Virus genome (UHGV): UHGV-0041830
Reading direction: 5' to 3' (one strand)
Source of the DNA: a virus
DNA length: 15,804 bases
In this document: piece by piece, positions 1 through 15,804 of the stretch
Position numbering within the stretch: the stretch's first letter is position 1
Layout of the letters: the number at the start of each line of letters is the position of its first letter
The notes under the pieces: model-generated
Database searches by the model: none
What the model saw: the letters and a program-made list of their open reading frames with translations, nothing else
What the model was told of the DNA's origin: nothing
Translations under genes and position numbers: made by a program

Positions 1-1068
1 CTGTCCTGATTGATGTGAACGGCGTTCCGCTTCGGGAGAGCCTCAGCTACACCGGTGGCGGTGCAGGATTTGGCGGGCAAATGGCAGAGTGGTTGCCACC
101 CTCGCAGAGTGCCGATGCGGCCCTGCTGCCCGCGTTGCGTCTGGGGAATGCCCGTGCAGATGATCTGGTGCGCAATAACGGAATAGCGGCTAATGCGGTG
201 GCTCTGCATAAGGATCACATTGTCGGGCATATGTTTCTGATCAGCTACCGTCCGAACTGGCGCTGGCTGGGGATGCGGGAGACCGCGGCAAAAAGTTTTG
301 TCGATGAGGTGGAGGCGGCCTGGTCAGAATACGCAGAAGGGATGTTTGGTGAGATCGACGTGGAAGGGAAACGCACGTTTACGGAATTTATCCGTGAAGG
401 TGTGGGCGTTCATGCGTTTAACGGCGAAATCTTTGTGCAGCCGGTCTGGGATACGGAGAGTACGCAACTGTTTCGTACGCGTTTTAAAGCCGTGAGTCCG
501 AAACGGGTGGACACGCCAGGACACGGTATCGGGAACCGTTTTCTGCGGGCCGGTGTGGAGGTTGATCGATATGGCCGTGCCGTTGCGTACCATATCTGTG
601 AGGATGATTTTCCTCGCTCCGGGAGTGGACGATGGGAACGGATCCCGCGTGAACTACCCACCGGGCGTCCGGCCATGCTGCATATTTTCGAGCCGGTGGA
701 GGACGGGCAGACCCGTGGAGCCAATCAGTTTTACAGCGTTATGGAACGGCTGAAGATGCTGGATTCCCTGCAGGCAACACAGCTTCAGTCGGCCATAGTG
801 AAGGCGATGTATGCAGCGACGATTGAAAGTGAACTTGATACCGAAAAGGCCTTTGAATATATCGCCGGTGCGCCGCAGGGGCAGAAGGATAATCCGCTTA
901 TTAATATTCTGGATAAGTTCTCCACCTGGTATGACACGAATAGCGTGACGCTGGGCGGTGTCAAAATTCCGCACCTTTTCCCCGGTGATGATCTGAAACT
1001 TCAGACCGCGCAGGATTCAGACAATGGATTTTCGGCGCTTGAACAGGCGCTGCTGCGGTATATCGCCG
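1..1068 (+). CDS. B: Portal protein (lambda gpB-like), 5'-partial at window edge, 3' side cut by N10 gap
   Basis: Open frame from window start (frame of nt 3). Translation (VNGVPLRESLSYTGGGAGFGG...HICEDDFP...) matches the lambda portal protein B as I recall it. Position immediately upstream of C is as in lambda. Confidence 0.9.
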
Positions 1069-1078
1069 NNNNNNNNNN
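1069..1078. other. Assembly gap (N10); flanks 835-1068 and 1079-1312 are near-identical 234-bp copies with SNPs
   Basis: Run of 10 n. Sequence after the gap restarts at a point 234 bp before the gap (ttgataccgaaaaggcctttgaatatatcgcc...) with scattered substitutions. Confidence 0.95.
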
Positions 1079-1824
1079 TTGATACCGAAAAGGCCTTTGA
1101 ATATATCGCCGGCGCGCCACAGGAGCAGAAGGATAATCCGCTTATTAATATTCTGGAGAAGTTTTCCAGCTGGTATGACACGAATAACGTGACACTGGGC
1201 GGTGTCAAAATTCCGCACCTTTTCCCTGGTGATGATCTGAAACTACAGACTGCGCAGGATTCAGACAATGGATTTTCTGCGCTTGAACAGGCGCTGCTGC
1301 GGTATATCGCCGCCGGTCTTGGCGTTTCCTACGAACAGTTGTCCCGTGATTACTCGAAGGTCAGTTACTCAAGTGCCCGCGCCTCCGCCAATGAGTCGTG
1401 GCGCTATTTTATGGGGCGGCGAAAATTTATTGCGTCCCGGCTGGCCACGCAGATGTTTTCCTGCTGGCTGGAAGAGGCACTTCTTCGGGGGATTATTCGT
1501 CCGCCACGGGCACGTTTTGATTTTTATCAGGCGCGATCAGCCTGGTCACGGGCAGAGTGGATTGGTGCCGGAAGAATGGCCATTGACGGGCTCAAGGAAG
1601 TCCAGGAATCAGTGATGCGCATTGAGGCCGGACTGAGCACGTATGAGAAAGAGCTGGCGCTGATGGGCGAGGATTATCAGGACATTTTCCGCCAGCAGGT
1701 CAGGGAATCTGCAGAGCGGGAAAAAGCCGGACTCTCACGTCCGGTGTGGATAGCGCAGGCGTATCAGCAGCAGATAGCGGAGAGTCGCAGGCCGGAAGAG
1801 GAGACAACACCACGTGAGACGTAA
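1079..1824 (+). CDS. B: Portal protein gpB, C-terminal part on post-gap segment
   Basis: In-frame continuation of the portal sequence (codon boundary at 1081), stop TAA 1822-1824. The first ~78 codons repeat the last codons before the gap. Confidence 0.9.
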
Positions 1825-3297
1825 TCTTTCACACATTATTGCAGCAGCATTCAATGAACCGCTGCTTCTGGAGCCCGCCTATGCGCGGGTTTTCTTTTGC
1901 GCGCTGGGGCGCGAGATGGGGGCAGCAAGTCTTTCGGTACCACAACAGCAGGTACAGTTTGATGCTCCCGGAATGCTGGCTGAAACGGACGAGTACATGG
2001 CCGGAGGTAAACGACCGGCCCGTGTTTACCGGGTGGTGAACGGTATTGCGGTACTGCCGGTGACCGGCACGCTGGTGCACCGGCTGGGTGGTATGCGGCC
2101 ATTTTCCGGAATGACAGGCTATGACGGCATTGTCGCCTGTCTTCAGCAGGCAATGGCGGATAGCCAGGTGCGGGGCGTACTGCTGGACATTGACAGTCCG
2201 GGCGGGCAGGCCGCCGGCGCGTTTGACTGCGCTGACATGATTTACCGCCTCCGTCAGCAGAAGCCGGTCTGGGCACTGTGCAATGACACGGCCTGTTCTG
2301 CAGCCATGCTGCTGGCGTCGGCCTGCTCCCGACGGCTGGTTACCCAGACATCCCGTATCGGTTCCATTGGCGTGATGATGAGCCATGTCAGCTATGCCGG
2401 TCATCTGGCGCAGGCCGGTGTGGATATCACGCTGATTTACTCAGGGGCGCACAAGGTGGATGGCAATCAGTTTGAAGCGTTGCCGGCAGAGGTTCGCCAG
2501 GACATGCAGCAGCGGATTGATGCGGCGCGCCGGATGTTTGCCGAAAAAGTGGCGATGTATACCGGTCTGTCTGTTGATGCAGTCACGGGAACAGAGGCCG
2601 CTGTTTTTGAAGGTCAGTCCGGCATTGAGGCCGGGCTGGCGGATGAATTAATCAATGCGTCGGATGCCATCAGTGTGATGGCCACGGCGCTGAACAGTAA
2701 TGTCAGAGGAGGCACTATGCCGCAATTAACTGCAACGGAAGCCGCCGTGCAGGAGAACCAGCGAGTGATGGGGATCCTGACATGCCAGGAAGCGAAAGGA
2801 CGTGAACAGCTTGCCACGATGCTGGCAGGACAACAGGGCATGAGCGTTGAACAGGCCCGGGCGATTCTGGCCGCGGCGGCACCGCAGCAGCCGGTGGCAT
2901 CCGCGCAGAGTGAAGCCGATCGCATTATGGCGTGTGAAGAAGCGAACGGTCGTGAACAACTGGCGGCAACGCTGGCGGCGATGCCGGAGATGACGGTGGA
3001 AAAAGCCCGCCCGATCCTGGCGGCTGCACCACTGGCGGATGCCGGGCCCTCGCTTCGTGATCAGATCATGGCCCTGGATGAGGCAAAAGGGGCAGAAGCG
3101 CAGGCTGAAAAACTGGCGGCCTGCCCGGGAATGACCGTGGAGAACGCCCGGGCTGTGCTGGCTGCGGGATCAGGTAAGGCAGAACCGGTCTCTGCATCCA
3201 CAACCGCCATGTTTGAACATTTCATGGCGAACCATTCACCGGCAGCGGTACAGGGTGGCGTGGCACAGACGTCAGCAGACGGTGATGCGGACGTGAA
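1814..3297 (+). CDS. C: Prohead protease/scaffold gpC (ClpP/S49-like serine peptidase family), 3' side cut by N10 gap
   Basis: GTG start at 1814 overlapping the portal stop by 11 nt. N-terminus RRNLSHIIAAAFNEPLLLEPAYARVFFCALG resembles lambda C (MTAELRNLPHIASMAFNEPLMLEPAYARVFFCAL...). C-terminal third carries Nu3-like repeats. Confidence 0.88.
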
Positions 3298-3307
3298 NNN
3301 NNNNNNN
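3298..3307. other. Assembly gap (N10); flanks 2988-3297 and 3308-3617 are ~310-bp near-identical copies
   Basis: Run of 10 n. Post-gap sequence agatgacggtggaaaaagcccgcccgatcctgg... repeats 2988 onward with roughly 8% substitutions. Confidence 0.95.
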
Positions 3308-3639
3308 AGATGACGGTGGAAAAAGCCCGCCCGATCCTGGCTGCTTCACCGCAGGCGGATGCCGGACCATCACTCCGTGATCAGATCATGGCACTGGATG
3401 AGGCAAAAGGGGCTGAGGCGCAGGCTGAACAGCTGGCTGCCTGCCCGGGAATGACAGTGGAGAGCGCCCGGGCTGTGCTGGCTGCGGGATCAGGTAAGGC
3501 CGAACCGGTCTCTGCATCCACAACCGCCCTGTTTGAACATTTCATGGCGAATCATTCACCGGCAGCGGTGCGGGGTGGCGTGTCACAGACGTCAGCAGAC
3601 GGTGATGCGGACGTGAAAATGCTCATGGCCATGCCATGA
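3308..3639 (+). CDS. nu3: 3' end of gpC / Nu3 scaffolding region (post-gap segment, 5'-partial)
   Basis: Codon boundary at 3310, stop TGA 3637-3639. Translation (...LRDQIMALDEAKGAEAQAEQLAACPGMTVESARAVLAAG...ADGDADVKMLMAMP) matches the pre-gap C tail and the lambda C/Nu3 C-terminus. Confidence 0.78.
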
Positions 3640-3675
3640 AGTCAGTGCTGACCATCAATATGAGGTTTTAACAAA

Positions 3676-4023
3676 ATGGTGACGAAAACCATCACTGAAC
3701 AGCGTGCGGAAGTACGTATTTTTGCCGGTAATGATCCGGCTCATACCGCCACAGGCAGCAGCGGGATTTCCTCGCCAACACCGGCACTGACGCCCCTGAT
3801 GCTGGATGAAGCCACCGGGAAACTGGTGGTCTGGGATGGACAGAAAGCCGGTAGTGCGGTTGGCATACTGGTACTGCCGCTTGAAGGCACAGAGACGGTG
3901 CTGACCTATTACAAGTCGGGGACCTTTGCGACGGAGGCAATCCGCTGGCCTGACAGTGTGGATGAACACAAAAAGGCAAATGCCTTTGCCGGCACAGCCC
4001 TGAGTCACGCGGCTCTGCCGTAA
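3676..4023 (+). CDS. D: Head decoration protein gpD
   Basis: 115 aa. GAGG Shine-Dalgarno ~10 nt upstream of ATG. Motifs NDPAHTATG, TPLMLD, KLVVWDG, AVGIL, YKSGTF, KANAFAGTA match lambda D (110 aa). Confidence 0.92.
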   Translation: MVTKTITEQRAEVRIFAGNDPAHTATGSSGISSPTPALTPLMLDEATGKLVVWDGQKAGSAVGILVLPLEGTETVLTYYKSGTFATEAIRWPDSVDEHKKANAFAGTALSHAALP

Positions 4024-4080
4024 CACGTTATCAGGCCACCATGGTGACCTGACTGATTTCTGAATGAAAGGAACTGATTT

Positions 4081-5109
4081 ATGGGATTGTTTACGACCCG
4101 CCAGTTACTCGGTTATACCGAACAAAAAGTTAAATTTCGTGCGCTGTTTCTGGAGCTGTTTTTCCGCCGTACGGTGAATTTCCACACCGAAGAGGTGATG
4201 CTGGACAAAATTACCGGAAAAACGCCGGTGGCGGCCTATGTCTCCCCGATCGTTGAAGGAAAAGTGCTTCGCCATCGCGGTGGTGAAACCCGCGTGTTAC
4301 GTCCGGGCTACGTCAAGCCGAAACACGAATTTAATTACCAGCAGGCGGTTGAGCGCCTTCCTGGTGAAGATCCGGCTCAGCTGAACGACCCGGCCTACCG
4401 TCGTCTGCGTATCATTACCGATAACCTCAAACAGGAAGAGCACGCCATTGTCCAGGTGGAAGAAATGCAGGCGGTGAATGCCGTGCTGTATGGCAAATAC
4501 ACCATGGAAGGGGATCAGTTTGATACTGTCGAGGTGGATTTCGGGCGCTCTGAAGGAAATAACATTGAGCAGGCTGACGGTAAAAAATGGTCTGAGCAGG
4601 ACCGTGATACGTTTGATCCGACGCATGATATTGACCTCTACTGCGATCAGGCCAGCGGCCTTGTGAATATCGCCATTATGGACGGTACGGTCTGGCGTCT
4701 GCTGAATGGCTTTAAGCTGTTCCGCGAAAAACTGGATACCCGTCGCGGCTCAAATTCACAACTCGAAACGGCAGTGAAAGATCTGGGCGCAGTGGTGTCC
4801 TTCAAGGGGTATTACGGCGATCTGGCCATTGTGGTGGCGAAAACGTCTTATGTGGCAGAGGACGGTACCGAAAAACGTTATCTGCCGGAGGGCATGCTGG
4901 TGTTGGGGAATACGGCGGCAGAGGGGATTCGTTGCTATGGTGCCATTAAGGATGCACAGGCGTTGTCTGAAGGAGTGGTGGCTTCTTCCCGTTACCCGAA
5001 ACACTGGCTGACCGTGGGCGATCCGTCCTGTGAATTCACCATGACGCAGTCCGCTCCGCTGATGGTGCTGCCGGATCCGGATGAGTTTGTGGTGGTACAG
5101 GTGAAATAA
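4081..5109 (+). CDS. E: Major capsid protein gpE
   Basis: 342 aa (lambda E 341 aa). AAAGGA RBS. Long identical stretches to lambda E (YVSPIV, PGYVKPKHE, DPAYRR, IVQVEEMQAV, KLDTRRGSNS, LETAVKDLG, TMTQSAPLM, LPDPDEFV). Confidence 0.95.
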   Translation: MGLFTTRQLLGYTEQKVKFRALFLELFFRRTVNFHTEEVMLDKITGKTPVAAYVSPIVEGKVLRHRGGETRVLRPGYVKPKHEFNYQQAVERLPGEDPAQLNDPAYRRLRIITDNLKQEEHAIVQVEEMQAVNAVLYGKYTMEGDQFDTVEVDFGRSEGNNIEQADGKKWSEQDRDTFDPTHDIDLYCDQASGLVNIAIMDGTVWRLLNGFKLFREKLDTRRGSNSQLETAVKDLGAVVSFKGYYGDLAIVVAKTSYVAEDGTEKRYLPEGMLVLGNTAAEGIRCYGAIKDAQALSEGVVASSRYPKHWLTVGDPSCEFTMTQSAPLMVLPDPDEFVVVQVK

Positions 5110-5117
5110 TCCGTGAG

Positions 5118-5146
5118 CGGGGGCGAAATGCCCCCGTGTCTTTTTT
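5118..5146 (+). terminator. Intrinsic-terminator-like hairpin downstream of the major capsid gene
   Basis: Stem CGGGGGC (5118-5124), loop GAAAT, stem GCCCCCG (5130-5136), then TGTC followed by TTTTTT (5141-5146), 9 nt after the E stop codon. Confidence 0.5.
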
Positions 5147-5160
5147 CACAGGAGGCTGAG

Positions 5161-5544
5161 ATGGCAACAAAAGAAGAAAATCTGAATCGTCTTCGTCAAC
5201 TGGCTGACCTGCTGGGGCGCGAGGCGGATATGTCGGGGAGTGCTGCGGATATTGCTCAACGTGTGTCTGAGTGGGAAGAGGAGCTTGCTGTTTCCCCGGA
5301 GGGCATTATGCACTCTGATGAGAGCGGGGCTGATCAAAATCACACAGACGATGGTGAGCAGTTGAACAACACGGATGCTCCGGATGATGTTAAAGCCGTC
5401 CGGGTACGGAAGTGCCTGCAAGTAATGGGGTATTGCCCGGAGACAGGTCGTCCCGTTGAGCTGGCGTTACGGGGTATGCGTGTTCTGGTGCCATCATCAC
5501 TGGCAACGGCCATGATACAGCACGGAACGGCTGAATATGCGTGA
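5161..5544 (+). CDS. FI: DNA packaging / head assembly protein FI
   Basis: ATG at 5161 preceded by AGGAGG. Size and position match lambda FI (132 aa). The ORF-track start at 5113 would read through the terminator hairpin and is not used. Confidence 0.8.
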   Translation: MATKEENLNRLRQLADLLGREADMSGSAADIAQRVSEWEEELAVSPEGIMHSDESGADQNHTDDGEQLNNTDAPDDVKAVRVRKCLQVMGYCPETGRPVELALRGMRVLVPSSLATAMIQHGTAEYA

Positions 5545-5890
5545 TTTTCAGAATGCCTTTGATGCTGCCCTCGCCGGGGTAGACAGTACGATCGTTGAAG
5601 TGATGGGGCTCTGTGCGCAGTTCACCTCGGGGGCACAGTGTGGCAGCGAAGTTCAGGGGGTTTTTGATGATCCGGAGTCGCTGGGGTTTGCCGGTGGCGG
5701 GGTCCGTATTGAAGGAAGCAGCCCGTCATTATTTGTGCGGACGGATACGGTTCGTGCCGTGCGGCGTGGTGACACGCTGACCATTAATGGTGAGATATTC
5801 TGGGTGGATCGTGTTTCTCCGGATGACGGGGGCAGCTGTTATCTCTGGCTCAACCGTGGTCAACCACCCGCAGTTAACCGGCGACGATAA
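5537..5890 (+). CDS. FII: Head-tail connector / head completion protein FII
   Basis: 117 aa, same length as lambda FII. GVFDDPE, GVRIEGSSPSLFVRTD, RRGDTLTI, FWVDRVSPDDGGSC, LWL, PPAVNRRR all match. Start overlaps the FI stop by 8 nt. Confidence 0.92.
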   Translation: MRDFQNAFDAALAGVDSTIVEVMGLCAQFTSGAQCGSEVQGVFDDPESLGFAGGGVRIEGSSPSLFVRTDTVRAVRRGDTLTINGEIFWVDRVSPDDGGSCYLWLNRGQPPAVNRRR

Positions 5891-5905
5891 ACGCAGGGTG
5901 AAATT

Positions 5906-6439
5906 ATGGCGATAAAAGGGCTTGATCAGGCGATTGACAATCTGAGCCGGGTTCGTAAAAACGCCATTCCGGCGGCTTCAGCAATGGCCATTAACCGCGT
6001 GGCCACAACGGCGATTAATCAGTCTTCATCACAGGTTGCCCGGGAGACAAAGGTTCGCCGGAAACTGGTTAAGGAACGGTCCAGACTGAAACGGGCGACG
6101 GTCAGAAATCCGAATGCCAGAATTATCGTTAACCGCGGTGATCTCCCTGTGATTAAGCTGGGGATCAGGATGCTGGGGCGTCGCCCGAACAGCATACTTA
6201 AAGCCGGTCAGCATCGGTATCAGCGGGCATTTATTCAGAGATTAAAAAATGGTCGCTGGCATGTCATGCAGCGTGTGGCCGGGAAAAACCGTTACCCCAT
6301 TGATGTGGTGAAAATCCCGATGGCGGCCCCACTGAAACAGGCATTTGATGAGAATGTTGACCGTATCCGGCGTGAACGCCTGCCTAAAGAACTGGCATAC
6401 GCGCTGAAACAACAACTGAGGATTGCAATAAAACGATGA
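5906..6439 (+). CDS. Z: Tail completion protein Z
   Basis: 177 aa basic protein in the lambda Z position between FII and U. AGGGTG RBS. Stop overlaps the U start (ATGA). Confidence 0.88.
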   Translation: MAIKGLDQAIDNLSRVRKNAIPAASAMAINRVATTAINQSSSQVARETKVRRKLVKERSRLKRATVRNPNARIIVNRGDLPVIKLGIRMLGRRPNSILKAGQHRYQRAFIQRLKNGRWHVMQRVAGKNRYPIDVVKIPMAAPLKQAFDENVDRIRRERLPKELAYALKQQLRIAIKR

Positions 6440-6831
6440 AACACACTGACATTCGTGCCGCAGTGCTGGATGCACTCGAGCAGCATGAACACGGGGCGAC
6501 GCTGTTTGATGGTCGCCCCGTTGTTTTTGACGAAGAGGATTTTCCTGCGATCGCGGTTTATCTGACGGATGCAGAGTATACCGGTGAAGAGCTGGATGCA
6601 GATACCTGGCGGGCCACGCTGCATATTGAGGTGTTTTTACCGGCACAGGTACCGGATTCAGAGCTTGATCAGTGGATGGAAAGCCGGATTTACCCGGCGA
6701 TGACCGCGATCCCGGCACTGGCAGGACTGATTACCACGATGGTTACGCAGGGCTATGAGTATCGTCGTGATGACGATATGGCGTTATGGAGTTCTGCAGA
6801 TCTGACTTATTCCATTACATACGAGATGTGA
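6436..6831 (+). CDS. U: Tail tube terminator protein U
   Basis: 131 aa, same length as lambda U. ATGA overlap with Z, positioned just upstream of V. Confidence 0.9.
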
Positions 6832-6838
6832 GGACGAT

Positions 6839-7591
6839 ATGGCAACACCAAATCCCCTTGAGCCGGTAAAAGGTGCCGGTACCACTCTGTGGGTTTACAA
6901 CGGCAAGGGTGATGCTTATGCAAACCCGTTGTCAGACGATGACTGGCAGCGACTGGCTAAGGTGAAGGATCTGACGCCGGGCGAGATGACGGCAGAATCC
7001 TACGATGATAACTACCTGGATGATGAAGACGCGGACTGGACCGCGACCGGGCAGGGGCAGAAATCTGCAGGTGATACCAGTTTTACGCTGGCCTGGAAAC
7101 CGGGAGAGGAAGGCCAGAAAGGGCTTATAGGCTGGTTTGAAAGCGGCGATGTCCGGGCCTATAAAATCCGTTTTCCGAATGGCACGGTGGATGTGTTTCG
7201 TGGCTGGGTCAGCAGTATCGGTAAGGCCGTGACGGCGAAAGAAGTGATCACCCGCACGGTGAAAGTCACTAACGTGGGTAAACCTTCTGTAGCGGAAGAA
7301 CGCAGCAAAATTACGCCGGTCAGTGCGATTAAGGTGACGCCGACATCCGGTACGGTGGCAAAAGGGAAAACAACCACCCTGACGGTTTCTTTTGAGCCGG
7401 AAAGTGCAACCGACAAGACGTTCAGAGCGGTTTCCGCCGATCCGTCGAAAGCCACCATTAGTGTGAAAGATATGACAATTACGGTAAACGGCGTGGCGAC
7501 AGGTAAGGTGCAGATCCCTGTGGTGAGCGGAAATGGTCAGTTCGCCGCAGTGGCTGAAGTCACCGTTACTGAAGCGGGCGCTGCAGGGTAA
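6839..7591 (+). CDS. V: Major tail tube protein V with C-terminal Ig-like domain
   Basis: 250 aa (lambda V 246 aa). GAGGA RBS. The C-terminal ~90 aa ([38 protein letters not shown]...) has the alternating-residue pattern of a bacterial Ig-like (Big_2) domain, as in lambda gpV. Confidence 0.92.
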
Positions 7592-7604
7592 ACGGAGGTA
7601 ATAC

Positions 7605-8036
7605 ATGTTTCTGAAAACAGAACAATTTGAATATAACGGTGTGTCTGTCACGCTTTCCGAATTGTCTGCGCTGCAGCGTATCGAGCATCTTGCCCTCCTG
7701 AAACGGCGTGCAGAACAGGCAGAATCCTGCGGCAACCTGCAGGTAAGCGTGGAAGATCTCGTCAGAACCGGCGCGTTTCTGGTGGCGATGTCCCTGTGGC
7801 ATAACCATCCACAGAAAACGCAGTCACCGTCAATGAATGAGGCCGTGATGAAGATAGAGCAGGAAGTGCTCACCACCTGGCCTGCCGATGCCATTGCCCG
7901 GGCGGAAGACGTGGTGTTGTGCCTGTCCGGGATGATCGAAGCTGTTCGTCCGGATACTGATATTACTGAAGTGGCGAAAAATAACACGCTGACTGATGAT
8001 GATTTTTCTGCGGGAAAGTCTTCGACGGCGAGCTGA
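7605..8036 (+). CDS. G: Tail assembly chaperone G
   Basis: 143 aa (lambda G 140 aa). GGAGG RBS. The C-terminus contains the slippery heptamer G_GGA_AAG in the zero frame. Confidence 0.9.
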   Translation: MFLKTEQFEYNGVSVTLSELSALQRIEHLALLKRRAEQAESCGNLQVSVEDLVRTGAFLVAMSLWHNHPQKTQSPSMNEAVMKIEQEVLTTWPADAIARAEDVVLCLSGMIEAVRPDTDITEVAKNNTLTDDDFSAGKSSTAS

Positions 8037-8476
8037 ACTTTGCCCTCAGACTGGCGCGTGAGATGGGGAGACCCGACTGGCGCGCCATGCTTGCCGGGAT
8101 GACATCCACCGAATATGCCGACTGGCACCGTTTTTACCGCACGCATTATTTTCAGGATACCCAGCTGGATATGCATTTTTCCGGGCTGACGTACGCTGTA
8201 CTCAGCCTGTTTTTTTGCGATCCGGATATGCATCCCTCTGATTTCAGTCTGCTTGTCCCCCGGCATGAGGAAGAGCAGGTGGAGAGGCCGGATGAGGACA
8301 AAATGCTGATGCAGAAAGCGGCAGGACTTGCCGGAGGCGTCCGGTTCGGTGGGGACGGAGGGCGCGATATTTTATCGTCTGCGGATGTGGCGGATGTCAT
8401 GGTGGATGATGCCGCATTAATGATGGCTTCAGCGGGGATTCCGGGAGGTGTGAGATATGTCCCAGCCGGTTGGTGA
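7605..8476 (+). CDS. T: Tail assembly chaperone G-T fusion made by programmed -1 ribosomal frameshift (join 7605..8018, 8018..8476)
   Basis: Slippery site GGGAAAG at 8012-8018 with GGA and AAG as zero-frame codons. The -1 frame is open from 8018 to TGA at 8474-8476 and encodes KVFDGELNFALRLAREMGRPDWRAMLAGMTSTEYADWHRFY... Same arrangement as lambda G/T. Confidence 0.85.
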
Positions 8477-11030
8477 TCTTGTTATTGACCTGAGTCTGGA
8501 TGCTGTCCGTTTCGATGAGCAGATGAGCCGGGTAAGGCGTCATTTTTCAGGTCTGGATACCGACGCCAGAAAAACCGCCAGTGCTGTTGAACAGGGCCTG
8601 AGCCGCCAGGCGCTGGCTGCACAAAAAGCCGGGATTTCCGTCGGGCAGTATAAAGCGGCCATGCGAACCCTGCCCGCACAGTTTACGGATATCGCCACGC
8701 AGCTTGCCGGTGGTCAGAATCCCTGGTTGATCCTGCTGCAACAGGGCGGTCAGGTGAAGGACTCCTTCGGCGGGATGATCCCCATGTTCAGGGGGCTTGC
8801 CGGTGCGATCACCCTGCCGATGGTCGGGGTCACCTCGCTGGCGGTGGCGACAGGTGCGCTGGCGTACGCCTGGTACCAGGGCGACGCCACGCTTTCAGAA
8901 TTTAATAAAACGCTGGTCCTTTCCGGCAATCAGGCCGGACTGACTGCCGATCGTATGCTGACGCTCTCAAGAGCCGGGCAGGCAGCAGGGCTGACGTTTA
9001 ACCAGGCGAGAGAGTCACTGGCAGCCTTGGTGAATGCCGGTGTGCGTGGTGGTGAACAGTTTGATGCCATCAACCAGAGTGTCGCGCGTTTTGCGTCTGC
9101 ATCCGGTGTGGAGGTGGATAAAGTCGCTGAAGCCTTCGGGAAGCTGACCACTGACCCGACGTCGGGACTGATGGCGATGGCGCGCCAGTTCCGTAACGTG
9201 ACGGCAGAGCAGATTGCGTATGTTGCACAGCTGCAGCGTTCCGGAGACGAGGCCGGGGCATTGCAGGCGGCGAACGATATCGCCACGAAAGGCTTTGATG
9301 AGCAGACCCGTCGCCTGAAAGAAAACATGGGAACACTGGAGACCTGGGCGGATAAAACAGGGAAGGCATTCAAATCGATGTGGGATGCCATTCTGGATAT
9401 CGGTCGTCCGGAATCCTCAGCGGATATGCTCGCCAGTGCGCAGAAGGCATTTGATGAGGCGGATAAAAAATGGCAGTGGTACCAGAGCCGGAGCCAGCGC
9501 CGGGGAAAGACCTCCTCTTTTCGTGCGAACCTTCAGGGGGCATGGGATGACCGGGAAAATGCCCGTCTGGGTCTGGCAGCGGCCACGCTGCAGTCGGATA
9601 TGGAAAAAGCCGGTGAACTGGCGGCAAGGGACAGGGCTGAGCGTGAGTCGTCACAGCTGAAGTATACCGGAGAGGCGCAGAAGGCGTATGAGCGCCTGCA
9701 GACGCCGCTGGATAAATATACCGCCCGTCAGAAAGAGCTGAATAAGGCCCTGAAAGACGGAAAAATCCTGCAGGCGGATTACAACACGCTGATGGCGTCG
9801 GCAAAAAAGGATTATGAATCGACGCTGAAAAAGCCGTCAGGTGTGAAGGTGTCTACCGGTGAGCGCCAGGAAGACCGGGCGCATGCAGCCCTGCTGGCGC
9901 TTGAAACCGAGCTCAGGACGCTGGAAAAACACAGCGGTGTGAATGAGAAAATCAGCCAGCAGCGCCGGGATTTATGGGAAGCGGAAAGTCAGTATGTGGT
10001 CCTGAAAGAGGCCGCCACGAAACGGCAGTTATCTGAGCAGGAAAAATCCCTGCTGGCTCATGAGAAAGAGACGCTGGAGTACAAACGCCAGCTGGCTGAG
10101 CTGGGAGACAAGATTGAACACCAGAAGCGGCTGAATGAGCTGGCACAGCAGGCGGCGCGGTTTGAACAGCAGCAAAGCGCGAAGCAGGCGGCAATCAGCG
10201 CAAAAGCCCGCGGCCTCACCGACCGTCAGGCGCAGCGGGAGTCGGAAGAGCAGCGCCTTCGTGAGGTGTACGGTGATAATCCGGCTGCGCTGGCGAAGGC
10301 CACATCGGCACTGAAGAACACCTGGTCTGCGGAGGAGCAGCTTCGTGGAAGCTGGATGGCCGGGATGAAGTCCGGCTGGGGAGAGTGGGCGGAAAGTGCG
10401 ACGGACAGTTTTTCGCAGGTTAAAAGTGTGGCCACGCAGACCTTTGACGGTATTGCACAGAATATGGCGGCGATGCTGACCGGCAGCGAACAGAACTGGC
10501 GGGGATTCACCCGTTCCGTGCTGTCCATGATGACAGAAATTCTGCTTAAGCAGGCAATGGTGGGGATTGTCGGGAGTATCGGCAGCGCTATTGGCGGGGC
10601 TGTTGGTGGCGGCGCATCCGCGTCAGGCGGTACAGCCATTCAGGCCGCTGCGGCGAAATTCCATTTTGCAACCGGAGGATTTACGGGAACCGGCGGCAAA
10701 TATGAGCCAGCGGGGATTGTTCACCGTGGTGAATTTGTCTTCACAAAGGAGGCAACCAGCCGGATTGGCGTGGGGAATCTCTATCGGCTGATGCGCGGCT
10801 ATGCCACCGGTGGTTATGTCGGTACACCGGGCAGTCTGGCTGACAGCCGGTCGCAGGCGTCCGGGACGTTTGAGCAGAATAACCATGTGGTGATTAACAA
10901 CGACGGCACGAACGGGCAGATAGGTCCGGCTGCTCTGAAGGCGGTGTATGACATGGCCCGCAAGGGTGCCCGTGATGAAATCCAGGCACAGATGCGCGAT
11001 GGTGGTCTGTTCTCCGGAGGTGGACGATGA
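8457..11030 (+). CDS. H: Tail tape measure protein H
   Basis: 857 aa (lambda H 853 aa). Long near-identical runs to lambda H (PVGDLVIDLSLDA, GISVGQYKAAMR, NPWLILLQQGGQVKDSFGGMIPMFRGLAGAITLPMVG, the C-terminal glycine-rich segment GGFTGTGGKYEPAGIVHRGEFVFTKEATSRIGVGNLYRLMRGYATGGYVG). Start overlaps the T-frame end by 20 nt. Confidence 0.95.
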   Translation: MSQPVGDLVIDLSLDAVRFDEQMSRVRRHFSGLDTDARKTASAVEQGLSRQALAAQKAGISVGQYKAAMRTLPAQFTDIATQLAGGQNPWLILLQQGGQVKDSFGGMIPMFRGLAGAITLPMVGVTSLAVATGALAYAWYQGDATLSEFNKTLVLSGNQAGLTADRMLTLSRAGQAAGLTFNQARESLAALVNAGVRGGEQFDAINQSVARFASASGVEVDKVAEAFGKLTTDPTSGLMAMARQFRNVTAEQIAYVAQLQRSGDEAGALQAANDIATKGFDEQTRRLKENMGTLETWADKTGKAFKSMWDAILDIGRPESSADMLASAQKAFDEADKKWQWYQSRSQRRGKTSSFRANLQGAWDDRENARLGLAAATLQSDMEKAGELAARDRAERESSQLKYTGEAQKAYERLQTPLDKYTARQKELNKALKDGKILQADYNTLMASAKKDYESTLKKPSGVKVSTGERQEDRAHAALLALETELRTLEKHSGVNEKISQQRRDLWEAESQYVVLKEAATKRQLSEQEKSLLAHEKETLEYKRQLAELGDKIEHQKRLNELAQQAARFEQQQSAKQAAISAKARGLTDRQAQRESEEQRLREVYGDNPAALAKATSALKNTWSAEEQLRGSWMAGMKSGWGEWAESATDSFSQVKSVATQTFDGIAQNMAAMLTGSEQNWRGFTRSVLSMMTEILLKQAMVGIVGSIGSAIGGAVGGGASASGGTAIQAAAAKFHFATGGFTGTGGKYEPAGIVHRGEFVFTKEATSRIGVGNLYRLMRGYATGGYVGTPGSLADSRSQASGTFEQNNHVVINNDGTNGQIGPAALKAVYDMARKGARDEIQAQMRDGGLFSGGGR

Positions 11031-11040
11031 AAACCTTCCG

Positions 11041-11050
11041 NNNNNNNNNN
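11041..11050. other. Assembly gap (N10); flanks 10948-11040 and 11051-11143 are 93-bp near-identical copies (H 3' end and M start)
   Basis: Run of 10 n. atgacatggcccgcaagggtgcccgtgatgaaat... appears on both sides with a few substitutions. The pre-gap side already contains the H stop and an M start codon (ATG 11027). Confidence 0.95.
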
Positions 11051-11129
11051 ATGACATGGCCCGCAAGGGTGCCCGTGATGAAATTCAGACACAGATGCGT
11101 GATGGTGGACTGTTCTCCGGAGGTGGACG

Positions 11130-11459
11130 ATGAAAACCTTCCGCTGGAAAGTGAAACCCGGGATGGATGTGACATCGGCTCCTTCCGTCAGGGAGGTGCG
11201 CTTTGGTGATGGCTATTCCCAGCGTGCGCCTGCCGGGCTGAACGCTGACCTGAAAACGTACAGCGTGACGCTGTCTGTCTCCCGTGAGGAGGCCACGGCG
11301 CTGGAGTCGTTTCTGGCTGAGCACGGGGGCTGGAAGGCCTTTCTGTGGACGCCGCCTTATGGTTACAGGCAGATAAAGGTGACCTGCGCAAAATGGTCGT
11401 CGCAGGTCAGTATGTTGCGTGTTGGGTTCAGCGCAGAGTTTAAACAGGTGGTGAACTGA
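11130..11459 (+). CDS. M: Tail tip protein M
   Basis: 109 aa, same length as lambda M. Start ATGA-overlaps the (duplicated) H stop. Stop TGA overlaps the L start by 1 nt. Confidence 0.9.
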   Translation: MKTFRWKVKPGMDVTSAPSVREVRFGDGYSQRAPAGLNADLKTYSVTLSVSREEATALESFLAEHGGWKAFLWTPPYGYRQIKVTCAKWSSQVSMLRVGFSAEFKQVVN

Positions 11460-12157
11460 TGCAGGATATCCGGCAGGAAACATTGAATGAATGCACCCGT
11501 GCGGAGCAGTCGGCCAGCGTGGTGCTCTGGGAAATCGATCTGACAGAGGTCGGTGGAGAACGTTATTTTTTCTGTAATGAGCAGAACGAAAAAGGTGAGC
11601 CGGTCACCTGGCAGGGGAGGCAGTATCAGGCGTATCCCATTCAGGGGAGCGGTTTTGAACTGAATGGCAAAGGCACCAGTACGCGGCCCACGCTGGCAGT
11701 CTCTAACCTGTACGGCATGGTCACCGGTATGGTGGAAGATATGCAGAGTCTGGTCGGCGGAACGGTGGTCCGGCGTAAGGTTTACGCCCGTTTTCTGGAT
11801 GCGGTGAACTTCGTCAACGGAAACAGAGACGCCGATCCGGAGCAGGAGGTGATCAGCCGCTGGCGCATCGAGCAGTGCAGCGAACTGAGTGCGGTCAGTG
11901 CCTCCTTTGTACTGTCCACACCGACGGAAACGGATGGTGCCGTTTTTCCGGGGCGCATCATGCTGGCTAATACCTGCACCTGGACCTATCGCGGTGATGA
12001 GTGCGGTTATCACGGTCCGGCAGTCGCGGATGAATATGACCAGCCGACGTCCGATATCACGAAGGATAAATGCAGCAAATGCCTGAGCGGCTGTAAGTTT
12101 CGCAATAACGTCGGCAACTTTGGCGGCTTCCTTTCCATTAACAAACTTTCGCAGTAA
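11459..12157 (+). CDS. L: Tail tip protein L (C-terminal cysteine cluster)
   Basis: 232 aa, same length as lambda L. C-terminal cysteine cluster CTWTYRGDECGYHG...CSKCLSGC. Confidence 0.9.
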   Translation: MQDIRQETLNECTRAEQSASVVLWEIDLTEVGGERYFFCNEQNEKGEPVTWQGRQYQAYPIQGSGFELNGKGTSTRPTLAVSNLYGMVTGMVEDMQSLVGGTVVRRKVYARFLDAVNFVNGNRDADPEQEVISRWRIEQCSELSAVSASFVLSTPTETDGAVFPGRIMLANTCTWTYRGDECGYHGPAVADEYDQPTSDITKDKCSKCLSGCKFRNNVGNFGGFLSINKLSQ

Positions 12158-12161
12158 TCCC

Positions 12162-12905
12162 ATGACAGAGACAGAATCAGCGATTCTGGCGCACGCCCGG
12201 CGATGTGCGCCAGCGGAGTCGTGCGGCTTCGTGGTAAGCACGCCGGAGGGGGAAAGATATTTCCCCTGCGTGAATATCTCCGGTGAGCCGGAGGCGTATT
12301 TCCGGATGGCTCCGGAGGACTGGCTGCAGGCAGAGATGCAGGGTGAGATTGTGGCGCTGGTCCACAGTCATCCCGGTGGTCTGCCCTGGCTGAGTGAGGC
12401 CGACCGGCGGCTGCAGGTGCAGAGTGATTTGCCGTGGTGGCTGGTCTGCCGGGGGGCGATTCATAAGTTCCGCTGTGTGCCGCATCTCACCGGGCGGCGC
12501 TTTGAGTACGGGGTGACAGACTGTTACACACTGTTCCGGGATGCTTACCATCTGGCGGGGATTGAGATGCCGGATTTTCATCGCGGGGATGACTGGTGGC
12601 GTCACGGTCAGAATCTCTATCTTGACAATATGGAGGCTACTGGTTTTTACCGTGTCGCACTGACAGAGGCGCAGCCGGGCGATGTGCTGCTGTGCTGTTT
12701 TGGTTCATCGGTGCCGAATCACGCCGCCATTTACTGCGGCGACGGTGAGCTGCTGCACCATATTCCTGAACAACTGAGTAAACGAGAGAGGTATACCGAC
12801 AAATGGCAGCGACGCACACACTCCCTCTGGCGTCACCGGGAATGGCACGCATCTGCCTTTACGGGGATTTGCAACGATTTGGCCGCCGCATCGACCTTCG
12901 TGTGA
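12162..12905 (+). CDS. K: Tail tip assembly protein K, JAB/MPN (JAMM) metalloprotease-like plus NlpC/P60 domains, full-length reading
   Basis: ATG at 12162 is 4 nt after the L stop, open to TGA at 12903-12905. JAMM motif HSHPGGLPWLSEAD (12364-12403) with upstream ESCG (12206-12217). Cys in VTDCYTLF and His residues downstream fit an NlpC/P60 core. The shorter reading from the internal ATG at 12306 is about 199 aa. Confidence 0.82.
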   Translation: MTETESAILAHARRCAPAESCGFVVSTPEGERYFPCVNISGEPEAYFRMAPEDWLQAEMQGEIVALVHSHPGGLPWLSEADRRLQVQSDLPWWLVCRGAIHKFRCVPHLTGRRFEYGVTDCYTLFRDAYHLAGIEMPDFHRGDDWWRHGQNLYLDNMEATGFYRVALTEAQPGDVLLCCFGSSVPNHAAIYCGDGELLHHIPEQLSKRERYTDKWQRRTHSLWRHREWHASAFTGICNDLAAASTFV

Positions 12906-13444
12906 AAACGGGGGCTGAAGCCATCCGGGCACTGGCCACACAGCTCCCGGCGTTTCGTCAGAAACTGAGCGATGGCTGGTATCAGGTACGGATTGCCGGG
13001 CGGGATGCAGGAGAAACCGAATTATCATCCCGTCTTAATGAGCCGCTGGCAAATGGTGCCGTGATCCACATCGTGCCGCGTCTTGCGGGAGCAAAAAGTG
13101 GCGGTGTGTTTCAGGCGGTGCTGGGTGCGGCGTTGATTGCTACGGCAATCTGGATGCCGGGGATCAGTATCGCTTTCAGTGACATTCTCTTTTCAATGGG
13201 TGCGGCGATGACGCTTGGTGGTGTGGCGCAGATGCTGGCACCGAAAGCCAGAACTCCCCGTACACAGACAACGGATAACGGCAAACAGAACACCTATTTC
13301 TCCTCACTGGATAACATGGTTGCCCAGGGCAATGTCCTGCCTGTTCTGTACGGTGAAATGCGCGTGGGGTCACGTGTGGCATCTCAGGAGATCAGCACGG
13401 CAGATGAAGGGGATGGTGGTCAGGTTGTGGTAATTGGGCGGTAA
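12803..13444 (+). CDS. I: Tail tip assembly protein I (variant allele), N-terminal ubiquitin-like domain ending in Gly-Gly
   Basis: 213 aa. N- and C-terminal thirds match lambda gpI. The central segment (DAGETELSSRLNEPLANG...AVLGAALIATAIWMPGISIAFSDILFSMGAAMTLGG) differs from the second copy at 14195-14775. Overlaps K by 103 nt. An alternative start at ATG 12842 is possible. Confidence 0.85.
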   Translation: MAATHTLPLASPGMARICLYGDLQRFGRRIDLRVKTGAEAIRALATQLPAFRQKLSDGWYQVRIAGRDAGETELSSRLNEPLANGAVIHIVPRLAGAKSGGVFQAVLGAALIATAIWMPGISIAFSDILFSMGAAMTLGGVAQMLAPKARTPRTQTTDNGKQNTYFSSLDNMVAQGNVLPVLYGEMRVGSRVASQEISTADEGDGGQVVVIGR

Positions 13445-13517
13445 TATTATTTTACTCATGTTCTAACTAATTTAATATTTATATCGAACACTGATAATTA
13501 TTCTATTGGTTAGCTAT
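13445..13517 (+). promoter_or_regulatory. AT-rich putative promoter/leader of the inserted lipoprotein gene
   Basis: Extremely AT-rich 73 bp. Candidate -35 TTTAAT (13471-13476) and -10 GATAAT (13493-13498) with 16-bp spacer. Weak, unvalidated prediction. Confidence 0.3.
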
Positions 13518-13856
13518 ATGAACAAAACGATTTTATTCTGCACGATTATTGCCTTAACAGGATGTAAATCTTTGGATTACGTAAAATCCGGAAAACCTGT
13601 AATGGAAGGTAATTCATTAAAAAATATTGATGAATTGTCAGGCTGCATATCCAGACAATGGGCTGGTAATGGAACACCTATAACATCCCTTCCTATTGAG
13701 AATGGGGTAAGCCTTTTAGTTCCACAGGCTATGGGGGGATATGATGTTGTGCTTGATATCAAAAAAGCAGGAAATGGCAGTAGTTTTACTCTTTATGAAC
13801 GTGTACCAGCATTAACGCCAAAAATTTTTGCTGATAGTGTTAATGCATGTAAATAA
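13518..13856 (+). CDS. Predicted outer-membrane lipoprotein of unknown function (moron inserted between tail genes I and J)
   Basis: 112 aa. N-terminus MNKTILFCTIIALTG|CKS is a textbook signal peptidase II signal: basic n-region, hydrophobic core, lipobox L-T-G-C, and Lys (not Asp) at +2 after the lipidated Cys. Two further Cys residues. Tandem TAA TAG stops. ~36% GC against GC-rich flanks. Start could alternatively be TTG 13506. Confidence 0.75.
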   Translation: MNKTILFCTIIALTGCKSLDYVKSGKPVMEGNSLKNIDELSGCISRQWAGNGTPITSLPIENGVSLLVPQAMGGYDVVLDIKKAGNGSSFTLYERVPALTPKIFADSVNACK

Positions 13857-13880
13857 TAGTTAATCCTGTCGTAACTCATG

Positions 13881-13908
13881 AGCCGCCTTTTGGGCGGCTT
13901 TGTTGTTT
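13881..13908 (+). terminator. GC hairpin plus T-tract between the moron and J (conserved in the second I-J junction)
   Basis: AGCCGCC (13881-13887), loop TTTTG, GGCGGCT (13893-13899), then TTGTTGTTT. Lies 14 nt upstream of the J ATG. Confidence 0.45.
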
Positions 13909-13922
13909 ATGGAGTGTGAGGA

Positions 13923-14184
13923 ATGGGTAAAGGAAGCAGTAAGGGGCATACCCCGCGCGAAGCGAGGGACAACCTGAAGTCCACGCAGCTGCTGAGTGTG
14001 ATCGATGCCATCAGCGAAGGGCCGGTTGAAGGTCCGGTGGATGGATTAAAAAGCGTGCTGCTGAACAGTACGCCGGTGCTGGACAGTGAGGGGAATACCA
14101 ATATATCCGGTGTCACGGTGGTGTTCCGGGCAGGTGAGCAGGAGCAGACACCGCCGGAGGGATTTGAATCCTCCGGCTCCGAGA
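13923..14184 (+). CDS. J: Central tail fiber / tip attachment protein J, N-terminal 87 codons (copy 1, cut by N10 gap)
   Basis: MGKGSSKGHTPREARDNLKSTQLLSVIDAISEGPVEGPVDGLKSVLLNSTPVLDSEGNTNISGVTVVFRAGEQEQTPPEGFESSGSE matches the lambda J N-terminus almost exactly. GAGGA RBS. Confidence 0.92.
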
Positions 14185-14194
14185 NNNNNNNNNN
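14185..14194. other. Assembly gap (N10) joining a segment ending in J to a segment beginning inside the K/I overlap
   Basis: Run of 10 n. Post-gap sequence accttcgtgtgaaaacgggggctgaagcc... corresponds to 12894 onward, so this is not a simple overlap: the following segment is an alternative copy of the I-J locus. Confidence 0.95.
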
Positions 14195-14775
14195 ACCTTC
14201 GTGTGAAAACGGGGGCTGAAGCCATCCGCGCACTGGCCACACAGCTCCCGGTGTTTCGTCAGAAACTGAGCGACGGCTGGTATCAGGTACGGATTGCCGG
14301 GCGGGACGTCAGCACGTCCGGGTTAACGGCGCAGTTACATGAGACTCTGCCTGATGGCGCTGTGATTCATATTGTTCCCAGAGTCGCCGGGGCCAAGTCA
14401 GGTGGCGTATTCCAGATTGTCCTGGGGGCTGCCGCCATTGCCGGATCATTCTTTACCGCCGGAGCCACCCTTGCAGCATGGGGGGCAGCCATTGGGGCCG
14501 GTGGTATGACCGGCATCCTGTTTTCTCTCGGTGCCAGTATGGTGCTCGGTGGTGTGGCGCAGATGCTGGCACCGAAAGCCAGAACTCCCCGTACACAGAC
14601 AACGGATAACGGCAAACAGAACACCTATTTCTCCTCACTGGATAACATGGTTGCCCAGGGCAATGTTCTGCCGGTTCTGTACGGTGAAATGCGCGTGGGG
14701 TCACGCGTGGTTTCTCAGGAGATCAGCACGGCAGACGAAGGGGATGGTGGTCAGGTTGTGGTGATTGGTCGCTGA
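14195..14775 (+). CDS. I: Tail tip assembly protein I (lambda-like allele), 5'-truncated by gap
   Basis: Codon boundary at 14197, stop TGA 14773-14775. Central segment DVSTSGLTAQLHETLPDGAVIHIVPRVAGAKSGGVFQIVLGAAAIAGSFFTAGATLAAWGAAIGAGGMTGILFSLGASMVLGG matches lambda gpI as I recall it. Confidence 0.88.
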
Positions 14776-14793
14776 TGCAAAATGTTTTATGTG

Positions 14794-14820
14794 AAACCGC
14801 CTCCGGGCGGTTTTATCGTT
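14794..14820 (+). terminator. GC hairpin plus T-tract upstream of J (second copy)
   Basis: AAACCGCC (14794-14801), loop TCCG, GGCGGTTT (14806-14813), perfect 8-bp stem followed by TATCGTTT. Same position relative to the J start as 13881-13908. Confidence 0.45.
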
Positions 14821-14835
14821 TATGGAGCATGAGGA

Positions 14836-15220
14836 ATGGGTAAAGGCAGCAGTAAGGGGCATACCCCGCGCGAAGCGAAGGACAACCTGAAATCATCCCA
14901 GATGCTGAGCGTGATAGACGCCATCAGCGAAGGGCCGGTTGAAGGTCCGGTGGATGGATTAAAAAGCGTGCTGCTGAACAGTACGCCGGTGCTGGACAGT
15001 GAGGGGAATACCAATATATTCGGCGTCACGGTGGTGTTCCGGGCCGGTGAGCAGGAGCAGACTCCGCCGGAGGGATTTGAATCCTCCGGCTCCGAGACGG
15101 TGCTGGGTACGGAAGTGAAATATGACACGCCGATCACCCGGACCATCACGTCGGCAAACATCGACCGTCTGCGCTTTACCTTCGGTGTGCAGGCACTGGT
15201 GGAAACCACCTCAAAGGGGG
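14836..15220 (+). CDS. J: Tail tip attachment protein J, N-terminal part (copy 2, pre-gap)
   Basis: Near-identical to 13923-14184 and to the lambda J N-terminus. Continues ...TVLGTEVKYDTPITRTITSANIDRLRFTFGVQALVETTSKG. Confidence 0.92.
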
Positions 15221-15230
15221 NNNNNNNNNN
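15221..15230. other. Assembly gap (N10); flanks 15128-15220 and 15231-15323 are 93-bp near-identical copies within J
   Basis: Run of 10 n. cgccgatcacccggaccatcacgtcggcaaacat... is present on both sides with substitutions. Confidence 0.95.
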
Positions 15231-15804
15231 CGCCGATCACCCGGACCATCACGTCGGCAAACATTGACCGTCTGCGTTTTACTTTCGGCGTGCAGGCACT
15301 GGTGGAAACCACCTCAAAGGGGGACAGGAATCCATCGGAAGTCCGCCTGCTGGTTCAGATTCAACGTAACGGTGGCTGGGTGACGGAAAAAGACATCACC
15401 ATTAAGGGCAAAACCACGTCGCAGTATCTGGCCTCGGTGGTGGTGGATAACCTGCCGCCGCGCCCGTTTAATATCCGGATGCGCAGGATGACGCCGGACA
15501 GCACCACAGACCAGTTGCAGAACAAAACGCTCTGGTCGTCATACACCGAAATCATCGATGTGAAACAGTGCTACCCGAACACGGCACTGGTCGGCGTACA
15601 GGTGGACTCGGAGCAGTTCGGCAGCCAGCAGGTGAGCCGTAATTATCATCTTCGCGGGCGCATTCTGCAGGTGCCGTCGAACTATAACCCGCAGACGCGG
15701 CAATACAGCGGTATCTGGGACGGAACGTTTAAGCCAGCATACAGCAACAACATGGCCTGGTGTCTGTGGGATATGCTGACCCATCCGCGCTACGGCATGG
15801 GGAA
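15231..15804 (+). CDS. J: Tail tip attachment protein J, continuation, 3'-partial at window edge
   Basis: Codon boundary at 15233. Translation ...PITRTITSANIDRLRFTFGVQALVETTSKGDRNPSEVRLLVQIQRNGGWVTEKDITIKGKTTSQYLASVVVDNLPPRPFNIRMRRMTPDSTTDQLQNKTLWSSYTEIIDVKQCYPNTALVGVQVDSEQFGSQQVSRNYHLRGRILQVPSNYNPQTRQYSGIWDGTFKPAYSNNMAWCLWDMLTHPRYGMG matches lambda J residues ~100-300. Confidence 0.92.

Follow-up and report, generated by a model that had tools for sequence, protein, structure and literature searches.

The lambda morphogenesis module is the closest described biological counterpart of the 15,804-nt stretch of viral DNA analysed here (hereafter the window); from portal to J the gene order and the Pfam and PHROG families are the same, with portal, S49 protease, decoration protein D and capsid E followed, in lambda order, by the genes leading through the tape measure H to J. 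The window is unlike the lambda module in that it mixes two prophages, which are mostly ~78–98% identical and much more divergent across I–J, and in that its module is incomplete at both ends of the scaffold. A second precedent is the repeat artefact of de Bruijn-graph assembly, which the window resembles in three features: the overlap of contig ends spans a variant cluster and a further k−1 bases on either side, allele switching is confined to shared k-mers, and an N run of fixed minimal length stands in for an estimated gap of zero or less. The third precedent is a pair of lambdoid prophages that co-occurs in Escherichia coli MS 110-3, ATCC 11775 and AF18; the parental sequences of the window are exactly the MS 110-3 pair. 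We consider it very probable that the window is a draft scaffold from a k = 35 de Bruijn short-read assembly of an E. coli strain that harbours a pair of similar lambda-like prophages, hereafter denoted prophage A and prophage B.

The window is byte-identical to the entire scaffold GG773035.1 (15,804 nt) of NCBI assembly GCA_000164415.1 which, to judge from its sequence, probably represents E. coli MS 110-3 or a clone thereof. The match was made via the exact H protein; a sequence pattern across the first N run has no hit in viral_contigs or genome_contigs. The scaffold starts exactly 34 nt ahead of the first site that differs between A and B (position 35), and ends at the final base of a 191-nt A/B-identical run, with A and B differing at the very next base. 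Five runs of N, each exactly 10 long, interrupt the sequence:

1069–1078, no strand, N10 placeholder at join 1, N run in the sequence
3298–3307, no strand, N10 placeholder at join 2, N run in the sequence
11041–11050, no strand, N10 placeholder at join 3, N run in the sequence
14185–14194, no strand, N10 placeholder at join 4, N run in the sequence
15221–15230, no strand, N10 placeholder at join 5, N run in the sequence

The first-pass annotation had described five such gaps with near-identical, SNP-bearing flanks, and the overlap positions it gave are correct to the base. Four of the overlaps are ungapped: 835–1068 vs 1079–1312 at join 1 (12 differences in 234 nt, 5.1%), 2988–3297 vs 3308–3617 at join 2 (22 in 310 nt, 7.1%), 10948–11040 vs 11051–11143 at join 3 (4 in 93 nt, 4.3%), and 15128–15220 vs 15231–15323 at join 5 (4 in 93 nt, 4.3%). 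The measured range of 4.3–7.1% lies within the ~3–8% substitutions that had been estimated for restarts of 93–310 bp, and the matches at the joins (93–310 nt at 93–96% identity) are far above chance. At join 4, the contig after the 14185 gap (14195–15220) resumes at the equivalent of 12894, within the overlap of K (12162–12905) and I (12869–13444), in keeping with the return from J to this overlap that had been reported; it repeats I and the beginning of J in the form of a diverged copy, in which ~390–450 nt between the two genes are absent. The spacing between copies at the ungapped joins is 244, 320, 103 and 103 nt; none of the four is divisible by 3, so the reading frames are broken across the gaps, as had been anticipated. 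In finished genomes, all segments of the window are collinear on one prophage, with overlapping coordinates.

The identical flanks at the joins extend for exactly 34 nt before the first difference and after the last (10 of 10 flanks), and each overlap is as long as its variant cluster plus 2 × 34 nt. The overlap lengths are therefore not arbitrary; 34 nt equals k−1 for a de Bruijn graph with k = 35, and each join presents both arms of one graph bubble in tandem around a placeholder gap, or of a short chain of such bubbles:

835–1312, plus strand, join 1, two arms of a single bubble with 12 differences (A arm 835–1068, B arm 1079–1312)
2988–3617, plus strand, join 2, two neighbouring bubbles with a 36-nt identical run between them, flanks of 34 nt each side
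10948–11143, plus strand, join 3, 4-SNP bubble at the H/M boundary (B arm 10948–11040, A arm 11051–11143)
12894–15097, plus strand, join 4, K/I overlap to the start of J (A version 12894–14184, B version 14195–15097)
15128–15323, plus strand, join 5, 4-SNP bubble in J (A arm 15128–15220, B arm 15231–15323)

The order of arms at join 2 is reciprocal, A then B in contig 2 and B then A in contig 3. Join 4 comprises several bubbles; its outermost differences are 12928/14229 and 14150/15063, and outside each of them lie exactly 34 identical nt. The arms of joins 3 and 5, at 59 k-mers, are smaller than many collapsed bubbles.

The contigs delimited by the gaps, and the genes they carry, are:

1–1068, plus strand, contig 1, portal gene (lambda B) without its first 13 nt (Pfam Phage_portal_2)
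1079–3297, plus strand, contig 2, 3′ part of the portal gene (to 1824) and S49 protease/scaffold gene (lambda C, from 1814) (Pfam)
3308–11040, plus strand, contig 3, C 3′ end to H (Pfam and PHROG matches)
3310–3639, plus strand, C 3′ end, contig 3
3676–4023, plus strand, D, contig 3
4081–5109, plus strand, E, contig 3
5128–5544, plus strand, FI, contig 3
5537–5890, plus strand, FII, contig 3
5906–6439, plus strand, Z, contig 3
6436–6831, plus strand, U, contig 3
6839–7591, plus strand, V, contig 3
7605–8036, plus strand, G, contig 3
8063–8476, plus strand, T, contig 3
8457–11030, plus strand, H, complete in contig 3
11051–14184, plus strand, contig 4, M to the 5′ end of J (Pfam and PHROG matches, painting)
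11130–11459, plus strand, M, complete only in contig 4
11459–12157, plus strand, L, contig 4
12162–12905, plus strand, K, contig 4
12869–13444, plus strand, I of A type, contig 4
13518–13856, plus strand, extra ORF between I and J, contig 4
From 13923, plus strand, 5′ end of J, contig 4
14195–15220, plus strand, contig 5, B-type I and 5′ end of J (99.4% to B)
14203–14775, plus strand, I of B type, complete (coordinate mapping onto ATCC 11775 prophage B)
From 14836, plus strand, 5′ end of J of B type (coordinate mapping onto ATCC 11775 prophage B)
15231–15804, plus strand, contig 6, internal fragment of J (pure B type, 100% to B)

The extra ORF between I and J encodes 112 aa and, relative to the lambda order, is specific to prophage A.

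Painting of the window against the MS 110-3 prophages assigned every base to the A or the B allele (~2,470 informative sites, 0 private), and the proposed interleaving of related prophages of one genome is thus borne out as a perfect A/B patchwork. The dominant parent is A in contigs 1, 3 and 4 and B in contigs 5 and 6, with contig 2 an even mixture. The picture of contigs as clean pieces of different phages has to be abandoned, as the contigs are chimeric, with 31 internal A/B switches. Contig 1 has an A backbone (99.6% identity to A, 95.5% to B) with B-allele patches at 191–242 and 833. Contig 2 is built of 11 alternating A/B blocks, with 36 B sites, 30 A sites and none private, and is 98.4% identical to A and 98.6% to B. 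Contig 3, at 99.65% identity to A overall, opens with a B arm (3342–3464), continues on an A backbone interrupted by small B patches (3771–3786, 4131–4137 and 10589), and closes with a B arm (10982–11006). The A backbone of contig 4 contains B patches at 11483, 11890–11971, 12368–12464 and 14042; the second of these, a B arm of 116 k-mers, lies within an A contig. Contig 5 switches from B to A across a 41-nt identical run (15064–15104) and carries an A arm at its end (15162–15186).

The positions of the switches follow a sharp rule. All 31 fall at identical runs of at least 35 nt, four of them at runs of exactly 35, and none occurs in the 82 runs of 20–34 nt; under switching proportional to run length the probability of this threshold is ~2e-5. 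A switch is present at 31 of the 73 identical runs of at least 35 nt (42%), and none of the 79 variant clusters contains mixed alleles. Up to a length of 36, all k-mers of the window are present in A or B; 4 are absent from both at k = 37 and 67 at k = 45. Among the bubbles of the A-backbone contigs, those with arms of up to 100 k-mers were resolved as A in 24 cases and as B in 18, and those with arms above 100 k-mers as A in 17 and as B in one (Fisher p = 0.005 vs shorter arms).

Two lambdoid prophages lie in the finished E. coli MS 110-3 chromosome (NZ_CP146663.1), equally oriented and separated by ~136 kb; prophage A adjoins a truncated ompW near trp, and prophage B adjoins a fragment of icd, together with iss and sitABCD. 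Both carry homologous B-to-J modules. The window has two matching places in this genome, so that of the 'several' lambdoid prophages previously supposed, more than one is correct and the number is exactly two. In the finished MS 110-3, ATCC 11775 and AF18 genomes, each stretch of the module is present once per prophage, in a collinear module of 14,121 nt; tandem duplication of the overlapped stretches is absent from the finished MS 110-3 genome, in agreement with the earlier suggestion that the genes appear broken or duplicated through scaffolding. The repeats around the gaps of GG773035.1 are an assembly artefact and no real feature. ATCC 11775 and AF18 were also tried as parents and gave a correct outline, but left 6 and 13 private sites, respectively; with the MS 110-3 pair, used in their place, none remains. 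Many further complete E. coli genomes have matches to the whole window as well as to contig 5.

Identity between A and B, by count of differing window positions, is ~95–98% where contigs overlap or switch, only ~78% across FI–H, and ~56% across the I–J stretch with the A-only insert. These values refine the earlier estimate of modules 90–97% identical. The high A/B divergence is the reason that contig 3 is unbroken for 7.7 kb.

Two-parent composition, k−1 flanks of 34 nt, a threshold of 35 nt for switching and the lack of duplication in the finished genome are all direct observations, and the following assembly history would account for them. The paths of the two prophages would merge in the graph wherever at least 35 identical bases are shared, leaving bubbles between such stretches. 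Small bubbles would be resolved or popped near-randomly, with the consensus flipping between A and B; random popping of this kind, rather than wrong resolution of repeats, is the probable origin of the internal switches. In large divergent bubbles the prophage A path would be kept, correctly, and five times a bubble, or a short bubble chain, would survive with both arms as contig ends. The scaffolder would then have set the arms in succession and written 10 N as a minimum gap, because the true distance is negative. This last step presumes a minimum-gap convention; the Velvet manual reportedly gives 10 N as the output for any gap shorter than 10 bp, and a literature search returned nothing usable on this convention or on strain MS 110-3. 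An arm length above 100 k-mers was considered as the rule for bubbles that stay open and was rejected, since joins 3 and 5 were retained with arms of 59 k-mers. Two other drafts (L013 and L014) break in the longest identical run, ending inside a 294-nt run in M.

A variant of this history accepts the k = 35 contigs and takes their order, with the fixed N10 spacers, from alignment to a reference phage or genome rather than from read pairs. Such ordering would equally give fixed 10-N spacers and both arms at one reference position, but a 15.8-kb scaffold that ends at graph-node boundaries resembles a local graph or mate-pair product, and we regard the variant as unlikely. The sequence itself does not tell reference-guided from read-pair ordering.

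It is also conceivable, and in our view very unlikely, that the patchwork is biological, i.e. that many short gene-conversion tracts separate the sequenced DNA from the finished MS 110-3 genome and that the contigs are real recombinant haplotypes. Lambdoid prophages are natural mosaics, and the two prophages of ATCC 11775 encode the same large-terminase protein accession. Two elements of the patchwork recur in other assemblies: the B patch with 4 SNPs at the H 3′ end lies within otherwise A-type contigs of three other assemblies, and the 111-nt A/B junction at 3105–3215 is present in five unrelated contigs of metagenome_contigs, with no exact match in genome_contigs or viral_contigs. Some A/B combinations thus exist elsewhere, naturally or as parallel artefacts. 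The specific combination of the window is in no finished genome; the contig-2 haplotype is found in none of 5,426 complete genomes, the closest of which is 99.2% identical, and it has no intact match as a natural haplotype, the best metagenome contig reaching 99.55%. Against gene conversion stand the sharp threshold at 35 identical nt, the coin-flip behaviour of small bubbles where large ones hold the A backbone, the reciprocal crossing of contigs 2 and 3 at the 36-nt run of join 2, and the fact that the switches are the only divergence of a draft with no private SNPs relative to the finished genome. In a more restricted form, ongoing conversion between the co-resident prophages would have made some of the switch junctions real, recombinant sub-populations being caught beside assembler noise. 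We give this an extremely small chance; were it true, the recurrent 4-SNP B patch of H and the 3105–3215 junction would be natural conversion hot spots.

A mixed culture or contamination, with two strains or cells contributing one prophage each, would be expected to yield the same type of graph bubbles; it is extremely improbable, as both prophages reside together in the finished single chromosomes of MS 110-3, ATCC 11775, AF18 and many others, and as the window holds no base foreign to prophages A and B. True tandem duplications within one prophage, with both copies on one molecule and the N10 runs as small unsequenced gaps, have in their favour the look of the window itself, with its direct repeats 103–320 nt apart, and can be dismissed as practically negligible in probability, given the single copy per prophage in the collinear modules of the three finished genomes, the identification of the copies at each join as A and B alleles of loci ~136 kb apart, the exact 34-nt flanks at ten ends, for which there is no biological rationale, the spacings that would disrupt the frames of the essential portal, protease and J genes, and the N runs that keep the copies in the draft from being contiguous.

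Read as a k = 35 draft of two prophages, the scaffold offers no biological discovery and matters as a warning on hybrid and fragmented deposited proteins. The proteins called from GG773035.1 in public databases include portal, protease and J fragments, together with a hybrid D and a hybrid H that are encoded by neither MS 110-3 prophage. Gene and frameshift calls spanning the gaps had been judged unsafe in the first-pass annotation; that judgement stands, but the gaps are not the only hazard, for the internal switches make sequence elsewhere unsafe as well. Gene counts, frameshift or pseudogene calls, SNP typing, recombination inference and prophage comparison based on GG773035.1 will be misleading, also away from the gaps, and the same warning applies to comparable k-mer drafts wherever a strain has paired lambdoid prophages. 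The k−1 flank rule and the k-mer walk test allow fast recognition of this class of artefact from sequence alone. Within G (7605–8036) and upstream of the T ORF (8063–8476), a GGGAAAG heptamer at 8012 is a candidate −1 frameshift site.

The repeats in the window are an assembly artefact and hold no biological novelty. Via the exact sequence of its tape measure protein H, the window was found to be byte-identical to the 15,804-nt NCBI record GG773035.1 (assembly GCA_000164415.1), and it is therefore an entire draft scaffold, not a slice of a longer sequence. Its genes, assigned by Pfam and PHROG matches, all lie on the + strand in lambda order:

Before C, +, portal (B)
Between portal and D, +, S49 protease/scaffold (C)
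3676–4023, +, D
4081–5109, +, E
Between E and G, +, FI, FII, Z, U and V, in that order
7605–8036, +, G
8063–8476, +, T
8457–11030, +, tape measure H
11130–11459, +, M
Between M and I, +, L and K
12869–13444, +, I, A type
13518–13856, +, 112-aa ORF of unknown function, between I and J
After the 112-aa ORF, +, start of J
14203–14775, +, I, B type (second copy), mapped onto the annotated prophage B of ATCC 11775

Five gaps, each of exactly 10 N, lie at 1069, 3298, 11041, 14185 and 15221 (joins 1–5) and divide the scaffold into six contigs. The first-pass annotation had described near-identical flanks at these gaps, with a restart upstream of the previous contig's stop at 1069, 3298, 11041 and 15221; exact lengths and the same coordinates were recovered, each overlap aligning ungapped:

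Join 1, 835–1068 versus 1079–1312, 12 of 234 positions differ
Join 2, 2988–3297 versus 3308–3617, 22 of 310 differ
Join 3, 10948–11040 versus 11051–11143, 4 of 93 differ
Join 5, 15128–15220 versus 15231–15323, 4 of 93 differ

The jump back from J to the K/I overlap at join 4 (14185) was likewise located: contig 5 resumes at the equivalent of 12894, within that overlap, and covers I and the beginning of J a second time, in a version that diverges further and is without the ~390–450 nt between I and J.

Among 5,426 complete E. coli genomes, the finished chromosome of MS 110-3 (NZ_CP146663.1) gave the best whole-window match, closely followed by ATCC 11775 and other isolates, mostly from human and poultry sources. 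In MS 110-3 the module is collinear, spans 14,121 nt and contains no internal duplication; contig 5 aligns at 99.4–99.7% to another locus of these genomes. The two loci are prophages A and B, ~136 kb apart in the same orientation in MS 110-3. Prophage A adjoins a truncated ompW, beside yciE and trp. Prophage B adjoins an icd fragment and has, in its lysis region, the increased serum survival lipoprotein gene iss (3085–3378 of the ATCC 11775 locus L002; 35909–36202 of the MS 110-3 locus L016); alongside, between its tail-fibre remnants and the truncated icd, is the iron/manganese transporter sitABCD (L002 26916–30365; L016 8922–12371).

Each contig was aligned to both MS 110-3 prophages, which differ from one another at ~2,470 positions. 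At every one of these the window has the allele of A or of B, and elsewhere it matches both parents, with no private site (a base matching neither) in 15,754 bases; with ATCC 11775 or AF18, another E. coli with the same prophage pair, as parents, 6 and 13 private sites appear, respectively. In an alignment-free check, all window k-mers up to k=36 are present in A or B, the first missing from both appearing at k=37 (4), with 67 at k=45. These comparisons point to MS 110-3, or a clone of it, as the probable source of the draft. The interleaving of material from more than one related prophage, as proposed in the first-pass annotation, is borne out by painting the contigs, with two prophages found instead of 'several':

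Contig 1, 1–1068, A, with B patches at 191–242 and 833
Contig 2, 1079–3297, even A/B mixture in 11 alternating blocks, with 36 B and 30 A sites
Contig 3, 3308–11040, B arm 3342–3464, then A for 7.5 kb, with B patches at 3771–3786, 4131–4137 and 10589 and a final B arm 10982–11006
Contig 4, 11051–14184, A, with B patches at 11483, 11890–11971, 12368–12464 and 14042
Contig 5, 14195–15220, B, then A after 15063
Contig 6, 15231–15804, pure B (100% identity)

The contigs are thus themselves chimeric, which goes beyond the original proposal. The contig 2 haplotype occurs in none of the 5,426 complete genomes (best match 99.2%).

At all five joins, the identical bases before the first and after the last difference number exactly 34 (10 of 10 flanks). 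Neighbouring nodes in a k=35 de Bruijn graph overlap by k−1, or 34 nt; each overlap is therefore a pair of bubble arms (the A and B versions of a stretch where the two paths part) with k−1 borders, set in tandem. At join 2 two bubbles lie side by side with 36 nt of shared sequence between them, and over this run contigs 2 and 3 cross reciprocally. The scaffold begins 34 nt ahead of the first site at which A and B differ, and its last base closes a 191-nt A/B-identical run, the following base differing between the prophages; the first and last 35-mers of each contig are specific to one prophage, except the scaffold's last, which is shared. The reading of the gaps as scaffolding from related prophages is supported, with the corrections that there are two prophages, that overlap lengths are set by k=35 and that the contigs are chimeric. 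Velvet requires an odd k and writes gaps under 10 bp as 10 N; an equivalent pattern would result from ordering contigs along a reference with a fixed spacer.

Within the contigs, all 31 A/B switches fall across A/B-identical runs of at least 35 nt, in four cases of exactly 35. The 82 runs of 20–34 nt bear no switch, as against switches in 31 of 73 (42%) of those of at least 35 nt (P ~2e-5 under switching merely proportional to run length), and none of 79 clusters of variant sites, separated by at least 35 identical bases, mixes A and B alleles. In contigs 1–4, where A is the backbone, arms of up to 100 k-mers are indistinguishable from a coin flip (24 A, 18 B), whilst among longer arms A outnumbers B by 17 to 1 (Fisher p=0.005 for short versus long). 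These counts are consistent with an assembler that pops or arbitrarily resolves small bubbles and tracks large divergent ones correctly, which would also explain why FI–H (4185–10505; 78% A/B identity) is clean A whilst the portal, protease, D and M-to-K stretches (~95–97%) are patchworks. An arm-length threshold alone does not account for the 59-k-mer bubbles of joins 3 and 5 having stayed open; a 116-k-mer B arm inside contig 4 is also unexplained by it.

There is a small chance that some patches are instead real gene-conversion mosaics. The 111-nt junction 3105–3215 is present exactly in five ENA metagenome contigs (L006–L010: OJTO01000466.1, OEFH01002907.1, OGOU01003273.1, OLYW01000044.1 and OLNK01003118.1), and three other assemblies with the exact H protein (GCA_902838035.1, GCA_000459035.1 and GCA_902841665.1) carry the same 4-SNP B patch at the H 3′ end within otherwise A-type contigs. 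Against this, switching sets in abruptly at 35 nt, small bubbles take either allele as if by coin flip and no private SNP is present, all of which speaks strongly for assembler products as the origin of the switches in the window scaffold. The metagenome contigs could be either natural mosaics or chimeric assemblies of the same prophage pair; the H patch elsewhere is either a tract of natural conversion or an artefact that has recurred. Painting of two of these metagenome contigs gave A/B mosaics at fine scale, with private sites numbering only 7 in L008 and 4 in L009; the match of L008 to contig 2 (99.55%) is higher than that of any complete genome. A mixed culture is unnecessary as the source of the two versions, since single finished chromosomes hold both prophages. 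A true tandem duplication is refuted: the finished genome contradicts it, and copy spacings of 244, 320, 103 and 103 nt, which break frame, make it implausible.

The expectation that B, C, H/M, I and J are broken or duplicated by scaffolding holds for the portal, C and J, which are fragmented or repeated, and for I, present twice; H and M each have one intact copy. D and H, as predicted, are hybrid proteins encoded by neither prophage of MS 110-3. Two contigs of other drafts, KE700829.1 and CADGKK010000035.1, stop at the same position in M, inside the 294-nt stretch (equivalent to 11110–11403) that is the module's longest A/B-identical run; short-read assemblies thus break at this repeat again and again.

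ATCC 11775 has one large-terminase accession, WP_042210311.1, in both prophages (12873–14801 of locus L001; 5657–7585 of L002), whereas the accessions differ between prophages in MS 110-3 and AF18 (WP_000622379.1 and WP_001304453.1); the shared accession suggests that in some lineages the sequences of co-resident prophages have really been homogenised. The 112-aa ORF has no Pfam match, matches PHROG 914 (unknown function) and is annotated in prophage A as a hypothetical protein (WP_001332187.1); prophage B, with an I–J spacing of ~60 nt, is without it, and the ORF has the look of a tail-module insertion of the moron type. A GGGAAAG heptamer (8012–8018), close to the 3′ end of G, a tail chaperone gene, precedes the T ORF, an arrangement that, judged from sequence, appears the same as that of the lambda G/G-T programmed −1 frameshift.

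Follow-up and report, generated by a model that had tools for sequence, protein, structure and literature searches.

The window analysed here, a stretch of 15,804 nucleotides from the viral genome UHGV-0041830, contains head and tail genes of a lambdoid prophage of the phage 21 type (Jouyvirus). The three related modules in the scaffold part of its prohead protease/scaffold gene are the Tri boxes of phage 21, which are already annotated, and their triplication was thus already known. The explanation favoured as a whole is that a phage 21-type gene carries Tri boxes that would serve as tethering modules, and that the gap interrupting this gene in the window is a scaffolding artefact; in this combined form it is considered very probable. 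The features are listed in Table 1.

Table 1. Features of the protease/scaffold locus in the window.
Feature	Position	Strand	Remarks
Prohead protease/scaffold gene (homologue of lambda C and phage 21 gene 5)	1814..3297	+	First 494 codons, pre-gap contig
Peptidase S49 domain, aa 146-293	2249..2692	+	Pfam PF01343, E = 3.6e-35; aligns throughout with lambda C
RBS GAGGAGG of the nested scaffold gene	2706..2712	+	Annotated gene 6 RBS in M81255.1 and OL657228.1
Nested in-frame scaffold gene (phage 21 gene 6, Nu3-type), by annotation	2717..3297	+	193 of 200 codons
Unit 1, Tri1 box	2762..2878 (GenBank feature falls on 2784-2887)	+	aa 317-355; M81255.1 repeat_region 5542-5645
Unit 2, Tri (Tri2) box	2921..3028 (GenBank feature falls on 2924-3034)	+	aa 370-405; M81255.1 repeat_region 5682-5792
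Unit 3, Tri3 box	3062..3169 (GenBank feature falls on 3065-3178)	+	aa 417-452; M81255.1 repeat_region 5823-5936
10-N scaffold spacer between two contigs	3298..3307	.	One of five identical spacers
Gene 3' end, second allele (latter half of Tri2, Tri3, C-terminal tail, stop)	3308..3639	+	Redundant with 2988-3297

The open reading frame starting at 1814 is truncated by the run of N, and its protein is 98.6% identical to a 501-aa protein of ev017. When 1814..2987 is joined to 3308..3639 the gene is completed in frame, with a length of 1506 nt coding for 501 aa and a stop codon at 3637-3639 on the post-gap contig; the locus is one gene of 501 codons. The merged protein is identical to phage 21 gp5 at 495 of 501 positions. 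The protein encoded from 1814 was assigned to PHROG 53 (phrog_53), head maturation protease, with an E value of 8.7e-225, and its repeat region matched, in three stretches, PHROGs families labelled head scaffolding or capsid assembly protein. Membership of the S49 peptidases is supported by the Pfam domain and by the CSA and HKVDG motifs, which align with those of lambda C and which we take to be the catalytic residues of the protease. The gene also occupies the expected place in the head operon, the order being portal, C, decoration protein and major capsid protein, as annotated in ev017, ATCC 11775 and phage 21; the major capsid protein of the window (4081-5109) is 60% identical to lambda E. 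An ATG at 2717, in the frame of C and preceded by GAGGAGG, is collinear with the annotated start of phage 21 gene 6. Judging by this annotation and by the sequence signals, the C-terminal 200 residues would be made separately as a scaffold protein.

The three modules that the first-pass annotation had described in the C-terminal part of the gpC homologue are confirmed by statistical comparison, and they do lie, as it had proposed, in the scaffold part common to this protein and the Nu3-type scaffold. Local alignments of the unit pairs gave BLOSUM62 scores of 103, 82 and 97, compared with a mean of about 25 (standard deviation about 5) for shuffled sequences; the corresponding z values are 11.7-15.9, and none of 2000 shuffles reached the observed score. 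Of the 44 columns in the alignment of all three units, 16 show no variation; the units have a conserved core of about 40 aa and are spaced by 50 aa and then 47 aa. A recent DNA tandem repeat was considered and rejected: the units share only 61-68% DNA identity, the longest exact run between any two of them is 8-10 nt, and Tandem Repeats Finder did not detect them, reporting only a 320-nt pseudo-repeat made by the gap. The intact 1506-nt gene was found in ev017, in the closed genome of E. coli ATCC 11775 and in phage 21, and the presence of all three units in these sequences, that of phage 21 being a Sanger sequence, rules out the concern raised at first pass that the number of units might be an artefact of assembly.

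Prior annotation of these units is found in GenBank record M81255.1, "Bacteriophage 21 head gene operon", which presumably stems from Smith and Feiss 1993 (Gene 126:1). It annotates gene 5 with a length of 1506 nt and, nested within it, gene 6 of 603 nt with its own ribosome-binding site. Gene 6 holds three repeat_region features named "Tri1 box", "Tri box" and "Tri3 box", with the note "function unknown; putative". The DNA alignment of this record with the window is free of gaps, and the three GenBank features fall on the three units. The first-pass annotation had missed this relation to the phage 21 type of gene. In the second phage 21 record, OL657228.1, the same pair of genes is labelled as capsid protease/scaffolding protein and scaffolding protein. 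A tblastn search of phage genomes with the scaffold part of ev017 returned 20 records with at least 80% coverage, including phage 21 (M81255.1 and OL657228.1, both 99.5% identical to the query), ev017, 4A7, D2 and the PhiR series. A literature search, outside which lay the phage 21 head-gene paper and the gpNu3 paper of Medina et al., retrieved no discussion of the Tri repeats.

In order to determine how widespread the module is, a profile of the three units was compared exhaustively with 1.84 billion representative proteins, and 490 clusters were matched at E <= 1e-3. The profile was then rebuilt from the hits and used to count units in the best 150 of the 490 clusters; in these, 132 proteins contain one unit, 13 contain two, five contain three and none contains more. 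The carriers are either protease-scaffold fusions of 400-550 aa, in which some 80 residues separate the unit from the C-terminus, or scaffold-like proteins of 100-220 aa. In many phages the module forms the conserved core of a Nu3-type scaffold domain, and it is present as a single copy in most of them, including lambda. Among three-unit proteins from E. coli, Salmonella and farther relatives, down to 47% identity, each unit is nearest to its counterpart at the same position, and the single unit of lambda is nearest to unit 1. This positional correspondence, together with the 61-68% DNA identity between the units, indicates that the triplication is old and that each position has been maintained. 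On sequence comparison, the triplication is a lineage trait of the clade comprising phage 21 and Gifsy and not a recent expansion. Separately, a Logan contig (SRR25568644_270; 5001-5588 of locus L092) encodes a protein of 195 aa that has two Tri-type modules and lacks a protease domain. Just downstream of its gene are a 297-aa open reading frame that matches no family and a tape-measure gene, a small terminase gene is nearby, and the protein may be the stand-alone scaffold of a small phage or phage satellite.

Structure prediction pictures the units as small, independent helical modules on flexible linkers. AlphaFold2 run without an alignment produced helix-turn-helix units with a mean pLDDT of 68. 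With an alignment of 26 sequences the mean pLDDT was 72.8, and each unit was modelled as three short helices with a block pLDDT of 80-86, connected by linkers with values from below 50 to about 69 and followed by an additional helix and an acidic tail modelled as disordered. The pTM of 0.29 means that no fixed arrangement of the units is predicted. A Foldseek search of the PDB with both models yielded nothing below E = 3.6, a sequence search of the PDB yielded only chance matches to the Lac repressor, and in Pfam there was no family for the module, only DUF7178 below threshold. Against BFVD, Foldseek gave high-probability matches that were local only, all of them to S49 prohead proteases of other phages; the match to the S49 protease of Synechococcus virus S-ESS1 extends over 47 columns with an rmsd of 1.0 A and 40% identity.

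The mechanism we infer for the modules is one of tethering. Each module, folded independently on its flexible linker, would anchor both scaffold and protease to the inside of the shell as it assembles, through binding to the major capsid protein, through self-association, or both. Three copies would provide multivalent attachment, while the linkers would be open to the protease, so that the scaffold could be degraded after assembly. The units belong to the full-length protease and, by the annotation and start signals, also to the nested scaffold, and their protein sequence is conserved across distant phages. The Tri module is also found in stand-alone scaffold-like proteins and in PHROGs labelled head scaffolding or capsid assembly. 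In lambda, C may degrade the scaffold Nu3, and yeast two-hybrid interactions of Nu3 with itself, with C and with E have been reported (PMC3224144). Binding of the capsid protein is tentatively regarded as the main role of the module.

A somewhat less likely reading is that the modules serve mainly in scaffold-scaffold oligomerisation or in recruitment of the portal, and do not bind the capsid protein. Lambda Nu3 is required for incorporation of the portal protein B into procapsids and is listed as a multimer (PMC3224144), and the module is 40-60% identical across phages with differing capsid proteins, as would fit self-association or a conserved partner. However, the Nu3-E two-hybrid interaction in the same source speaks for contact with the capsid protein, and the predicted model shows no packing between the units (pTM 0.29).

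Within the tethering proposal, the units may be more than interchangeable duplicates of one another, since each is conserved in its own position, which plain multivalency does not predict. Closed genomes also contain natural forms in which unit 2 is absent or reduced to one half, and these were counted against the proposal. It is conceivable, though rather doubtful, that the Tri module is a widespread and uncharacterised capsid-targeting domain of S49 protease and scaffold proteins, ranging over at least 490 clusters from prophages of enterobacteria to a cyanophage, with the copies in the clade of phage 21 and Gifsy possibly contacting different partners or subunits. If this were true, copy number would tune the bridging of capsomers by the scaffold.

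The interruption of the gene is best understood from the window as a whole. Five stretches of N, each exactly 10 long, interrupt the window, at 1069-1078, 3298-3307, 11041-11050, 14185-14194 and 15221-15230. At four of these gaps the contig ends overlap, being 93-97% identical over 93-310 nt. The segment 3308-3617 is collinear with 2988-3297 and 92.9% identical to it, with 22 mismatches over 310 nt, no indels and seven amino acid changes. Likewise, 835-1068 and 1079-1312 are 95% identical, as are, at 96%, both 10948-11040 and 11051-11143 and the pair 15128-15220 and 15231-15323. Around the remaining gap, 14195-15220 covers once more the tail K/I/J region at 12894-14184, at 78-94% identity. Over the overlap at 3298 the sequence of phage 21 alternates between the pre-gap and post-gap variants, and this mosaic indicates that the variants are alleles of the same segment between which recombination occurs. 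The gap would have arisen where two contigs with different alleles of one segment were set end to end with 10 Ns between them, and we infer that the alleles most likely come from sibling prophages. With the same overlaps at all the gaps and up to five copies of the gene per genome, the break at 3298 is a generic result of the presence of several related prophages. The window is thus a chain of allelic contigs, and apparent duplications beside its N runs are not to be taken as biology. The 109-codon open reading frame at 3310-3639, which starts at an internal methionine of unit 2 (MTVEKAR...), is not a gene in its own right, being the 3' end of gene C as carried by the second contig.

The first-pass annotation had instead suggested that the repeats within the gene confused the assembler and that the post-gap segment represents the last unit in diverged form, an explanation that is now very improbable. 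The gap does fall in the same gene, many database copies of the protein are "partial" at contig ends, and the post-gap contig begins inside unit 2, at most 1 nt from the boundary of a 150-nt duplication seen in two other assemblies. However, 128 nt separate the last unit from the break downstream of it, the units go undetected by Tandem Repeats Finder, the exact matches between them (8-10 nt at the longest) are too short to affect an assembler, and the other four gaps, in non-repetitive genes that include portal and tail genes, have the same signature of overlapping alleles. Nor is the post-gap piece a copy of the last unit, since it is collinear with the pre-gap sequence from the middle of Tri2 onward for 310 nt, well past unit 3. 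It is likewise very improbable that the source genome really carries the 3' end twice as a 320-nt tandem duplication, because the period reported by Tandem Repeats Finder (320, with 2.0 copies and 90% matches) counts the 10 Ns, closed genomes and phages have the 1506-nt gene with the decoration gene directly after it, and every other gap of the window shows the same type of overlap.

The gene is carried by about a third of E. coli genomes. An 898-nt probe (2400-3297) matched 1870 of 5426 complete E. coli genomes in one to five places each, and a 106-nt probe demanding an intact unit 2 matched 1817 of the 5426, in 2858 places. In a scan of IMG/VR for diversity in copy number, all 80 loci among the matches listed were of the three-unit type and 97-99% identical. 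The best match of window positions 2400-4200 in the complete E. coli genomes was 99.2% identical before the gap and 98.3% after it, and an exact match to either side was found in none of the 5426.

Several length variants of the protein were also found, and those shorter than 501 aa differ in unit 2. A 482-aa variant lacks the second half of this unit, with its junction at the short direct repeat CTGGCGGC; in KE700344.1, 57 nt are gone between the two copies of CTGGCGGC that lie at 2959-2966 and 3017-3024 of the window. A 472-aa variant lacks the first half of unit 2, and a 451/452-aa variant lacks the whole of it. Frequencies were determined with 60-nt junction probes, counting full-length matches only, as most matches were 39-nt halves; counts with 84-nt junction probes were inflated by joined half-matches and are left out. 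By this measure the shortened forms are rare, the 482-aa junction being present in 56 of the 5426 complete E. coli genomes and the 452-aa junction in one to three. One exact 482-aa protein sequence (P0275) is present on at least 1000 contigs; the form was found in no isolated phage of the collection. At the other extreme, a 551-aa form with apparently four units occurs in two assemblies, LS992828.1 (2674-2972 of locus L087) and UNQM01000006.1 (2447-2745 of locus L088). It results from a perfect 150-nt tandem duplication, three residues out of register with the period of the Tri repeat, and in both copies an N falls precisely on the junction. Ongoing expansion was considered for this form and downgraded on account of the register and of the N at the junction, and the four-unit form is a probable assembly artefact. 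The start of the post-gap contig of the window (3308) lies within 1 nt of the boundary of this duplication.

The location of the deletion junctions at short direct repeats such as CTGGCGGC, and the description of the Tri boxes in GenBank as DNA repeat regions of unknown function, would suit a reading in which the boxes act as DNA, either as cis-acting sites or as recombination substrates, with the protein similarity being secondary; this is highly improbable, given that the identity between the units is low at the DNA level and that in distant phages the module is visible only as protein, as in the cyanophage S49 protease with 40% amino acid identity and across the 490 clusters.

As the triplication is already in the record of the phage 21 head operon and the gene is among the commonest prophage genes of E. 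coli, the discovery value of these data is small. The module itself has neither a Pfam family nor a solved structure in spite of the classic setting of lambda C and Nu3, and this old gap in the description of lambdoid head assembly is of modest interest.

Comparison with the scaffold of P22 concerns the type of element involved. In a preprint (bioRxiv 10.1101/2022.12.13.520362), the helix-turn-helix of the P22 scaffold is described as essential for coat binding. This C-terminal coat-binding domain is, like the Tri module, a small helical element of a scaffold, and the resemblance between the two is proposed as an analogy only. P22 has one copy at the extreme C-terminus, whereas the gene of the window has three internal copies followed by a further tail of about 50 residues. 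Neither sequence comparison nor Foldseek found a match to the module in the PDB, a weak negative in view of the very small size of the domain and the moderate confidence of the models. As there is no detectable homology, the Tri module is not filed in the P22 family.

The C protein of lambda is a homologous S49 protease, with 58% identity over the alignment and the same gene position as in the window. Alignment with it bore out the statement in the first-pass annotation that lambda C has fewer copies of the module, since it has one unit, at aa 357-399, and not three. The estimate that the protein of the window is some 60 aa longer than the 439 aa of lambda C proved accurate too, the length here being 501 aa, about 62 aa more. 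As in the window, the C-terminal region of lambda C is common to protease and scaffold, and its one module is homologous to unit 1. Unlike the protein of the window, lambda C has an extra linker of about 36 residues ahead of the module, and its C-terminal tail is unrelated. The scaffold starts also differ, with the RefSeq start of lambda Nu3 at C residue 239, a position other than the start of phage 21 gene 6. This Nu3 start (NC_001416 5132; MDATRQ) has a weak RBS, and the corresponding codon in the window gene (2534) encodes isoleucine. The start of phage 21 gene 6 (2717 in the window, with GAGGAGG) aligns with Met309 of lambda C, which also has a strong RBS, AGGAGGG. Lambda and phage 21 therefore have their scaffold starts annotated at positions that are not homologous.

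The homologues of gpC in Gifsy-1 and other Salmonella prophages have three modules in the same order as in the window, each nearest to its positional match, at only 54-69% identity in the scaffold part. Closest of all is phage 21, in which the same gene, nested start, RBS and three repeats are at positions collinear with those of the window. The two differ by allelic substitutions only, apart from the splitting of the window gene by the gap and the double presence of its 3' end. An effect of the repeat expansion on head assembly had been suggested at first pass as a possibility. Phage 21 is a viable lambdoid phage with exactly the architecture found in the window.

What the first reader, a model, noticed from the sequence alone, without database searches (positions are those of the whole stretch)
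5118..5146. Strong terminator-like hairpin between major capsid gene E and FI
A 7-bp all-G/C stem (CGGGGGC / GCCCCCG) with GAAAT loop is followed by TGTC and TTTTTT, 9 nt after the E stop, and then by the AGGAGG RBS of FI. A partial intrinsic terminator or stabilising 3' hairpin here would raise E transcript abundance relative to downstream genes, which fits capsid stoichiometry. It also argues against the long upstream FI start at 5113, which would have to be translated through the hairpin.
Basis: seen in the sequence. Interest (0 to 1): 0.35.

Follow-up and report, generated by a model that had tools for sequence, protein, structure and literature searches.

The report
Terminator-type hairpin after capsid gene E
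A real terminator-shaped RNA hairpin sits just after the major capsid gene of a phage 21-like prophage; it is a well-placed example of a known but functionally untested feature of lambda-like phages.

Summary
A perfect 7-bp G/C stem (5118-5124 / 5130-5136, loop GAAAT) lies between E (stop 5107-5109) and FI. It folds at -17.7 kcal/mol (z -3.1). The fold extends to 5115-5140, so the U6 run (5141-5146) abuts the stem directly. A motif this good occurs once in the window and in 2 of 300 shuffles.

It is not peculiar to this phage. All 34 distinct spacers I examined after E-family capsid genes carry a GC-rich hairpin a median of 9 nt after the stop codon. These include lambda, N15, phi80, Gifsy-1, enterobacterial prophages and Chi-like phages. 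The hairpin sequences are unrelated between clades, and a close relative shows a compensatory G-C to A-U change.

The N15 GenBank record already calls its counterpart a "putative rho-indep. transcription terminator". Casjens and colleagues describe such intra-operon terminators as having unknown roles.

Q21-modified polymerase blocks terminator hairpins, and ribosomes stopping 5-8 nt upstream repress termination. I therefore favour read-through followed by 3'-end protection of the D-E mRNA, plus stopping of unmodified polymerase. Partial termination is less likely. None of this has been tested.

The FI start is ATG 5161, not GTG 5113. The finding is ordinary and of low novelty.

The parts
4081..5109 (+). 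Major capsid protein gene E (342 aa), stop TAA 5107-5109. The hairpin belongs to its 3' end.
   Evidence: ORF list. Pfam PF03864 Phage_cap_E, 1.8e-65. 94% protein identity to the major capsid gene of phage 21-type coliphages (D2, ev017); the phage 21 record matches the E 3' end-FI region at 89% DNA identity.
5118..5136 (+). Core hairpin: 7 G/C pairs, CGGGGGC / GCCCCCG, loop GAAAT (5125-5129).
   Evidence: Base-pair probability is about 1 in the ensemble. Natural variants keep the pairing: G5122A with C5132T in L184/L185, and C5118T giving U:G in L046.
5115..5140 (+). Extended stem predicted by the minimum-energy fold (G5117:U5137, bulge G5138, A5116:U5139, G5115:C5140).
   Evidence: -17.7 kcal/mol. 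Prediction only. The lower pairs are weak and are not seen in the centroid of the longer fold.
5141..5146 (+). U6 tract. Release or trimming would be expected at about 5146-5149.
   Evidence: The 8 nt after the hairpin are T-enriched across the family (3.9 T against 2.2 upstream, n=34), but the tract is absent in some members.
5150..5155 (+). Shine-Dalgarno sequence AGGAGG of FI, 5 nt before the ATG.
   Evidence: RBS annotated at the same place in phage 21. Mean unpaired probability 0.63 in the free RNA.
5161..5544 (+). FI (DNA-packaging protein, 127 aa). The true start is ATG 5161. The GTG 5113 and ATG 5128 in-frame starts lie inside the hairpin region and are not used.
   Evidence: GTG to GGG variants.

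Best explanation
This is a genuine, selected RNA hairpin of the intrinsic-terminator type. It marks the 3' end of the major capsid gene inside the single late operon of a phage 21-like prophage. It is one instance of a hairpin found after essentially every E-family capsid gene.

Proposed mechanism (inferred, not shown):
1. During lytic growth the late operon is transcribed by Q-modified RNA polymerase. Its RNA-exit 'nozzle' prevents the hairpin from forming in time to terminate.
2. Ribosomes finishing E cover the 5' arm, which starts 5-8 nt after the stop codon. Productive transcripts therefore read through into FI and the tail genes.
3. Once the RNA has left the polymerase and ribosome, the hairpin folds. 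When the long transcript is cut downstream, 3'-to-5' exonucleases stall at the hairpin.
4. The upstream D-E segment, which encodes the two most abundant head proteins, therefore outlives the distal message.
5. The same element, with its U6 tract, should efficiently terminate any polymerase that is not Q-modified and not closely followed by a ribosome. This keeps stray transcription out of the downstream genes, for example in the lysogen.

My confidence that it is a real, conserved terminator-type hairpin is about 0.9. The figure below is for the specific mechanism of read-through plus 3'-end protection as the main effect.
For: Anatomy and non-randomness.

Positional conservation with sequence turnover:
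- 18 of 18 diverse E-family phages that have a gap after the capsid gene carry a hairpin there (best stem-loop in the gap -11 to -26 kcal/mol; spacer z -1.3 to -4.9). Most D-E gaps in the same loci are unstructured.
- Every one of the distinct spacers from GTDB genomes has a hairpin.
- Over 34 distinct spacers the perfect core stem measures -9.6 to -24.2 kcal/mol, median -13.8.

Pairing is maintained:
- A compensatory G-C to A-U change in L184/L185 and a U:G wobble in L046.
- UA to CG changes in the lambda clade, covariation 0.171 against 0.112 in shuffles.

The hairpin follows E rather than FI. Trabulsiella and Chi-like phages have a different downstream gene but still have the hairpin.

The hairpin is universal, while the U-tract is dispensable (Trabulsiella, Cedecea and phages of high-GC hosts). 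This points to an RNA-level role as the common denominator.

Q21 blocks terminator hairpins over tens of kilobases (bioRxiv 10.1101/651190). Termination is repressed when the stop codon is 5-9 nt from the hairpin (PMC4824070), and the median distance in this family is 9 nt. Strong terminators raise upstream transcript abundance about 2.2-fold (PMC11696848, abstract).
Against: - I found no transcript 3'-end or half-life data for this phage or for lambda in the searchable library.
- From memory, unverified here: Sampson, Hendrix, Huang and Casjens (PNAS 1988) attributed the differences in lambda late protein yields mainly to translation initiation. If so, any mRNA-level effect may be small.
- The T-enrichment after the hairpin suggests that termination competence itself is under some selection, which a pure stabiliser would not need. 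The T-rich stretch could equally serve FI translation initiation.
- Many ordinary terminators also sit close to stop codons, so the short distance is not diagnostic.
- The spacers compared are phylogenetically related, so the counts overstate independence.
Confidence: 0.45

Rival explanations
1. Partial terminator acting on late (Q-modified) transcription. A fixed fraction of polymerases stops at 5146-5149, so E mRNA exceeds FI and tail mRNA. This would resemble T7 T-phi after gene 10 and is the first reader's main idea.
For: - Full terminator anatomy with U6 abutting the extended stem.
- T-enriched tails across the family.
- Casjens and colleagues list partial termination as one possibility (PMC8022706).
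Against: [quoted passage not shown]
- The stop codon is 5-8 nt from the hairpin, a distance at which a model terminator lost nearly all activity under coupled translation.
- Several family members lack any U-tract.
- All essential tail genes lie downstream in the same operon.
Confidence: 0.2
2. Insulator only. It matters solely for polymerases that are not antiterminated, such as spurious or read-in transcription in the lysogen or before Q acts. It has no effect on productive late mRNA levels.
For: - This is the second possibility named for P22-like phages (PMC8022706).
- The element is strong enough to stop unmodified polymerase.
- The prophage is widespread in E. coli (1563 of 5426 genomes hold a match to the E 3' end-FI region; 268 records at 99% identity or more), so time in the lysogenic state is long.
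Against: - It does not explain why the hairpin sits specifically after the capsid gene in virulent Chi-like phages, which have no lysogenic state.
- It does not explain why members without a U-tract keep the hairpin.
- Untranslated stray transcripts would be stopped by Rho anyway (general knowledge).
Confidence: 0.2
3. Translational control of FI. Sequences flanking the hairpin pair with the FI Shine-Dalgarno sequence, so FI translation is damped or coupled to ribosomes finishing E.
For: The fold of the whole spacer pairs 5110-5116 with 5146-5153. Lambda, N15 and phi80 show comparable pyrimidine-to-SD pairings in their folds.
Against: - In the ensemble the SD is mostly open (mean unpaired probability 0.63). 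It becomes less open (0.34), not more, when a ribosome is modelled on the E stop codon.
- The pairing is not conserved in the closest variant, L185.
- The centroid structure contains only the hairpin.
- Pyrimidine-rich tails pair with purine-rich SDs by default.
Confidence: 0.07
4. Chance inverted repeat with no function.
For: G/C-rich hairpins of similar stability occur inside coding regions of the window. The weak terminator-like pattern is common (24 found against 13 expected).
Against: The strict motif appears in 2 of 300 shuffles. A hairpin is present in 34 of 34 distinct spacers with unrelated sequences. Compensatory changes are seen.
Confidence: 0.03

Closest known systems
Putative rho-independent terminators annotated inside the late operon of coliphage N15 (GenBank AF064539), after genes 7, 8 (major head), 13 (major tail) and 20
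   Same: Same position, immediately after the E-family major capsid gene and before the FI homologue. Same anatomy: 7-bp GC-rich stem, short loop, T-rich tail. Same operon logic.
   Different: The hairpin sequence is unrelated (GTGGCCC-ATTC-GGGCCAC). N15 has a weaker T-tail (CTTTCTGG) than the U6 here. The window has no comparable hairpin after D or V.
Lambda E-FI spacer hairpin (ATGGCCC-TTCG-GGGCCAT, then TGTTTCTCTG)
   Same: Homologous junction. Hairpin 2 nt after the stop codon, then a T-rich stretch, SD and FI ATG, all within 41 nt.
   Different: Different stem sequence with a UUCG tetraloop. The GGCCC/GGGCC core is invariant across 18 lambda-clade spacers. The U-tract is interrupted, so it is a poorer terminator on paper than the one here.
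Intra-operon terminator after the procapsid gene module of P22-like phages (phage L; Casjens and colleagues, PMC8022706)
   Same: A predicted intrinsic terminator inside a single Q-type antiterminated late operon, after the coat-protein module. The authors state that such terminators are not unique and that their roles are not known.
   Different: Unrelated capsid gene family and unrelated sequence.
T7 T-phi terminator after gene 10 (major capsid)
   Same: A terminator immediately after the most abundant structural gene, with transcript abundance falling downstream (PMC6938266).
   Different: It acts on T7 RNA polymerase, no processive antiterminator is involved, and its partial termination is experimentally established. 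The resemblance is analogy, not homology.
   Same: A stable stem-loop 3' of the cistron needed in greater amount, proposed to block 3' exonucleases and give segmental mRNA stability.
   Different: Those are experimentally demonstrated, whereas this one is inferred. REPs are repeated genome-wide, whereas this hairpin is single-copy in the window.

Membership tests
Intrinsic (Rho-independent) terminator | G/C-rich stem of about 5-14 bp with a 3-8 nt loop | tested here: met
   7 perfect G/C pairs (up to 10 with the extension), 5-nt loop, -17.7 kcal/mol.
Intrinsic (Rho-independent) terminator | U-rich tract immediately (0-2 nt) 3' of the stem | tested here: met
   U6 at 5141-5146 directly follows the extended stem. 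If only the core stem forms, 4 nt (UGUC) intervene.
Intrinsic (Rho-independent) terminator | Enough free RNA between the last ribosome position and the hairpin for it to fold during coupled translation | tested here: inconclusive
   [quoted passage not shown] A model terminator was nearly inactive at 5-9 nt and maximal beyond 30 nt (PMC4824070). This is not measured for this element.
Intrinsic (Rho-independent) terminator | Transcript 3' ends or polymerase release at the U-tract, in vivo or in vitro | not testable with these tools
   I found no transcript-end data for this phage type.
Post-capsid-gene hairpin of E-family (lambda-like) late operons | A stable hairpin in the first roughly 20 nt after the stop codon of a Phage_cap_E gene, on the coding strand | tested here: met
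   34 of 34 distinct spacers, starting 1-22 nt (median 9) after the stop codon. The only exceptions are two Vibrio phages whose next gene overlaps the capsid gene.
Post-capsid-gene hairpin of E-family (lambda-like) late operons | Pairing maintained while the sequence changes | tested here: met
   G5122:C5132 becomes A:U in L184/L185. UA to CG in 3 lambda-clade spacers. Stem sequences are unrelated between clades. The covariation within clades is modest.
Intercistronic mRNA decay barrier (3' stabiliser) | Longer half-life of the upstream segment that depends on the stem | not testable with these tools
   Requires a rifampicin chase with stem mutants.
RNase III processing site (T7-type) | About 20 bp of near-continuous double-stranded RNA | tested here: not met
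   The stem is 7-10 bp. The length requirement is from general knowledge.
Any curated Rfam family | Score at or above the family's gathering threshold | tested here: not met
   No hit at gathering thresholds in the whole window. The best sub-threshold hits are 17 bits against 50 required and are chance.

The most novel reading that the evidence does not exclude
The element is a translation- and Q-gated conditional terminator, a quality-control checkpoint placed at the end of the most expensive late gene. Its hairpin starts within a ribosome footprint of the E stop codon. It would therefore stop only polymerases that are neither Q-loaded nor closely followed by a ribosome translating E. All productive transcripts would pass and later be capped with a protective 3' hairpin. 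The consistent placement (median 9 nt from the stop codon across 34 unrelated hairpin sequences) would then be the selected feature, rather than an accident of compact phage genomes.
Probability: 0.15. Interest if true: 0.45.

Novelty: new member of a known kind. Interest (0 to 1): 0.2.

Why it matters
The practical gain is modest. It fixes the FI start at 5161 and flags the same over-long-start error in the phi80 RefSeq record.

It also shows that the hairpin after the capsid gene is a near-universal feature of E-family phages despite sequence turnover, across lytic and temperate phages and many hosts.

The biological question behind it is what terminators inside Q-antiterminated late operons are for. 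Specialists have explicitly stated that this is open (PMC8022706). This hairpin, with a clean stem and a natural compensatory variant, would be a convenient test case. The answer is unlikely to overturn anything.

Tried and rejected
- Rfam at gathering thresholds and at permissive E-values gave nothing meaningful.
- Hairpin stability alone is not a discriminator. The element is only about 15th among 40-nt windows, and stronger folds lie inside coding regions.
- SD occlusion or translational coupling of FI is rejected as the main role. The SD is mostly unpaired and becomes less accessible when a ribosome is modelled on the E stop codon. The pairing is not conserved.
- An RNase III site is ruled out because the stem is too short.
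- A bidirectional terminator is unlikely. The upstream side is not A-rich, and the relaxed motif scan finds no minus-strand site.
- The search for related loci with single E proteins returned only relatives at least 98% identical, with almost invariant spacers. A 14-sequence alignment was too divergent to search with, and a 5-sequence alignment worked.
- Literature searches for direct transcript-end or mRNA-level data at the lambda E-FI junction found nothing usable. Liu et al. 2013 (lambda ribosome profiling) and the Casjens and Hendrix lambda review are not held. A re-analysis paper has no supplementary tables held.
- Covariation within the lambda clade is weak because the GGCCC/GGGCC core never varies. 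The stronger evidence is the turnover of hairpin sequences between clades.

Full report
**What is there**

The window is the head-tail region of a phage 21-like (Jouyvirus-type) lambdoid prophage. It contains:
- an S49 protease/scaffold gene, 1814..3313;
- the decoration gene D, 3676..4023;
- the major capsid gene E, 4081..5109;
- FI, 5161..5544, and FII, 5537..5890;
- tail genes downstream.

A 501-bp stretch spanning the E 3' end, the spacer and the start of FI has matches in 1563 of 5426 complete E. coli genomes.

The 51-nt E-FI gap reads TCCGTGAG-CGGGGGC-GAAAT-GCCCCCG-TGTC-TTTTTT-CAC-AGGAGG-CTGAG, followed by the ATG. The core stem begins 8 nt, not 9, after the stop codon.

**Is it more than chance?**

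- The 39-nt segment folds at -17.7 kcal/mol. Dinucleotide shuffles give -10.2 +/- 2.4 (z -3.1; 1 of 200 folds as well).
- The fold extends the stem to 5115-5140 with one bulge, so the U6 run abuts the stem. 'TGTC' is therefore not a spacer.
- It is the best of 24 terminator-like sites in the window.
- A strict version of the motif occurs once in the window and in 2 of 300 shuffled windows.
- Stability alone is not exceptional, at about 15th among 40-nt windows. The combination with a U-tract and an intergenic position is what stands out.
- Rfam has nothing here.

**Comparative evidence**

Phage 21 has the identical spacer up to the RBS, where it reads GGGGG for AGGAGG. In 80 close relatives the spacer is almost invariant. 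The few changes keep the pairing (C5118T gives U:G), apart from a single 1-nt deletion in the G run in L043, or else destroy the GTG at 5113.

Other lambdoid phages have a different hairpin at the same place:
- lambda: ATGGCCC-TTCG-GGGCCAT
- N15 and phi80: GTGGCCC-NNNN-GGGCCAC
- Gifsy-1: AAAGGCCTGA-TTC-AGGCCTTT

I then sampled the E family widely, including Chi-like Casjensviridae and phages of Aeromonas, Vibrio, Xanthomonas, Burkholderia, Xylella, Achromobacter, Rhizobium, Ruegeria, Erythrobacter and Synechococcus. I also included prophages from GTDB species representatives.
- Every locus with a gap after the capsid gene has a strong hairpin there: 18 of 18 phages. The best stem-loop in the gap measures -11 to -26 kcal/mol, and whole-spacer z-scores run from -1.3 to -4.9.
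- The D-E gaps of the same loci are mostly unstructured.
- Over 34 distinct spacers the perfect core stem measures -9.6 to -24.2 kcal/mol (median -13.8). It begins 1-22 nt (median 9) after the stop codon.
- Only two Vibrio phages, whose next gene overlaps the capsid gene, lack it.
- A relative with 94% identical E carries CGGGAGC/GCTCCCG, a compensatory G5122:C5132 to A:U change.
- In the lambda clade the five core pairs never vary, and the two basal pairs covary modestly.
- The spacer otherwise diverges to about 50% identity, while the flanking coding sequence stays at 63-93%.
- The hairpin goes with E, not with FI. Trabulsiella and the Chi-like phages have a different downstream gene and still keep it.
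- The 8 nt after the stem are T-enriched (3.9 against 2.2 upstream, n=34, sequences not independent). Several members have no U-tract at all.
- The window's hairpin is one of the most terminator-like of the set.

**What is already known**

- The N15 GenBank record annotates the equivalent stem-loop as a "putative rho-indep. transcription terminator". It annotates similar ones after the decoration, major tail and gene 20 genes.
- For P22-like phages, Casjens and colleagues note a predicted terminator after the procapsid module inside the single late operon. [quoted passage not shown] They suggest either partial termination or stopping of non-antiterminated transcription (PMC8022706).
- T7 places its only T7-polymerase terminator, T-phi, right after the capsid gene, and reads fall downstream of it (PMC6938266).
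- So the kind is known. This instance is not annotated in the phage 21 or PGAP records I read.

**How it most likely works**

Two lines of published evidence argue against efficient termination on productive late transcripts.
- Q21, the antiterminator of this phage type, forms a nozzle on the RNA exit channel. It sterically blocks terminator hairpins over tens of thousands of nucleotides (bioRxiv 10.1101/651190).
- In E. coli a model terminator lost nearly all activity when the stop codon lay 5-9 nt upstream, because the terminating ribosome covers the 5' arm. Efficiency fell from about 90% to under 10% at 5 nt (PMC4824070). Here the distance is 5-8 nt.

The hairpin, and not the U-tract, is the universal element. 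I therefore favour an RNA-level role. The transcript reads through and the hairpin folds afterwards. It then blocks 3' exonucleases and prolongs the life of the D-E segment.

This fits the report that strong terminators raise upstream transcript abundance about 2.2-fold (PMC11696848). The U6 tract additionally makes the element a competent stop for unmodified, uncoupled polymerase. These steps are inferred, and nothing here measures RNA.

From memory, unverified here: the classical lambda work of Sampson et al. (1988) assigned most of the differences in late protein yield to translation initiation. Any effect may therefore be modest.

**Rivals**

- Partial termination of Q-modified polymerase (0.2).
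- Insulation only (0.2).
- Control of FI translation (0.07). This is disfavoured because the SD is mostly open and becomes less open with a ribosome modelled on the E stop codon.
- Chance (0.03).

**FI start**

- FI homologues align from ATG 5161 while the upstream sequence is unrelated.
- Phage 21 and PGAP annotate that start.
- The Pfam FI profile begins at residue 3.
- GTG 5113 is GGG in four relatives.
- An in-frame ATG at 5128 sits in the hairpin loop and 3' arm and is likewise not a plausible start.

**Verdict**

The feature is real and clearly selected, and it belongs to a known kind whose function is untested. Interest is low.

Noticed in passing
L004 800-836 (phi80 NC_021190 7196-7232): The phi80 RefSeq record starts its FI homologue (gp08) at a GTG inside the post-capsid hairpin. 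The conserved ATG with a GGAG Shine-Dalgarno sequence is 36 nt downstream. This is the same over-long-start artefact as window 5113.
   Followed up: partly
L190-L205, L222, L226-L235, L238 (GTDB genome contigs): About 25 hits to lambda E lie on short contigs, several named with about 1x coverage, in assemblies of unrelated organisms (Neobacillus, Kitasatospora, Paenibacillus, Bradyrhizobium, an Akkermansia MAG, Prevotella and others). At least 14 of them have a spacer identical to lambda's. This looks like lambda DNA contamination of public assemblies.
   Followed up: no
window 8012-8087: The lambda-type G/T -1 slippery heptamer GGGAAAG is at 8012-8018 and the G stop codon at 8034-8036. The most stable 40-nt fold of the whole window (-25.6 kcal/mol) lies at 8052-8087, 33 nt downstream of the slip site and in the T reading frame. 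That is too far for a classical frameshift stimulator, and it is unexplained.
   Followed up: no
window 12803-15267: The tail end of the window is rearranged. There are two copies of tail assembly gene I (12803..13444 and 14086..14775). Between them lies a moron-like ORF, 13506..13856 (PHROG 914, unknown function), followed by a good terminator at 13880-13900. After the second copy there is only a 143-aa N-terminal fragment of the central tail fibre J (14836..15267). This suggests a recombination junction or a decaying prophage.
   Followed up: partly
window 5128-5130: An in-frame ATG preceded by GGGGG lies in the loop and 3' arm of the hairpin. It is sequestered by the stem, and the upstream extension it would encode is not conserved outside the phage 21 clade.
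   Followed up: partly
L239 (N15) 5980-6004, 9596-9613, 15307-15330: The N15 authors also annotated putative terminators after the decoration gene, the major tail gene and gene 20. The window has no comparable hairpin after D (gap 4024-4080, z -0.9) or after V (13-nt gap).
   Followed up: partly

What the first reader, a model, noticed from the sequence alone, without database searches (positions are those of the whole stretch)
8012..8018. Programmed -1 frameshift site GGGAAAG producing the G-T tail chaperone fusion
The heptamer G_GGA_AAG sits 18 nt before the G stop, with GGA and AAG as zero-frame codons. The -1 frame is open from 8018 to 8476 and has no plausible independent start with an RBS. 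This is the conserved tail-assembly-chaperone frameshift of lambda and most long-tailed phages. It sets the G:GT ratio needed for tape-measure-directed tail assembly. It is well established but should be annotated as a join rather than as two genes.
Basis: partly seen in the sequence, partly recalled or inferred. Interest (0 to 1): 0.35.

Follow-up and report, generated by a model that had tools for sequence, protein, structure and literature searches.

The report
Lambda-type G/GT tail chaperone frameshift site
This is the well-known "slippery" site at which a small share of ribosomes shift back one base to make the longer GT tail-assembly chaperone, here in an E. coli lambda-like prophage; it is real but ordinary, and public annotation splits it into two genes.

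Summary
GGGAAAG lies at 8012-8018, read as G_GGA_AAG in the gene G frame (7605-8036). The -1 frame is open from 8003 to the stop at 8474-8476. G matches the lambda gpG families. The -1 product matches the lambda T families. Both sit between the tail tube gene V and the tape measure gene H. The lambda slip site aligns base for base with this one.

All 15 phage relatives, 50 prophage loci from more than 20 named genera and 80 close viral contigs carry an in-phase A_AAG or A_AAA shift site at the same position. The only ATG that could start T on its own (8063, used by RefSeq) has a poor ribosome-binding site, is Phe in many relatives, and lies downstream of invariant T-frame residues.

The heptamer alone is not statistically unusual. 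A second in-phase copy inside H (9503) is a dead end and is absent from lambda H. The case rests on context and conservation.

A predicted RNA structure begins 7 nt downstream, but covariation and synonymous-site tests do not support it across the family.

Verdict: an orthologue of the lambda G/GT programmed -1 frameshift. It is already known and of low interest.

The parts
7605..8036 (+). Gene G, the tail assembly chaperone and zero-frame product (143 aa)
   Evidence: ORF with a strong SD (GGAGG, -10.9 kcal/mol). PF06894 E=5e-51. TIGR01674 equivalog, 166 bits against a cutoff of 74. 71% aa identity to lambda G.
8012..8018 (+). Slippery heptamer G_GGA_AAG, the -1 shift site
   Evidence: Read directly and in phase. 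Aligns base for base with lambda GGGAAAG at NC_001416 10109-10115. Retained in 80 of 80 close viral contigs. A shift-prone A_AAG or A_AAA is at the same position in all 15 phage and 50 genome loci.
8018..8476 (+). T segment, read in the -1 frame after the slip (152 aa plus stop). Predicted GT = join(7605..8018, 8018..8476), 290 aa
   Evidence: PF06223. TIGR01715 equivalog, 212 bits, with the profile starting at T-part residue 5. PHROG 32165 positions 140-290 of 290. 74% aa identity to lambda T.
7994..8002 (+). Three consecutive -1-frame stops (TGA TGA TGA) that close the T frame 9 nt upstream of the heptamer
   Evidence: Translation of the -1 frame. The G/T overlap is therefore only 8003-8036 (34 nt).
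8034..8036 (+). Zero-frame stop codon of G (TGA)
8063..8065 (+). Internal ATG (Met16 of the T part) used as the 'T' start in RefSeq and GenBank; probably not a real initiation codon
   Evidence: RefSeq WP_000533402.1 starts here. Weak SD at the wrong spacing. The codon is TTC (Phe) in many relatives. Invariant T-frame residues lie upstream of it.
8026..8096 (+). Predicted mRNA structure: an outer stem 8026-8033/8089-8096 enclosing a hairpin 8052-8087. It is a possible frameshift stimulator, but this is unproven
   Evidence: MFE -40.5 kcal/mol, z=-3.27. Recovered by RNAalifold in 11 sequences but not in 42. The measures that count covarying pairs and pair types are not significant. No synonymous-site suppression over the hairpin.
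6839..7591 (+). Gene V, the major tail tube protein (upstream context)
   Evidence: PF16461 E=2e-69 plus Big_2.
8457..11030 (+). Gene H, the tape measure protein (downstream context). Its start overlaps the end of T by 20 nt
   Evidence: PF06791 and PF09718. Strong SD, -14.1 kcal/mol.

Best explanation
This is the G/GT recoding site of a lambda-like prophage tail module from an Escherichia genome. Most ribosomes translate G in frame and stop at 8034-8036, giving the 143-aa chaperone gpG. A minority pause with tRNA-Gly on GGA and tRNA-Lys on AAG, slip back one base to GGG AAA, and continue in the -1 frame from 8018 (GTC, Val). They stop at 8474-8476 and give a 290-aa GT fusion (G residues 1-138 plus 152 T residues). 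By homology with lambda, many copies of gpG and about one gpGT coat the tape measure protein H. The T domain recruits the tube protein V, and neither chaperone ends up in the virion. The fixed slip frequency sets their ratio. Shown here: the sequence anatomy, the homology of both parts, the synteny, the exact alignment with the lambda site, the conservation of a shift site at this position across the family, and the lack of a credible separate start for T. Inferred by homology: that shifting actually occurs here, its efficiency (about 4% in lambda), and the chaperone mechanism.
For: Anatomy and phase. Families: PF06894, PF06223, TTP and TMP; TIGR01674 and TIGR01715 equivalogs; PHROG 32165, a 290-position fusion profile that matches G on 1-142 and the T part on 140-290. 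Gene order V-G-T-H in a RefSeq copy whose G-T stretch (872 nt) is 100% identical. Alignment with lambda: TTTCTGCGGGAAAGT is invariant although the 60 nt upstream are diverged. Of six nucleotide differences from lambda in 8019-8062, four are synonymous in the T frame (read). Family-wide conservation: a shift site sits at the same position in 15 phages as GGGAAAG, AAAAAAG or GGAAAAG. Phage LLS carries an explicit '-1 programmed translational frameshift site GGAAAAG' feature and a joined CDS there. The same holds for 50 prophage loci from Escherichia, Trabulsiella, Enterobacter, Citrobacter, Kluyvera, Klebsiella, Rahnella, Morganella, Proteus, Providencia, Pantoea, Oceanimonas and others; the G stop follows 3-18 nt later in 49 of them and the -1 frame opens 12-72 nt upstream, the exception being the disrupted Shigella copy L138. 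All 80 close relatives keep GGGAAAG. No separate start. No promoter-like or terminator-like site in 7400-8600. Literature: lambda GGGAAAG, about 96% zero frame, G:GT about 30:1, G part binds H, T binds V, wide conservation of G-T frameshifting (PMC5009743, PMC3296357, PMC7618472).
Against: There is no direct expression evidence for this element. The heptamer alone occurs at chance frequency in the window, and another in-phase copy exists in H. The window is a draft scaffold with N runs and duplicated ends, so whether this particular prophage is intact and inducible is unknown. The G-T region itself lies in one uninterrupted segment (3308-11040) that is 99.6% identical to a finished genome.
Confidence: 0.95

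Rival explanations
1. G and T are two independently translated genes, as annotated in RefSeq and GenBank. T would start at ATG 8063 and give a 137-aa protein, and the heptamer would be incidental.
For: RefSeq (WP_000533402.1) and several phage records annotate T this way. That 137-aa sequence is on at least 1000 contigs in public annotation. Some genuine genes in the window also have weak SDs, from -4.6 to -6.9 kcal/mol.
Against: The SD-like match at 8063 is weak (-5.3) and abuts the ATG. The codon is Phe in phi80, HK225, mEp213, LLS, Kp4865-4, cdtI and most genome loci. Invariant T-frame residues E5, F8, A13, R14 and E15 precede it. The TIGR01715 profile starts at T-part residue 5. The T frame opens only 9 nt before the heptamer. 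In lambda, T is made only as the GT fusion (literature).
Confidence: 0.03
2. The longer product arises from transcriptional slippage: RNA polymerase would drop one A in the run and make a -1 mRNA, rather than the ribosome slipping.
For: Some relatives have longer A runs at the site, such as AAAAAAG and AAAAAAA, where polymerase slippage is conceivable. Transcriptional slippage is used in analogous length-ruler systems (PMC5009743).
Against: Here the run is only AAA. From general knowledge, that is far below the 7-9 identical bases usually needed. The lambda site with the same heptamer depends on tRNA-Lys anticodon modification, which is a ribosomal property (PMC3296357).
Confidence: 0.01
3. 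The signal is intact but idle: the locus is a defective prophage remnant whose tail genes are not expressed, so the site has no current function in this genome.
For: The window is a scaffold with five N10 joins, and its last 1.6 kb is a patchwork of duplicated I/J-region pieces at 95-97% identity. The state of the tail fibre region therefore cannot be judged.
Against: All ORFs from D to I inside uninterrupted segments are intact. The G-T stretch is 100% identical in many finished E. coli genomes and at least 99% identical in 854 records. The V-T stretch (6839-8476) is 92-98% identical in phage genome records (PhiR12 and PhiR5 series, Stx1a phages).
Confidence: 0.05

Closest known systems
Bacteriophage lambda G / G-T programmed -1 frameshift (NC_001416: G 9711-10133, slip GGGAAAG 10109-10115, T frame to 10549)
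   Same: Identical heptamer in the same phase. The same 18 nt run to the end of the G stop. The flanking TTTCTGC...GT is identical. G is 71% and T 74% identical in amino acids. The gene order V-G-T-H is the same. T carries the same C-terminal extension with a second GGVRY motif.
   Different: The codon after the slip is GTC here and GTG in lambda, so the pseudo-start that lambda's annotation uses for T does not exist here. G has a 4-residue insertion and a diverged acidic C-terminal segment. The -1 frame opens 9 nt before the site, against 39 nt in lambda. T is 8 residues longer and overlaps H by 20 nt rather than 8.
N15 / phi80 / HK225 / cdtI-type G-T sites (G_GAA_AAG)
   Same: Homologous G and T proteins, the shift site at the same alignment position, and an invariant A_AAG for the tRNA-Lys slip. 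LLS (PQ299149) annotates it as a -1 PRF with a joined CDS.
   Different: Their first triplet is not X_XX (GAA to GGA re-pairing is imperfect), so slipping there relies mainly on the A-site tRNA-Lys. The window has the full tandem-slip heptamer. Their T lacks the C-terminal extension of about 35 residues.
E. coli dnaX and IS3-family -1 frameshift signals (A_AAA_AAG plus stimulators)
   Same: A -1 tandem slip ending in A_AAG, decoded by the single E. coli tRNA-Lys (PMC5009743).
   Different: Those signals use an upstream SD-like element and/or a downstream hairpin or pseudoknot and reach high efficiency. Here no SD-like element precedes the site (read). A downstream structure is only predicted and is not supported by covariation. 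Lambda-type efficiency is low, about 4%.

Membership tests
Lambda-type tail assembly chaperone pair G/GT with conserved -1 frameshift | Two overlapping ORFs lying between the major tail (tube) gene and the tape measure gene | tested here: met
   V 6839-7591, G 7605-8036, T frame 8003-8476, H 8457-11030. The order is the same in a RefSeq copy.
Lambda-type tail assembly chaperone pair G/GT with conserved -1 frameshift | The upstream ORF is homologous to lambda gpG | tested here: met
   PF06894 E=5e-51. TIGR01674 equivalog, 166 bits against a cutoff of 74.45. 71% identity to lambda G.
Lambda-type tail assembly chaperone pair G/GT with conserved -1 frameshift | The downstream ORF is in the -1 frame and homologous to lambda T | tested here: met
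   Frame checked. PF06223. TIGR01715 equivalog, 212 bits against a cutoff of 77.35. 74% identity to lambda T.
Lambda-type tail assembly chaperone pair G/GT with conserved -1 frameshift | An in-phase slippery sequence (X_XXY_YYZ, or at least Y_YYZ) inside the overlap, shortly before the zero-frame stop | tested here: met
   G_GGA_AAG at 8012-8018, 15 nt before the TGA, inside the 34-nt overlap.
Lambda-type tail assembly chaperone pair G/GT with conserved -1 frameshift | The shift site is conserved at the homologous position in relatives although the flanks diverge | tested here: met
   15 of 15 phage loci, 50 of 50 genome loci and 80 of 80 close viral contigs. The control heptamer in H is not conserved.
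Lambda-type tail assembly chaperone pair G/GT with conserved -1 frameshift | The downstream part has no initiation of its own | tested here: met
   Sequence-level test only. There is no start codon between 8003 and 8062. ATG 8063 has a poor SD, is not conserved, and has invariant residues upstream. No promoter-like site was found.
Lambda-type tail assembly chaperone pair G/GT with conserved -1 frameshift | A GT fusion protein is actually produced at a low, fixed fraction of G (about 3-4% in lambda) | not testable with these tools
   This needs a protein-level or reporter assay. The lambda value comes from the literature.
Lambda-type tail assembly chaperone pair G/GT with conserved -1 frameshift | The G domain binds the tape measure protein, the T domain binds the tube protein, and both are absent from virions | not testable with these tools
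   Known for lambda (PMC5009743). No solved structure is related by sequence.
-1 frameshift signals with a 3' stimulatory RNA structure (dnaX / IS3 / viral type) | A stable structure 5-9 nt downstream of the slip site, maintained by compensatory changes | tested here: inconclusive
   A stem starts 7 nt downstream, z=-3.27. It is kept in 11 sequences, with pair 22-90 as GC/AU/CG. In 42 sequences RNAalifold does not recover it. Pairs with a change on both sides and further pair types are not significant, at 91/500 and 215/500 shuffles. Synonymous variation over the hairpin is like the rest of the gene. 21 of 42 homologues have z below -2.
-1 frameshift signals with a 5' SD-like stimulator (dnaX type) | A GGAGG-like element about 10 nt upstream of the slip site | tested here: not met
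   The upstream sequence is GATGATGATTTTTCTGC, with no SD-like run.
Transcriptional slippage recoding | A homopolymer run long enough for RNA polymerase slippage (about 7-9 or more) | tested here: not met
   The run is only A3, flanked by G3.

The most novel reading that the evidence does not exclude
In the lambda / N15 / phi80-like enterobacterial subgroup, an mRNA structure may tune the G:GT ratio. It starts 7 nt after the slip site (window 8026-8033 pairing with 8089-8096, enclosing the GC-rich hairpin 8052-8087). That would run against my unverified recollection that the lambda G-T shift needs no downstream structure. The element is thermodynamically unusual here (z about -3.2). It folds well in about half of 42 homologues and shows one GC/AU/CG compensatory pair. 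It fails family-wide covariation and synonymous-constraint tests, and it coincides with strongly conserved codons (LAREMGRPDWRA).
Probability: 0.12. Interest if true: 0.3.

Novelty: already known. Interest (0 to 1): 0.1.

Why it matters
As biology it adds nothing new. It is an orthologue of one of the first and best-studied programmed frameshifts, and the G-T stretch is present at 99% identity or more in 854 complete E. coli genome records. Its practical value is for annotation. RefSeq and GenBank list a 143-aa G and a truncated 137-aa 'T' that starts at a non-conserved internal ATG. The true 290-aa GT product is missing from a 15-billion-protein collection. Annotating join(7605..8018, 8018..8476) would restore 15 conserved N-terminal T-domain residues and the physical link between the G and T domains, on which the chaperone mechanism depends.

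Tried and rejected
1. Statistical enrichment of the heptamer in the window: rejected as evidence, with 3 found against 2.35 expected.
2. The other two GGGAAAG copies: 12250 is out of phase. 9503 is in phase within H, but its -1 frame ends after 13 codons and lambda H has no GGGAAAG. Both are chance occurrences.
3. A downstream stimulatory structure: followed through single-sequence folding, an 11-sequence alignment, a 42-sequence alignment, per-sequence z-scores and a crude synonymous-rate scan. The result is suggestive in a subgroup but not supported family-wide.
4. An Rfam search of 7800-8300 at a permissive E-value found only noise, all matches E of 2 or more.
5. A promoter and terminator scan of 7400-8600 found nothing.
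6. A PDB sequence search with the 290-aa fusion found no relative.
7. The first viral-contig scan with G returned only 98-100% identical copies, which were useless for divergence tests but confirmed retention of the site.
8. I tried to read Xu et al. 2013 (PMC3762263) to check what is known about downstream elements, but it is not held. My recollection that Levin et al. 1993 found no required downstream secondary structure is therefore unverified.

Full report
**1. The observation**

The + strand reads ...GATTTTTCTGC GGGAAAG TCTTCGACGGCGAGCTGA..., with GGGAAAG at 8012-8018.
- The ORF 7605-8036 (143 aa) has GGA at 8013-8015 and AAG at 8016-8018 as codons 137-138. It ends at TGA 8034-8036.
- In the -1 frame, three consecutive stops (TGA TGA TGA, 7994-8002) are followed by an open frame from 8003 to the stop at 8474-8476.
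- The predicted fusion has 138 + 152 = 290 residues.

Two small corrections apply. The -1 frame opens at 8003, not 8018. "18 nt before the stop" counts to the last base of the stop codon.

The heptamer alone is not more than chance. There are three copies in the window against 2.35 expected. The copy at 9503 inside the tape measure gene is also in the X_XXY_YYZ phase. Its -1 frame ends after 13 codons, and lambda H has no GGGAAAG. The significance therefore has to come from context and conservation.

**2. What the two frames encode, and where**

- The zero-frame product matches Pfam PF06894 (lambda tail assembly chaperone G, E=5e-51) and the NCBIfam equivalog TIGR01674 (166 bits, cutoff 74).
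- The -1 product matches PF06223 (minor tail protein T) and the equivalog TIGR01715 (212 bits, cutoff 77).
- Upstream is the tube protein V (PF16461 plus Big_2). Downstream is the tape measure protein H (PF06791, PF09718). This V-G-T-H order is the lambda order.
- A RefSeq copy whose G-T stretch is 100% identical (E. coli ATCC 11775) shows the same order within a full lambda-like head-tail module.
- PHROG 32165 has a 290-position profile, the length of the predicted fusion. It matches G on positions 1-142 and the -1 part (residues 2-152) on positions 140-290. This places the junction at K138|V139.

**3. Comparison with lambda**

- The V-to-T stretch (6839-8476) is about 77% identical to lambda in DNA. 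G is 71% and T 74% identical in amino acids.
- The lambda slip site (NC_001416 10109-10115) aligns base for base with 8012-8018.
- TTTCTGCGGGAAAGT is invariant between the two, although the 60 nt upstream, which encode the C-terminal tail of G, are heavily diverged and differ by an indel.
- Of six nucleotide differences in 8019-8062, four are synonymous in the T frame (read).
- Lambda has GTG right after the slip, which its annotation uses as a nominal T start. The window has GTC, so not even a nominal start codon exists there.

**4. Conservation across the family**

- In 15 phage genomes with G proteins 28-99% identical to this one, the same alignment position always holds a shift-prone sequence in phase:
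  - GGGAAAG in lambda, YDC107_1, PhiR12 and Stx2a phages.
  - AAAAAAG in Stx1_8100 and Stx2_95.
  - GGAAAAG in HK225, mEp213, phi80, LLS, Klebsiella Kp4865-4, cdtI, mEp460 and Providencia PSTCR8lys.
- Phage LLS explicitly annotates this as a "minus-one programmed translational frameshift site GGAAAAG" with a joined CDS.
- I scanned one genome per species with a T alignment and analysed 50 of the loci returned. They come from Escherichia, Trabulsiella, Enterobacter, Citrobacter, Kluyvera, Pluralibacter, Rahnella, Serratia, Kosakonia, Klebsiella, Morganella, Proteus, Providencia, Ewingella, Pantoea, Oceanimonas and others.
  - All 50 have an in-phase A_AAG or A_AAA at the predicted position. The variants also include AGAAAAG, GGTAAAG, GGCAAAA, GGGAAAA and AAAAAAA.
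  - In 49 of them the G stop follows 3-18 nt later, and in all 50 the -1 frame opens 12-72 nt upstream. The exception is the disrupted Shigella copy L138.
- All 80 close viral contigs keep GGGAAAG.
- This is strong comparative evidence that the site is a selected feature.

**5. Can T start on its own?**

- The T frame has no ATG, GTG or TTG between 8003 and 8062. The first is ATG 8063.
- Its best pairing with the anti-SD is -5.3 kcal/mol and abuts the start codon. The values are -10.9 for G and -14.1 for H. Some other genes in the window are also weak.
- That Met is Phe in most relatives.
- The invariant T-frame residues E5, F8, A13, R14 and E15 lie upstream of it, and the TIGR01715 profile begins at residue 5.
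- No promoter-like or terminator-like site is found in 7400-8600.
- Independent initiation is therefore very unlikely.
- Even so, RefSeq (WP_000533402.1) and several phage records annotate exactly that 137-aa ORF.
- The exact 290-aa fusion is absent from a collection of 15 billion proteins, while the separate G and 137-aa T sequences are each on at least 1000 contigs.

**6. Mechanism**

By homology with lambda (literature read here: PMC5009743, PMC3296357, PMC7618472):
- About 96% of ribosomes stay in frame and make gpG.
- About 4% slip -1 on G_GGA_AAG, with tRNA-Gly and the single E. coli tRNA-Lys (mnm5s2UUU) re-pairing on GGG AAA. These make gpGT.
- The resulting ratio of about 30:1 is needed for tail assembly.
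- The G parts bind the tape measure protein and the T domain recruits the tube protein. Neither is in the virion.
- G_GGA_AAG is listed among the highly shift-prone heptamers in E. coli.

These functional steps are inferred for this element, not shown.

**7. Possible stimulators**

- No SD-like element lies upstream.
- Downstream, 8019-8110 folds to -40.5 kcal/mol (z=-3.27). An outer stem, 8026-8033/8089-8096, starts 7 nt after the site and encloses a GC-rich hairpin at 8052-8087.
- In an 11-sequence alignment RNAalifold finds the same stems, and one pair varies as GC/AU/CG.
- With 42 non-redundant sequences the case weakens:
  - The consensus fold is lost.
  - The counts of covarying pairs and pair types are within the range of shuffles, although cells paired and the covariation score exceed them. 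The tool warns that related sequences can produce that result without any structure.
  - Half of the homologues fold no better than shuffles.
  - Synonymous variation over the hairpin codons (0.52-0.55) equals that of the rest of T. Only the first 10 or so codons are slightly lower (0.38-0.40), and these partly overlap G.
- The hairpin coincides with the most conserved peptide (LAREMGRPDWRA) and with a palindromic GGCGCGCC.
- I treat the structure as an unproven possibility.
- No Rfam family matches.
- My recollection that the original lambda study found no required downstream structure could not be checked, because that paper is not held.

**8. Rivals**

- Independent initiation of T: see section 5.
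- Transcriptional slippage: the run is only A3.
- An idle signal in a defective prophage: this cannot be excluded for this particular copy, but the module is intact where it is contiguous, and phage genome records (PhiR12 and PhiR5 series, Stx1a phages) are 92-98% identical over the V-T stretch.

**9. Verdict**

The finding is real and correctly interpreted. It is an orthologue of the lambda G/GT programmed -1 frameshift, so it is already known. Interest is low (0.1). The only practical consequence is a correction of annotation: join(7605..8018, 8018..8476).

**10. State of the window**

The window is a scaffolded draft. Five runs of exactly 10 N (1069-1078, 3298-3307, 11041-11050, 14185-14194, 15221-15230) join pieces whose ends repeat 93-310 nt of each other. 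The last 1.6 kb is a patchwork of I/J-region pieces. ORFs that cross these joins are artefacts. The G-T region lies inside one uninterrupted piece (3308-11040).

Noticed in passing
window 1069-1078, 3298-3307, 11041-11050, 14185-14194, 15221-15230: Five runs of exactly 10 N. At the first three joins the sequence after the gap repeats what precedes it (about 234, 310 and 93 nt relative to E. coli ATCC 11775). After 14184 the window is a patchwork of I/J-region pieces at 95-97% identity. The window is a concatenated draft scaffold. ORFs crossing the joins (15-1082, 1024-1824, 1814-3313, the apparent H-M gap, the fragmented J) are assembly artefacts, not biology.
   Followed up: partly
window 9503-9509 (inside tape measure gene H): A second GGGAAAG sits in the same X_XXY_YYZ phase. 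A -1 slip here would end after 13 codons (DLLFSCEPSGGMG*). Lambda H has no GGGAAAG at all. It is probably a chance site that costs a small fraction of truncated H.
   Followed up: yes
window 8063-8476; RefSeq NZ_CP033092.2 2699004-2699417 (WP_000533402.1): Public annotation starts 'phage tail assembly protein T' at an internal, non-conserved ATG. That drops 15 conserved T-domain residues and the link to G. The exact 290-aa GT fusion is absent from a 15-billion-protein collection, while the split products are each on at least 1000 contigs.
   Followed up: yes
window 8026-8096: A predicted stable mRNA structure begins 7 nt after the slip site (z=-3.27). It is kept in close relatives with one GC/AU/CG pair, but it is not supported by a 42-sequence covariation test or by synonymous-rate tests.
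   Followed up: yes
window 8315-8341 and 8438-8461 (T residues about 100-108 and 141-148): In this element, lambda and Stx1_8100, T carries a C-terminal extension of about 35 residues that ends in a second copy of the G-[LI]-x-GGVR-[FY] motif. In phi80, N15-like, cdtI and Providencia relatives the protein ends right after the first copy. This looks like a duplication of the C-terminal motif, and its function is unknown.
   Followed up: no
loci L098-L104, L106-L111, L133 (also L112, L128, L139 at 99.6-99.9%): Contigs 100% identical to phage lambda over the V-G-T-H region occur in genome assemblies of unrelated organisms (Neobacillus, Oceanobacillus, Kitasatospora, Chromatium, Shewanella, Leeuwenhoekiella, Enterococcus, Paenibacillus, Pseudomonas, Tardiphaga and others). 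Where the contig name records coverage, it is mostly around 1x. This is almost certainly lambda DNA contamination from the laboratory or a sequencing control, not prophages.
   Followed up: partly
loci L113-L165 (slip position 'pe'): The commonest shift site in this protein family is not the lambda heptamer but G_GAA_AAG (GGAAAAG), which is not a canonical X_XXY_YYZ. Rarer variants are A_GAA_AAG, G_GTA_AAG, G_GCA_AAA, G_GGA_AAA and A_AAA_AAA. Only the A_AAR tetranucleotide is universal, which suggests that the A-site tRNA-Lys slip is the essential part.
   Followed up: partly
L138 (Shigella flexneri CP182557.1, 4204826-4207184): This is a lambda-like G-T copy, 92% identical to lambda. GGGAAAG is kept, but both frames are disrupted nearby: the T frame stops after 9 codons. 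It is a decayed prophage copy.
   Followed up: no

What the first reader, a model, noticed from the sequence alone, without database searches (positions are those of the whole stretch)
12803..14835. Two alleles of the I-J locus in one window: internal empty-site control and a mosaic gpI
Segment 12894-14184 (K end, I, moron, J start) and segment 14195-15220 (I, J start) are alternative versions of the same locus joined by an N10 gap. They agree closely at the I N-terminal region and from ccgaaagccagaactccccgtacacag (13241 / 14572) through the J start. They differ in two places. The central part of I (about 13000-13240 vs 14320-14570) is replaced by unrelated sequence of different length (213 vs lambda-like 223 aa frame), both keeping the AGAKSGG motif. 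And the I-J spacer is ~60 bp in copy 2 but ~475 bp with the lipoprotein gene in copy 1. This is modular recombination inside a tail-tip assembly gene and at the moron site.
Basis: seen in the sequence. Interest (0 to 1): 0.55.

Follow-up and report, generated by a model that had tools for sequence, protein, structure and literature searches.

The report
Two lambda-like prophages stitched together
The "two versions" of the phage tail genes I-J are real, but they come from two separate lambda-like prophages of one E. coli genome, placed side by side by draft-assembly scaffolding; their differences are ordinary phage mosaicism plus one inserted small lipoprotein gene.

Summary
Segments 12894-14184 and 14195-15220 are two versions of K-end/I/J-start, separated by an N10 gap. 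The juxtaposition is a scaffolding artefact: all five N10 gaps in the window are flanked by overlapping, 92-97% identical sequence. The six contigs lie in reference order and switch allele at their ends. In complete genomes such as UTI89, copy 1 (99.9%) and copy 2 (99.4%) sit in two different lambdoid prophages about 148 kb apart.

Copy 2 is essentially lambda: gpI differs from lambda gpI at 2 residues and the 60-bp I-J spacer is the same. Copy 1 differs in two independent ways.
- A sharply bounded 210-nt block in gene I (13006-13215) has 56% nt identity and a 30-nt deletion. It is homologous, not unrelated, and covers the end of the N-domain and hydrophobic helices H1/H2. This short allele class is common: about 2,500 of 5,426 complete E. 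coli genomes, plus cultured phages.
- A roughly 430-bp, 34% GC moron carries a 112-aa lipoprotein gene (PHROG 914, function unknown), followed by a hairpin and T-run. It occurs in 337 of 5,426 genomes. Relatives sit at other tail-operon sites (K-I, T-H) in other genera.

This is ordinary lambdoid mosaicism. The only open item is the lipoprotein's function.

The parts
12162..12905 (+). Gene K (C40/JAB tail-tip peptidase) of prophage A. Its 3' end overlaps I.
   Evidence: Maps to UTI89_RS07270 (L001 15360-16103, offset 3198).
12803..13444 (+). Gene I, copy 1: tail-tip protein gpI of the short 213-aa allele class.
   Evidence: Pfam PF06805 at 85.1 bits against a cutoff of 23.8. PHROG 32. 85% identical to lambda gpI in the alignment (tblastn gives 81%). 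Same allele in UTI89 and O104:H4.
13006..13215 (+). Divergent recombinant block of I, copy 1. It corresponds to lambda gpI residues about 69-137: the end of the N-domain, the AGAKSGG linker, and hydrophobic helices H1/H2. It is 10 codons shorter than in lambda.
   Evidence: 56.2% nt identity to copy 2, against 95-97% in the flanks; max chi-square 107.7 with 0 of 200 permutations. Domain map from PMC11101478.
13445..13878 (+). Moron cassette: a low-GC insert absent from copy 2, lambda and PhiR49_1.
   Evidence: GC 33.6% against 57-58% in the flanks. Appears as a gap in alignments with copy 2, lambda and PhiR49_1. Present in 337 of 5,426 complete E. coli genomes.
13518..13856 (+). 112-aa predicted outer-membrane lipoprotein. 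Signal peptide with lipobox LTGC, Lys at position +2, and two further conserved Cys.
   Evidence: Translation. PHROG 914 at E 7e-33, function unknown. G15, C16, C43 and C111 are invariant in the family. AF2 model with pLDDT 83.6. RefSeq WP_001332187.1 is annotated 'hypothetical protein'.
13880..13910 (+). GC-rich hairpin plus T-run between the moron and J (terminator-like).
   Evidence: Terminator scan. Fold energy -16.7 kcal/mol, z = -4.1. Equivalent hairpins follow the homologous cassettes in Klebsiella and Enterobacter.
13923..14184 (+). 5' end of gene J, copy 1, cut by the contig end.
   Evidence: Maps to UTI89 gpJ, L001 17121 onward.
14185..14194 (.). N10 scaffold gap.
14195..14775 (+). 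Gene I, copy 2: lambda class in the 223-aa frame, with the first 30 codons missing at the contig start.
   Evidence: Differs from lambda gpI at 2 residues over the part present. Positions 14195-15104 are identical to UTI89 prophage B.
14776..14835 (+). Empty lambda-type I-J spacer, with a hairpin at 14791-14816.
   Evidence: Nearly identical to the lambda I-J spacer. Hairpin energy -17.4 kcal/mol.
14836..15220 (+). 5' end of gene J, copy 2. The last 116 nt carry prophage-A-type variants.
15221..15230 (.). N10 scaffold gap, followed by a contig whose first 93 nt repeat 15128-15220 at 96% identity.

Best explanation
The window is a pseudo-scaffold. Six short draft contigs from the late region (portal to J) of lambda-like prophages were ordered by their coordinate on a reference and joined with N10 linkers. 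The source genome has at least two such prophages, so contigs from different copies map to the same place and were laid down one after another with overlapping ends.

Contig 11051-14184 comes from a prophage of the UTI89 'trp-side' type, with the order K, short-class I, lipoprotein moron, J. Contig 14195-15220 comes from a second prophage of the UTI89 'iss/sit-side' type, whose I and I-J spacer are essentially those of lambda.

The two copies differ through two independent, ordinary events of lambdoid evolution.
1. Homologous recombination brought in a deeply diverged block of gene I. It encodes the end of the N-terminal domain and the two hydrophobic helices H1/H2. The C-terminal plug and strands that contact gpJ remain almost identical.
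2. A low-GC moron was inserted between the I stop codon and the I-J hairpin. It consists of an AT-rich leader, a 112-aa lipoprotein gene and a hairpin terminator.

Inferred, not shown: the lipoprotein is exported, lipidated and sorted to the outer membrane, and acts in the lysogen as a conversion factor. Superinfection exclusion at the envelope is the likeliest role (about 0.35). A Bor/Iss-like host-fitness role is next (about 0.2).
For: Scaffold artefact:
- There are five N10 runs, and each is flanked by direct repeats of 92-97% identity.
- Contig start points on UTI89 prophage A rise monotonically: 3866, 4700, 6609, 14249, 16092, 17413.
- Mismatches to prophage A or B cluster at contig ends. 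For example, 14195-15104 is identical to prophage B, and all 6 differences in that contig lie in its last 116 nt.

Two prophages:
- Copy 1 matches UTI89 1424732-1426113 at 99.9%. Copy 2 matches UTI89 1276332-1277357 at 99.4%.
- 16 of the top 25 genomes are shared between the two searches, always with the copies about 148-151 kb apart.

Gene I:
- Copy 2 gpI equals lambda gpI apart from 2 residues.
- The breakpoints are sharp.
- The short class is found in PhiR49_1, mEp460 and cdtI, and in about 2,499 genomes.
- Domain assignment comes from PMC11101478.

Moron:
- GC is 33.6%.
- The site is empty in copy 2, lambda and PhiR49_1.
- A hairpin with T-run follows the gene.
- Homologous cassettes lie between K and I in Klebsiella, between T and the tape-measure gene in Enterobacter, next to an integrase, and in a non-phage chromosomal site.
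- The lipobox and Cys residues are conserved.
- Tail-operon morons that encode exclusion proteins have a precedent in HK97 gp15 (PMC3594210).
Against: - No reads and no information on the source assembly were available, so 'reference-ordered scaffold' is inferred from the pattern alone.
- Contigs 1-1068 and 1079-3297 match neither UTI89 prophage well (95.5-98.6%), so the source strain is not UTI89 and may carry a third copy.
- No convincing sigma-70 promoter lies upstream of the lipoprotein gene; the best candidates score 8 of 12.
- Lambda's empty site already has an equivalent hairpin, so the terminator may belong to the backbone rather than the moron.
- The moron sits next to different J receptor-binding domains in UTI89 and strain 6409, which are 42-45% identical over the last ~165 aa. 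This argues against a Cor-like block of the phage's own receptor.
Confidence: 0.9

Rival explanations
1. A real tandem partial duplication inside one prophage, with the order K-I-moron-J'-K'-I-J. The N10 would then simply mark an unresolved stretch.
For: The two copies are adjacent and in the same orientation in the window.
Against: The same overlap pattern occurs at all five gaps. Copy 2 is identical over 910 nt to a distinct prophage located 148 kb away in UTI89. In every one of the 16 complete genomes that appear in both top-25 hit lists, the two versions lie about 148-151 kb apart rather than adjacent.
Confidence: 0.03
2. The two versions come from two strains or a heterogeneous population: a mixed culture, a contaminant, or a with/without-moron polymorphism at one prophage locus.
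For: A draft short-read assembly cannot phase the variants. Contig ends switch between allele types.
Against: Both versions co-occur in single closed chromosomes of many strains, including UTI89, S88, APEC O1, NU14 and ATCC 11775. The copies differ in the I block as well as in the moron, and copy 2 matches the second prophage exactly. A second prophage in the same genome is therefore sufficient and expected.
Confidence: 0.05
3. The lipoprotein is a tail-assembly or virion accessory protein, co-expressed with the late operon, and not a lysogenic-conversion moron.
For: It sits inside the tail-tip gene block, usually next to I. No strong promoter of its own was found.
Against: It is absent from lambda, PhiR49_1 and prophage B, which have near-identical K, I C-terminus and J N-terminus. 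Its GC content is foreign. Homologues occur next to an integrase and in a non-phage chromosomal context beside ecotin. In one genome it is disrupted by IS3. Lipoprotein export puts it in the envelope rather than the cytoplasm, where tails assemble.
Confidence: 0.05

Closest known systems
Phage lambda gpI (tail-tip protein; Pfam PF06805; PDB 8IYK/8XCG as cited in PMC11101478)
   Same: Copy 2 is lambda gpI apart from 2 residues. Copy 1 keeps the N-terminal domain hit, the AGAKSGG motif, two hydrophobic segments, and a C-terminal plug/strand region that is nearly identical.
   Different: Copy 1 carries a diverged module for residues about 69-137 (56% nt identity) with a 10-residue deletion in the H1-H2 region. 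It belongs to the 213-215-aa class seen in PhiR49_1, mEp460 and cdtI.
HK97 gene 15 moron (a superinfection-exclusion protein encoded between the G/T chaperone genes and the tape-measure gene)
   Same: It is extra DNA inside the tail operon with a differing GC content and a terminator. The Enterobacter homologue of the lipoprotein occupies exactly the T / tape-measure site.
   Different: gp15 is an inner-membrane protein with no sequence relationship to this one. Here the product is a predicted outer-membrane lipoprotein, no promoter was demonstrated, and no exclusion phenotype has been tested.
Cor (phi80/N15) and Llp (T5) receptor-blocking lipoproteins
   Same: They are small phage-encoded lipoproteins encoded near tail or host-range genes (background from PMC4936722).
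   Different: There is no sequence match to any Pfam, NCBIfam or PADLOC model. The moron is linked to different J receptor-binding domains.
Lambda Bor / Iss lipoprotein and Lom (lysogenic-conversion morons)
   Same: They are prophage-borne envelope proteins expressed for the host's benefit. An iss gene lies in the partner prophage B, and a Lom-family gene follows J in prophage A.
   Different: They have different sequences and different genome positions.
Francisella Flpp3 (DUF3568), DUF302 proteins and the BamC N-domain (fold level only)
   Different: Sequence identity is 6-13%. The similarity is generic and says nothing about function.

Membership tests
Lambda tail assembly/tip protein I (PF06805, PHROG 32) | N-terminal Lambda_tail_I domain scoring above the Pfam gathering score. 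| tested here: met
   85.1 bits for copy 1 and 72.8 bits for copy 2, against a cutoff of 23.8.
Lambda tail assembly/tip protein I (PF06805, PHROG 32) | Gene lies between K (C40/JAB peptidase) and J, overlapping the end of K. | tested here: met
   ORF layout and UTI89/lambda annotation.
Lambda tail assembly/tip protein I (PF06805, PHROG 32) | Hydrophobic H1/H2 segment followed by a conserved C-terminal plug/strand region. | tested here: met
   Alignment with lambda gpI. Domain map from PMC11101478.
Moron (Hendrix/Juhala sense) | Extra DNA at a site that is empty in close relatives. | tested here: met
   Empty in copy 2, lambda and PhiR49_1.
Moron (Hendrix/Juhala sense) | Base composition differs from the neighbouring genes. 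| tested here: met
   33.6% GC against 57-58%.
Moron (Hendrix/Juhala sense) | Own terminator downstream. | tested here: inconclusive
   A hairpin with T-run lies at 13880-13910, and homologous cassettes elsewhere have one too. However, lambda's empty site has an equivalent hairpin.
Moron (Hendrix/Juhala sense) | Own promoter, with expression from the repressed prophage. | tested here: inconclusive
   No site passes the consensus scan. The best relaxed candidates score 8 of 12 in the AT-rich leader. Expression cannot be tested here.
Bacterial lipoprotein (signal peptidase II substrate) | N-terminal signal peptide ending in the lipobox [LVI][ASTVI][GAS]C. | tested here: met
   MNKTILFCTIIALTGC. 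G15 and C16 are invariant across homologues.
Bacterial lipoprotein (signal peptidase II substrate) | Lipid modification and membrane localisation. | not testable with these tools
   Lys at +2 rather than Asp suggests outer-membrane sorting under the E. coli Lol rule (established knowledge). This is inference only.
Cor/Llp-type receptor-masking exclusion lipoproteins | Sequence or fold homology to Cor or Llp. | tested here: not met
   No Pfam, NCBIfam, PADLOC or PDB sequence hits. Neither appears among the top fold hits.
Cor/Llp-type receptor-masking exclusion lipoproteins | Blocks adsorption or DNA entry of phages that use a given receptor. | not testable with these tools
   Needs plating or adsorption assays.
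Genuine tandem duplication | Continuous sequence across the junction of the two copies. | tested here: not met
   The junction is an N10 linker, and the copies lie about 148-151 kb apart in the closed genomes inspected.

The most novel reading that the evidence does not exclude
The PHROG-914 lipoprotein could be a new envelope-level superinfection-exclusion factor. On this reading it acts on the incoming tail-tip protein gpI, whose hydrophobic H1/H2 helices are proposed to insert into the outer membrane, much as HK97 gp15 acts through the adjacent tape-measure protein.

This would explain two things: why the cassette is so often found directly next to gene I (E. coli I-[X]-J; Klebsiella and metagenomes K-[X]-I; Pseudomonas phiAH14a [X]-TAPI), and why the H1/H2 module of gpI is the hypervariable, recombining part of the protein.

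The evidence does not exclude this, but nothing tested here supports it beyond gene adjacency and the predicted cellular location.
Probability: 0.1. Interest if true: 0.55.

Novelty: already known. Interest (0 to 1): 0.15.

Why it matters
Mainly as a caution. In scaffolded draft genomes with several lambdoid prophages, N-linked contigs from different copies can look like duplications or "alleles". They should not be read as local structure.

Biologically, the window shows textbook lambdoid mosaicism. Both versions are already present and annotated in hundreds of closed E. coli genomes.

The one loose end of some value is the uncharacterised outer-membrane lipoprotein moron. It is carried by about 6% of complete E. 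coli genomes, including UTI89, S88, APEC O1 and O104:H4. It moves between tail-operon intergenic sites in several genera and has no assigned function.

Tried and rejected
- A tblastn of the lipoprotein against 50,697 phage records gave no match at 1e-5. The cassette is known only from prophages and metagenomes.
- Pfam, NCBIfam, PADLOC and PDB sequence searches gave nothing.
- The afdb50 fold library was unavailable.
- The sigma-70 promoter scan found no site upstream of the lipoprotein gene. A relaxed scan found only 8-of-12 candidates.
- A literature search for WP_001332187, and for a lipoprotein moron in the I-J region, found nothing specific.
- The P0006 context look-up is not on record.
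- Cor-like 'blocks own receptor' model: weakened, because the J receptor-binding domains differ between moron carriers.
- Strict linkage of the moron to one I allele: rejected. Strain 6409 has the moron with a different H1/H2 block, and PhiR49_1 has the short I class without the moron.
- phiAH14a_p34 as a split-off signal peptide of the p33 homologue: rejected, because its translation is not signal-like.
Full report
**Observation**

The window contains five N10 runs: 1069-1078, 3298-3307, 11041-11050, 14185-14194 and 15221-15230. The repeat finder shows that at every one of them the sequence after the gap repeats the sequence before it, at 92-97% identity:
- 835-1068 and 1079-1312
- 2988-3287 and 3308-3607
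- 10948-11040 and 11051-11143
- 15128-15220 and 15231-15323
- 12894-14184 and 14195-15220, the largest case and the one in the finding

Block identities:

| Block | Copy 1 | Copy 2 | Identity |
|---|---|---|---|
| I 5' part | 12894-13005 | 14195-14306 | 97.3% |
| I central | 13006-13215 | 14307-14546 | 56.2%, plus a 30-nt indel |
| I 3' part | 13216-13444 | 14547-14775 | 95.2% (119 nt perfect) |
| J start | 13923-14184 | 14836-15097 | 94.7% |

The I-J spacer is 478 bp in copy 1 and 60 bp in copy 2. In gene I, 93 of 106 substitutions fall within 13005-13217 (max chi-square 107.7; 0 of 200 permutations reach it). The mosaic boundary is therefore real and sharp.

**Why two copies are in one window**

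Copy 1 (12803-14184) matches the closed chromosome of UTI89 at 99.9% (1424732-1426113). There it lies in a lambdoid prophage next to the trp operon, annotated as C40 peptidase, tail assembly protein, hypothetical protein, gpJ. Copy 2 matches UTI89 at 99.4% (1276332-1277357), in a different lambdoid prophage that carries iss and lies next to sitABCD. The two loci are about 148 kb apart.

Sixteen of the 25 best genomes are shared between the two searches, including S88, APEC O1, NU14 and ATCC 11775. In each, the two loci are about 148-151 kb apart.

I blasted the six window contigs against both UTI89 prophages:

| Contig | Prophage A | Prophage B |
|---|---|---|
| 1-1068 | 97.1% | 95.5% |
| 1079-3297 | 98.3% | 98.6% |
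| 3308-11040 | 99.6% | 78-93% |
| 11051-14184 | 99.5% | 92-94% |
| 14195-15220 | 78-95% | 99.4% |
| 15231-15804 | 97.9% | 99.1% |

Contig start points on prophage A rise monotonically (3866, 4700, 6609, 14249, 16092, 17413), as expected if contigs were sorted by their mapped position on a reference. Mismatches cluster at contig ends. Positions 14195-15104 are identical to prophage B. All six differences in that contig lie in its last 116 nt, at sites where A and B differ. The start of 3308-11040 is B-type and then becomes A-type. This is the signature of short-read assembly through near-identical repeats.

The juxtaposition is therefore a scaffolding artefact, not a local duplication.

**Gene I**

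Both copies hit Pfam Lambda_tail_I well above threshold. Copy 2 differs from lambda gpI at 2 residues over the part present. Copy 1 is 213 aa and 85% identical to lambda gpI in that alignment.

The divergent block aligns throughout. GAVIHIVPR and AGAKSGGVFQ are retained but encoded with different codons. The block is therefore a deeply diverged homologous module imported by recombination, not unrelated sequence.

According to the lambda tail-tip structures (PMC11101478), gpI has:
- an unresolved N-terminal domain
- two hydrophobic helices H1/H2, proposed to insert into the outer membrane
- a plug (residues 159-175)
- C-terminal strands threaded through gpJ

The divergent block covers the end of the N-domain and H1/H2. 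The J-contacting C-terminus is conserved, as is the J N-terminus.

The short class is common:
- Cultured phages PhiR49_1 (213 aa) and mEp460/cdtI (215 aa) carry it.
- Its first 135 nt occur at about 90-95% identity in roughly 2,500 of 5,426 complete E. coli genomes, including O157:H7.
- Sub-variants of the H1/H2 segment exist in strain 6409, ESY001 and PhiR49_1.

**The moron**

The insert at 13445-13878 is 33.6% GC, against 57-58% in the flanks. It lies between the I stop codon and a hairpin with T-run (13880-13910; -16.7 kcal/mol, z = -4.1).

Copy 2, lambda and PhiR49_1 all have the same 60-bp empty spacer with an equivalent hairpin. Because PhiR49_1 combines a short-class I with an empty spacer, the I mosaic and the moron are independent events.

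The ORF at 13518-13856 encodes a 112-aa protein beginning MNKTILFCTIIALTGC (a lipobox), with Lys at +2 and two further Cys. Database results:
- PHROG 914, function unknown.
- No match in Pfam, NCBIfam, PADLOC or PDB sequences.
- No match in 50,697 phage records.
- The cassette is in 337 of 5,426 complete E. coli genomes, including O104:H4. In one genome it is disrupted by IS3.

Homologues of 50-60% identity occur in Klebsiella, Enterobacter, Kluyvera and Jejubacter. A profile search finds 125 cluster representatives, nearly all 105-125 aa long. Their genomic contexts differ:

| Context | Where |
|---|---|
| K-[X]-I | Klebsiella |
| K-[X]-I | metagenome contig |
| K-[X] (contig ends after X) | metagenome contig |
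| [X]-I | metagenome contig |
| T-[X]-tape measure | Enterobacter |
| next to an integrase | prophage end |
| non-phage chromosomal site beside ecotin | CP001560.1 |

Each enterobacterial cassette has its own downstream hairpin with T-run.

**Mechanism**

Shown here: the layout, the foreign base composition, the mobility between sites, the conserved lipobox and the hairpin.

Inferred: export, lipidation and outer-membrane sorting, and a role in the lysogen. Tail-operon morons that encode exclusion proteins have a precedent in HK97 gp15, which sits at the T/tape-measure site (PMC3594210).

Two points weaken this reading. Against a Cor-like block of the phage's own receptor, the moron is linked to different J receptor-binding domains in UTI89 and strain 6409 (42-45% identity over the last ~165 aa). 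And no convincing promoter was found.

**Verdict**

What is there is ordinary: two paralogous lambdoid prophage loci placed together by scaffolding, differing by routine module exchange and a moron. All of it is already present in hundreds of annotated closed genomes. Interest is low. The lipoprotein's function is the only open question.

Noticed in passing
window 1069-1078, 3298-3307, 11041-11050, 15221-15230: Every other N10 gap is also flanked by overlapping, 93-96% identical contig ends (overlaps of 234, about 300, 93 and 93 nt). Any apparent duplication next to an N run in this window is a scaffolding artefact.
   Followed up: yes
window 1-1068 and 1079-3297: These two contigs (portal and head-protease region) match neither UTI89 prophage closely (97.1/95.5% and 98.3/98.6%), and they switch between A-type and B-type variants along their length. 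This suggests a third lambdoid copy or chimeric consensus contigs.
   Followed up: partly
window 13454-13460 and 13874-13880: A 7-bp direct repeat, ACTCATG, brackets the moron cassette 420 bp apart. It could be a recombination microhomology or chance (roughly 5% expected in windows of this size).
   Followed up: partly
window 8012-8018: The lambda-type slippery heptamer GGGAAAG lies near the end of gene G. This fits the conserved G/G-T programmed -1 frameshift.
   Followed up: partly
window 6932-8266, minus strand: A 444-aa ATG-started ORF runs antisense to V-G-T. It has no Pfam match and is probably a mechanical ORF.
   Followed up: partly
L014 (KU708004) 1638-1919 and 999-1580: Pseudomonas phage phiAH14a p33 is a distant homologue of the lipoprotein (27% identity, TM 0.70-0.83) but lacks an annotated signal peptide. 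It sits directly upstream of a second, isolated copy of tail assembly protein I.
   Followed up: partly
L018 (CP001560.1) 3501-3839: A family member (P0025) lies in a non-prophage chromosomal context, between a YidB-like gene and ecotin and near copCD/yebY. This suggests the moron gene has a cellular origin. From memory, the organism is Shimwellia blattae; I did not check this.
   Followed up: no
L012 (NZ_CP147578.1) 2500-4230: In strain GN05476 the moron is interrupted by an IS3-family element and gene I is frameshifted. The locus is decaying in some lineages.
   Followed up: partly
L002 84-377 and L001 20668-21267: The partner prophage B carries the iss (Bor-like) lipoprotein gene. Prophage A carries an Ail/Lom-family gene after J. 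Both prophages therefore have other envelope-protein morons.
   Followed up: no
window 13880-13900, 14791-16; L009 (lambda) about 1459-1489: A stable GC hairpin with T-run is conserved between I and J even in lambda's empty site. In the moron-bearing copy the stem carries changes on both arms (GAAACCGCC...GGCGGTTT versus GAGCCGCC...GGCGGCTT). Its role inside the late operon is unclear.
   Followed up: partly

What the first reader, a model, noticed from the sequence alone, without database searches (positions are those of the whole stretch)
12162..12905. gpK reads as a full 247-aa JAB/MPN + NlpC/P60 protein only if started directly after L; the internal ATG at 12306 would truncate the JAMM domain
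The frame is open from ATG 12162 (4 nt after the L stop) to 12905. The JAMM signature needs an upstream Glu followed by HxH-x7-S-xx-D. Here the upstream element is ESCG at 12206-12217 and the core is HSHPGGLPWLSEAD at 12364-12403. The alternative start at 12306 (MAPEDW...) gives a 199-aa product, which is the length I recall for lambda K in reference annotations (unverified here), and lies after the ESCG element. The sequence therefore favours the longer product, with L-K translational coupling.
Basis: partly seen in the sequence, partly recalled or inferred. Interest (0 to 1): 0.45.

Follow-up and report, generated by a model that had tools for sequence, protein, structure and literature searches.

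The report
Full-length lambda-type tail protein K
The phage tail-assembly gene K here does encode a 247-residue two-peptidase protein that starts right after gene L; this is ordinary and already annotated that way, and the textbook 199-residue lambda K comes from one base missing in the 1982 lambda reference sequence.

Summary
ATG 12162 lies 4 nt after the L stop and opens a 247-aa frame to TGA 12905. ATG 12306 gives 199 aa. Two motif coordinates were misplaced: ESCG is 12216-12227 and HSH..D is 12363-12404.

- Only the long form passes Pfam Prok-JAB (52.2 bits against 22.9; cut-off 25).
- In 66 homologs of 34-60% identity, E19, G22, N38 and F47 are (near-)invariant, while M49 is Met in only 10.
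- Distant homologs start level with residue 1.
- An AlphaFold model (pLDDT 97) places residues 1-48 as the first helix and hairpin of an MPN fold matching P. furiosus JAMM1.

RefSeq already annotates this exact protein at 247 aa. The JAB + NlpC/P60 architecture was published in 2006, and cleavage of gpI by gpK was reported at a 2025 meeting.

One addition: lambda's 199-aa K is not a start-codon choice. J02459/NC_001416 lack one G (GGAGGC^TATTTCC) that all 22 other lambda-identical records examined, bar one (OR974322), carry, and this breaks the frame. Gene callers also often pick the internal ATG, because it has a strong GGAGG and the true start has none.

Verdict: real, correct, already known, low interest.

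The parts
12162..12905 (+). Gene K, full-length ORF (247 aa plus stop): tail tip assembly protein K, a JAB/MPN+ plus NlpC/P60 two-domain peptidase
   Evidence: ORF confirmed. Both Pfam domains score above their cut-offs. The protein is identical to RefSeq WP_000140762.1 'C40 family peptidase', annotated at 247 aa in E. coli ATCC 11775. The exact sequence is on at least 999 contigs.
12155..12164 (+). L stop (TAA 12155-12157), 4-nt spacer, K start (ATG 12162-12164): the presumed site of termination-reinitiation coupling
   Evidence: Sequence. There is no anti-SD pairing upstream (+0.7 kcal/mol). A 4-5 nt spacer with no SD is seen in all E. coli-type relatives examined, and 11 nt in Citrobacter. 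Coupling itself is inferred.
12162..12476 (+). JAB/MPN+ (JAMM) metalloprotease domain, residues ~1-105
   Evidence: Pfam PF14464 matches residues 4-98 (profile 4-103/114) at 52.2 bits. PDB profile hits 2kks, 2kcq and 5lda start at profile positions 3-16. The AF2 model shows helix 3-15, strands 21-27, 30-36, 62-69, 92-96 and 99-103, and helices 51-60 and 79-88. Foldseek matches PfJAMM1 5ld9 with TMt 0.66 and rmsd 2.6.
12216..12227 (+). E19-S-C-G: the upstream catalytic Glu element of the JAMM motif, lost in the 199-aa form
   Evidence: Coordinates. E19 is present in 65/66, C21 in 63/66 and G22 in 66/66 homologs.
12363..12404 (+). H68-S-H70-x7-S78-x2-D81: the JAMM zinc-binding core
   Evidence: Coordinates. 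H68, H70 and D81 are invariant (66/66); S78 is in 63/66, with Thr in the other 3. The motif definition EXnHS/THX7SXXD is from PMC300881.
12290..12308 (+). Internal GGAGG (12290-12294) and ATG 12306 (M49): the site that attracts gene callers and gives the 199-aa call
   Evidence: Anti-SD duplex of -9.5 kcal/mol with 11-nt spacing. M49 is Met in only 10/66 distant and 24/54 close homologs, and is mostly Ile otherwise. The 199-aa calls P0073 and P0058 come from contigs whose upstream frame is open. The single G missing from the lambda reference falls in this GGAGGCG.
12483..12839 (+). NlpC/P60 (C40) papain-like peptidase domain, residues ~108-226. Catalytic candidates: C121 (12522-12524), H187 (12720-12722), H199 (12756-12758)
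   Evidence: Pfam PF00877 matches residues 111-224 (profile 1-105/105) at 49.2 bits. C121, H187 and H199 are each present in 65/66 homologs. Foldseek matches MepS/Spr 8xud, 7v6s and 2k1g with TMt 0.58-0.69.
12803..13444 (+). Gene I (tail assembly protein I, N-terminal ubiquitin-like domain): the likely substrate of K. It overlaps the 3' end of K.
   Evidence: Pfam PF06805 Lambda_tail_I matches residues 14-97 at 85.1 bits. The K-cleaves-I hypothesis is from PMC1779556. A report of experimental support is in PMC12908700.

Best explanation
Window 12162-12905 is the lambdoid-prophage gene K, and its functional product is the 247-aa protein that starts at ATG 12162.

The protein has two peptidase domains:
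- An N-terminal JAB/MPN+ zinc metalloprotease with E19, H68, H70, S78 and D81.
- A C-terminal NlpC/P60 cysteine peptidase with C121, H187 and H199.

The ATG has no Shine-Dalgarno sequence and sits 4 nt after the L stop. Initiation is therefore most likely by ribosomes that have just terminated on L (termination-reinitiation coupling). This step is inferred.

From the literature on lambda: the protein is an assembly factor that is absent from the virion. Its JAB domain removes the ubiquitin-like N-terminal domain of the neighbouring gene product gpI during tail-tip assembly. That activity was not tested here.

The 199-aa 'K' of the lambda reference is an artefact. J02459/NC_001416 lack one G in GGAGGCG, just upstream of the internal ATG, which puts the first 45 codons in another frame. 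With the G restored, lambda K is also 247 aa.
For: Shown here:
- The ORF and the JAMM motif are present.
- Prok-JAB scores 52.2 bits over profile positions 4-103 for the long form. The short form scores 22.9 bits, below the cut-off of 25, over profile positions 63-103 only.
- 2800 representative homologs were found. Full-length homologs at 36-61% identity are 221-281 aa and collinear from their N-termini.
- E19, G22, N38 and F47 in the first 48 residues are invariant or nearly so, while M49 is not conserved.
- dN/dS of codons 1-48 is 0.36, indicating purifying selection; the rest of the gene gives 0.15.
- The AF2 model has pLDDT 97.1 and pTM 0.91. Residues 1-48 form helix 3-15 and the 21-27/30-36 hairpin of the MPN fold.
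- Foldseek matches PfJAMM1 (5ld9/5lda, the latter in complex with the Ub-like SAMP2) and MepS.
- PDB profile hits start at profile position 3.
- RefSeq annotates the identical protein at 247 aa.

Lambda reference error:
- All 22 other lambda-identical records checked carry the extra G and an open K frame. These include LC730321 (48,503 bp), PV340536, KT232076, DE3, imm434 and 17 contigs in unrelated genome assemblies.
- The ORF is a complete 247 aa in the 18 records where it fits on the contig; four short contigs end inside the still-open frame.
- J02459 and NC_001416 lack the G, as does OR974322, the only other lambda-identical record that lacks it.

Literature:
- The TAPK architecture of JAB + NlpC/P60, and the prediction that it processes the Ub-like TAPI, are in PMC1779556.
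- A Davidson-lab talk reported that gpK cleaves the Ub-like domain off gpI (PMC12908700).
- Only gpI residues 134/135-222/223 are resolved in the cryo-EM maps. gpK was unresolved in both studies and undetected by mass spectrometry in one of them (PMC10721106; PMC12617516).
Against: - There is no direct evidence here, such as N-terminal peptides or initiation-site profiling, for where translation starts in this prophage.
- The true start has no SD, while the internal ATG 12306 has a strong GGAGG 11 nt upstream. Some internal initiation cannot be excluded.
- The dN/dS estimate for codons 1-48 rests on very few substitutions (0-12 differing codons per pair).
- Coupling to L is inferred from spacing alone.
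- Enzymatic activity of either domain was not tested, and the gpI-cleavage evidence is a meeting report rather than a paper I could read.
Confidence: 0.9

Rival explanations
1. The 199-aa protein from ATG 12306 is the real product, or an additional physiological one. It would be made by independent initiation at the strong internal GGAGG and would be a NlpC/P60-only peptidase carrying a JAB remnant.
For: - GGAGG at 12290-12294 pairs with the anti-SD at -9.5 kcal/mol. This is the only good SD among the in-frame starts.
- The GGAGG..ATG arrangement is kept in all E. coli-type DNA relatives examined.
- Gene callers and several depositors choose this start.
- Iyer et al. note phage TAPK versions with only the NlpC/P60 domain.
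Against: - The SD-to-ATG spacing is 11 nt, longer than optimal.
- M49 is Met in only 10/66 distant and 24/54 close homologs, and Ile is commoner, so the start is not a family feature.
- The GGAGG is embedded in the conserved codons G-E-P-E-(A/E/D), so its conservation is explained by the protein sequence.
- The short form would keep the zinc ligands but lose the catalytic Glu, helix 1 and the first hairpin of the MPN fold. That makes a folded JAB remnant unlikely.
- Its only historical support, lambda's 199-aa annotation, is a frameshift artefact.
Confidence: 0.08
2. K starts further upstream at TTG 12120 (261 aa), overlapping the end of L.
For: The frame is open from 12087, and TTG 12120 is the first start codon in it.
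Against: - TTG 12120 has no SD (-1.7 kcal/mol).
- In lambda and most relatives the L-K spacer is 5 nt rather than 4, so the K frame has a stop 7 codons before the ATG (QTFAVNPM...). No equivalent start exists there.
- Distant homologs have a median of about 20 residues before the catalytic Glu, which matches the 18 residues given by ATG 12162.
Confidence: 0.01
3. The region 12162-12305 is a non-coding L-K spacer, or a separate small ORF as the lambda reference implies. Its match to JAB N-termini would then be a decayed remnant.
For: - Lambda J02459/NC_001416 show a 148-nt gap between L and K, and the frame there is broken.
- Iyer et al. suggested that NlpC-only versions may be degenerate variants typical of prophages.
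Against: - In this window the frame is intact.
- The catalytic and structural residues are all present and conserved.
- dN/dS is below 1.
- Every other lambda-identical record checked except OR974322 also has an intact frame.
Confidence: 0.01

Closest known systems
Bacteriophage lambda tail tip assembly protein K (gpK; UniProt TIPK_LAMBD, GenBank AAA96551, NP_040598)
   Same: - Same position in the H-M-L-K-I-J tail module.
- About 94% amino-acid identity over all 247 residues to lambda K as read from resequenced lambda genomes.
- Same JAB + NlpC/P60 architecture, and the same SD-less ATG just after the L stop.
   Different: - The database lambda entry is 199 aa, because the 1982 reference lacks one G. 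This window has the intact frame.
- The L-K spacer is 4 nt here against 5 nt in lambda.
- There are 16 amino-acid substitutions relative to lambda.
- The neighbouring I allele differs (213 against 223 aa), and a low-GC lipoprotein gene sits between I and J here.
TAPK family as defined by Iyer, Burroughs & Aravind 2006 (PMC1779556): phage tail assembly proteins with JAB + NlpC/P60 domains next to the ubiquitin-like TAPI
   Same: Domain order, the neighbourhood with a Ub-like TAPI and with TAPJ, and conserved catalytic residues in both domains.
   Different: Nothing substantive; this is a typical member.
Archaeal JAMM1 desampylases (Pyrococcus furiosus JAMM1, PDB 5ld9/5lda) and bacterial stand-alone Prok-JAB proteins (PDB 2kks, 2kcq)
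   Same: MPN+ fold with the E...HxH-x7-S-xx-D zinc site. The K N-domain model superposes on 5ld9 with TMt 0.66 and rmsd 2.6 A. 5lda shows the enzyme bound to a ubiquitin-like protein, which is the reaction type proposed for K on gpI.
   Different: - Only 22-25% identity.
- Those proteins are stand-alone enzymes acting on conjugated or linear SAMPs, whereas K is fused to an NlpC/P60 domain and acts in virion assembly.
- The NCBIfam desampylase model scores only 29.8 bits against a cut-off of 130, so K is not an equivalog.
NlpC/P60 (C40) peptidoglycan endopeptidases such as E. coli MepS/Spr (PDB 2k1g, 7v6s, 8xud)
   Same: Papain-like fold and a Cys-His-His triad. TMt is 0.58-0.69 to the K C-domain, and Pfam PF00877 scores above its cut-off.
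   Different: - 15-20% identity.
- K has no signal peptide and, in lambda, is absent from the virion, so a cell-wall substrate is doubtful. Its substrate is unknown.
- The RefSeq name 'C40 family peptidase' describes only half of the protein.

Membership tests
JAB/MPN+ (JAMM) metalloproteases, Pfam PF14464 Prok-JAB | Profile match above the curated gathering score over most of the domain | tested here: met
   The 247-aa form scores 52.2 bits against a cut-off of 25, over profile positions 4-103/114. The 199-aa form scores 22.9 bits, below the cut-off, over profile positions 63-103 only.
JAB/MPN+ (JAMM) metalloproteases, Pfam PF14464 Prok-JAB | JAMM motif E-x(n)-H-S/T-H-x7-S-x2-D (definition from PMC300881) | tested here: met
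   E19, H68-S69-H70, S78 and D81 are present at the exact spacing. They are conserved in 63-66 of 66 homologs.
JAB/MPN+ (JAMM) metalloproteases, Pfam PF14464 Prok-JAB | MPN fold | tested here: met
   The AF2 model has pLDDT 97.1. Foldseek matches 5ld9/5lda JAMM1 (TMt 0.66, rmsd 2.5-2.6), 2kks, AMSH, Rpn11 and CSN5. This is a predicted structure, not an experimental one.
JAB/MPN+ (JAMM) metalloproteases, Pfam PF14464 Prok-JAB | Zinc binding and (iso)peptidase activity on a ubiquitin-like substrate | not testable with these tools
   Only literature is available: predicted in PMC1779556, and reported orally for lambda gpK acting on gpI (PMC12908700).
NlpC/P60 (MEROPS C40) peptidases, Pfam PF00877 | Profile match above the gathering score | tested here: met
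   49.2 bits against a cut-off of 23, over profile positions 1-105/105 and residues 111-224.
NlpC/P60 (MEROPS C40) peptidases, Pfam PF00877 | Catalytic Cys and His plus a third polar residue (His), on a papain-like fold | tested here: met
   C121, H187 and H199 are each conserved in 65/66 homologs. The fold matches MepS, LytE and CwlO. Assignment of these residues as the triad follows the family pattern (DCxxL, NHxxIY, LHH) and is an inference.
Lambda-type tail tip assembly protein K (TAPK) | Gene order L - K - I - J in a siphophage tail module | tested here: met
   Pfam assigns Phage_tail_L to 11459-12157 and Lambda_tail_I to 12803-13444. The same order is annotated in ATCC 11775 and in lambda.
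Lambda-type tail tip assembly protein K (TAPK) | Close sequence similarity to lambda K over its whole length | tested here: met
   tblastn gives 94% identity over residues 1-247 to lambda-identical contigs. The pairwise alignment is. phrog_30 'minor tail protein' matches at E = 4e-163.
Lambda-type tail tip assembly protein K (TAPK) | Required for tail assembly but absent from the mature virion | not testable with these tools
   For lambda only: gpK was not detected by mass spectrometry of virions (PMC10721106) and is required for assembly (PMC12617516).

The most novel reading that the evidence does not exclude
Gene K may make two products from one frame. The first would be the full 247-aa JAB + NlpC/P60 enzyme, made by coupling to L. 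The second would be a 199-aa NlpC/P60-only isoform, made by independent initiation at the strong internal GGAGG/ATG 12306. The ratio of the two would tune tail-tip assembly in E. coli lambdoid phages. The conserved GGAGG-N11-ATG in all E. coli-type relatives does not exclude this. The lack of a Met at this position in about half of close relatives and most distant ones argues that it is not a general feature.
Probability: 0.07. Interest if true: 0.35.

Novelty: already known. Interest (0 to 1): 0.12.

Why it matters
For this window it matters very little. RefSeq already annotates the identical protein at 247 aa, and the two-domain architecture has been in the literature since 2006.

The practical value is a caution about annotation:
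- The lambda reference records (J02459, NC_001416) and UniProt TIPK_LAMBD still carry a 199-aa K. That form lacks the catalytic Glu and the first third of the JAB domain.
- The cause is a single missing G in the 1982 sequence.
- About one in six of the near-identical sequences in the clusters listed are also called at the internal ATG. Roughly 11,000 members belong to 199-aa clusters, against roughly 51,000 in 247-aa clusters.
- Analyses based on the short form miss the deubiquitinase-like domain. A 2020 review found only 'a peptidase domain, residues 52-182 of 199' (PMC7291167).

Tried and rejected
- **Single-sequence AlphaFold run.** It gave a useless model (pLDDT 35.6), so I repeated it with alignment A1.
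- **Programmed frameshift in lambda K.** I considered this to explain the out-of-frame N-terminus in the reference. I rejected it because every other lambda-identical record checked except OR974322 has the extra G and a plain open frame, and there is no slippery heptamer at the site.
- **TTG 12120 as the start.** Rejected because it is not conserved; relatives with a 5-nt spacer have a stop 7 codons upstream of the ATG.
- **GTG 12231 and GTG 12270 as starts.** Both lie after E19 and would also truncate the domain. Their SD pairing is weak to moderate.
- **Literature searches for a published note on the missing G**. None found one in the searchable library. Casjens & Hendrix 2015 is not held. 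From memory, unverified: resequencing pipelines routinely report '+G at about 14266' against NC_001416.
- **NCBIfam.** No family-level model passed its cut-off; desampylase scored 29.8 against 130.
- **dN/dS on codons 1-48.** It is below 1, but it rests on too few changes to carry weight by itself.

Full report
**1. What is in the sequence**

The window is the tail-gene region of an E. coli lambdoid prophage. It is 99.3% identical to prophages in ATCC 11775, NU14 and other strains, and related sequence occurs in 4412 of 5426 complete E. coli genomes.

The genes in this region are H (8457-11030), M (11130-11459), L (11459-12157), K (12162-12905) and I (12803-13444).

- The L stop TAA is at 12155-12157, and ATG 12162 follows after a 4-nt spacer.
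- The frame runs to TGA 12903-12905, giving 247 aa.
- The in-frame ATG 12306 gives 199 aa.
HSHPGGLPWLSEAD is at 12363-12404.
- K lies entirely within one N-free piece of the window.

**2. Does the protein need the first 48 residues?**

Yes, by every test I could run.

- **Pfam.** The 247-aa form matches Prok-JAB (PF14464) over profile positions 4-103 of 114 at 52.2 bits (cut-off 25), and NLPC_P60 at 49.2 bits. The 199-aa form keeps NLPC_P60, but its JAB match shrinks to profile positions 63-103 and 22.9 bits, below the cut-off.
- **Distant homologs.** A full HMMER scan of 1.84 billion representatives found 2800 relatives. Full-length relatives at 36-61% identity are 221-281 aa long. Their alignments run from query residues ~3-10 to their own residues ~3-15, so their N-termini coincide with ATG 12162.
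- **Conservation.** In a 66-sequence alignment (34-60% identity to the query), residues 11-48 are as conserved as residues 49-105 (mean top-residue frequency 0.46 for both). E19 is present in 65/66, C21 in 63/66, G22 in 66/66, N38 in 66/66 and F47 in 65/66.
- **The internal Met.** M49 is Met in only 10/66 and Ile in 40. Among closer enterobacterial relatives it is Met in 24 and Ile in 22.
- **dN/dS.** Among eleven 247-codon sequences (55 pairs; nine distinct relatives plus the window and L001), dN/dS is 0.36 for codons 1-48 and 0.15 for the rest. Both indicate purifying selection, but the first figure rests on few changes.
- **Solved structures.** A profile of the alignment hits the solved bacterial MPN proteins 2kks and 2kcq from profile position 3, and P. 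furiosus JAMM1 from position 16.
- **Predicted structure.** An AlphaFold2 model built on the alignment is very confident (pLDDT 97.1, pTM 0.91). It places residues 1-48 as helix 3-15 plus the β-hairpin 21-27/30-36, which carries E19.
- **Fold search.** Foldseek matches the N-terminal half to PfJAMM1 (5ld9/5lda, TMt 0.66, rmsd about 2.6 Å; 5lda is the complex with the ubiquitin-like SAMP2). It matches the C-terminal half to MepS/Spr-type NlpC/P60 enzymes (TMt 0.58-0.69).
- **NlpC/P60 residues.** The candidates C121, H187 and H199 are each conserved in 65/66 homologs.

**3. Where translation starts**

ATG 12162 has no Shine-Dalgarno (anti-SD duplex +0.7 kcal/mol). ATG 12306 has a GGAGG at 12290-12294 (-9.5 kcal/mol), although it lies 11 nt upstream.

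The SD-less ATG 4-5 nt after the L stop is the same in all E. coli-type relatives examined; the spacer is 11 nt in a Citrobacter relative. Termination-reinitiation coupling to L is therefore the most economical reading, but it is inferred, not shown.

TTG 12120 is not a credible start. In relatives with a 5-nt spacer, the K frame has a stop 7 codons before the ATG.

The strong internal SD explains a recurrent annotation artefact. Several large clusters of near-identical proteins are called at 199 aa: P0058, P0062, P0066 and P0073, about 11,000 members in all, against about 51,000 in 247-aa clusters. In the two contigs I inspected, the upstream frame is open all the way to the ATG after L.

**4. 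Why lambda K is '199 aa'**

J02459 and NC_001416 annotate K at 14276..14875, and UniProt TIPK_LAMBD is 199 aa. The reason is not a choice between two ATGs.

- In the reference, the sequence after L (ATG 14133, MTQTESAILAHARRCAPAESCGF...) is in a different frame from K. There is a K-frame stop at 14255.
- The reference reads GGAGGC-TATTTCC where this window reads GGAGGCGTATTTCC.
- All 22 other records I examined whose first 133 nt of K are identical to lambda carry the extra G and have an open K frame. The ORF is a complete 247 aa in the 18 records where it fits on the contig.
- These records include LC730321 (48,503 bp, one base longer than the reference), PV340536, KT232076, DE3, lambda imm434, and 17 contigs in GTDB assemblies. 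Several of those contigs are about 48.4-48.5 kb long and sit in assemblies of unrelated bacteria; I take them to be lambda control-DNA carry-over.
- Only J02459, NC_001416 and OR974322 lack the G. I suspect that OR974322 is reference-guided.
- The 199-aa lambda K is thus most simply a one-base omission in the 1982 sequence.
- Some depositors whose own sequence has the G still copy the 199-aa start (DE3, imm434). Others annotate 247 aa (PV340536; PGAP on E. coli).
- I found no published note of this in the searchable library.

**5. What it does**

None of the following was tested here.

- Ambroggio et al. listed lambda K as a JAMM-motif protein of unknown function (PMC300881).
- Iyer, Burroughs and Aravind described the family (TAPK) as JAB + NlpC/P60 next to a ubiquitin-like TAPI. 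They predicted that K releases the Ub-like domain by cutting at its C-terminal glycine (PMC1779556).
- Two cryo-EM studies resolve only gpI residues about 134-223 in the virion, and neither resolves gpK. In one of them, mass spectrometry of virions did not detect gpK (PMC10721106; PMC12617516).
- A 2025 meeting report states that the Davidson laboratory showed gpK cleaves the Ub-like domain off gpI after gpI has joined the tail-tip complex (PMC12908700).
- A 2020 review that used the 199-aa sequence saw only 'a peptidase domain' (PMC7291167). This illustrates the cost of the truncated entry.

The most likely mechanism for this window's K is therefore as follows. The full-length enzyme is made in step with L. 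Its JAB domain (E19 as general base; H68, H70 and D81 binding zinc) removes the N-terminal β-grasp domain of the I product during tail-tip assembly. The role of the NlpC/P60 domain is still unknown.

**6. Verdict**

The feature is an ordinary, already correctly annotated member of a known family: WP_000140762.1, whose exact sequence is on at least 999 contigs.

The only reading with any novelty is dual expression from the internal SD/ATG. The non-conservation of M49 makes that unlikely. Interest is low.

Noticed in passing
L002/L003 (lambda NC_001416/J02459) record position ~14262-14266, equivalent to window 12290-12297: The lambda reference lacks one G in GGAGGCG that is present in all 22 other lambda-identical records examined (OR974322 lacks it too). 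This splits the 247-aa K into a 76-codon ORF and the annotated 199-aa K. RefSeq NP_040598 and UniProt TIPK_LAMBD still carry the short form.
   Followed up: yes
window 12803-12904 (5' end of gene I, overlapping K): Gene I has the same kind of start-site problem as K. The Pfam Lambda_tail_I (ubiquitin-like) domain is complete only from ATG 12842 or ATG 12803 (85 bits, profile 2-83). PGAP's start in ATCC 11775, equivalent to TTG 12869, loses profile positions 1-14 (71 bits). The GTG 12902 start used by other annotators loses positions 1-25 (54 bits).
   Followed up: partly
window 1069-1078, 3298-3307, 11041-11050, 14185-14194, 15221-15230: There are five runs of exactly 10 N. Each is flanked by a 93-300 nt stretch that is repeated on the other side at 92-97% identity. 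The window is therefore a chain of overlapping contigs from related prophages rather than one continuous molecule. For example, a second, lambda-type copy of gene I follows at 14195-14775.
   Followed up: partly
window 13445-13900 (ORF 13518-13856, + strand): A low-GC island (33-40% against about 56% around it) sits between I and J. It encodes a 112-aa protein with a lipoprotein-type signal (MNKTILFCTIIALTGC...). It has no Pfam hit, matches phrog_914 of unknown function, and is annotated as hypothetical in ATCC 11775. It looks like a moron, possibly for surface or receptor modification.
   Followed up: partly
L012-L024 and others (GTDB genome contigs): Many assemblies of unrelated bacteria contain low-coverage contigs identical to phage lambda, some about 48.4-48.5 kb long. 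Examples are Shewanella, Pseudomonas, Neobacillus, Bradyrhizobium, Leeuwenhoekiella and Chromatium. I take this to be control-DNA contamination in public genomes.
   Followed up: no
L046, L047, L048 (E. coli ECMA0423 and Shigella flexneri SFBU1023 chromosomes): Some prophage copies of K are genuinely broken by frameshifts or stops within the first 50-140 codons. These are decayed K genes in cryptic prophages.
   Followed up: no

What the first reader, a model, noticed from the sequence alone, without database searches (positions are those of the whole stretch)
12803..13444. K-I gene pair carries a ubiquitin-like/JAB/NlpC signature; Gly-Gly conserved in both I alleles while flanks diverge
Both I copies contain (L/V)AGAKSGG immediately before a hydrophobic, glycine-rich segment (SGG codons at 13097-13105 and 14398-14406). 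Comparative work on prokaryotic ubiquitin-like systems has described lambda I as having an N-terminal beta-grasp (ubiquitin-like) domain and K as a JAB peptidase fused to NlpC/P60, suggesting K processes or conjugates I at a diglycine. In this window the diglycine is invariant even though the surrounding I sequence has been swapped between alleles, consistent with selective constraint on a processing site. K and I also overlap by 103 nt in different frames.
Basis: partly seen in the sequence, partly recalled or inferred. Interest (0 to 1): 0.45.

Follow-up and report, generated by a model that had tools for sequence, protein, structure and literature searches.

The report
Lambda-type tail genes K and I

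Summary
K (12162-12905) is a JAB metallopeptidase fused to an NlpC/P60 peptidase. I (12803-13444) has an N-terminal ubiquitin-like domain. Both I copies read (L/V)AGAKSGG at the stated codons, and K and I overlap by 103 nt, as in lambda itself.

- Iyer, Burroughs and Aravind predicted in 2006 that K's JAB domain releases the ubiquitin-like domain of I.
- A 2025 meeting report says the Davidson lab showed gpK cleaves gpI.

The refinement concerns the site. The family-wide conserved element is P92-x3-G96-[A/S]97, found in 60 of 61 diverse representatives. It aligns with the C-terminal Gly-Gly of MoaD, SAMP1 and ubiquitin. The flagged G100-G101 sits four residues downstream in a variable-length spacer. 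It occurs at that position in only 21 of 60 representatives, and G100 is Ser in common E. coli alleles.

The two "alleles" are contigs joined across 10-N gaps, not tandem genes. I found no sign of conjugation machinery. Verdict: known system, ordinary member, low interest.

The parts
12162..12905 (+). Gene K (247 aa): tail tip assembly protein, a JAB/MPN+ metallopeptidase fused to an NlpC/P60 (C40) cysteine peptidase
   Evidence: Pfam Prok-JAB residues 4-98 (E 6.8e-14) and NLPC_P60 residues 111-224 (E 5.7e-13). phrog_30 E 4e-163. The ATG lies 5 nt after the L stop.
12216..12227 (+). ESCG: the catalytic Glu19 of the JAMM site
   Evidence: Sequence motif, conserved as E-x-C-G in K of six diverse phages.
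12363..12404 (+). HSHPGGLPWLSEAD: the JAMM zinc-binding motif H-x-H-x7-S-x2-D (K residues 68-81)
   Evidence: Regular-expression match and alignment.
12519..12536 (+). DCYTLF: the NlpC/P60 catalytic Cys121
   Evidence: Conserved D-C-[YW] in the alignment of seven K proteins. The partner His is in NHAAIY at 12717-12734.
12803..12905 (+). K/I overlap of 103 nt; I is in the -1 frame relative to K
   Evidence: The length is identical in lambda NC_001416.
12803..13444 (+). Gene I, copy 1 (213 aa): tail tip assembly/plug protein
   Evidence: Pfam Lambda_tail_I E 4.4e-24. phmmer E 6e-109 to lambda gpI in PDB 8IYK.
12842..13093 (+). Ubiquitin-like beta-grasp domain of I (residues 14-97)
13076..13093 (+). 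P92-R-L-A-G96-A97: the family-wide conserved tail of the ubiquitin-like domain. This is the most likely position of the scissile bond (after G96 or A97).
   Evidence: P92 and G96 are invariant in A1 and A3. The motif is present in 60 of 61 representatives. It aligns with the terminal Gly-Gly of MoaD, SAMP1 and ubiquitin.
13097..13105 (+).
   Evidence: for coordinates. 'xxGG' at this position occurs in 21 of 60 representatives. G100S is found in P0034 and P0103. Model pLDDT is below 50 from residue 98.
13106..13237 (+). Hydrophobic, glycine-rich segment (residues 102-145) containing two predicted helices
   Evidence: Sequence. Corresponds to H1/H2 of lambda gpI, which are predicted to span a membrane (PMC11101478). 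G108, G133 and G140 are invariant.
13238..13441 (+). C-terminal plug domain (residues 146-213)
   Evidence: Nearly identical to the lambda gpI residues resolved as a trimeric plug in the tail-tip lumen.
13004..13213 (+). Mosaic cassette (codons 68-137) in which the two I copies differ at nearly every codon
   Evidence: Codon comparison and Nei-Gojobori counts.
14197..14775 (+). Gene I, copy 2: partial, from codon 32 onward after the 10-N gap; lambda-type allele with 10 extra residues in the hydrophobic segment. G-A codons at 14389-14394, SGG at 14398-14406.
   Evidence: Matches the lambda-type sequence (P0115) over the shared part.

Best explanation
This is the standard lambdoid tail-tip module M-L-K-I-J.

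I is made as a precursor with four parts:
- an N-terminal MoaD/SAMP-like ubiquitin-like (Ubl) domain (residues 14-97);
- a short Lys/Gly-rich spacer (98-101);
- two hydrophobic helices (102-145);
- a C-terminal plug domain (146-213).

The part after the Ubl domain is built as a trimer into the lumen of the tail tip. There it holds the C-terminus of the tape-measure protein and closes the tube.

K is a non-virion assembly enzyme. Its JAB zinc-peptidase domain recognises the Ubl domain and cuts it off once I has docked into the tip complex. The Ubl domain therefore acts as a removable cap and assembly checkpoint, not as a conjugated modifier.

The cut most likely falls at the tail that corresponds to the ubiquitin C-terminus, P92-R-L-A-G96-A97 (after G96 or A97). 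It probably does not fall after the G100-G101 pair, which belongs to the flexible spacer that stays on the plug fragment.

Shown here: the domain identities, the fold, intact catalytic motifs, the conservation pattern and purifying selection.
Taken from the literature: that cleavage happens and that gpK does it.
Inferred: that the JAB domain rather than NlpC/P60 does the cutting, and the exact bond.
For: Domains and motifs:
- Pfam assignments for K and I.
- Intact JAMM and NlpC motifs.
- The JAB+NlpC K gene lies next to I in all six diverse phages checked: hosts Mannheimia, Ralstonia, Pseudomonas and Synechococcus, plus a T1-like and an HK97-like E. coli phage.

Fold:
- The domain model has pLDDT 81, and confidence falls below 50 from residue 98.
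- The low-confidence full-length model also gave only ubiquitin-like proteins among its top 50 Foldseek hits.

Conservation:
- P92 and G96 are invariant, and G96-[A/S]97 is present in 60 of 61 representatives, whereas G100-G101 is variable.
- Profile alignments place G96 opposite the penultimate residue of MoaD 3rpf (73 of 74), CysO 4n6e (89 of 90), E. coli MoaD (80 of 81) and SAMP1 (86 of 87). The ubiquitin alignment stops at profile position 81 = L73, which by extension puts G96 opposite G75.
- Within the swapped cassette, pN is 0.12 in the conserved block against 0.39-0.40 in the flanks, with saturated pS.

Literature:
- The 2006 prediction (PMC1779556).
- Lambda gpI is resolved only from residue 101 or 134-135 onward in virions, and gpK is absent from virions (PMC10721106, PMC11101478, PMC12617516).
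- A meeting report states that gpK cleaves the Ubl domain of gpI after gpI joins the tip complex (PMC12908700).
- The N-terminal region of F-pyocin PA0640 is absent from mature particles but present in stalled tips (bioRxiv 10.64898/2026.02.24.707460).
Against: - No primary paper with the cleavage site was available. The gpK-gpI cleavage rests on a meeting summary.
- The MoaD and SAMP sequence-profile hits are individually non-significant (E 0.3-1.3). Only their consistent register and the independent fold match give them weight.
- G101 alone is fairly well conserved (79%; invariant in the 31 closer relatives), so a cut next to G101 is not excluded.
- The report that lambda gpI is modelled from residue 101 is second-hand. 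It would also fit an uncleaved but disordered N-terminus.
- No K-I complex could be modelled here, so which K domain cuts was not tested.
Confidence: 0.72

Rival explanations
1. One reading: K cuts I immediately after the G100-G101 diglycine, which is the selectively constrained processing site.
For: - GG is present in both copies despite 5 of 9 nucleotide differences in the SGG codons.
- G101 is invariant among 31 closer relatives and 79% conserved more widely.
- JAB peptidases typically cut after Gly-Gly (established knowledge of JAMM enzymes).
Against: - G100 is replaced by Ser, Ala or other residues in many homologues, including abundant E. coli alleles.
- The spacer between G96 and the hydrophobic helix varies by several residues in length.
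- The position homologous to the ubiquitin, MoaD and SAMP C-terminus is G96-A97.
- Lambda gpI is reported as modelled from residue 101 in virions, so G101 would stay on the plug fragment.
Confidence: 0.15
2. There is no cleavage in this phage. The Ubl domain stays attached but flexible, and AGAKSGG is only a hinge between the globular domain and the hydrophobic helices. K acts as a chaperone, or on another substrate.
For: - The cryo-EM papers call the N-terminus only 'unresolved'.
- One mass-spectrometry table lists a single gpI peptide and cannot tell which part of the protein is present.
- The model predicts residues 98-105 to be disordered.
Against: - The meeting report of gpK cleaving gpI.
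- Mass spectrometry of F-pyocin shows the N-terminal region lost from mature particles but present in stalled tips.
- All catalytic residues of the JAB domain are retained across distant phages.
- The G96-[A/S]97 tail is strictly conserved, which a mere hinge would not need.
Confidence: 0.08
3. The NlpC/P60 cysteine-peptidase domain of K, not the JAB domain, removes the Ubl domain. Alternatively the two domains cut at two sites, for example G96-A97 and G100-G101.
For: - Both peptidase domains keep their catalytic residues in all seven K proteins aligned.
- The 2006 paper notes phages whose K has only NlpC/P60.
- There are two glycine-containing candidate sites four residues apart.
Against: - The JAB-Ubl pairing is the recurrent functional unit in prokaryotic systems.
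- The meeting report attributes the activity to K's 'deubiquitinating domain'.
Confidence: 0.1
4. True ubiquitin-like conjugation: after release, the Ubl domain of I is ligated through its C-terminal glycine to a phage or host protein.
For: - The fold belongs to the MoaD/SAMP/Urm1 modifier clade.
- NlpC/P60-clan enzymes include acyltransferases. One K homologue gave a weak LRAT hit (E 0.004, below the curated cut-off).
Against: - No E1- or E2-like gene lies next to K-I here or in the six other phages checked.
- Position 97 is Ala or Ser rather than Gly in 58 of 60 representatives.
- None of the papers read here reports a modified tail protein.
Confidence: 0.03

Closest known systems
Bacteriophage lambda gpK / gpI (TAPK / TAPI of Iyer, Burroughs and Aravind 2006)
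   Same: - Same genes in the same order (M-L-K-I-J), with the same 103-nt overlap.
- Copy 1 of I aligns with lambda gpI over its full length (phmmer E 6e-109). Copy 2 is the lambda-type allele.
- K has the same JAB+NlpC/P60 architecture.
   Different: - Copy 1 carries a different central cassette (codons 68-137) and is 10 residues shorter in the hydrophobic segment.
- K here is read as 247 aa. The lambda reference annotates 199 aa because of a missing base in that record.
F-type pyocin PA0639 / PA0640 (Pseudomonas aeruginosa tailocin)
   Same: These are homologues of the gpK/gpI pair. Only the C-terminal part of the plug protein is seen in mature particles, and the N-terminal region is removed during maturation.
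   Different: It is a tailocin rather than a phage, the sequence relation is distant, and the protease responsible is not identified in that preprint.
MoaD/ThiS/SAMP/Urm1 sulfur carriers and modifiers with their JAMM peptidases (such as HvJAMM1, Mec+/CysO, QbsD/QbsE)
   Same: - Same hydrophobic-Pro-x-x-x-Gly-small tail.
- Partnered with a JAB/JAMM peptidase that exposes or releases the C-terminus.
   Different: - The phage domain is fused in front of a structural protein.
- It ends in Gly-Ala/Ser rather than Gly-Gly.
- It has no E1 partner and no sign of thiocarboxylation or conjugation.
Phage T5 pb3 plug domain
   Same: It performs the same job as the C-terminal part of I: a trimeric plug closing the tail-tip lumen, with hydrophobic segments proposed to enter the outer membrane.
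   Different: In T5 the plug is an insertion within the hub protein. It has no Ubl cap and no K-like peptidase.

Membership tests
Lambda_tail_I / TAPI (PF06805) | Match to the Pfam model above its gathering score | tested here: met
   85.1 bits against a cut-off of 23.8, E 4.4e-24, residues 14-97.
Lambda_tail_I / TAPI (PF06805) | N-terminal ubiquitin-like beta-grasp fold | tested here: met
   [not shown]
Lambda_tail_I / TAPI (PF06805) | Conserved glycine at the C-terminal end of the beta-grasp domain | tested here: met
   G96 is invariant in alignments A1 and A3, and present in the motif in 60 of 61 representatives.
Lambda_tail_I / TAPI (PF06805) | Glycine-rich hydrophobic linker followed by the C-terminal (TAPI-C/plug) domain | tested here: met
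   Residues 126-212 align with the lambda gpI plug fragment in 9E7M (E 4e-47). G108, G133 and G140 are invariant.
Lambda_tail_I / TAPI (PF06805) | Gene located between K and J in a siphophage tail-tip module | tested here: met
   M, L, K, I and J are identified in order. The same order is annotated in E. coli ATCC 11775.
TAPK (lambda gpK: JAB + NlpC/P60) | Prok-JAB and NLPC_P60 domains in one polypeptide | tested here: met
   52.2 bits and 49.2 bits, both above the curated cut-offs.
TAPK (lambda gpK: JAB + NlpC/P60) | Complete JAMM motif E...H-x-H-x7-S-x2-D | tested here: met
   E19 and H68-S-H70-PGGLPWL-S78-EA-D81.
TAPK (lambda gpK: JAB + NlpC/P60) | NlpC/P60 catalytic Cys and His | tested here: met
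   C121 (DCYTLF) and H187 (NHAAIY) are conserved in seven aligned K proteins.
TAPK (lambda gpK: JAB + NlpC/P60) | Cleaves the Ubl domain off I and is absent from virions | not testable with these tools
   Literature only.
Ubiquitin-like conjugation systems (Ubl + E1/E2, such as SAMP, Bil or 6E/CBASS-type) | Beta-grasp modifier | tested here: met
Ubiquitin-like conjugation systems (Ubl + E1/E2, such as SAMP, Bil or 6E/CBASS-type) | Modifier ends in, or is processed to, a free C-terminal Gly-Gly | tested here: inconclusive
   The homologous position is G96-A97, internal to the protein, and position 97 is Ala or Ser in 58 of 60 representatives. A free end would exist only after cleavage.
Ubiquitin-like conjugation systems (Ubl + E1/E2, such as SAMP, Bil or 6E/CBASS-type) | E1-like adenylating enzyme (ThiF/MoeB) and/or E2 encoded nearby | tested here: not met
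   The neighbours are M, L, J and a small lipoprotein-like ORF. There are no such genes in the six other K-I loci examined.
Ubiquitin-like conjugation systems (Ubl + E1/E2, such as SAMP, Bil or 6E/CBASS-type) | Covalent attachment to target proteins | not testable with these tools
   Needs mass spectrometry.

The most novel reading that the evidence does not exclude
K might be a self-contained, E1/E2-free ubiquitin-like transfer enzyme. The JAB domain would release the Ubl domain of I at G96-A97. The papain-fold NlpC/P60 domain, whose clan includes acyltransferases, would capture it as a thioester and transfer it to a lysine of a tail protein or host protein. A less radical variant is that the NlpC/P60 domain is the still-unknown protease that cuts the tape-measure protein gpH into gpH* and gpHC.
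Probability: 0.05. Interest if true: 0.8.

Novelty: already known. Interest (0 to 1): 0.18.

Why it matters
The K-I pair is one of the earliest recognised prokaryotic pairings of a ubiquitin-like domain with a JAB peptidase. It now appears to be an assembly checkpoint for siphophage tails and F-type tailocins.

This window adds no new biology. It holds a normal member of the family. The one useful point for anyone designing cleavage-site mutants is that comparative data favour G96-A97, the homologue of the ubiquitin C-terminus, over the more eye-catching G100-G101. The full-length K protein (247 aa, including Glu19) should also be used, rather than the 199-aa lambda reference annotation.

Tried and rejected
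1. The search for related loci with the diverse I alignment failed because no stretch was conserved enough. I sampled six phage loci by hand instead.
2. A profile search of the 5.8-billion-protein set returned mostly the same close E. coli relatives, so it added little depth for modelling.
3. The full-length AlphaFold2 model of I was poor (pLDDT 47). Re-running the domain alone gave pLDDT 81.
4. I looked for a natural full-length K-I fusion to use as a stand-in for a complex prediction.
   - The fusions found (P0001, P0005, P0043, P0077, P0274) all lack the N-terminal part of the JAB domain.
   - They arise from 2-nt deletions in the overlap plus a poly-G shift, probably assembly indels. I rejected them as models.
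5. Literature searches for a primary paper giving the gpK-gpI cleavage site found only a meeting report and the F-pyocin preprint.
6. The virion mass-spectrometry table in PMC10721106 lists only one gpI peptide and does not say which, so it cannot decide whether the N-terminus is present.
7. I considered programmed frameshifting across the K/I overlap as the origin of the fusions. I dropped it because the fusion junctions differ between genomes and need 2-nt deletions in the DNA.

Full report
**What the window is.** The 15.8-kb window is a lambdoid phage morphogenesis region running from the head genes through H, M, L, K, I and J. It contains five runs of exactly 10 N (1069, 3298, 11041, 14185, 15221). 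After each run the sequence restarts a little upstream with a variant allele. It is therefore a scaffold of contigs from more than one lambdoid prophage. The 'two I alleles' are one complete gene (12803-13444) and one partial gene that begins at codon 32 right after an N gap (14197-14775). They are not tandem genes. The arrangement around copy 1 (L-K-I-small ORF-J) exists as such in complete genomes, for example E. coli ATCC 11775.

**Checking the observation.** Every stated fact holds.
- I is 213 aa, with AKSGG at residues 97-101.
- The SGG codons are at 13097-13105 and at 14398-14406.
- K ends at 12905, so K and I overlap by 103 nt in different frames. Lambda has the same overlap.
- The segment after GG (residues 102-145) is hydrophobic and glycine-rich.

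The two copies are almost identical in DNA at codons 32-67 and 138-213 (pS 0.07 and 0.15). They differ at nearly every codon from 68 to 137, which is a swapped cassette that includes the GG codons themselves. Within the cassette, codons 85-110 show saturated synonymous change (pS about 1.0) but pN of 0.12. The patches on either side have pN of 0.39-0.40. Purifying selection is therefore real. It protects a 26-residue block, GAVIHIVPR[L/V]AGAKSGGVFQ[A/I]VLGAA, and not the diglycine specifically.

**What the proteins are.**
- K (247 aa from ATG 12162) matches Prok-JAB (residues 4-98) and NlpC/P60 (residues 111-224), both above the curated cut-offs.
- K carries a complete JAMM site (E19; H68-x-H70-x7-S78-x2-D81) and the NlpC Cys121 and His187.
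- I matches Lambda_tail_I over residues 14-97. It aligns end to end with lambda gpI in PDB 8IYK (E 6e-109).
- The same JAB+NlpC K gene sits just upstream of I in all six distant phages I sampled. Their hosts are Mannheimia, Ralstonia, Pseudomonas and Synechococcus, plus a T1-like and an HK97-like E. coli phage.

**The fold.**
- A full-length model was poor (pLDDT 47). Even so, its top 50 Foldseek hits were all ubiquitin-like proteins.
- Modelling residues 13-105 alone gave pLDDT 81 and pTM 0.72. The strands and helices follow a beta-grasp order, and confidence collapses from residue 98 onward.
- The beta-grasp claim is confirmed, and the domain belongs to the MoaD/ThiS/SAMP branch.

**Where the conserved 'C-terminal glycine' really is.**
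- A search of 1.84 billion representatives found 3,003 relatives.
- In 61 full-length representatives at 30-78% identity, the motif hydrophobic-hydrophobic-P92-x-x-x-G96-[A/S]97 is present in 60. Position 97 is Ala or Ser in 58 of those 60.
- The residues that follow form a Lys/Gly-rich spacer of variable length.
- P92 and G96 are invariant in both curated alignments.
- Even among close relatives G100 varies. AKSSG is found in an E. coli cluster of 749 member sequences (P0034) and in P0103, and AKNAG in P0299. G96, A97, K98 and G101 are invariant in that set.
- The Pfam model ends exactly at A97.
- A profile of the domain picked up MoaD and ThiS-family chains in the PDB at non-significant E-values (0.3-1.3). 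The register is consistent: G96 falls opposite residue 73 of a 74-residue MoaD chain (3rpf) and residue 89 of a 90-residue CysO chain (4n6e).
The ubiquitin alignment ends two positions earlier but is in the same register.
- By eye, IHIVPRLAGA lines up with ubiquitin LHLVLRLRGG and with MoaD FFPPVTGG.
- G96-A97 is therefore the counterpart of the ubiquitin-like C-terminus. The flagged G100-G101 lies four residues beyond it, in the spacer.

**What the literature says.**
- Iyer, Burroughs and Aravind (2006, PMC1779556) described exactly this pairing. [quoted passage not shown] They wrote of one glycine, not a diglycine.
- Cryo-EM of lambda shows gpI as a trimeric plug in the tip lumen. It is resolved from residue 134-135 in two studies, or 'from position 101 onward' in the closed state according to PMC11101478, which takes its closed-state gpI from PDB 8IYK/8IYL. 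The N-terminal domain is never seen.
- gpK is not found in virions.
- A February 2026 preprint on F-type pyocin concerns the homologue PA0640. Its N-terminal region is absent from mature particles by mass spectrometry but present in stalled tips. The authors propose a proteolytic checkpoint.
- If residue 101 is indeed modelled in the virion fragment, a cut after G101 is unlikely and a cut at G96-A97 fits. This point is second-hand.

**Mechanism proposed.** I is a precursor. Its MoaD-like cap keeps the hydrophobic plug portion soluble, or blocks premature docking of the tape measure and tube. K's JAB domain binds the cap, threads the PRLAGA tail into the zinc site, and removes the cap once I is seated against J and L. 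The remaining fragment closes the tube and holds the end of gpH.
- Domain identities, fold, motifs and selection are shown here.
- That cleavage occurs, and that gpK does it, comes from the literature.
- The choice of JAB over NlpC/P60, and the exact bond, are inference.
- Rivals considered: a cut after G101, no cut, NlpC/P60 as the protease, and true conjugation. They are set out with their tests in the structured fields.
- Conjugation lacks any E1 or E2 gene nearby, and position 97 is usually Ala or Ser.

**Verdict.** The window holds an ordinary member of the family. The specific emphasis on the diglycine is probably misplaced. Novelty: already known. Interest: low.

Noticed in passing
window 13518-13856 (flanks 13445-13922): A small low-GC ORF (112 aa, GC 0.34-0.40 against about 0.56 around it) lies between I and J in copy 1 only. 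It has a lipoprotein-type signal (MNKTILFCTIIALTGC) and is followed by a terminator-like hairpin at 13880-13900. It has no Pfam match and hits phrog_914 (unknown function, E 7e-33). Matching DNA (95-100% identical) is found in 337 of 5,426 complete E. coli genomes. It looks like a moron gene.
   Followed up: partly
L007 (lambda NC_001416) 14119-14299, compared with window 12141-12330: The 1982 lambda reference (J02459 / NC_001416) lacks one G that is present in this window. Resequenced lambda, DE3 and related phage records match the 181-nt lambda query over 182 nt, which points to the same extra base. In phage 434, K is annotated at 14132-14875. The missing base breaks the K reading frame, so RefSeq annotates K as a 199-aa 'C40 family peptidase' without the first 48 residues of the JAB domain, including the catalytic Glu. 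The full K protein is 247 aa.
   Followed up: yes
window 12780-12805 and about 12445-12455; proteins P0001, P0005, P0043, P0077, P0274: Public protein sets contain K'-I fusion proteins. They are created by 2-nt deletions in the K/I overlap (in GAGAGG or TATACC), together with a shift in the poly-G run inside K. PHROG families phrog_28576 and phrog_35166 appear to be built on such fusions. The likely cause is assembly indels rather than biology, but this was not proven.
   Followed up: partly
window 1069-1078, 3298-3307, 11041-11050, 14185-14194, 15221-15230: There are five gaps of exactly 10 N. After each one the sequence restarts upstream with a slightly different allele. The window is a concatenation of contigs from related prophages, so any 'duplicate genes' in it are assembly products.
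   Followed up: yes
window 12803 / 12842: The start of I is annotated inconsistently in public records: 213-223 aa as in lambda, 200 aa from M14, or 191 aa by PGAP in ATCC 11775. Most distant homologues begin at the M14 position, which is also where the Ubl domain starts. The 191-aa version would remove the first beta-strand.
   Followed up: partly
L006 (phage mEp390) 986-1432; L001 (Mannheimia phage) 1373-1498: Other phages also carry small inserted ORFs next to I. mEp390 has a lipoprotein gene between K and I, and the Mannheimia phage has a 41-aa ORF there. The K-I-J junctions seem to be a recurrent site for moron insertion.
   Followed up: no

What the first reader, a model, noticed from the sequence alone, without database searches (positions are those of the whole stretch)
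13445..13908. AT-rich moron encoding a predicted outer-membrane lipoprotein, inserted between tail genes I and J
Every other gene in the window has a lambda counterpart. This ~430-bp block does not. It is ~36% GC (hand count over 13518-13856) inside a GC-rich operon, it has its own AT-rich upstream region with -35/-10-like hexamers, and it ends just before a hairpin/T-tract. The encoded 112-aa protein starts with an unmistakable lipoprotein signal (MNKTILFCTIIALTG|C, lipobox LTGC, Lys at +2, so predicted Lol sorting to the outer membrane). I do not recognise the mature part as any named family. Phage-encoded outer-membrane lipoproteins next to receptor-binding tail genes are known to act in superinfection exclusion by masking the receptor (Cor of phi80/N15/HK022, Llp of T5) or as lysogenic-conversion factors (Bor). 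By position and architecture this is a candidate exclusion or host-surface-modifying factor. It is the most likely place for undescribed biology here.
Basis: partly seen in the sequence, partly recalled or inferred. Interest (0 to 1): 0.8.

Follow-up and report, generated by a model that had tools for sequence, protein, structure and literature searches.

The report
Uncharacterised prophage lipoprotein moron in tail operon
A small AT-rich gene for an exported, lipid-anchored outer-membrane protein of unknown function sits between two tail genes of a lambda-like E. coli prophage; it is a real, conserved, mobile accessory gene, probably a cell-surface factor such as a block on other phages, but its function is untested.

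Summary
Window 13518-13856 (+) encodes a 112-aa protein with a canonical lipoprotein signal (LTG|C16, Lys+2). It lies in a ~430-bp, 34% GC block (13446-13875) inserted between lambda-type genes I and J in a 57% GC operon. The junction is polymorphic: occupied in about 334-337 of 5,426 complete E. coli genomes and empty, as in lambda, in most others.

The gene is under purifying selection. It belongs to an unnamed family (phrog_914, no Pfam family, no paper found). The only contexts seen are temperate phages, prophages and a genomic island. Homologs occupy three different slots of lambdoid tail operons: I|J, K|I and T|H. T|H is the HK97 gp15 moron slot.

The AF2 model is a compact alpha+beta domain with two invariant cysteines. 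It shows only generic fold similarity (Flpp3, BamC-N) and no homology to Cor, Bor or the mEpimmI exclusion lipoproteins.

- The downstream hairpin is a generic I-J spacer element that lambda itself has.
- The near-identical lipoprotein travels with at least three homologous but divergent J receptor-binding ends, plus a fourth unrelated J end. That argues against simple masking of the phage's own receptor.

Function stays inferred. The most likely role is a superinfection-exclusion or envelope-modifying factor.

The parts
12869..13444 (+). Gene I (tail tip assembly protein), left flank of the insertion. The stop codon ends at 13444.
   Evidence: UTI89 annotation mapped to the window. Homology to lambda I runs up to the stop.
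13446..13875 (+). Inserted block (moron) that is absent from lambda-type junctions. About 430 bp, GC 0.337.
   Evidence: Pairwise alignment with the lambda I-J junction. Junction spans fall in two size classes in E. coli genomes. Composition.
13445..13517 (+). AT-rich (GC 0.205) upstream spacer and putative promoter/leader region. The Shine-Dalgarno sequence is weak.
   Evidence: No site at 9/12 or better in the scan tool. It is as conserved as the CDS among 58 E. coli loci, with an indel at 13450 and an A/G polymorphism at 13505.
13493..13498 (+). Best -10-like hexamer, GATAAT (5/6). It would put the transcription start near 13505.
   Evidence: K|I-slot homologs carry a conserved TGnTAnnnT motif upstream of the gene. 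Inference only.
13518..13856 (+). Lipoprotein gene, 112 aa, a phrog_914 family member.
   Evidence: Purifying selection: pN 0.09-0.34 against pS 0.64-0.82 between divergent homologs, and omega 0.075 for the one close pair with unsaturated synonymous sites. 9 of 16 within-E. coli substitutions, and 6 of the 7 common ones, are at third codon positions.
13518..13565 (+). Signal peptide with lipobox LTGC. The Cys16 codon is 13563-13565.
   Evidence: Read directly from the sequence. Cys16 is invariant in alignment A4.
13644..13646 (+). Cys43 codon, invariant. Inferred disulfide partner of Cys111 (codon 13848-13850).
   Evidence: C43 and C111 are invariant in 65 sequences. They lie in helix 37-50 and the C-terminal helix 103-111 of the model. 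The disulfide itself is inferred.
13880..13900 (+). Terminator-like hairpin of the I-J spacer, followed by TTTGTTGTTTATGGAG, which holds the SD for J. It is shared with empty junctions.
13923..15804 (+). 5' part of gene J (tail tip / host specificity), right flank. It runs off the window.

Best explanation
**What it is**
A moron: a horizontally acquired accessory gene inserted precisely between tail genes I and J of a lambda-like prophage. The prophage is identical to the one next to trp in UTI89, APEC O1 and S88.

**How the protein is made and placed (inferred from established pathways)**
- The 112-aa precursor is exported and lipidated at Cys16 by Lgt, LspA and Lnt.
- With Lys at +2, the Lol system sends it to the periplasmic face of the outer membrane.
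- The 96-residue mature part is one compact alpha+beta domain (beta-alpha-beta4-alpha), probably stapled by a Cys43-Cys111 disulfide.

**When it is made (inferred)**
- In the lysogen, probably from a weak promoter in the AT-rich spacer.
- Late in lytic growth, certainly, by read-through of the Q-antiterminated late transcript in which it is embedded.

**Most likely function (inferred, not shown)**
A phage-encoded envelope factor that blocks entry of other phages by binding an outer-membrane or periplasmic component. Blocking re-adsorption of progeny to debris is a related possibility. The lipoprotein does not co-vary with its own phage's J receptor-binding end. So the target is more likely a heterologous receptor or a post-adsorption step than the phage's own receptor.
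For: **Shown**
- Insertion polymorphism at an exact site. The cassette is in 337 of 5,426 complete E. coli genomes, 349 places.
- GC is 0.36-0.46 in the gene against 0.47-0.59 in the flanks in all 8 representative loci.
- Homologs with about 50% identity sit in K|I (Klebsiella, Kluyvera, phage Fraca) and T|H (Enterobacter, Citrobacter, Salmonella) slots.
- T|H is the slot of the HK97 gp15 exclusion moron (PMC3594210).
- Purifying selection.
- The lipobox Cys and two further Cys are invariant in 65 diverse members.
- Confident model, pLDDT 83.6.
- Every examined context is a temperate phage, prophage or genomic island. Distant members often lie on the strand opposite to their neighbours, or downstream of a repressor, which implies independent expression.
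- A conserved TGnTAnnnT motif lies upstream of the K|I-slot genes even though synonymous sites are saturated.

**Precedent**
- Lipoproteins encoded next to J in mEpimmI coliphages exclude phages when expressed from a plasmid (PMC11893012).
- T5 Llp is an outer-membrane inner-leaflet lipoprotein that binds FhuA (bioRxiv 10.64898/2026.03.26.714494, abstract).
Against: - No experiment and no homology links this family to any exclusion protein. hhalign against Cor, Lpp010, Lpp021 and Bor aligns only the signal peptide. PADLOC gives nothing.
- The E. coli allele (98-100% identical) is found with at least three homologous but divergent J C-terminal ends, plus a fourth unrelated one, and with tape-measure proteins 26-100% identical. 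It is therefore not a cognate partner of one receptor-binding domain.
- Phage Fraca has both a homolog and cor.
- The promoter in the E. coli cassette is weak by consensus: 8/12, none found by the scan tool.
- The Shine-Dalgarno sequence is poor.
Confidence: 0.4

Rival explanations
1. A lysogenic-conversion factor that benefits the bacterial host rather than the phage. Examples would be serum or complement resistance as with Bor/Iss, adhesion, or envelope stress tolerance, with no effect on phage entry.
For: - The identical cassette is present in ExPEC, APEC and NMEC reference strains (UTI89, S88, APEC O1, IHE3034, NU14, O18) and in O104:H4.
- It is an outer-membrane lipoprotein, like Bor.
- It does not co-vary with J.
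- The closest solved fold, Flpp3, is deposited under the title 'F. tularensis Virulence Determinant'.
Against: - No homology to Bor: Pfam gives none, and hhalign gives 14.8% probability on the signal peptide only.
- Carriers also include environmental, animal and commensal isolates.
- The family is nearly always embedded among tail genes of siphophages across several genera, which suggests a phage-centred role.
- A periplasm-facing lipoprotein would need surface exposure to act on complement.
Confidence: 0.2
2. A lytic-cycle function made only from the late transcript. Examples: protecting progeny from adsorbing to lysed-cell debris, aiding lysis or release, or neutralising a periplasmic activity of the tail tip. 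It would not be expressed in the lysogen.
For: - The gene is co-oriented inside the late operon in all three slots.
- In Klebsiella only 32 bp separate K from the gene.
- The sigma-70 consensus is weak in the E. coli cassette.
- It lies next to K (JAB + NlpC/P60) or I in most contexts, and next to an orphan gpI-like gene in phage phiAH14a.
Against: - A conserved extended -10-like motif sits upstream in K|I cassettes.
- A terminator-like hairpin follows the gene in every slot.
- Distant members sit on the opposite strand to late genes or in the immunity region.
- Only about 4% of matched I-J places in E. coli carry it, so it is dispensable for virion production.
Confidence: 0.15
3. A small-ligand-binding or chaperone-like periplasmic lipoprotein (helix-grip / Bet v 1-like pocket) that alters envelope lipid or metabolite handling, unrelated to phage or serum resistance.
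Against: - The matches are weak (TM about 0.5, identity 6-13%) and heterogeneous.
- The 96-residue domain is smaller than ligand-binding START or Bet v 1 domains.
Confidence: 0.1
4. A structural or assembly component of the tail, or a spurious ORF in an AT-rich spacer.
For: Its position is among tail genes. The ORF was missing from the original UTI89 annotation, as the late-added locus tag RS29190 shows.
Against: - Export signal plus an invariant lipobox.
- Present in only about 6% of genomes, at a junction that is otherwise empty.
- Three different slots.
- pN well below pS, and variation concentrated at third codon positions.
Confidence: 0.03

Closest known systems
HK97 gp15 moron (superinfection exclusion; Cumby et al. 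2012, summarised in PMC3594210)
   Same: - A small, compositionally deviant accessory gene inserted co-directionally inside the lambdoid tail operon.
- The Enterobacter, Citrobacter and Salmonella homologs of the lipoprotein occupy the very same slot, between the tail assembly chaperone G/T and the tape measure.
- Both are envelope proteins.
   Different: - gp15 is a YebO-like inner-membrane protein, not a lipoprotein.
- No similarity was detected (no Pfam hit at all).
- gp15's exclusion depends on the tail region of the infecting phage. Nothing is known for this protein.
Cor (phi80/N15/HK022/mEp167) and T5 Llp: receptor-blocking outer-membrane lipoproteins
   Same: - Phage-encoded small lipoproteins predicted or shown to sit in the outer membrane.
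- Encoded close to the receptor-binding tail gene.
- Cysteine-containing mature domains.
   Different: - No homology. hhalign against Fraca Cor gives 2.6% probability, on the signal peptide only. The PHROG hit is only phrog_914.
- The mature part is larger (96 aa against about 60) and alpha+beta.
- It lies upstream of J, not downstream.
- It does not co-vary with the J receptor-binding end, and it coexists with cor in phage Fraca.
mEpimmI Lpp010 / Lpp021 exclusion lipoproteins (PMC11893012)
   Same: - Lipoprotein genes inside the structural module of J-type siphophages of E. coli.
- Plasmid expression was shown to exclude phages in plating assays.
   Different: - They are 72-82 aa, lie on the opposite strand downstream of J, and are unrelated beyond the signal peptide.
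- In that paper their types track the receptor used (OmpA or LamB).
Lambda Bor / Iss (serum-resistance lipoprotein) and Lom
   Same: Moron-encoded outer-membrane proteins of lambdoid prophages. Lom sits just after J in the same prophage.
   Different: No homology to Bor. Different location: bor is by the lysis genes.
Flpp3 (DUF3568) of Francisella and the BamC N-terminal domain
   Different: Identity is 6-10%, and there is no Pfam DUF3568 hit. The similarity is at the level of a common fold shared with many unrelated proteins.

Membership tests
Moron (Juhala/Hendrix definition) | Extra DNA between two genes that are adjacent in related phages | tested here: met
   Lambda and most E. coli prophages have I and J 60 bp apart. 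Here a ~430-bp block is inserted right after the I stop.
Moron (Juhala/Hendrix definition) | Nucleotide composition different from the neighbours | tested here: met
   GC is 0.337 against 0.566. The same holds for homologs in 8 loci.
Moron (Juhala/Hendrix definition) | Own promoter | tested here: inconclusive
   No site at 9/12 or better. The best is 8/12 with GATAAT at 13493. K|I-slot homologs carry a conserved TGnTAnnnT motif.
Moron (Juhala/Hendrix definition) | Own terminator | tested here: inconclusive
   A hairpin plus T-run follows the gene in every slot. At I|J the same hairpin also exists in empty junctions, so it was not brought by the insert.
Moron (Juhala/Hendrix definition) | Expressed from the repressed prophage | not testable with these tools
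   Needs RNA-seq, 5'-RACE or a reporter in a lysogen.
Bacterial lipoprotein, outer-membrane sorted | Signal peptide with lipobox [LVI][ASTVI][GAS]C | tested here: met
   MNK-TILFCTIIA-LTG-C16. The Cys is invariant in 65 members.
Bacterial lipoprotein, outer-membrane sorted | No Asp at +2 (the Lol avoidance signal) | tested here: met
   +2 is Lys in the close family and Ala or Ser in distant members.
Bacterial lipoprotein, outer-membrane sorted | LspA-dependent processing, acylation and outer-membrane localisation | not testable with these tools
   Needs globomycin treatment, palmitate labelling and fractionation.
Cor superinfection-exclusion family | Sequence homology to Cor | tested here: not met
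   hhalign of A2 against Fraca Cor gives 2.6% probability, on the signal peptide only. PHROGs gives only phrog_914.
Cor superinfection-exclusion family | Blocks FhuA-dependent phages | not testable with these tools
   Needs a plating assay.
T5 Llp family | Sequence or fold similarity to Llp | tested here: inconclusive
Lambda Bor / Iss (PF06291) | Sequence homology | tested here: not met
   Pfam gives no family at E up to 10. hhalign gives 14.8% probability, on the signal peptide only.
mEpimmI Lpp exclusion lipoproteins | Sequence homology to Lpp010 or Lpp021 | tested here: not met
   hhalign aligns only residues 1-18.
DUF3568 / Flpp3 | Pfam family membership | tested here: not met
PHROG 914 | Full-length profile match | tested here: met
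   E = 7.3e-33, residues 1-112 on profile positions 1-118 of 118. The family is annotated 'unknown function'.
Known anti-phage defence systems (PADLOC) | Profile match | tested here: not met
   0 families at E up to 10.

The most novel reading that the evidence does not exclude
The family defines a new class of temperate-phage outer-membrane lipoproteins. It would protect lysogens against a broad set of lambdoid siphophages at a step independent of the J receptor-binding domain, for example by interfering with tail-tip opening or passage through the outer membrane and periplasm. This differs from the receptor-plugging mechanism of Cor and Llp. The recurring adjacency to K and I would then reflect the target.
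Probability: 0.15. Interest if true: 0.65.

Novelty: new variant of a known kind. Interest (0 to 1): 0.42.

Why it matters
Prophage morons are a main source of lysogenic conversion and phage resistance.

- This one is common. The exact protein is on at least 1,000 contigs, and the cassette is in about 6% of complete E. coli genomes. Carriers include the ExPEC, APEC and NMEC reference strains UTI89, S88, APEC O1 and IHE3034, and O104:H4.
- It has no name, no Pfam family and no paper that I could find.
- It was not even annotated in the original UTI89 record.

If it excludes phages, it would affect phage-therapy host ranges in ExPEC lineages and add a new structural class to the Cor/Llp type of defence. 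If it acts on the host surface, it is a candidate fitness factor. Either way it can be tested with one plasmid and a phage panel.

The observation that one gene has colonised three different intergenic slots of the tail operon, each ending in a terminator-like hairpin, also bears on how morons move.

Tried and rejected
- **Profile libraries.** Pfam, NCBIfam and PADLOC scans gave nothing useful. The only NCBIfam hit, VirB7, covers the signal peptide.
- **PDB by sequence.** A profile search found nothing.
- **Deposited phage genomes.** tblastn at E up to 1e-5 found nothing. At E up to 10 it found only distant members: Fraca, LMessi, two Klebsiella phages and phiAH14a.
- **AFDB.** The Foldseek library was unavailable.
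- **Locus scans.**
  - The wide alignment A4 was too diverse for the locus scan.
  - The scan of species-representative genomes found only one genome, a Kluyvera sp..
- **Hairpin as part of the cassette.** Rejected, because empty junctions have it. I also considered that lambda's hairpin is a scar of a lost cassette. I rejected that as unnecessary, because Klebsiella, Enterobacter and Fraca I-J spacers also carry it while their lipoprotein sits elsewhere.
- **Self-receptor masking as the default model.** Tested through co-variation with the J C-terminus. Not supported.
- **GcvB Rfam hit.** 19.6 bits against a gathering score of 42. Judged spurious.
- **'YceK'.** One JGI record uses this name for a distant member. 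No Pfam hit supports it.
- **Literature.** Searches for WP_001332187, phrog_914 and combinations of lipoprotein, moron, I and J found nothing specific.

Full report
**1. What is in the sequence**

The ORF runs from 13518 to 13856 on the + strand and encodes 112 aa: MNKTILFCTIIALTGCKSLDYVKSGKPVMEG...NACK.
- The N-terminus has one basic residue, a 10-residue hydrophobic core and the lipobox L-T-G-C16.
- Residue +2 is Lys and +3 is Ser. By the established Lol sorting rule this predicts outer-membrane localisation.
- GC is 0.363 for the CDS (third positions 0.241), 0.205 for the 73-bp spacer upstream and 0.337 for the whole insert. The rest of the window is 0.566.

**2. It is an insertion at a precise site**

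The window is identical to the lambda-like prophage next to the trp operon of UTI89. There the gene is WP_001332187.1, 'hypothetical protein'. Its locus tag (RS29190) is out of series, which shows it was added after the original annotation.

Aligned with lambda, homology runs to the stop codon of I (13444) and resumes at about 13876. Lambda has a 60-bp spacer where this window has about 480 bp. All lambda-like phages in the GenBank phage collection match only the I and J flanks.

In 5,426 complete E. coli genomes:
- The I/J flanks occur at 8,629 places in 4,285 genomes.
- The cassette is in 337 genomes, at 349 places.
- In a spread sample, the junctions that matched both I and J spanned either about 283 bp or about 700 bp. 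A few sampled rows matched only I or only J.

**3. The hairpin**

The terminator-like hairpin at 13880-13900 is real. Lambda has the same element in its empty spacer.

Klebsiella, Enterobacter and phage Fraca I-J spacers also carry an equivalent hairpin, followed by a T-run and TTTATGGR, although their lipoprotein homolog sits elsewhere. The hairpin is therefore a generic feature of the I-J junction, not part of the insert. It can still terminate transcripts that start in the moron.

**4. The promoter**

The scan tool finds no + strand sigma-70 site at its 9/12 threshold. My own scan finds several 8/12 combinations. The best -10 is GATAAT at 13493-13498. In 20% GC DNA, matches like this are expected by chance.

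Stronger evidence comes from the homologs in the K|I slot. Their synonymous sites are saturated. Even so, Klebsiella, Kluyvera, L071 and a 29%-identical Klebsiella phage gene all carry TG[C/T]TA[A/C]T[C/A]T upstream of the gene (in the Klebsiella and Kluyvera loci a few bases after the K stop). That fits the extended -10 pattern TGnTAnnnT.

An own promoter is therefore plausible, but it is not shown for this cassette. Because the gene is co-oriented inside the Q-antiterminated late operon, late transcription is expected from established lambda biology.

**5. It is a real gene in an unnamed family**

- Pfam gives nothing. NCBIfam gives only a signal-peptide-level VirB7 match. PADLOC gives nothing. 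PHROGs gives a full-length hit to phrog_914, 'unknown function'.
- The word-indexed search finds about 50-60% identical homologs in Klebsiella, Kluyvera, Enterobacter, Citrobacter, Salmonella and Jejubacter.
- The exhaustive profile search finds 125 cluster representatives, nearly all 105-125-aa proteins.
- In a 65-sequence alignment only three residues are invariant: the lipobox Cys16, Cys43 and Cys111. P27, W48 and G63 are nearly invariant.
- None of the 65 matches the Pfam family of any named lipoprotein. Three single members gave only marginal hits at E 0.005-0.009.
- Between divergent homologs pS is 0.64-0.82, which is saturated, while pN is 0.09-0.34. The one close pair has omega 0.075.
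- Within E. coli, 9 of 16 substitutions, and 6 of the 7 common ones, are at third codon positions.
- A few decayed alleles exist (L067-L069, P0002, P0018).

**6. Structure**

AF2 with the family alignment gives pLDDT 83.6 and pTM 0.75. The topology is beta-alpha-beta4-alpha. Cys43 lies in the long helix and Cys111 at the end of the C-terminal helix, so a disulfide is likely. That is an inference.

- Foldseek's best PDB hit is Flpp3 (E 6e-3, TM 0.52).
- This is a common helix-grip-like fold and carries no functional information.
- In BFVD the only good match is a protein of Pseudomonas phage phiAH14a (TM 0.70/0.83). Translating upstream of its annotated start shows that it is itself a lipoprotein of the family.

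**7. Genomic contexts**

With UTI89 tail proteins as probes:
- Every E. coli cassette is I|LPP|J.
- Klebsiella, Kluyvera, L071, L079, L080, phage Fraca and Klebsiella phage ST846-OXA48phi9.1 have K|LPP|I.
- Enterobacter, Citrobacter and Salmonella have T|LPP|H. This is exactly the slot of the founding moron, HK97 gene 15 (PMC3594210).

All these copies are GC-poor relative to their flanks and are followed by a hairpin plus T-run.

More distant members lie elsewhere:
- On the opposite strand inside a prophage replication module.
- Beside head genes of a small phage-like element.
- In an integrase-bearing island next to alaS-csrA.
- In phiAH14a, downstream of the repressor and next to an orphan gpI-like gene.

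Every context I examined is a temperate phage, prophage or genomic island.

**8. Test of the receptor-masking idea**

Among the 40 IMG/VR, UTI89 and related loci with a complete J, the 98-100% identical lipoprotein is paired with four different J C-terminal 200-aa types, found in 25, 6, 3 and 2 loci. The remaining four loci were unclustered singletons.
- Three of the types are only 48-55% identical to lambda's LamB-binding end.
- The fourth type is unrelated to lambda's end.
- Tape-measure proteins in these loci range from 26 to 100% identity.

Phage Fraca carries both a family member in the K|I slot and an annotated cor gene after J. Profile comparisons with Fraca Cor, lambda Bor and the experimentally validated mEpimmI exclusion lipoproteins Lpp010 and Lpp021 align only the signal peptide (PMC11893012).

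So the protein is not a member of any known exclusion or conversion family, and it is not a cognate partner of one receptor-binding domain.

**9. Interpretation**

Shown: a mobile, selected, temperate-phage-associated gene for a predicted outer-membrane lipoprotein that has colonised three intergenic slots of lambdoid tail operons.

Inferred: expression in the lysogen, the disulfide, and the function.

By analogy with HK97 gp15, Cor, Llp and the mEpimmI lipoproteins, the most likely role is interference with incoming phages at the envelope. Given the lack of co-variation with J, the target is more likely a heterologous receptor or a post-adsorption step. I put this at about 0.4. A host-benefit conversion factor gets about 0.2, a late-only lytic function about 0.15, and ligand binding about 0.1. 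A structural role or a spurious ORF is effectively excluded.

**10. Novelty**

The kind of element is well known: a moron encoding an envelope protein in a lambdoid prophage. The protein family is uncharacterised and structurally unlike Cor, Llp and Bor.

Interest is moderate. The element is common, is present in clinically important lineages and is easy to test. Its existence would not surprise a phage biologist.

Noticed in passing
window 13857-13922; L081 (lambda) 745-805; L003 6990-7053; L008 12285-12336; L082 7337-7391 and 7992-8044: A terminator-like hairpin (GCCRCC...GGYGGC, T-run, then TTTATGGR providing the SD of the next gene) is conserved in the I-J spacer of lambda, Klebsiella, Enterobacter and Fraca phages, whether or not a moron is present. 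In Fraca, near-duplicate hairpins flank gene I. Its role inside a Q-antiterminated operon is unclear. It could insulate against stray transcription in lysogens, or serve as a recombination site for morons.
   Followed up: partly
L003 ~5960-6000, L079, L091, L071, L084 (upstream of the lipoprotein gene): K|I-slot cassettes share TG[C/T]TA[A/C]T[C/A]T, which fits the extended -10 pattern TGnTAnnnT. It sits upstream of the lipoprotein gene, in the Klebsiella and Kluyvera loci a few bases after the K stop codon, and it is conserved although synonymous sites in the CDS are saturated. This is a phylogenetic footprint of a likely promoter.
   Followed up: partly
L092 (phage mEp021) 45958-46524: mEp021 carries a putative HNH endonuclease gene between I and J, so the I|J slot hosts other cargo in other phages.
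   Followed up: no
L070 2050-6000: In a Jejubacter-like prophage, the K|I slot holds about 4 kb of extra genes (Arc-like, Bro-N, KilA-N, and a CI-like HTH_3 immediately upstream and co-oriented) before the lipoprotein gene. The slot looks like a cargo hot spot, possibly with its own regulator.
   Followed up: partly
L083 (Pseudomonas phage phiAH14a) 5960-6945: The annotated 93-aa p33 starts too late. The real ORF begins MRIAALGLAVALLSGC and is a lipoprotein of this family. It lies downstream of the repressor and directly upstream of an orphan gene with a weak Lambda_tail_I match, away from any other recognisable tail gene in the stretch examined.
   Followed up: partly
window 13450 and 13505: Among 58 E. 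coli loci the upstream spacer has a one-base T-run length polymorphism at 13450 (22 against 37 sequences) and an A/G polymorphism at 13505 (38 against 21). Position 13505 is where transcription would start if GATAAT (13493-13498) is the -10.
   Followed up: no
L082 (phage Fraca) 6725-6994 and 12579-12812: Fraca has an extra 89-aa ORF with no Pfam match just upstream of its lipoprotein homolog in the K|I slot. It also has an annotated cor gene downstream of J, so two different lipoprotein genes sit in one tail module.
   Followed up: partly
L067-L069; proteins P0002, P0018: Some E. coli copies of the lipoprotein gene are frameshifted or truncated, which indicates occasional decay in prophage remnants.
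   Followed up: no
window 13683-13908: Sub-threshold Rfam match to GcvB (19.6 bits, gathering score 42). I judged it spurious.
   Followed up: yes

Follow-up and report, generated by a model that had tools for sequence, protein, structure and literature searches.

The spacer between the tail gene I and the tail-tip gene J of lambdoid phages carries, on the strand of the late transcript, a terminator-like hairpin that on comparative evidence is under selection for pairing and that keeps its place next to J in the HK97-, N15-, and lambda-type loci where accessory genes have been inserted. We favour, with moderate confidence, the reading that this is a Rho-independent terminator, which would act on RNA polymerase devoid of Q and would be read through by Q-loaded polymerase in lytic growth. 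The hairpin itself is already known, a terminator being annotated at this site in Ayreon, HK633, phiKO2, and HK97, and the finding is correct but ordinary.

Two Prophages Joined in One Scaffold

The window, i.e., the whole stretch of 15,804 nt analysed here (UHGV virus genome UHGV-0041830), has the layout of a lambda-like late operon. It contains five runs of exactly 10 N (1069–1078, 3298–3307, 11041–11050, 14185–14194, and 15221–15230), by which it is recognised as a scaffold built from short contigs. The gap at 14185–14194 separates two prophage contigs. To its left, all on the + strand, lie the tail assembly gene I of the first prophage (12803–13444, recognised by the Pfam family Lambda_tail_I), an inserted accessory gene or "moron" (13518–13856), and the 5′ end of J (13923–14184), cut by the contig end. 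To its right, also on the + strand, are the 3′ part of gene I of a second lambda-type prophage (14195–14775), with 78% nucleotide identity to the first I, and the 5′ end of the second J (14836–15220), which runs into the gap at 15221–15230. The J 5′ end of this contig (14195–15220) repeats the J start found at 13923–14184, with 248 of 262 positions identical, and its final 92 nt overlap the next contig (88/92 identical). Past 14185, the contigs are paralogous pieces of J that overlap and come from different prophages, so the order of genes in that part has no biological meaning.

One prophage in the complete Escherichia coli ATCC 11775 genome has gene I, a hypothetical gene of 112 aa, and J at full length, and in the complete genomes of both ATCC 11775 and strain O18 the two loci sit in separate prophages ca. 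150 kb apart. Given the scaffolding and this separation, a comparison of the two hairpins of the window (copy 1 and copy 2 hereafter) is one between two prophages of a single host, with no tandem duplication. An earlier reading of the sequence alone had taken them for duplicates within one phage; the apparent duplication is an assembly artefact.

Sequence and Folding of the Hairpins

The copy-1 hairpin (13881–13899, + strand), recovered from the sequence, a terminator scan, and folding, has the arms AGCCGCC (13881–13887) and GGCGGCT (13893–13899) around the loop TTTTG (13888–13892), and its stem can be extended to 13880–13900, giving nine pairs and a 3-nt loop. The T-rich tract that follows on the same strand, TTGTTGTTT (13900–13908), abuts the ribosome-binding region of J (GAGGA), whose ATG is at 13923. 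In copy 2 (14794–14813, + strand), identified from the sequence, its folding, and its match to phage Ayreon, the arms are AAACCGCC (14794–14801) and GGCGGTTT (14806–14813), the loop is TCCG (14802–14805), and the T-rich tract TATCGTTT (14814–14821, + strand) reads UUUUAUCGUUU when the TTT of the stem is included; the J ATG is at 14836. The sequence-only reading placed these two hairpins with their T-tracts correctly, save that the copy-2 tail ends at 14821 and not at 14820. The core that it described as kept, GCCGCC/GGCGG, has to be shortened to CCGCC/GGCGG, the 5 bp common to both hairpins, as copy 2 has ACCGCC in place of GCCGCC. Its statement that the loops and the stem-end bases differ in a way that maintains pairing is borne out by the pair adjacent to this core: copy 1 has G-C there and copy 2 has A-U, so that both sides have changed in a truly compensatory manner.

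Folded as RNA, the 45-nt segment around copy 1 reaches −16.8 kcal/mol (centroid −15.4) with a z-score of −3.1 against dinucleotide shuffles, only 2 of 200 of which were as good, and the corresponding copy-2 segment −19.4 kcal/mol with a z-score of −4.1 (0/200 as good). Both therefore beat their shuffles and are present beyond what chance would give, in line with the folding calculation that had been proposed. The isolated hairpins have folding energies of −14.9 (copy 1) and −13.2 kcal/mol (copy 2). In a consensus scan of the whole window, 13880–13900 ranked second among the terminator-like sites, the first being a hairpin of the same class (GCGGGGGC/GAAAT/GCCCCCGT plus TTTTTT; 5117–5137, + strand) in the spacer downstream of the E-like (major-capsid) gene.

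In structure and position, both hairpins have the properties of intrinsic terminators. Their stems of 7–9 bp with 5–6 G-C pairs, their loops of 3–5 nt, and their energies of −13 to −15 kcal/mol lie within what is expected of such elements (GC-rich stems of ca. 5–14 bp, loops of 3–8 nt), and U-tracts follow on the + strand, (C)UUUGUUGUUU in copy 1 and UUUUAUCGUUU in copy 2. Both are intergenic, shortly 3′ of a stop codon, and oriented as the upstream gene, copy 1 beginning 24 nt past the stop of the inserted gene (13856) and copy 2 beginning 18 nt past the stop of I (14775). The U-tracts of the two copies are interrupted, so that their efficiency may be modest and is probably not maximal. The T-run is found on the late-transcript (+) strand only, and we rejected a bidirectional terminator because the minus strand has none.

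Other candidate identities were discarded as well. An RNase III site was rejected, the stem having merely 8–9 bp. No curated Rfam family reached its gathering threshold when 13300–15100 was scanned in E-value mode (best scores of 17–20 bits vs. thresholds of 40–55), and the sub-threshold matches to GcvB (19.6 bits vs. 42), SAM-SAH, and STnc130 were taken as chance matches to a generic hairpin. The EHEC prophage sRNAs AgvB and AsxR were dismissed too, since they sit at the PR′ moron site and not between I and J.

Conservation and Covariation Before J

We collected 366 starts of J homologues from four lambdoid groups (lambda-, Stx-, HK97-, and N15/phiKO2-type loci). A terminator-like hairpin was present within 130 nt upstream of J in 344 of them, mostly ending 10–20 nt before the gene, which agrees with the earlier proposal of a conserved structure on the late-transcript strand in front of J. 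An alignment of 68 distinct I–J sequences of lambda, HK97, and N15 type was then used to examine pairing. Of its 476 cells, 99.8% are paired, and the one broken cell aside, all single-sided changes lead to G-U. Two pairs have changed on both sides, one between GC and AU (8–24) and the other between AU and GC (11–21), whereas in controls with a slid 3′ partner pairing was kept in just 32–70% of cells. Alignment of I–J spacers across lambdoid phages, the comparison suggested by the sequence-only reading, thus revealed the covariation looked for.

The loops vary freely (TGCG, TCCG, TTTTG, TTGC, TTCG, TCAG, TAAG, and others) and the T columns 3′ of the stem show no variation in the 68 sequences. 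Among 28 distinct lambda-type spacers of 60 nt, only 1 of the 16 stem columns is polymorphic vs. 15 of 44 elsewhere (Fisher p = 0.027). An identical downstream context, TTTTTTTATGGGCGCAATATG, occurs with three unrelated stems (GGCCACC/GGTGGCC, GGTCGC/GCGACC, and GGCTG/CGGCC), and the Stx-type hairpin has a C-G to U-A swap of its own. The independent events are few and the sequences related, but this is the classical pattern, and judging from these alignments the I–J hairpin is under selection for pairing.

In the 358 loci in which I and J could both be located, the spacer measures 30–80 nt in 242 and has 300–1030 nt inserted in 70. In the inserts inspected of HK97, N15, and lambda type, the hairpin stays at the J-proximal end. 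Exceptions to this rule are the Escherichia albertii-type inserts (848–851 nt; loci L026:620–873 and L030), in which a reverse-strand gene separates I from J and the 130 nt next to J lack a terminator-like hairpin.

Several other features of these spacers may be recorded here. In Stx-type phages (e.g., Stx2a phage WGPS4, L138:1242–1500) the I–J spacer is 240–260 nt long, with two hairpins and no annotated ORF, and two to four tandem CAGACAT repeats are found right before the J ribosome-binding site. The sequence UUUAUGG immediately after the hairpin (13904–13910 and 14817–14823 in the window; L445:2127–2133) is conserved in lambda-type and HK97/N15-type spacers and contains an AUG, out of frame with J, that precedes the J AUG by 14 or 11 nt and whose relative frame is identical in the two types; the conserved sequence may reflect no more than the junction of the U-tract with the Shine-Dalgarno region. 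Lambda J DNA with ca. 98% identity was also detected in assemblies labelled as Pseudomonas, Streptomyces, Neobacillus, Shewanella, Bradyrhizobium, and others (loci L007–L057); these matches, mostly on short low-coverage contigs, are probably lambda contamination of the assemblies.

Counterparts in Known Phages

In phage lambda (J02459) the I–J hairpin is found at 15463–15482, as AAACCGCC-TGCG-GGCGGTTT-TGTCATTT, and differs from copy 2 solely in the second loop position (TGCG vs. TCCG) and in two bases of the tail. The lambda reference record leaves it unannotated. In Ayreon, where a terminator is annotated (MF807953, 14895–14934), hairpin and tail match copy 2 at every base. The closest layout to copy 1 is that of HK97, whose RefSeq record gives the order I, "Gp22 moron product," "Gp23 reverse moron product," "putative terminator" (15107–15129), and J, that is, gene I, one or more inserted genes, a hairpin with its T-tract, and J 11–14 nt further on. 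The HK97 type resembles copy 1 in position, strand, and the TTTATGG after the T-run, but its stem is GCCACC/GGTGGC rather than CCGCC/GGCGG, its U6–U7 tract is perfect, and its inserted genes are unrelated to the lipoprotein gene of copy 1. The rho-independent terminators annotated by the record authors in the I–J spacers of HK633 and phiKO2 are equivalents of that of HK97.

Hairpins of this kind are frequent in lambdoid late operons. Among the late-operon spacers of lambda of at least 40 nt, those of D–E, E–FI, I–J, J–lom, and lom–stf have a hairpin with a T-tract, L–K being the sole exception; the hairpin-bearing spacers after D, E, J, and lom are at 6080–6134, 7161–7201, 18904–18964, and 19586–19649 (locus L384). 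Those of lambda (D–E, E–FI, J–lom, lom–stf) and of the procapsid module of phages L and P22 likewise combine a GC-rich hairpin and a T-tract in a short spacer of an antiterminated operon, although positions and sequences differ from those of the I–J hairpin, whose position is conserved unusually widely across J-bearing siphoviruses. The phage L genome paper describes intra-operon terminators as common in lambdoid late operons and their roles as unknown, and offers two proposals, partial termination or the stopping of spurious transcription that lacks antitermination (PMC8022706).

The Inserted Accessory Gene

The gene inserted in the first prophage encodes a predicted lipoprotein of 112 aa with an LTGC lipobox, according to its lipoprotein signal, and matches phrog_914; no Pfam or NCBIfam family was matched by the protein. 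Its GC content of 27–45% stands against 54–60% in the flanks, and the I–J distance is 478 nt here vs. 60 nt in lambda, both as would be expected for a moron in the Hendrix/Juhala sense. The phage records of the collection lack the insert altogether, and among complete E. coli genomes 338 of 5426 have it. The gene adjoins the receptor-binding gene, and this position suggests that its product might be a receptor-masking superinfection-exclusion protein like Cor or Llp.

Homology to the lambda-type spacer stops near the stop codon of I and starts again at the hairpin, the 3′ flank being homologous to lambda. The 7-bp direct repeat ACTCATG is present on the + strand at 13454–13460 and again at 13874–13880, where it abuts the 5′ arm of the hairpin. 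The two repeats flank a 420-bp insert, and removing the insert together with one repeat leaves a spacer of 58 nt, near the 60 nt of lambda; this arrangement suggests a target duplication or a microhomology-mediated insertion. The lambda-homologous flank, the repeat, and the J-adjacent hairpin seen in other inserts all fit the earlier proposal that the moron entered upstream of a resident hairpin. Of the 60 viral contigs with the copy-1 variant of the hairpin, 59 also have the inserted gene, to which the variant is linked; no empty site was seen among them, the remaining contig having the variant in an unrelated context.

A moron is defined as having a promoter and a terminator of its own (PMC3594210). 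From the stop of the inserted gene to J, the copy-1 hairpin is the sole terminator-like element. On the + strand of the spacer that separates I from the inserted gene (13445–13517), no sigma-70 promoter match of at least 9/12 was found; this spacer is very AT-rich and has weaker candidates.

T1-Like Virulent Phages

A terminator also follows the I homologue in 71 of 76 loci of T1-like virulent phages, and in 26 of the 76 an exact TATAAT lies within 35 nt after it. In KarlJaspers and Klebsiella phage K50_evo2, for instance, the terminator hairpin is placed directly after the I homologue and before J, as in the lambdoids, but a TATAAT −10 element comes next and J has its own promoter, for which the lambdoid spacers are too short. 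This TATAAT is located ca. 40 nt before J, and a −35-like TTGCGC falls within the loop and 3′ arm of the hairpin (L447:788–867 and L448:790–867; loci L451–L529).

These phages lack Q, so a terminator at this place, followed by a promoter, suggests a role in lytic expression as well, and makes I/J look like an old transcription-unit boundary. A wider generalisation, which we advance only tentatively and consider rather doubtful, is that the I/J terminator could be an ancient, position-fixed boundary of transcription units in J-bearing siphoviruses and at the same time a docking point where accessory genes repeatedly land upstream, borrow the terminator, and need bring only a promoter.

Possible Roles of the Hairpin

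The element that we propose would consist of a GC-rich stem of 7–9 bp, a short variable loop, and a U-rich tract on the late-transcript strand, with the J ribosome-binding site right after it. J is an essential gene. The 22–27 nt between the hairpin and the J ATG are filled by the Shine-Dalgarno region, and a scan found no promoter-like site there. With an essential J and no room for a promoter of its own, late transcription must read through the hairpin. The region expected to hold Q and its loading site lies outside the window; for lambda, their place ahead of the late operon is established, and Q-loaded RNA polymerase is termination-deficient, since Q narrows the RNA exit channel and so prevents terminator hairpins from forming (PMC9388147). 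During lytic growth, polymerase loaded with Q would pass the hairpin. In the prophage state, the copy-1 hairpin would end the accessory-gene transcript before J, and the hairpins of copy 2 and lambda would stop stray transcription from entering J and the genes beyond. The data presented here establish the structure, conservation, compensatory changes, and strand polarity of the element and its place relative to inserted genes; actual termination, read-through under Q, and a lysogenic expression of the inserted gene are what we infer. Lambda keeps the hairpin with no insert upstream, so ending the accessory-gene transcript cannot be its sole role, and a reasonable view is that it is terminator-like and works for the inserted gene as well. 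A Term-seq data set exists for EHEC Sakai (cited in PMC7547250); the EHEC Term-seq paper reports tR′ only, and the transcriptome papers on HK022 and Salmonella prophages make no mention of the I–J site.

The sequence-only reading had proposed a partial terminator or mRNA-stability element that sets J expression. As an attenuator in lytic growth, the hairpin would stop a fraction of the late transcripts before J, leaving less mRNA of J and the downstream genes than of the upstream tail genes. Its location inside the late operon, immediately before J, is what such a device would need, partial termination is one of the possibilities offered for the phage L elements (PMC8022706), and the terminator plus fresh promoter of the T1-like phages fits a separate control of J dosage. 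This seems unlikely to us all the same, given that Q-loaded polymerase blocks the formation of terminator hairpins (PMC9388147) and that lambda has similar hairpins before E, FI, lom, and stf, genes with very different dosage needs, so that a role specific to the dosage of J is not indicated. As a stability or processing element, the hairpin would act after endonucleolytic cleavage of the long late transcript, blocking 3′-to-5′ exonucleases and protecting the upstream K–I or accessory-gene mRNA. Being stable, GC-rich, at the 3′ end of a cistron, and followed by AU-rich single-stranded sequence, it would suit that purpose, and equivalents are placed after the highly expressed capsid genes D and E; yet an exonuclease barrier has no need of an invariant, strand-specific U-tract, which is a hallmark of intrinsic termination, and it is not obvious why the messages of K and I, assembly proteins of low abundance, should need stabilising. 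We regard this as improbable too.

A purely DNA-level explanation, in which the conserved segment is a linker for homologous recombination of J (host-range) modules or for the docking of accessory genes and has no RNA function, would account for the I–J junction being an insertion hot spot, for the 7-bp direct repeat around the insert beside the hairpin, and for a Citrobacter prophage (L029) whose hairpin is identical to the E. coli type although both flanks are different. It is nevertheless very hard to reconcile with the compensatory changes and the replacement of whole stems in an unchanged context, which point to selection on pairing and not on the sequence identity that recombination needs, and the strand-specific T-tract likewise points to a role at the RNA level. 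Rho-independent termination of Q-less polymerase is thus the reading that we retain.

Significance

The importance of these results beyond annotation is small, and consists in the confirmation that the unannotated I–J hairpin of lambda is under selection for pairing. The site is, however, a convenient test case for the role of the terminators found inside antiterminated late operons (PMC8022706): thousands of E. coli prophages conserve it, with and without an accessory gene upstream, and virulent relatives combine it with a promoter.
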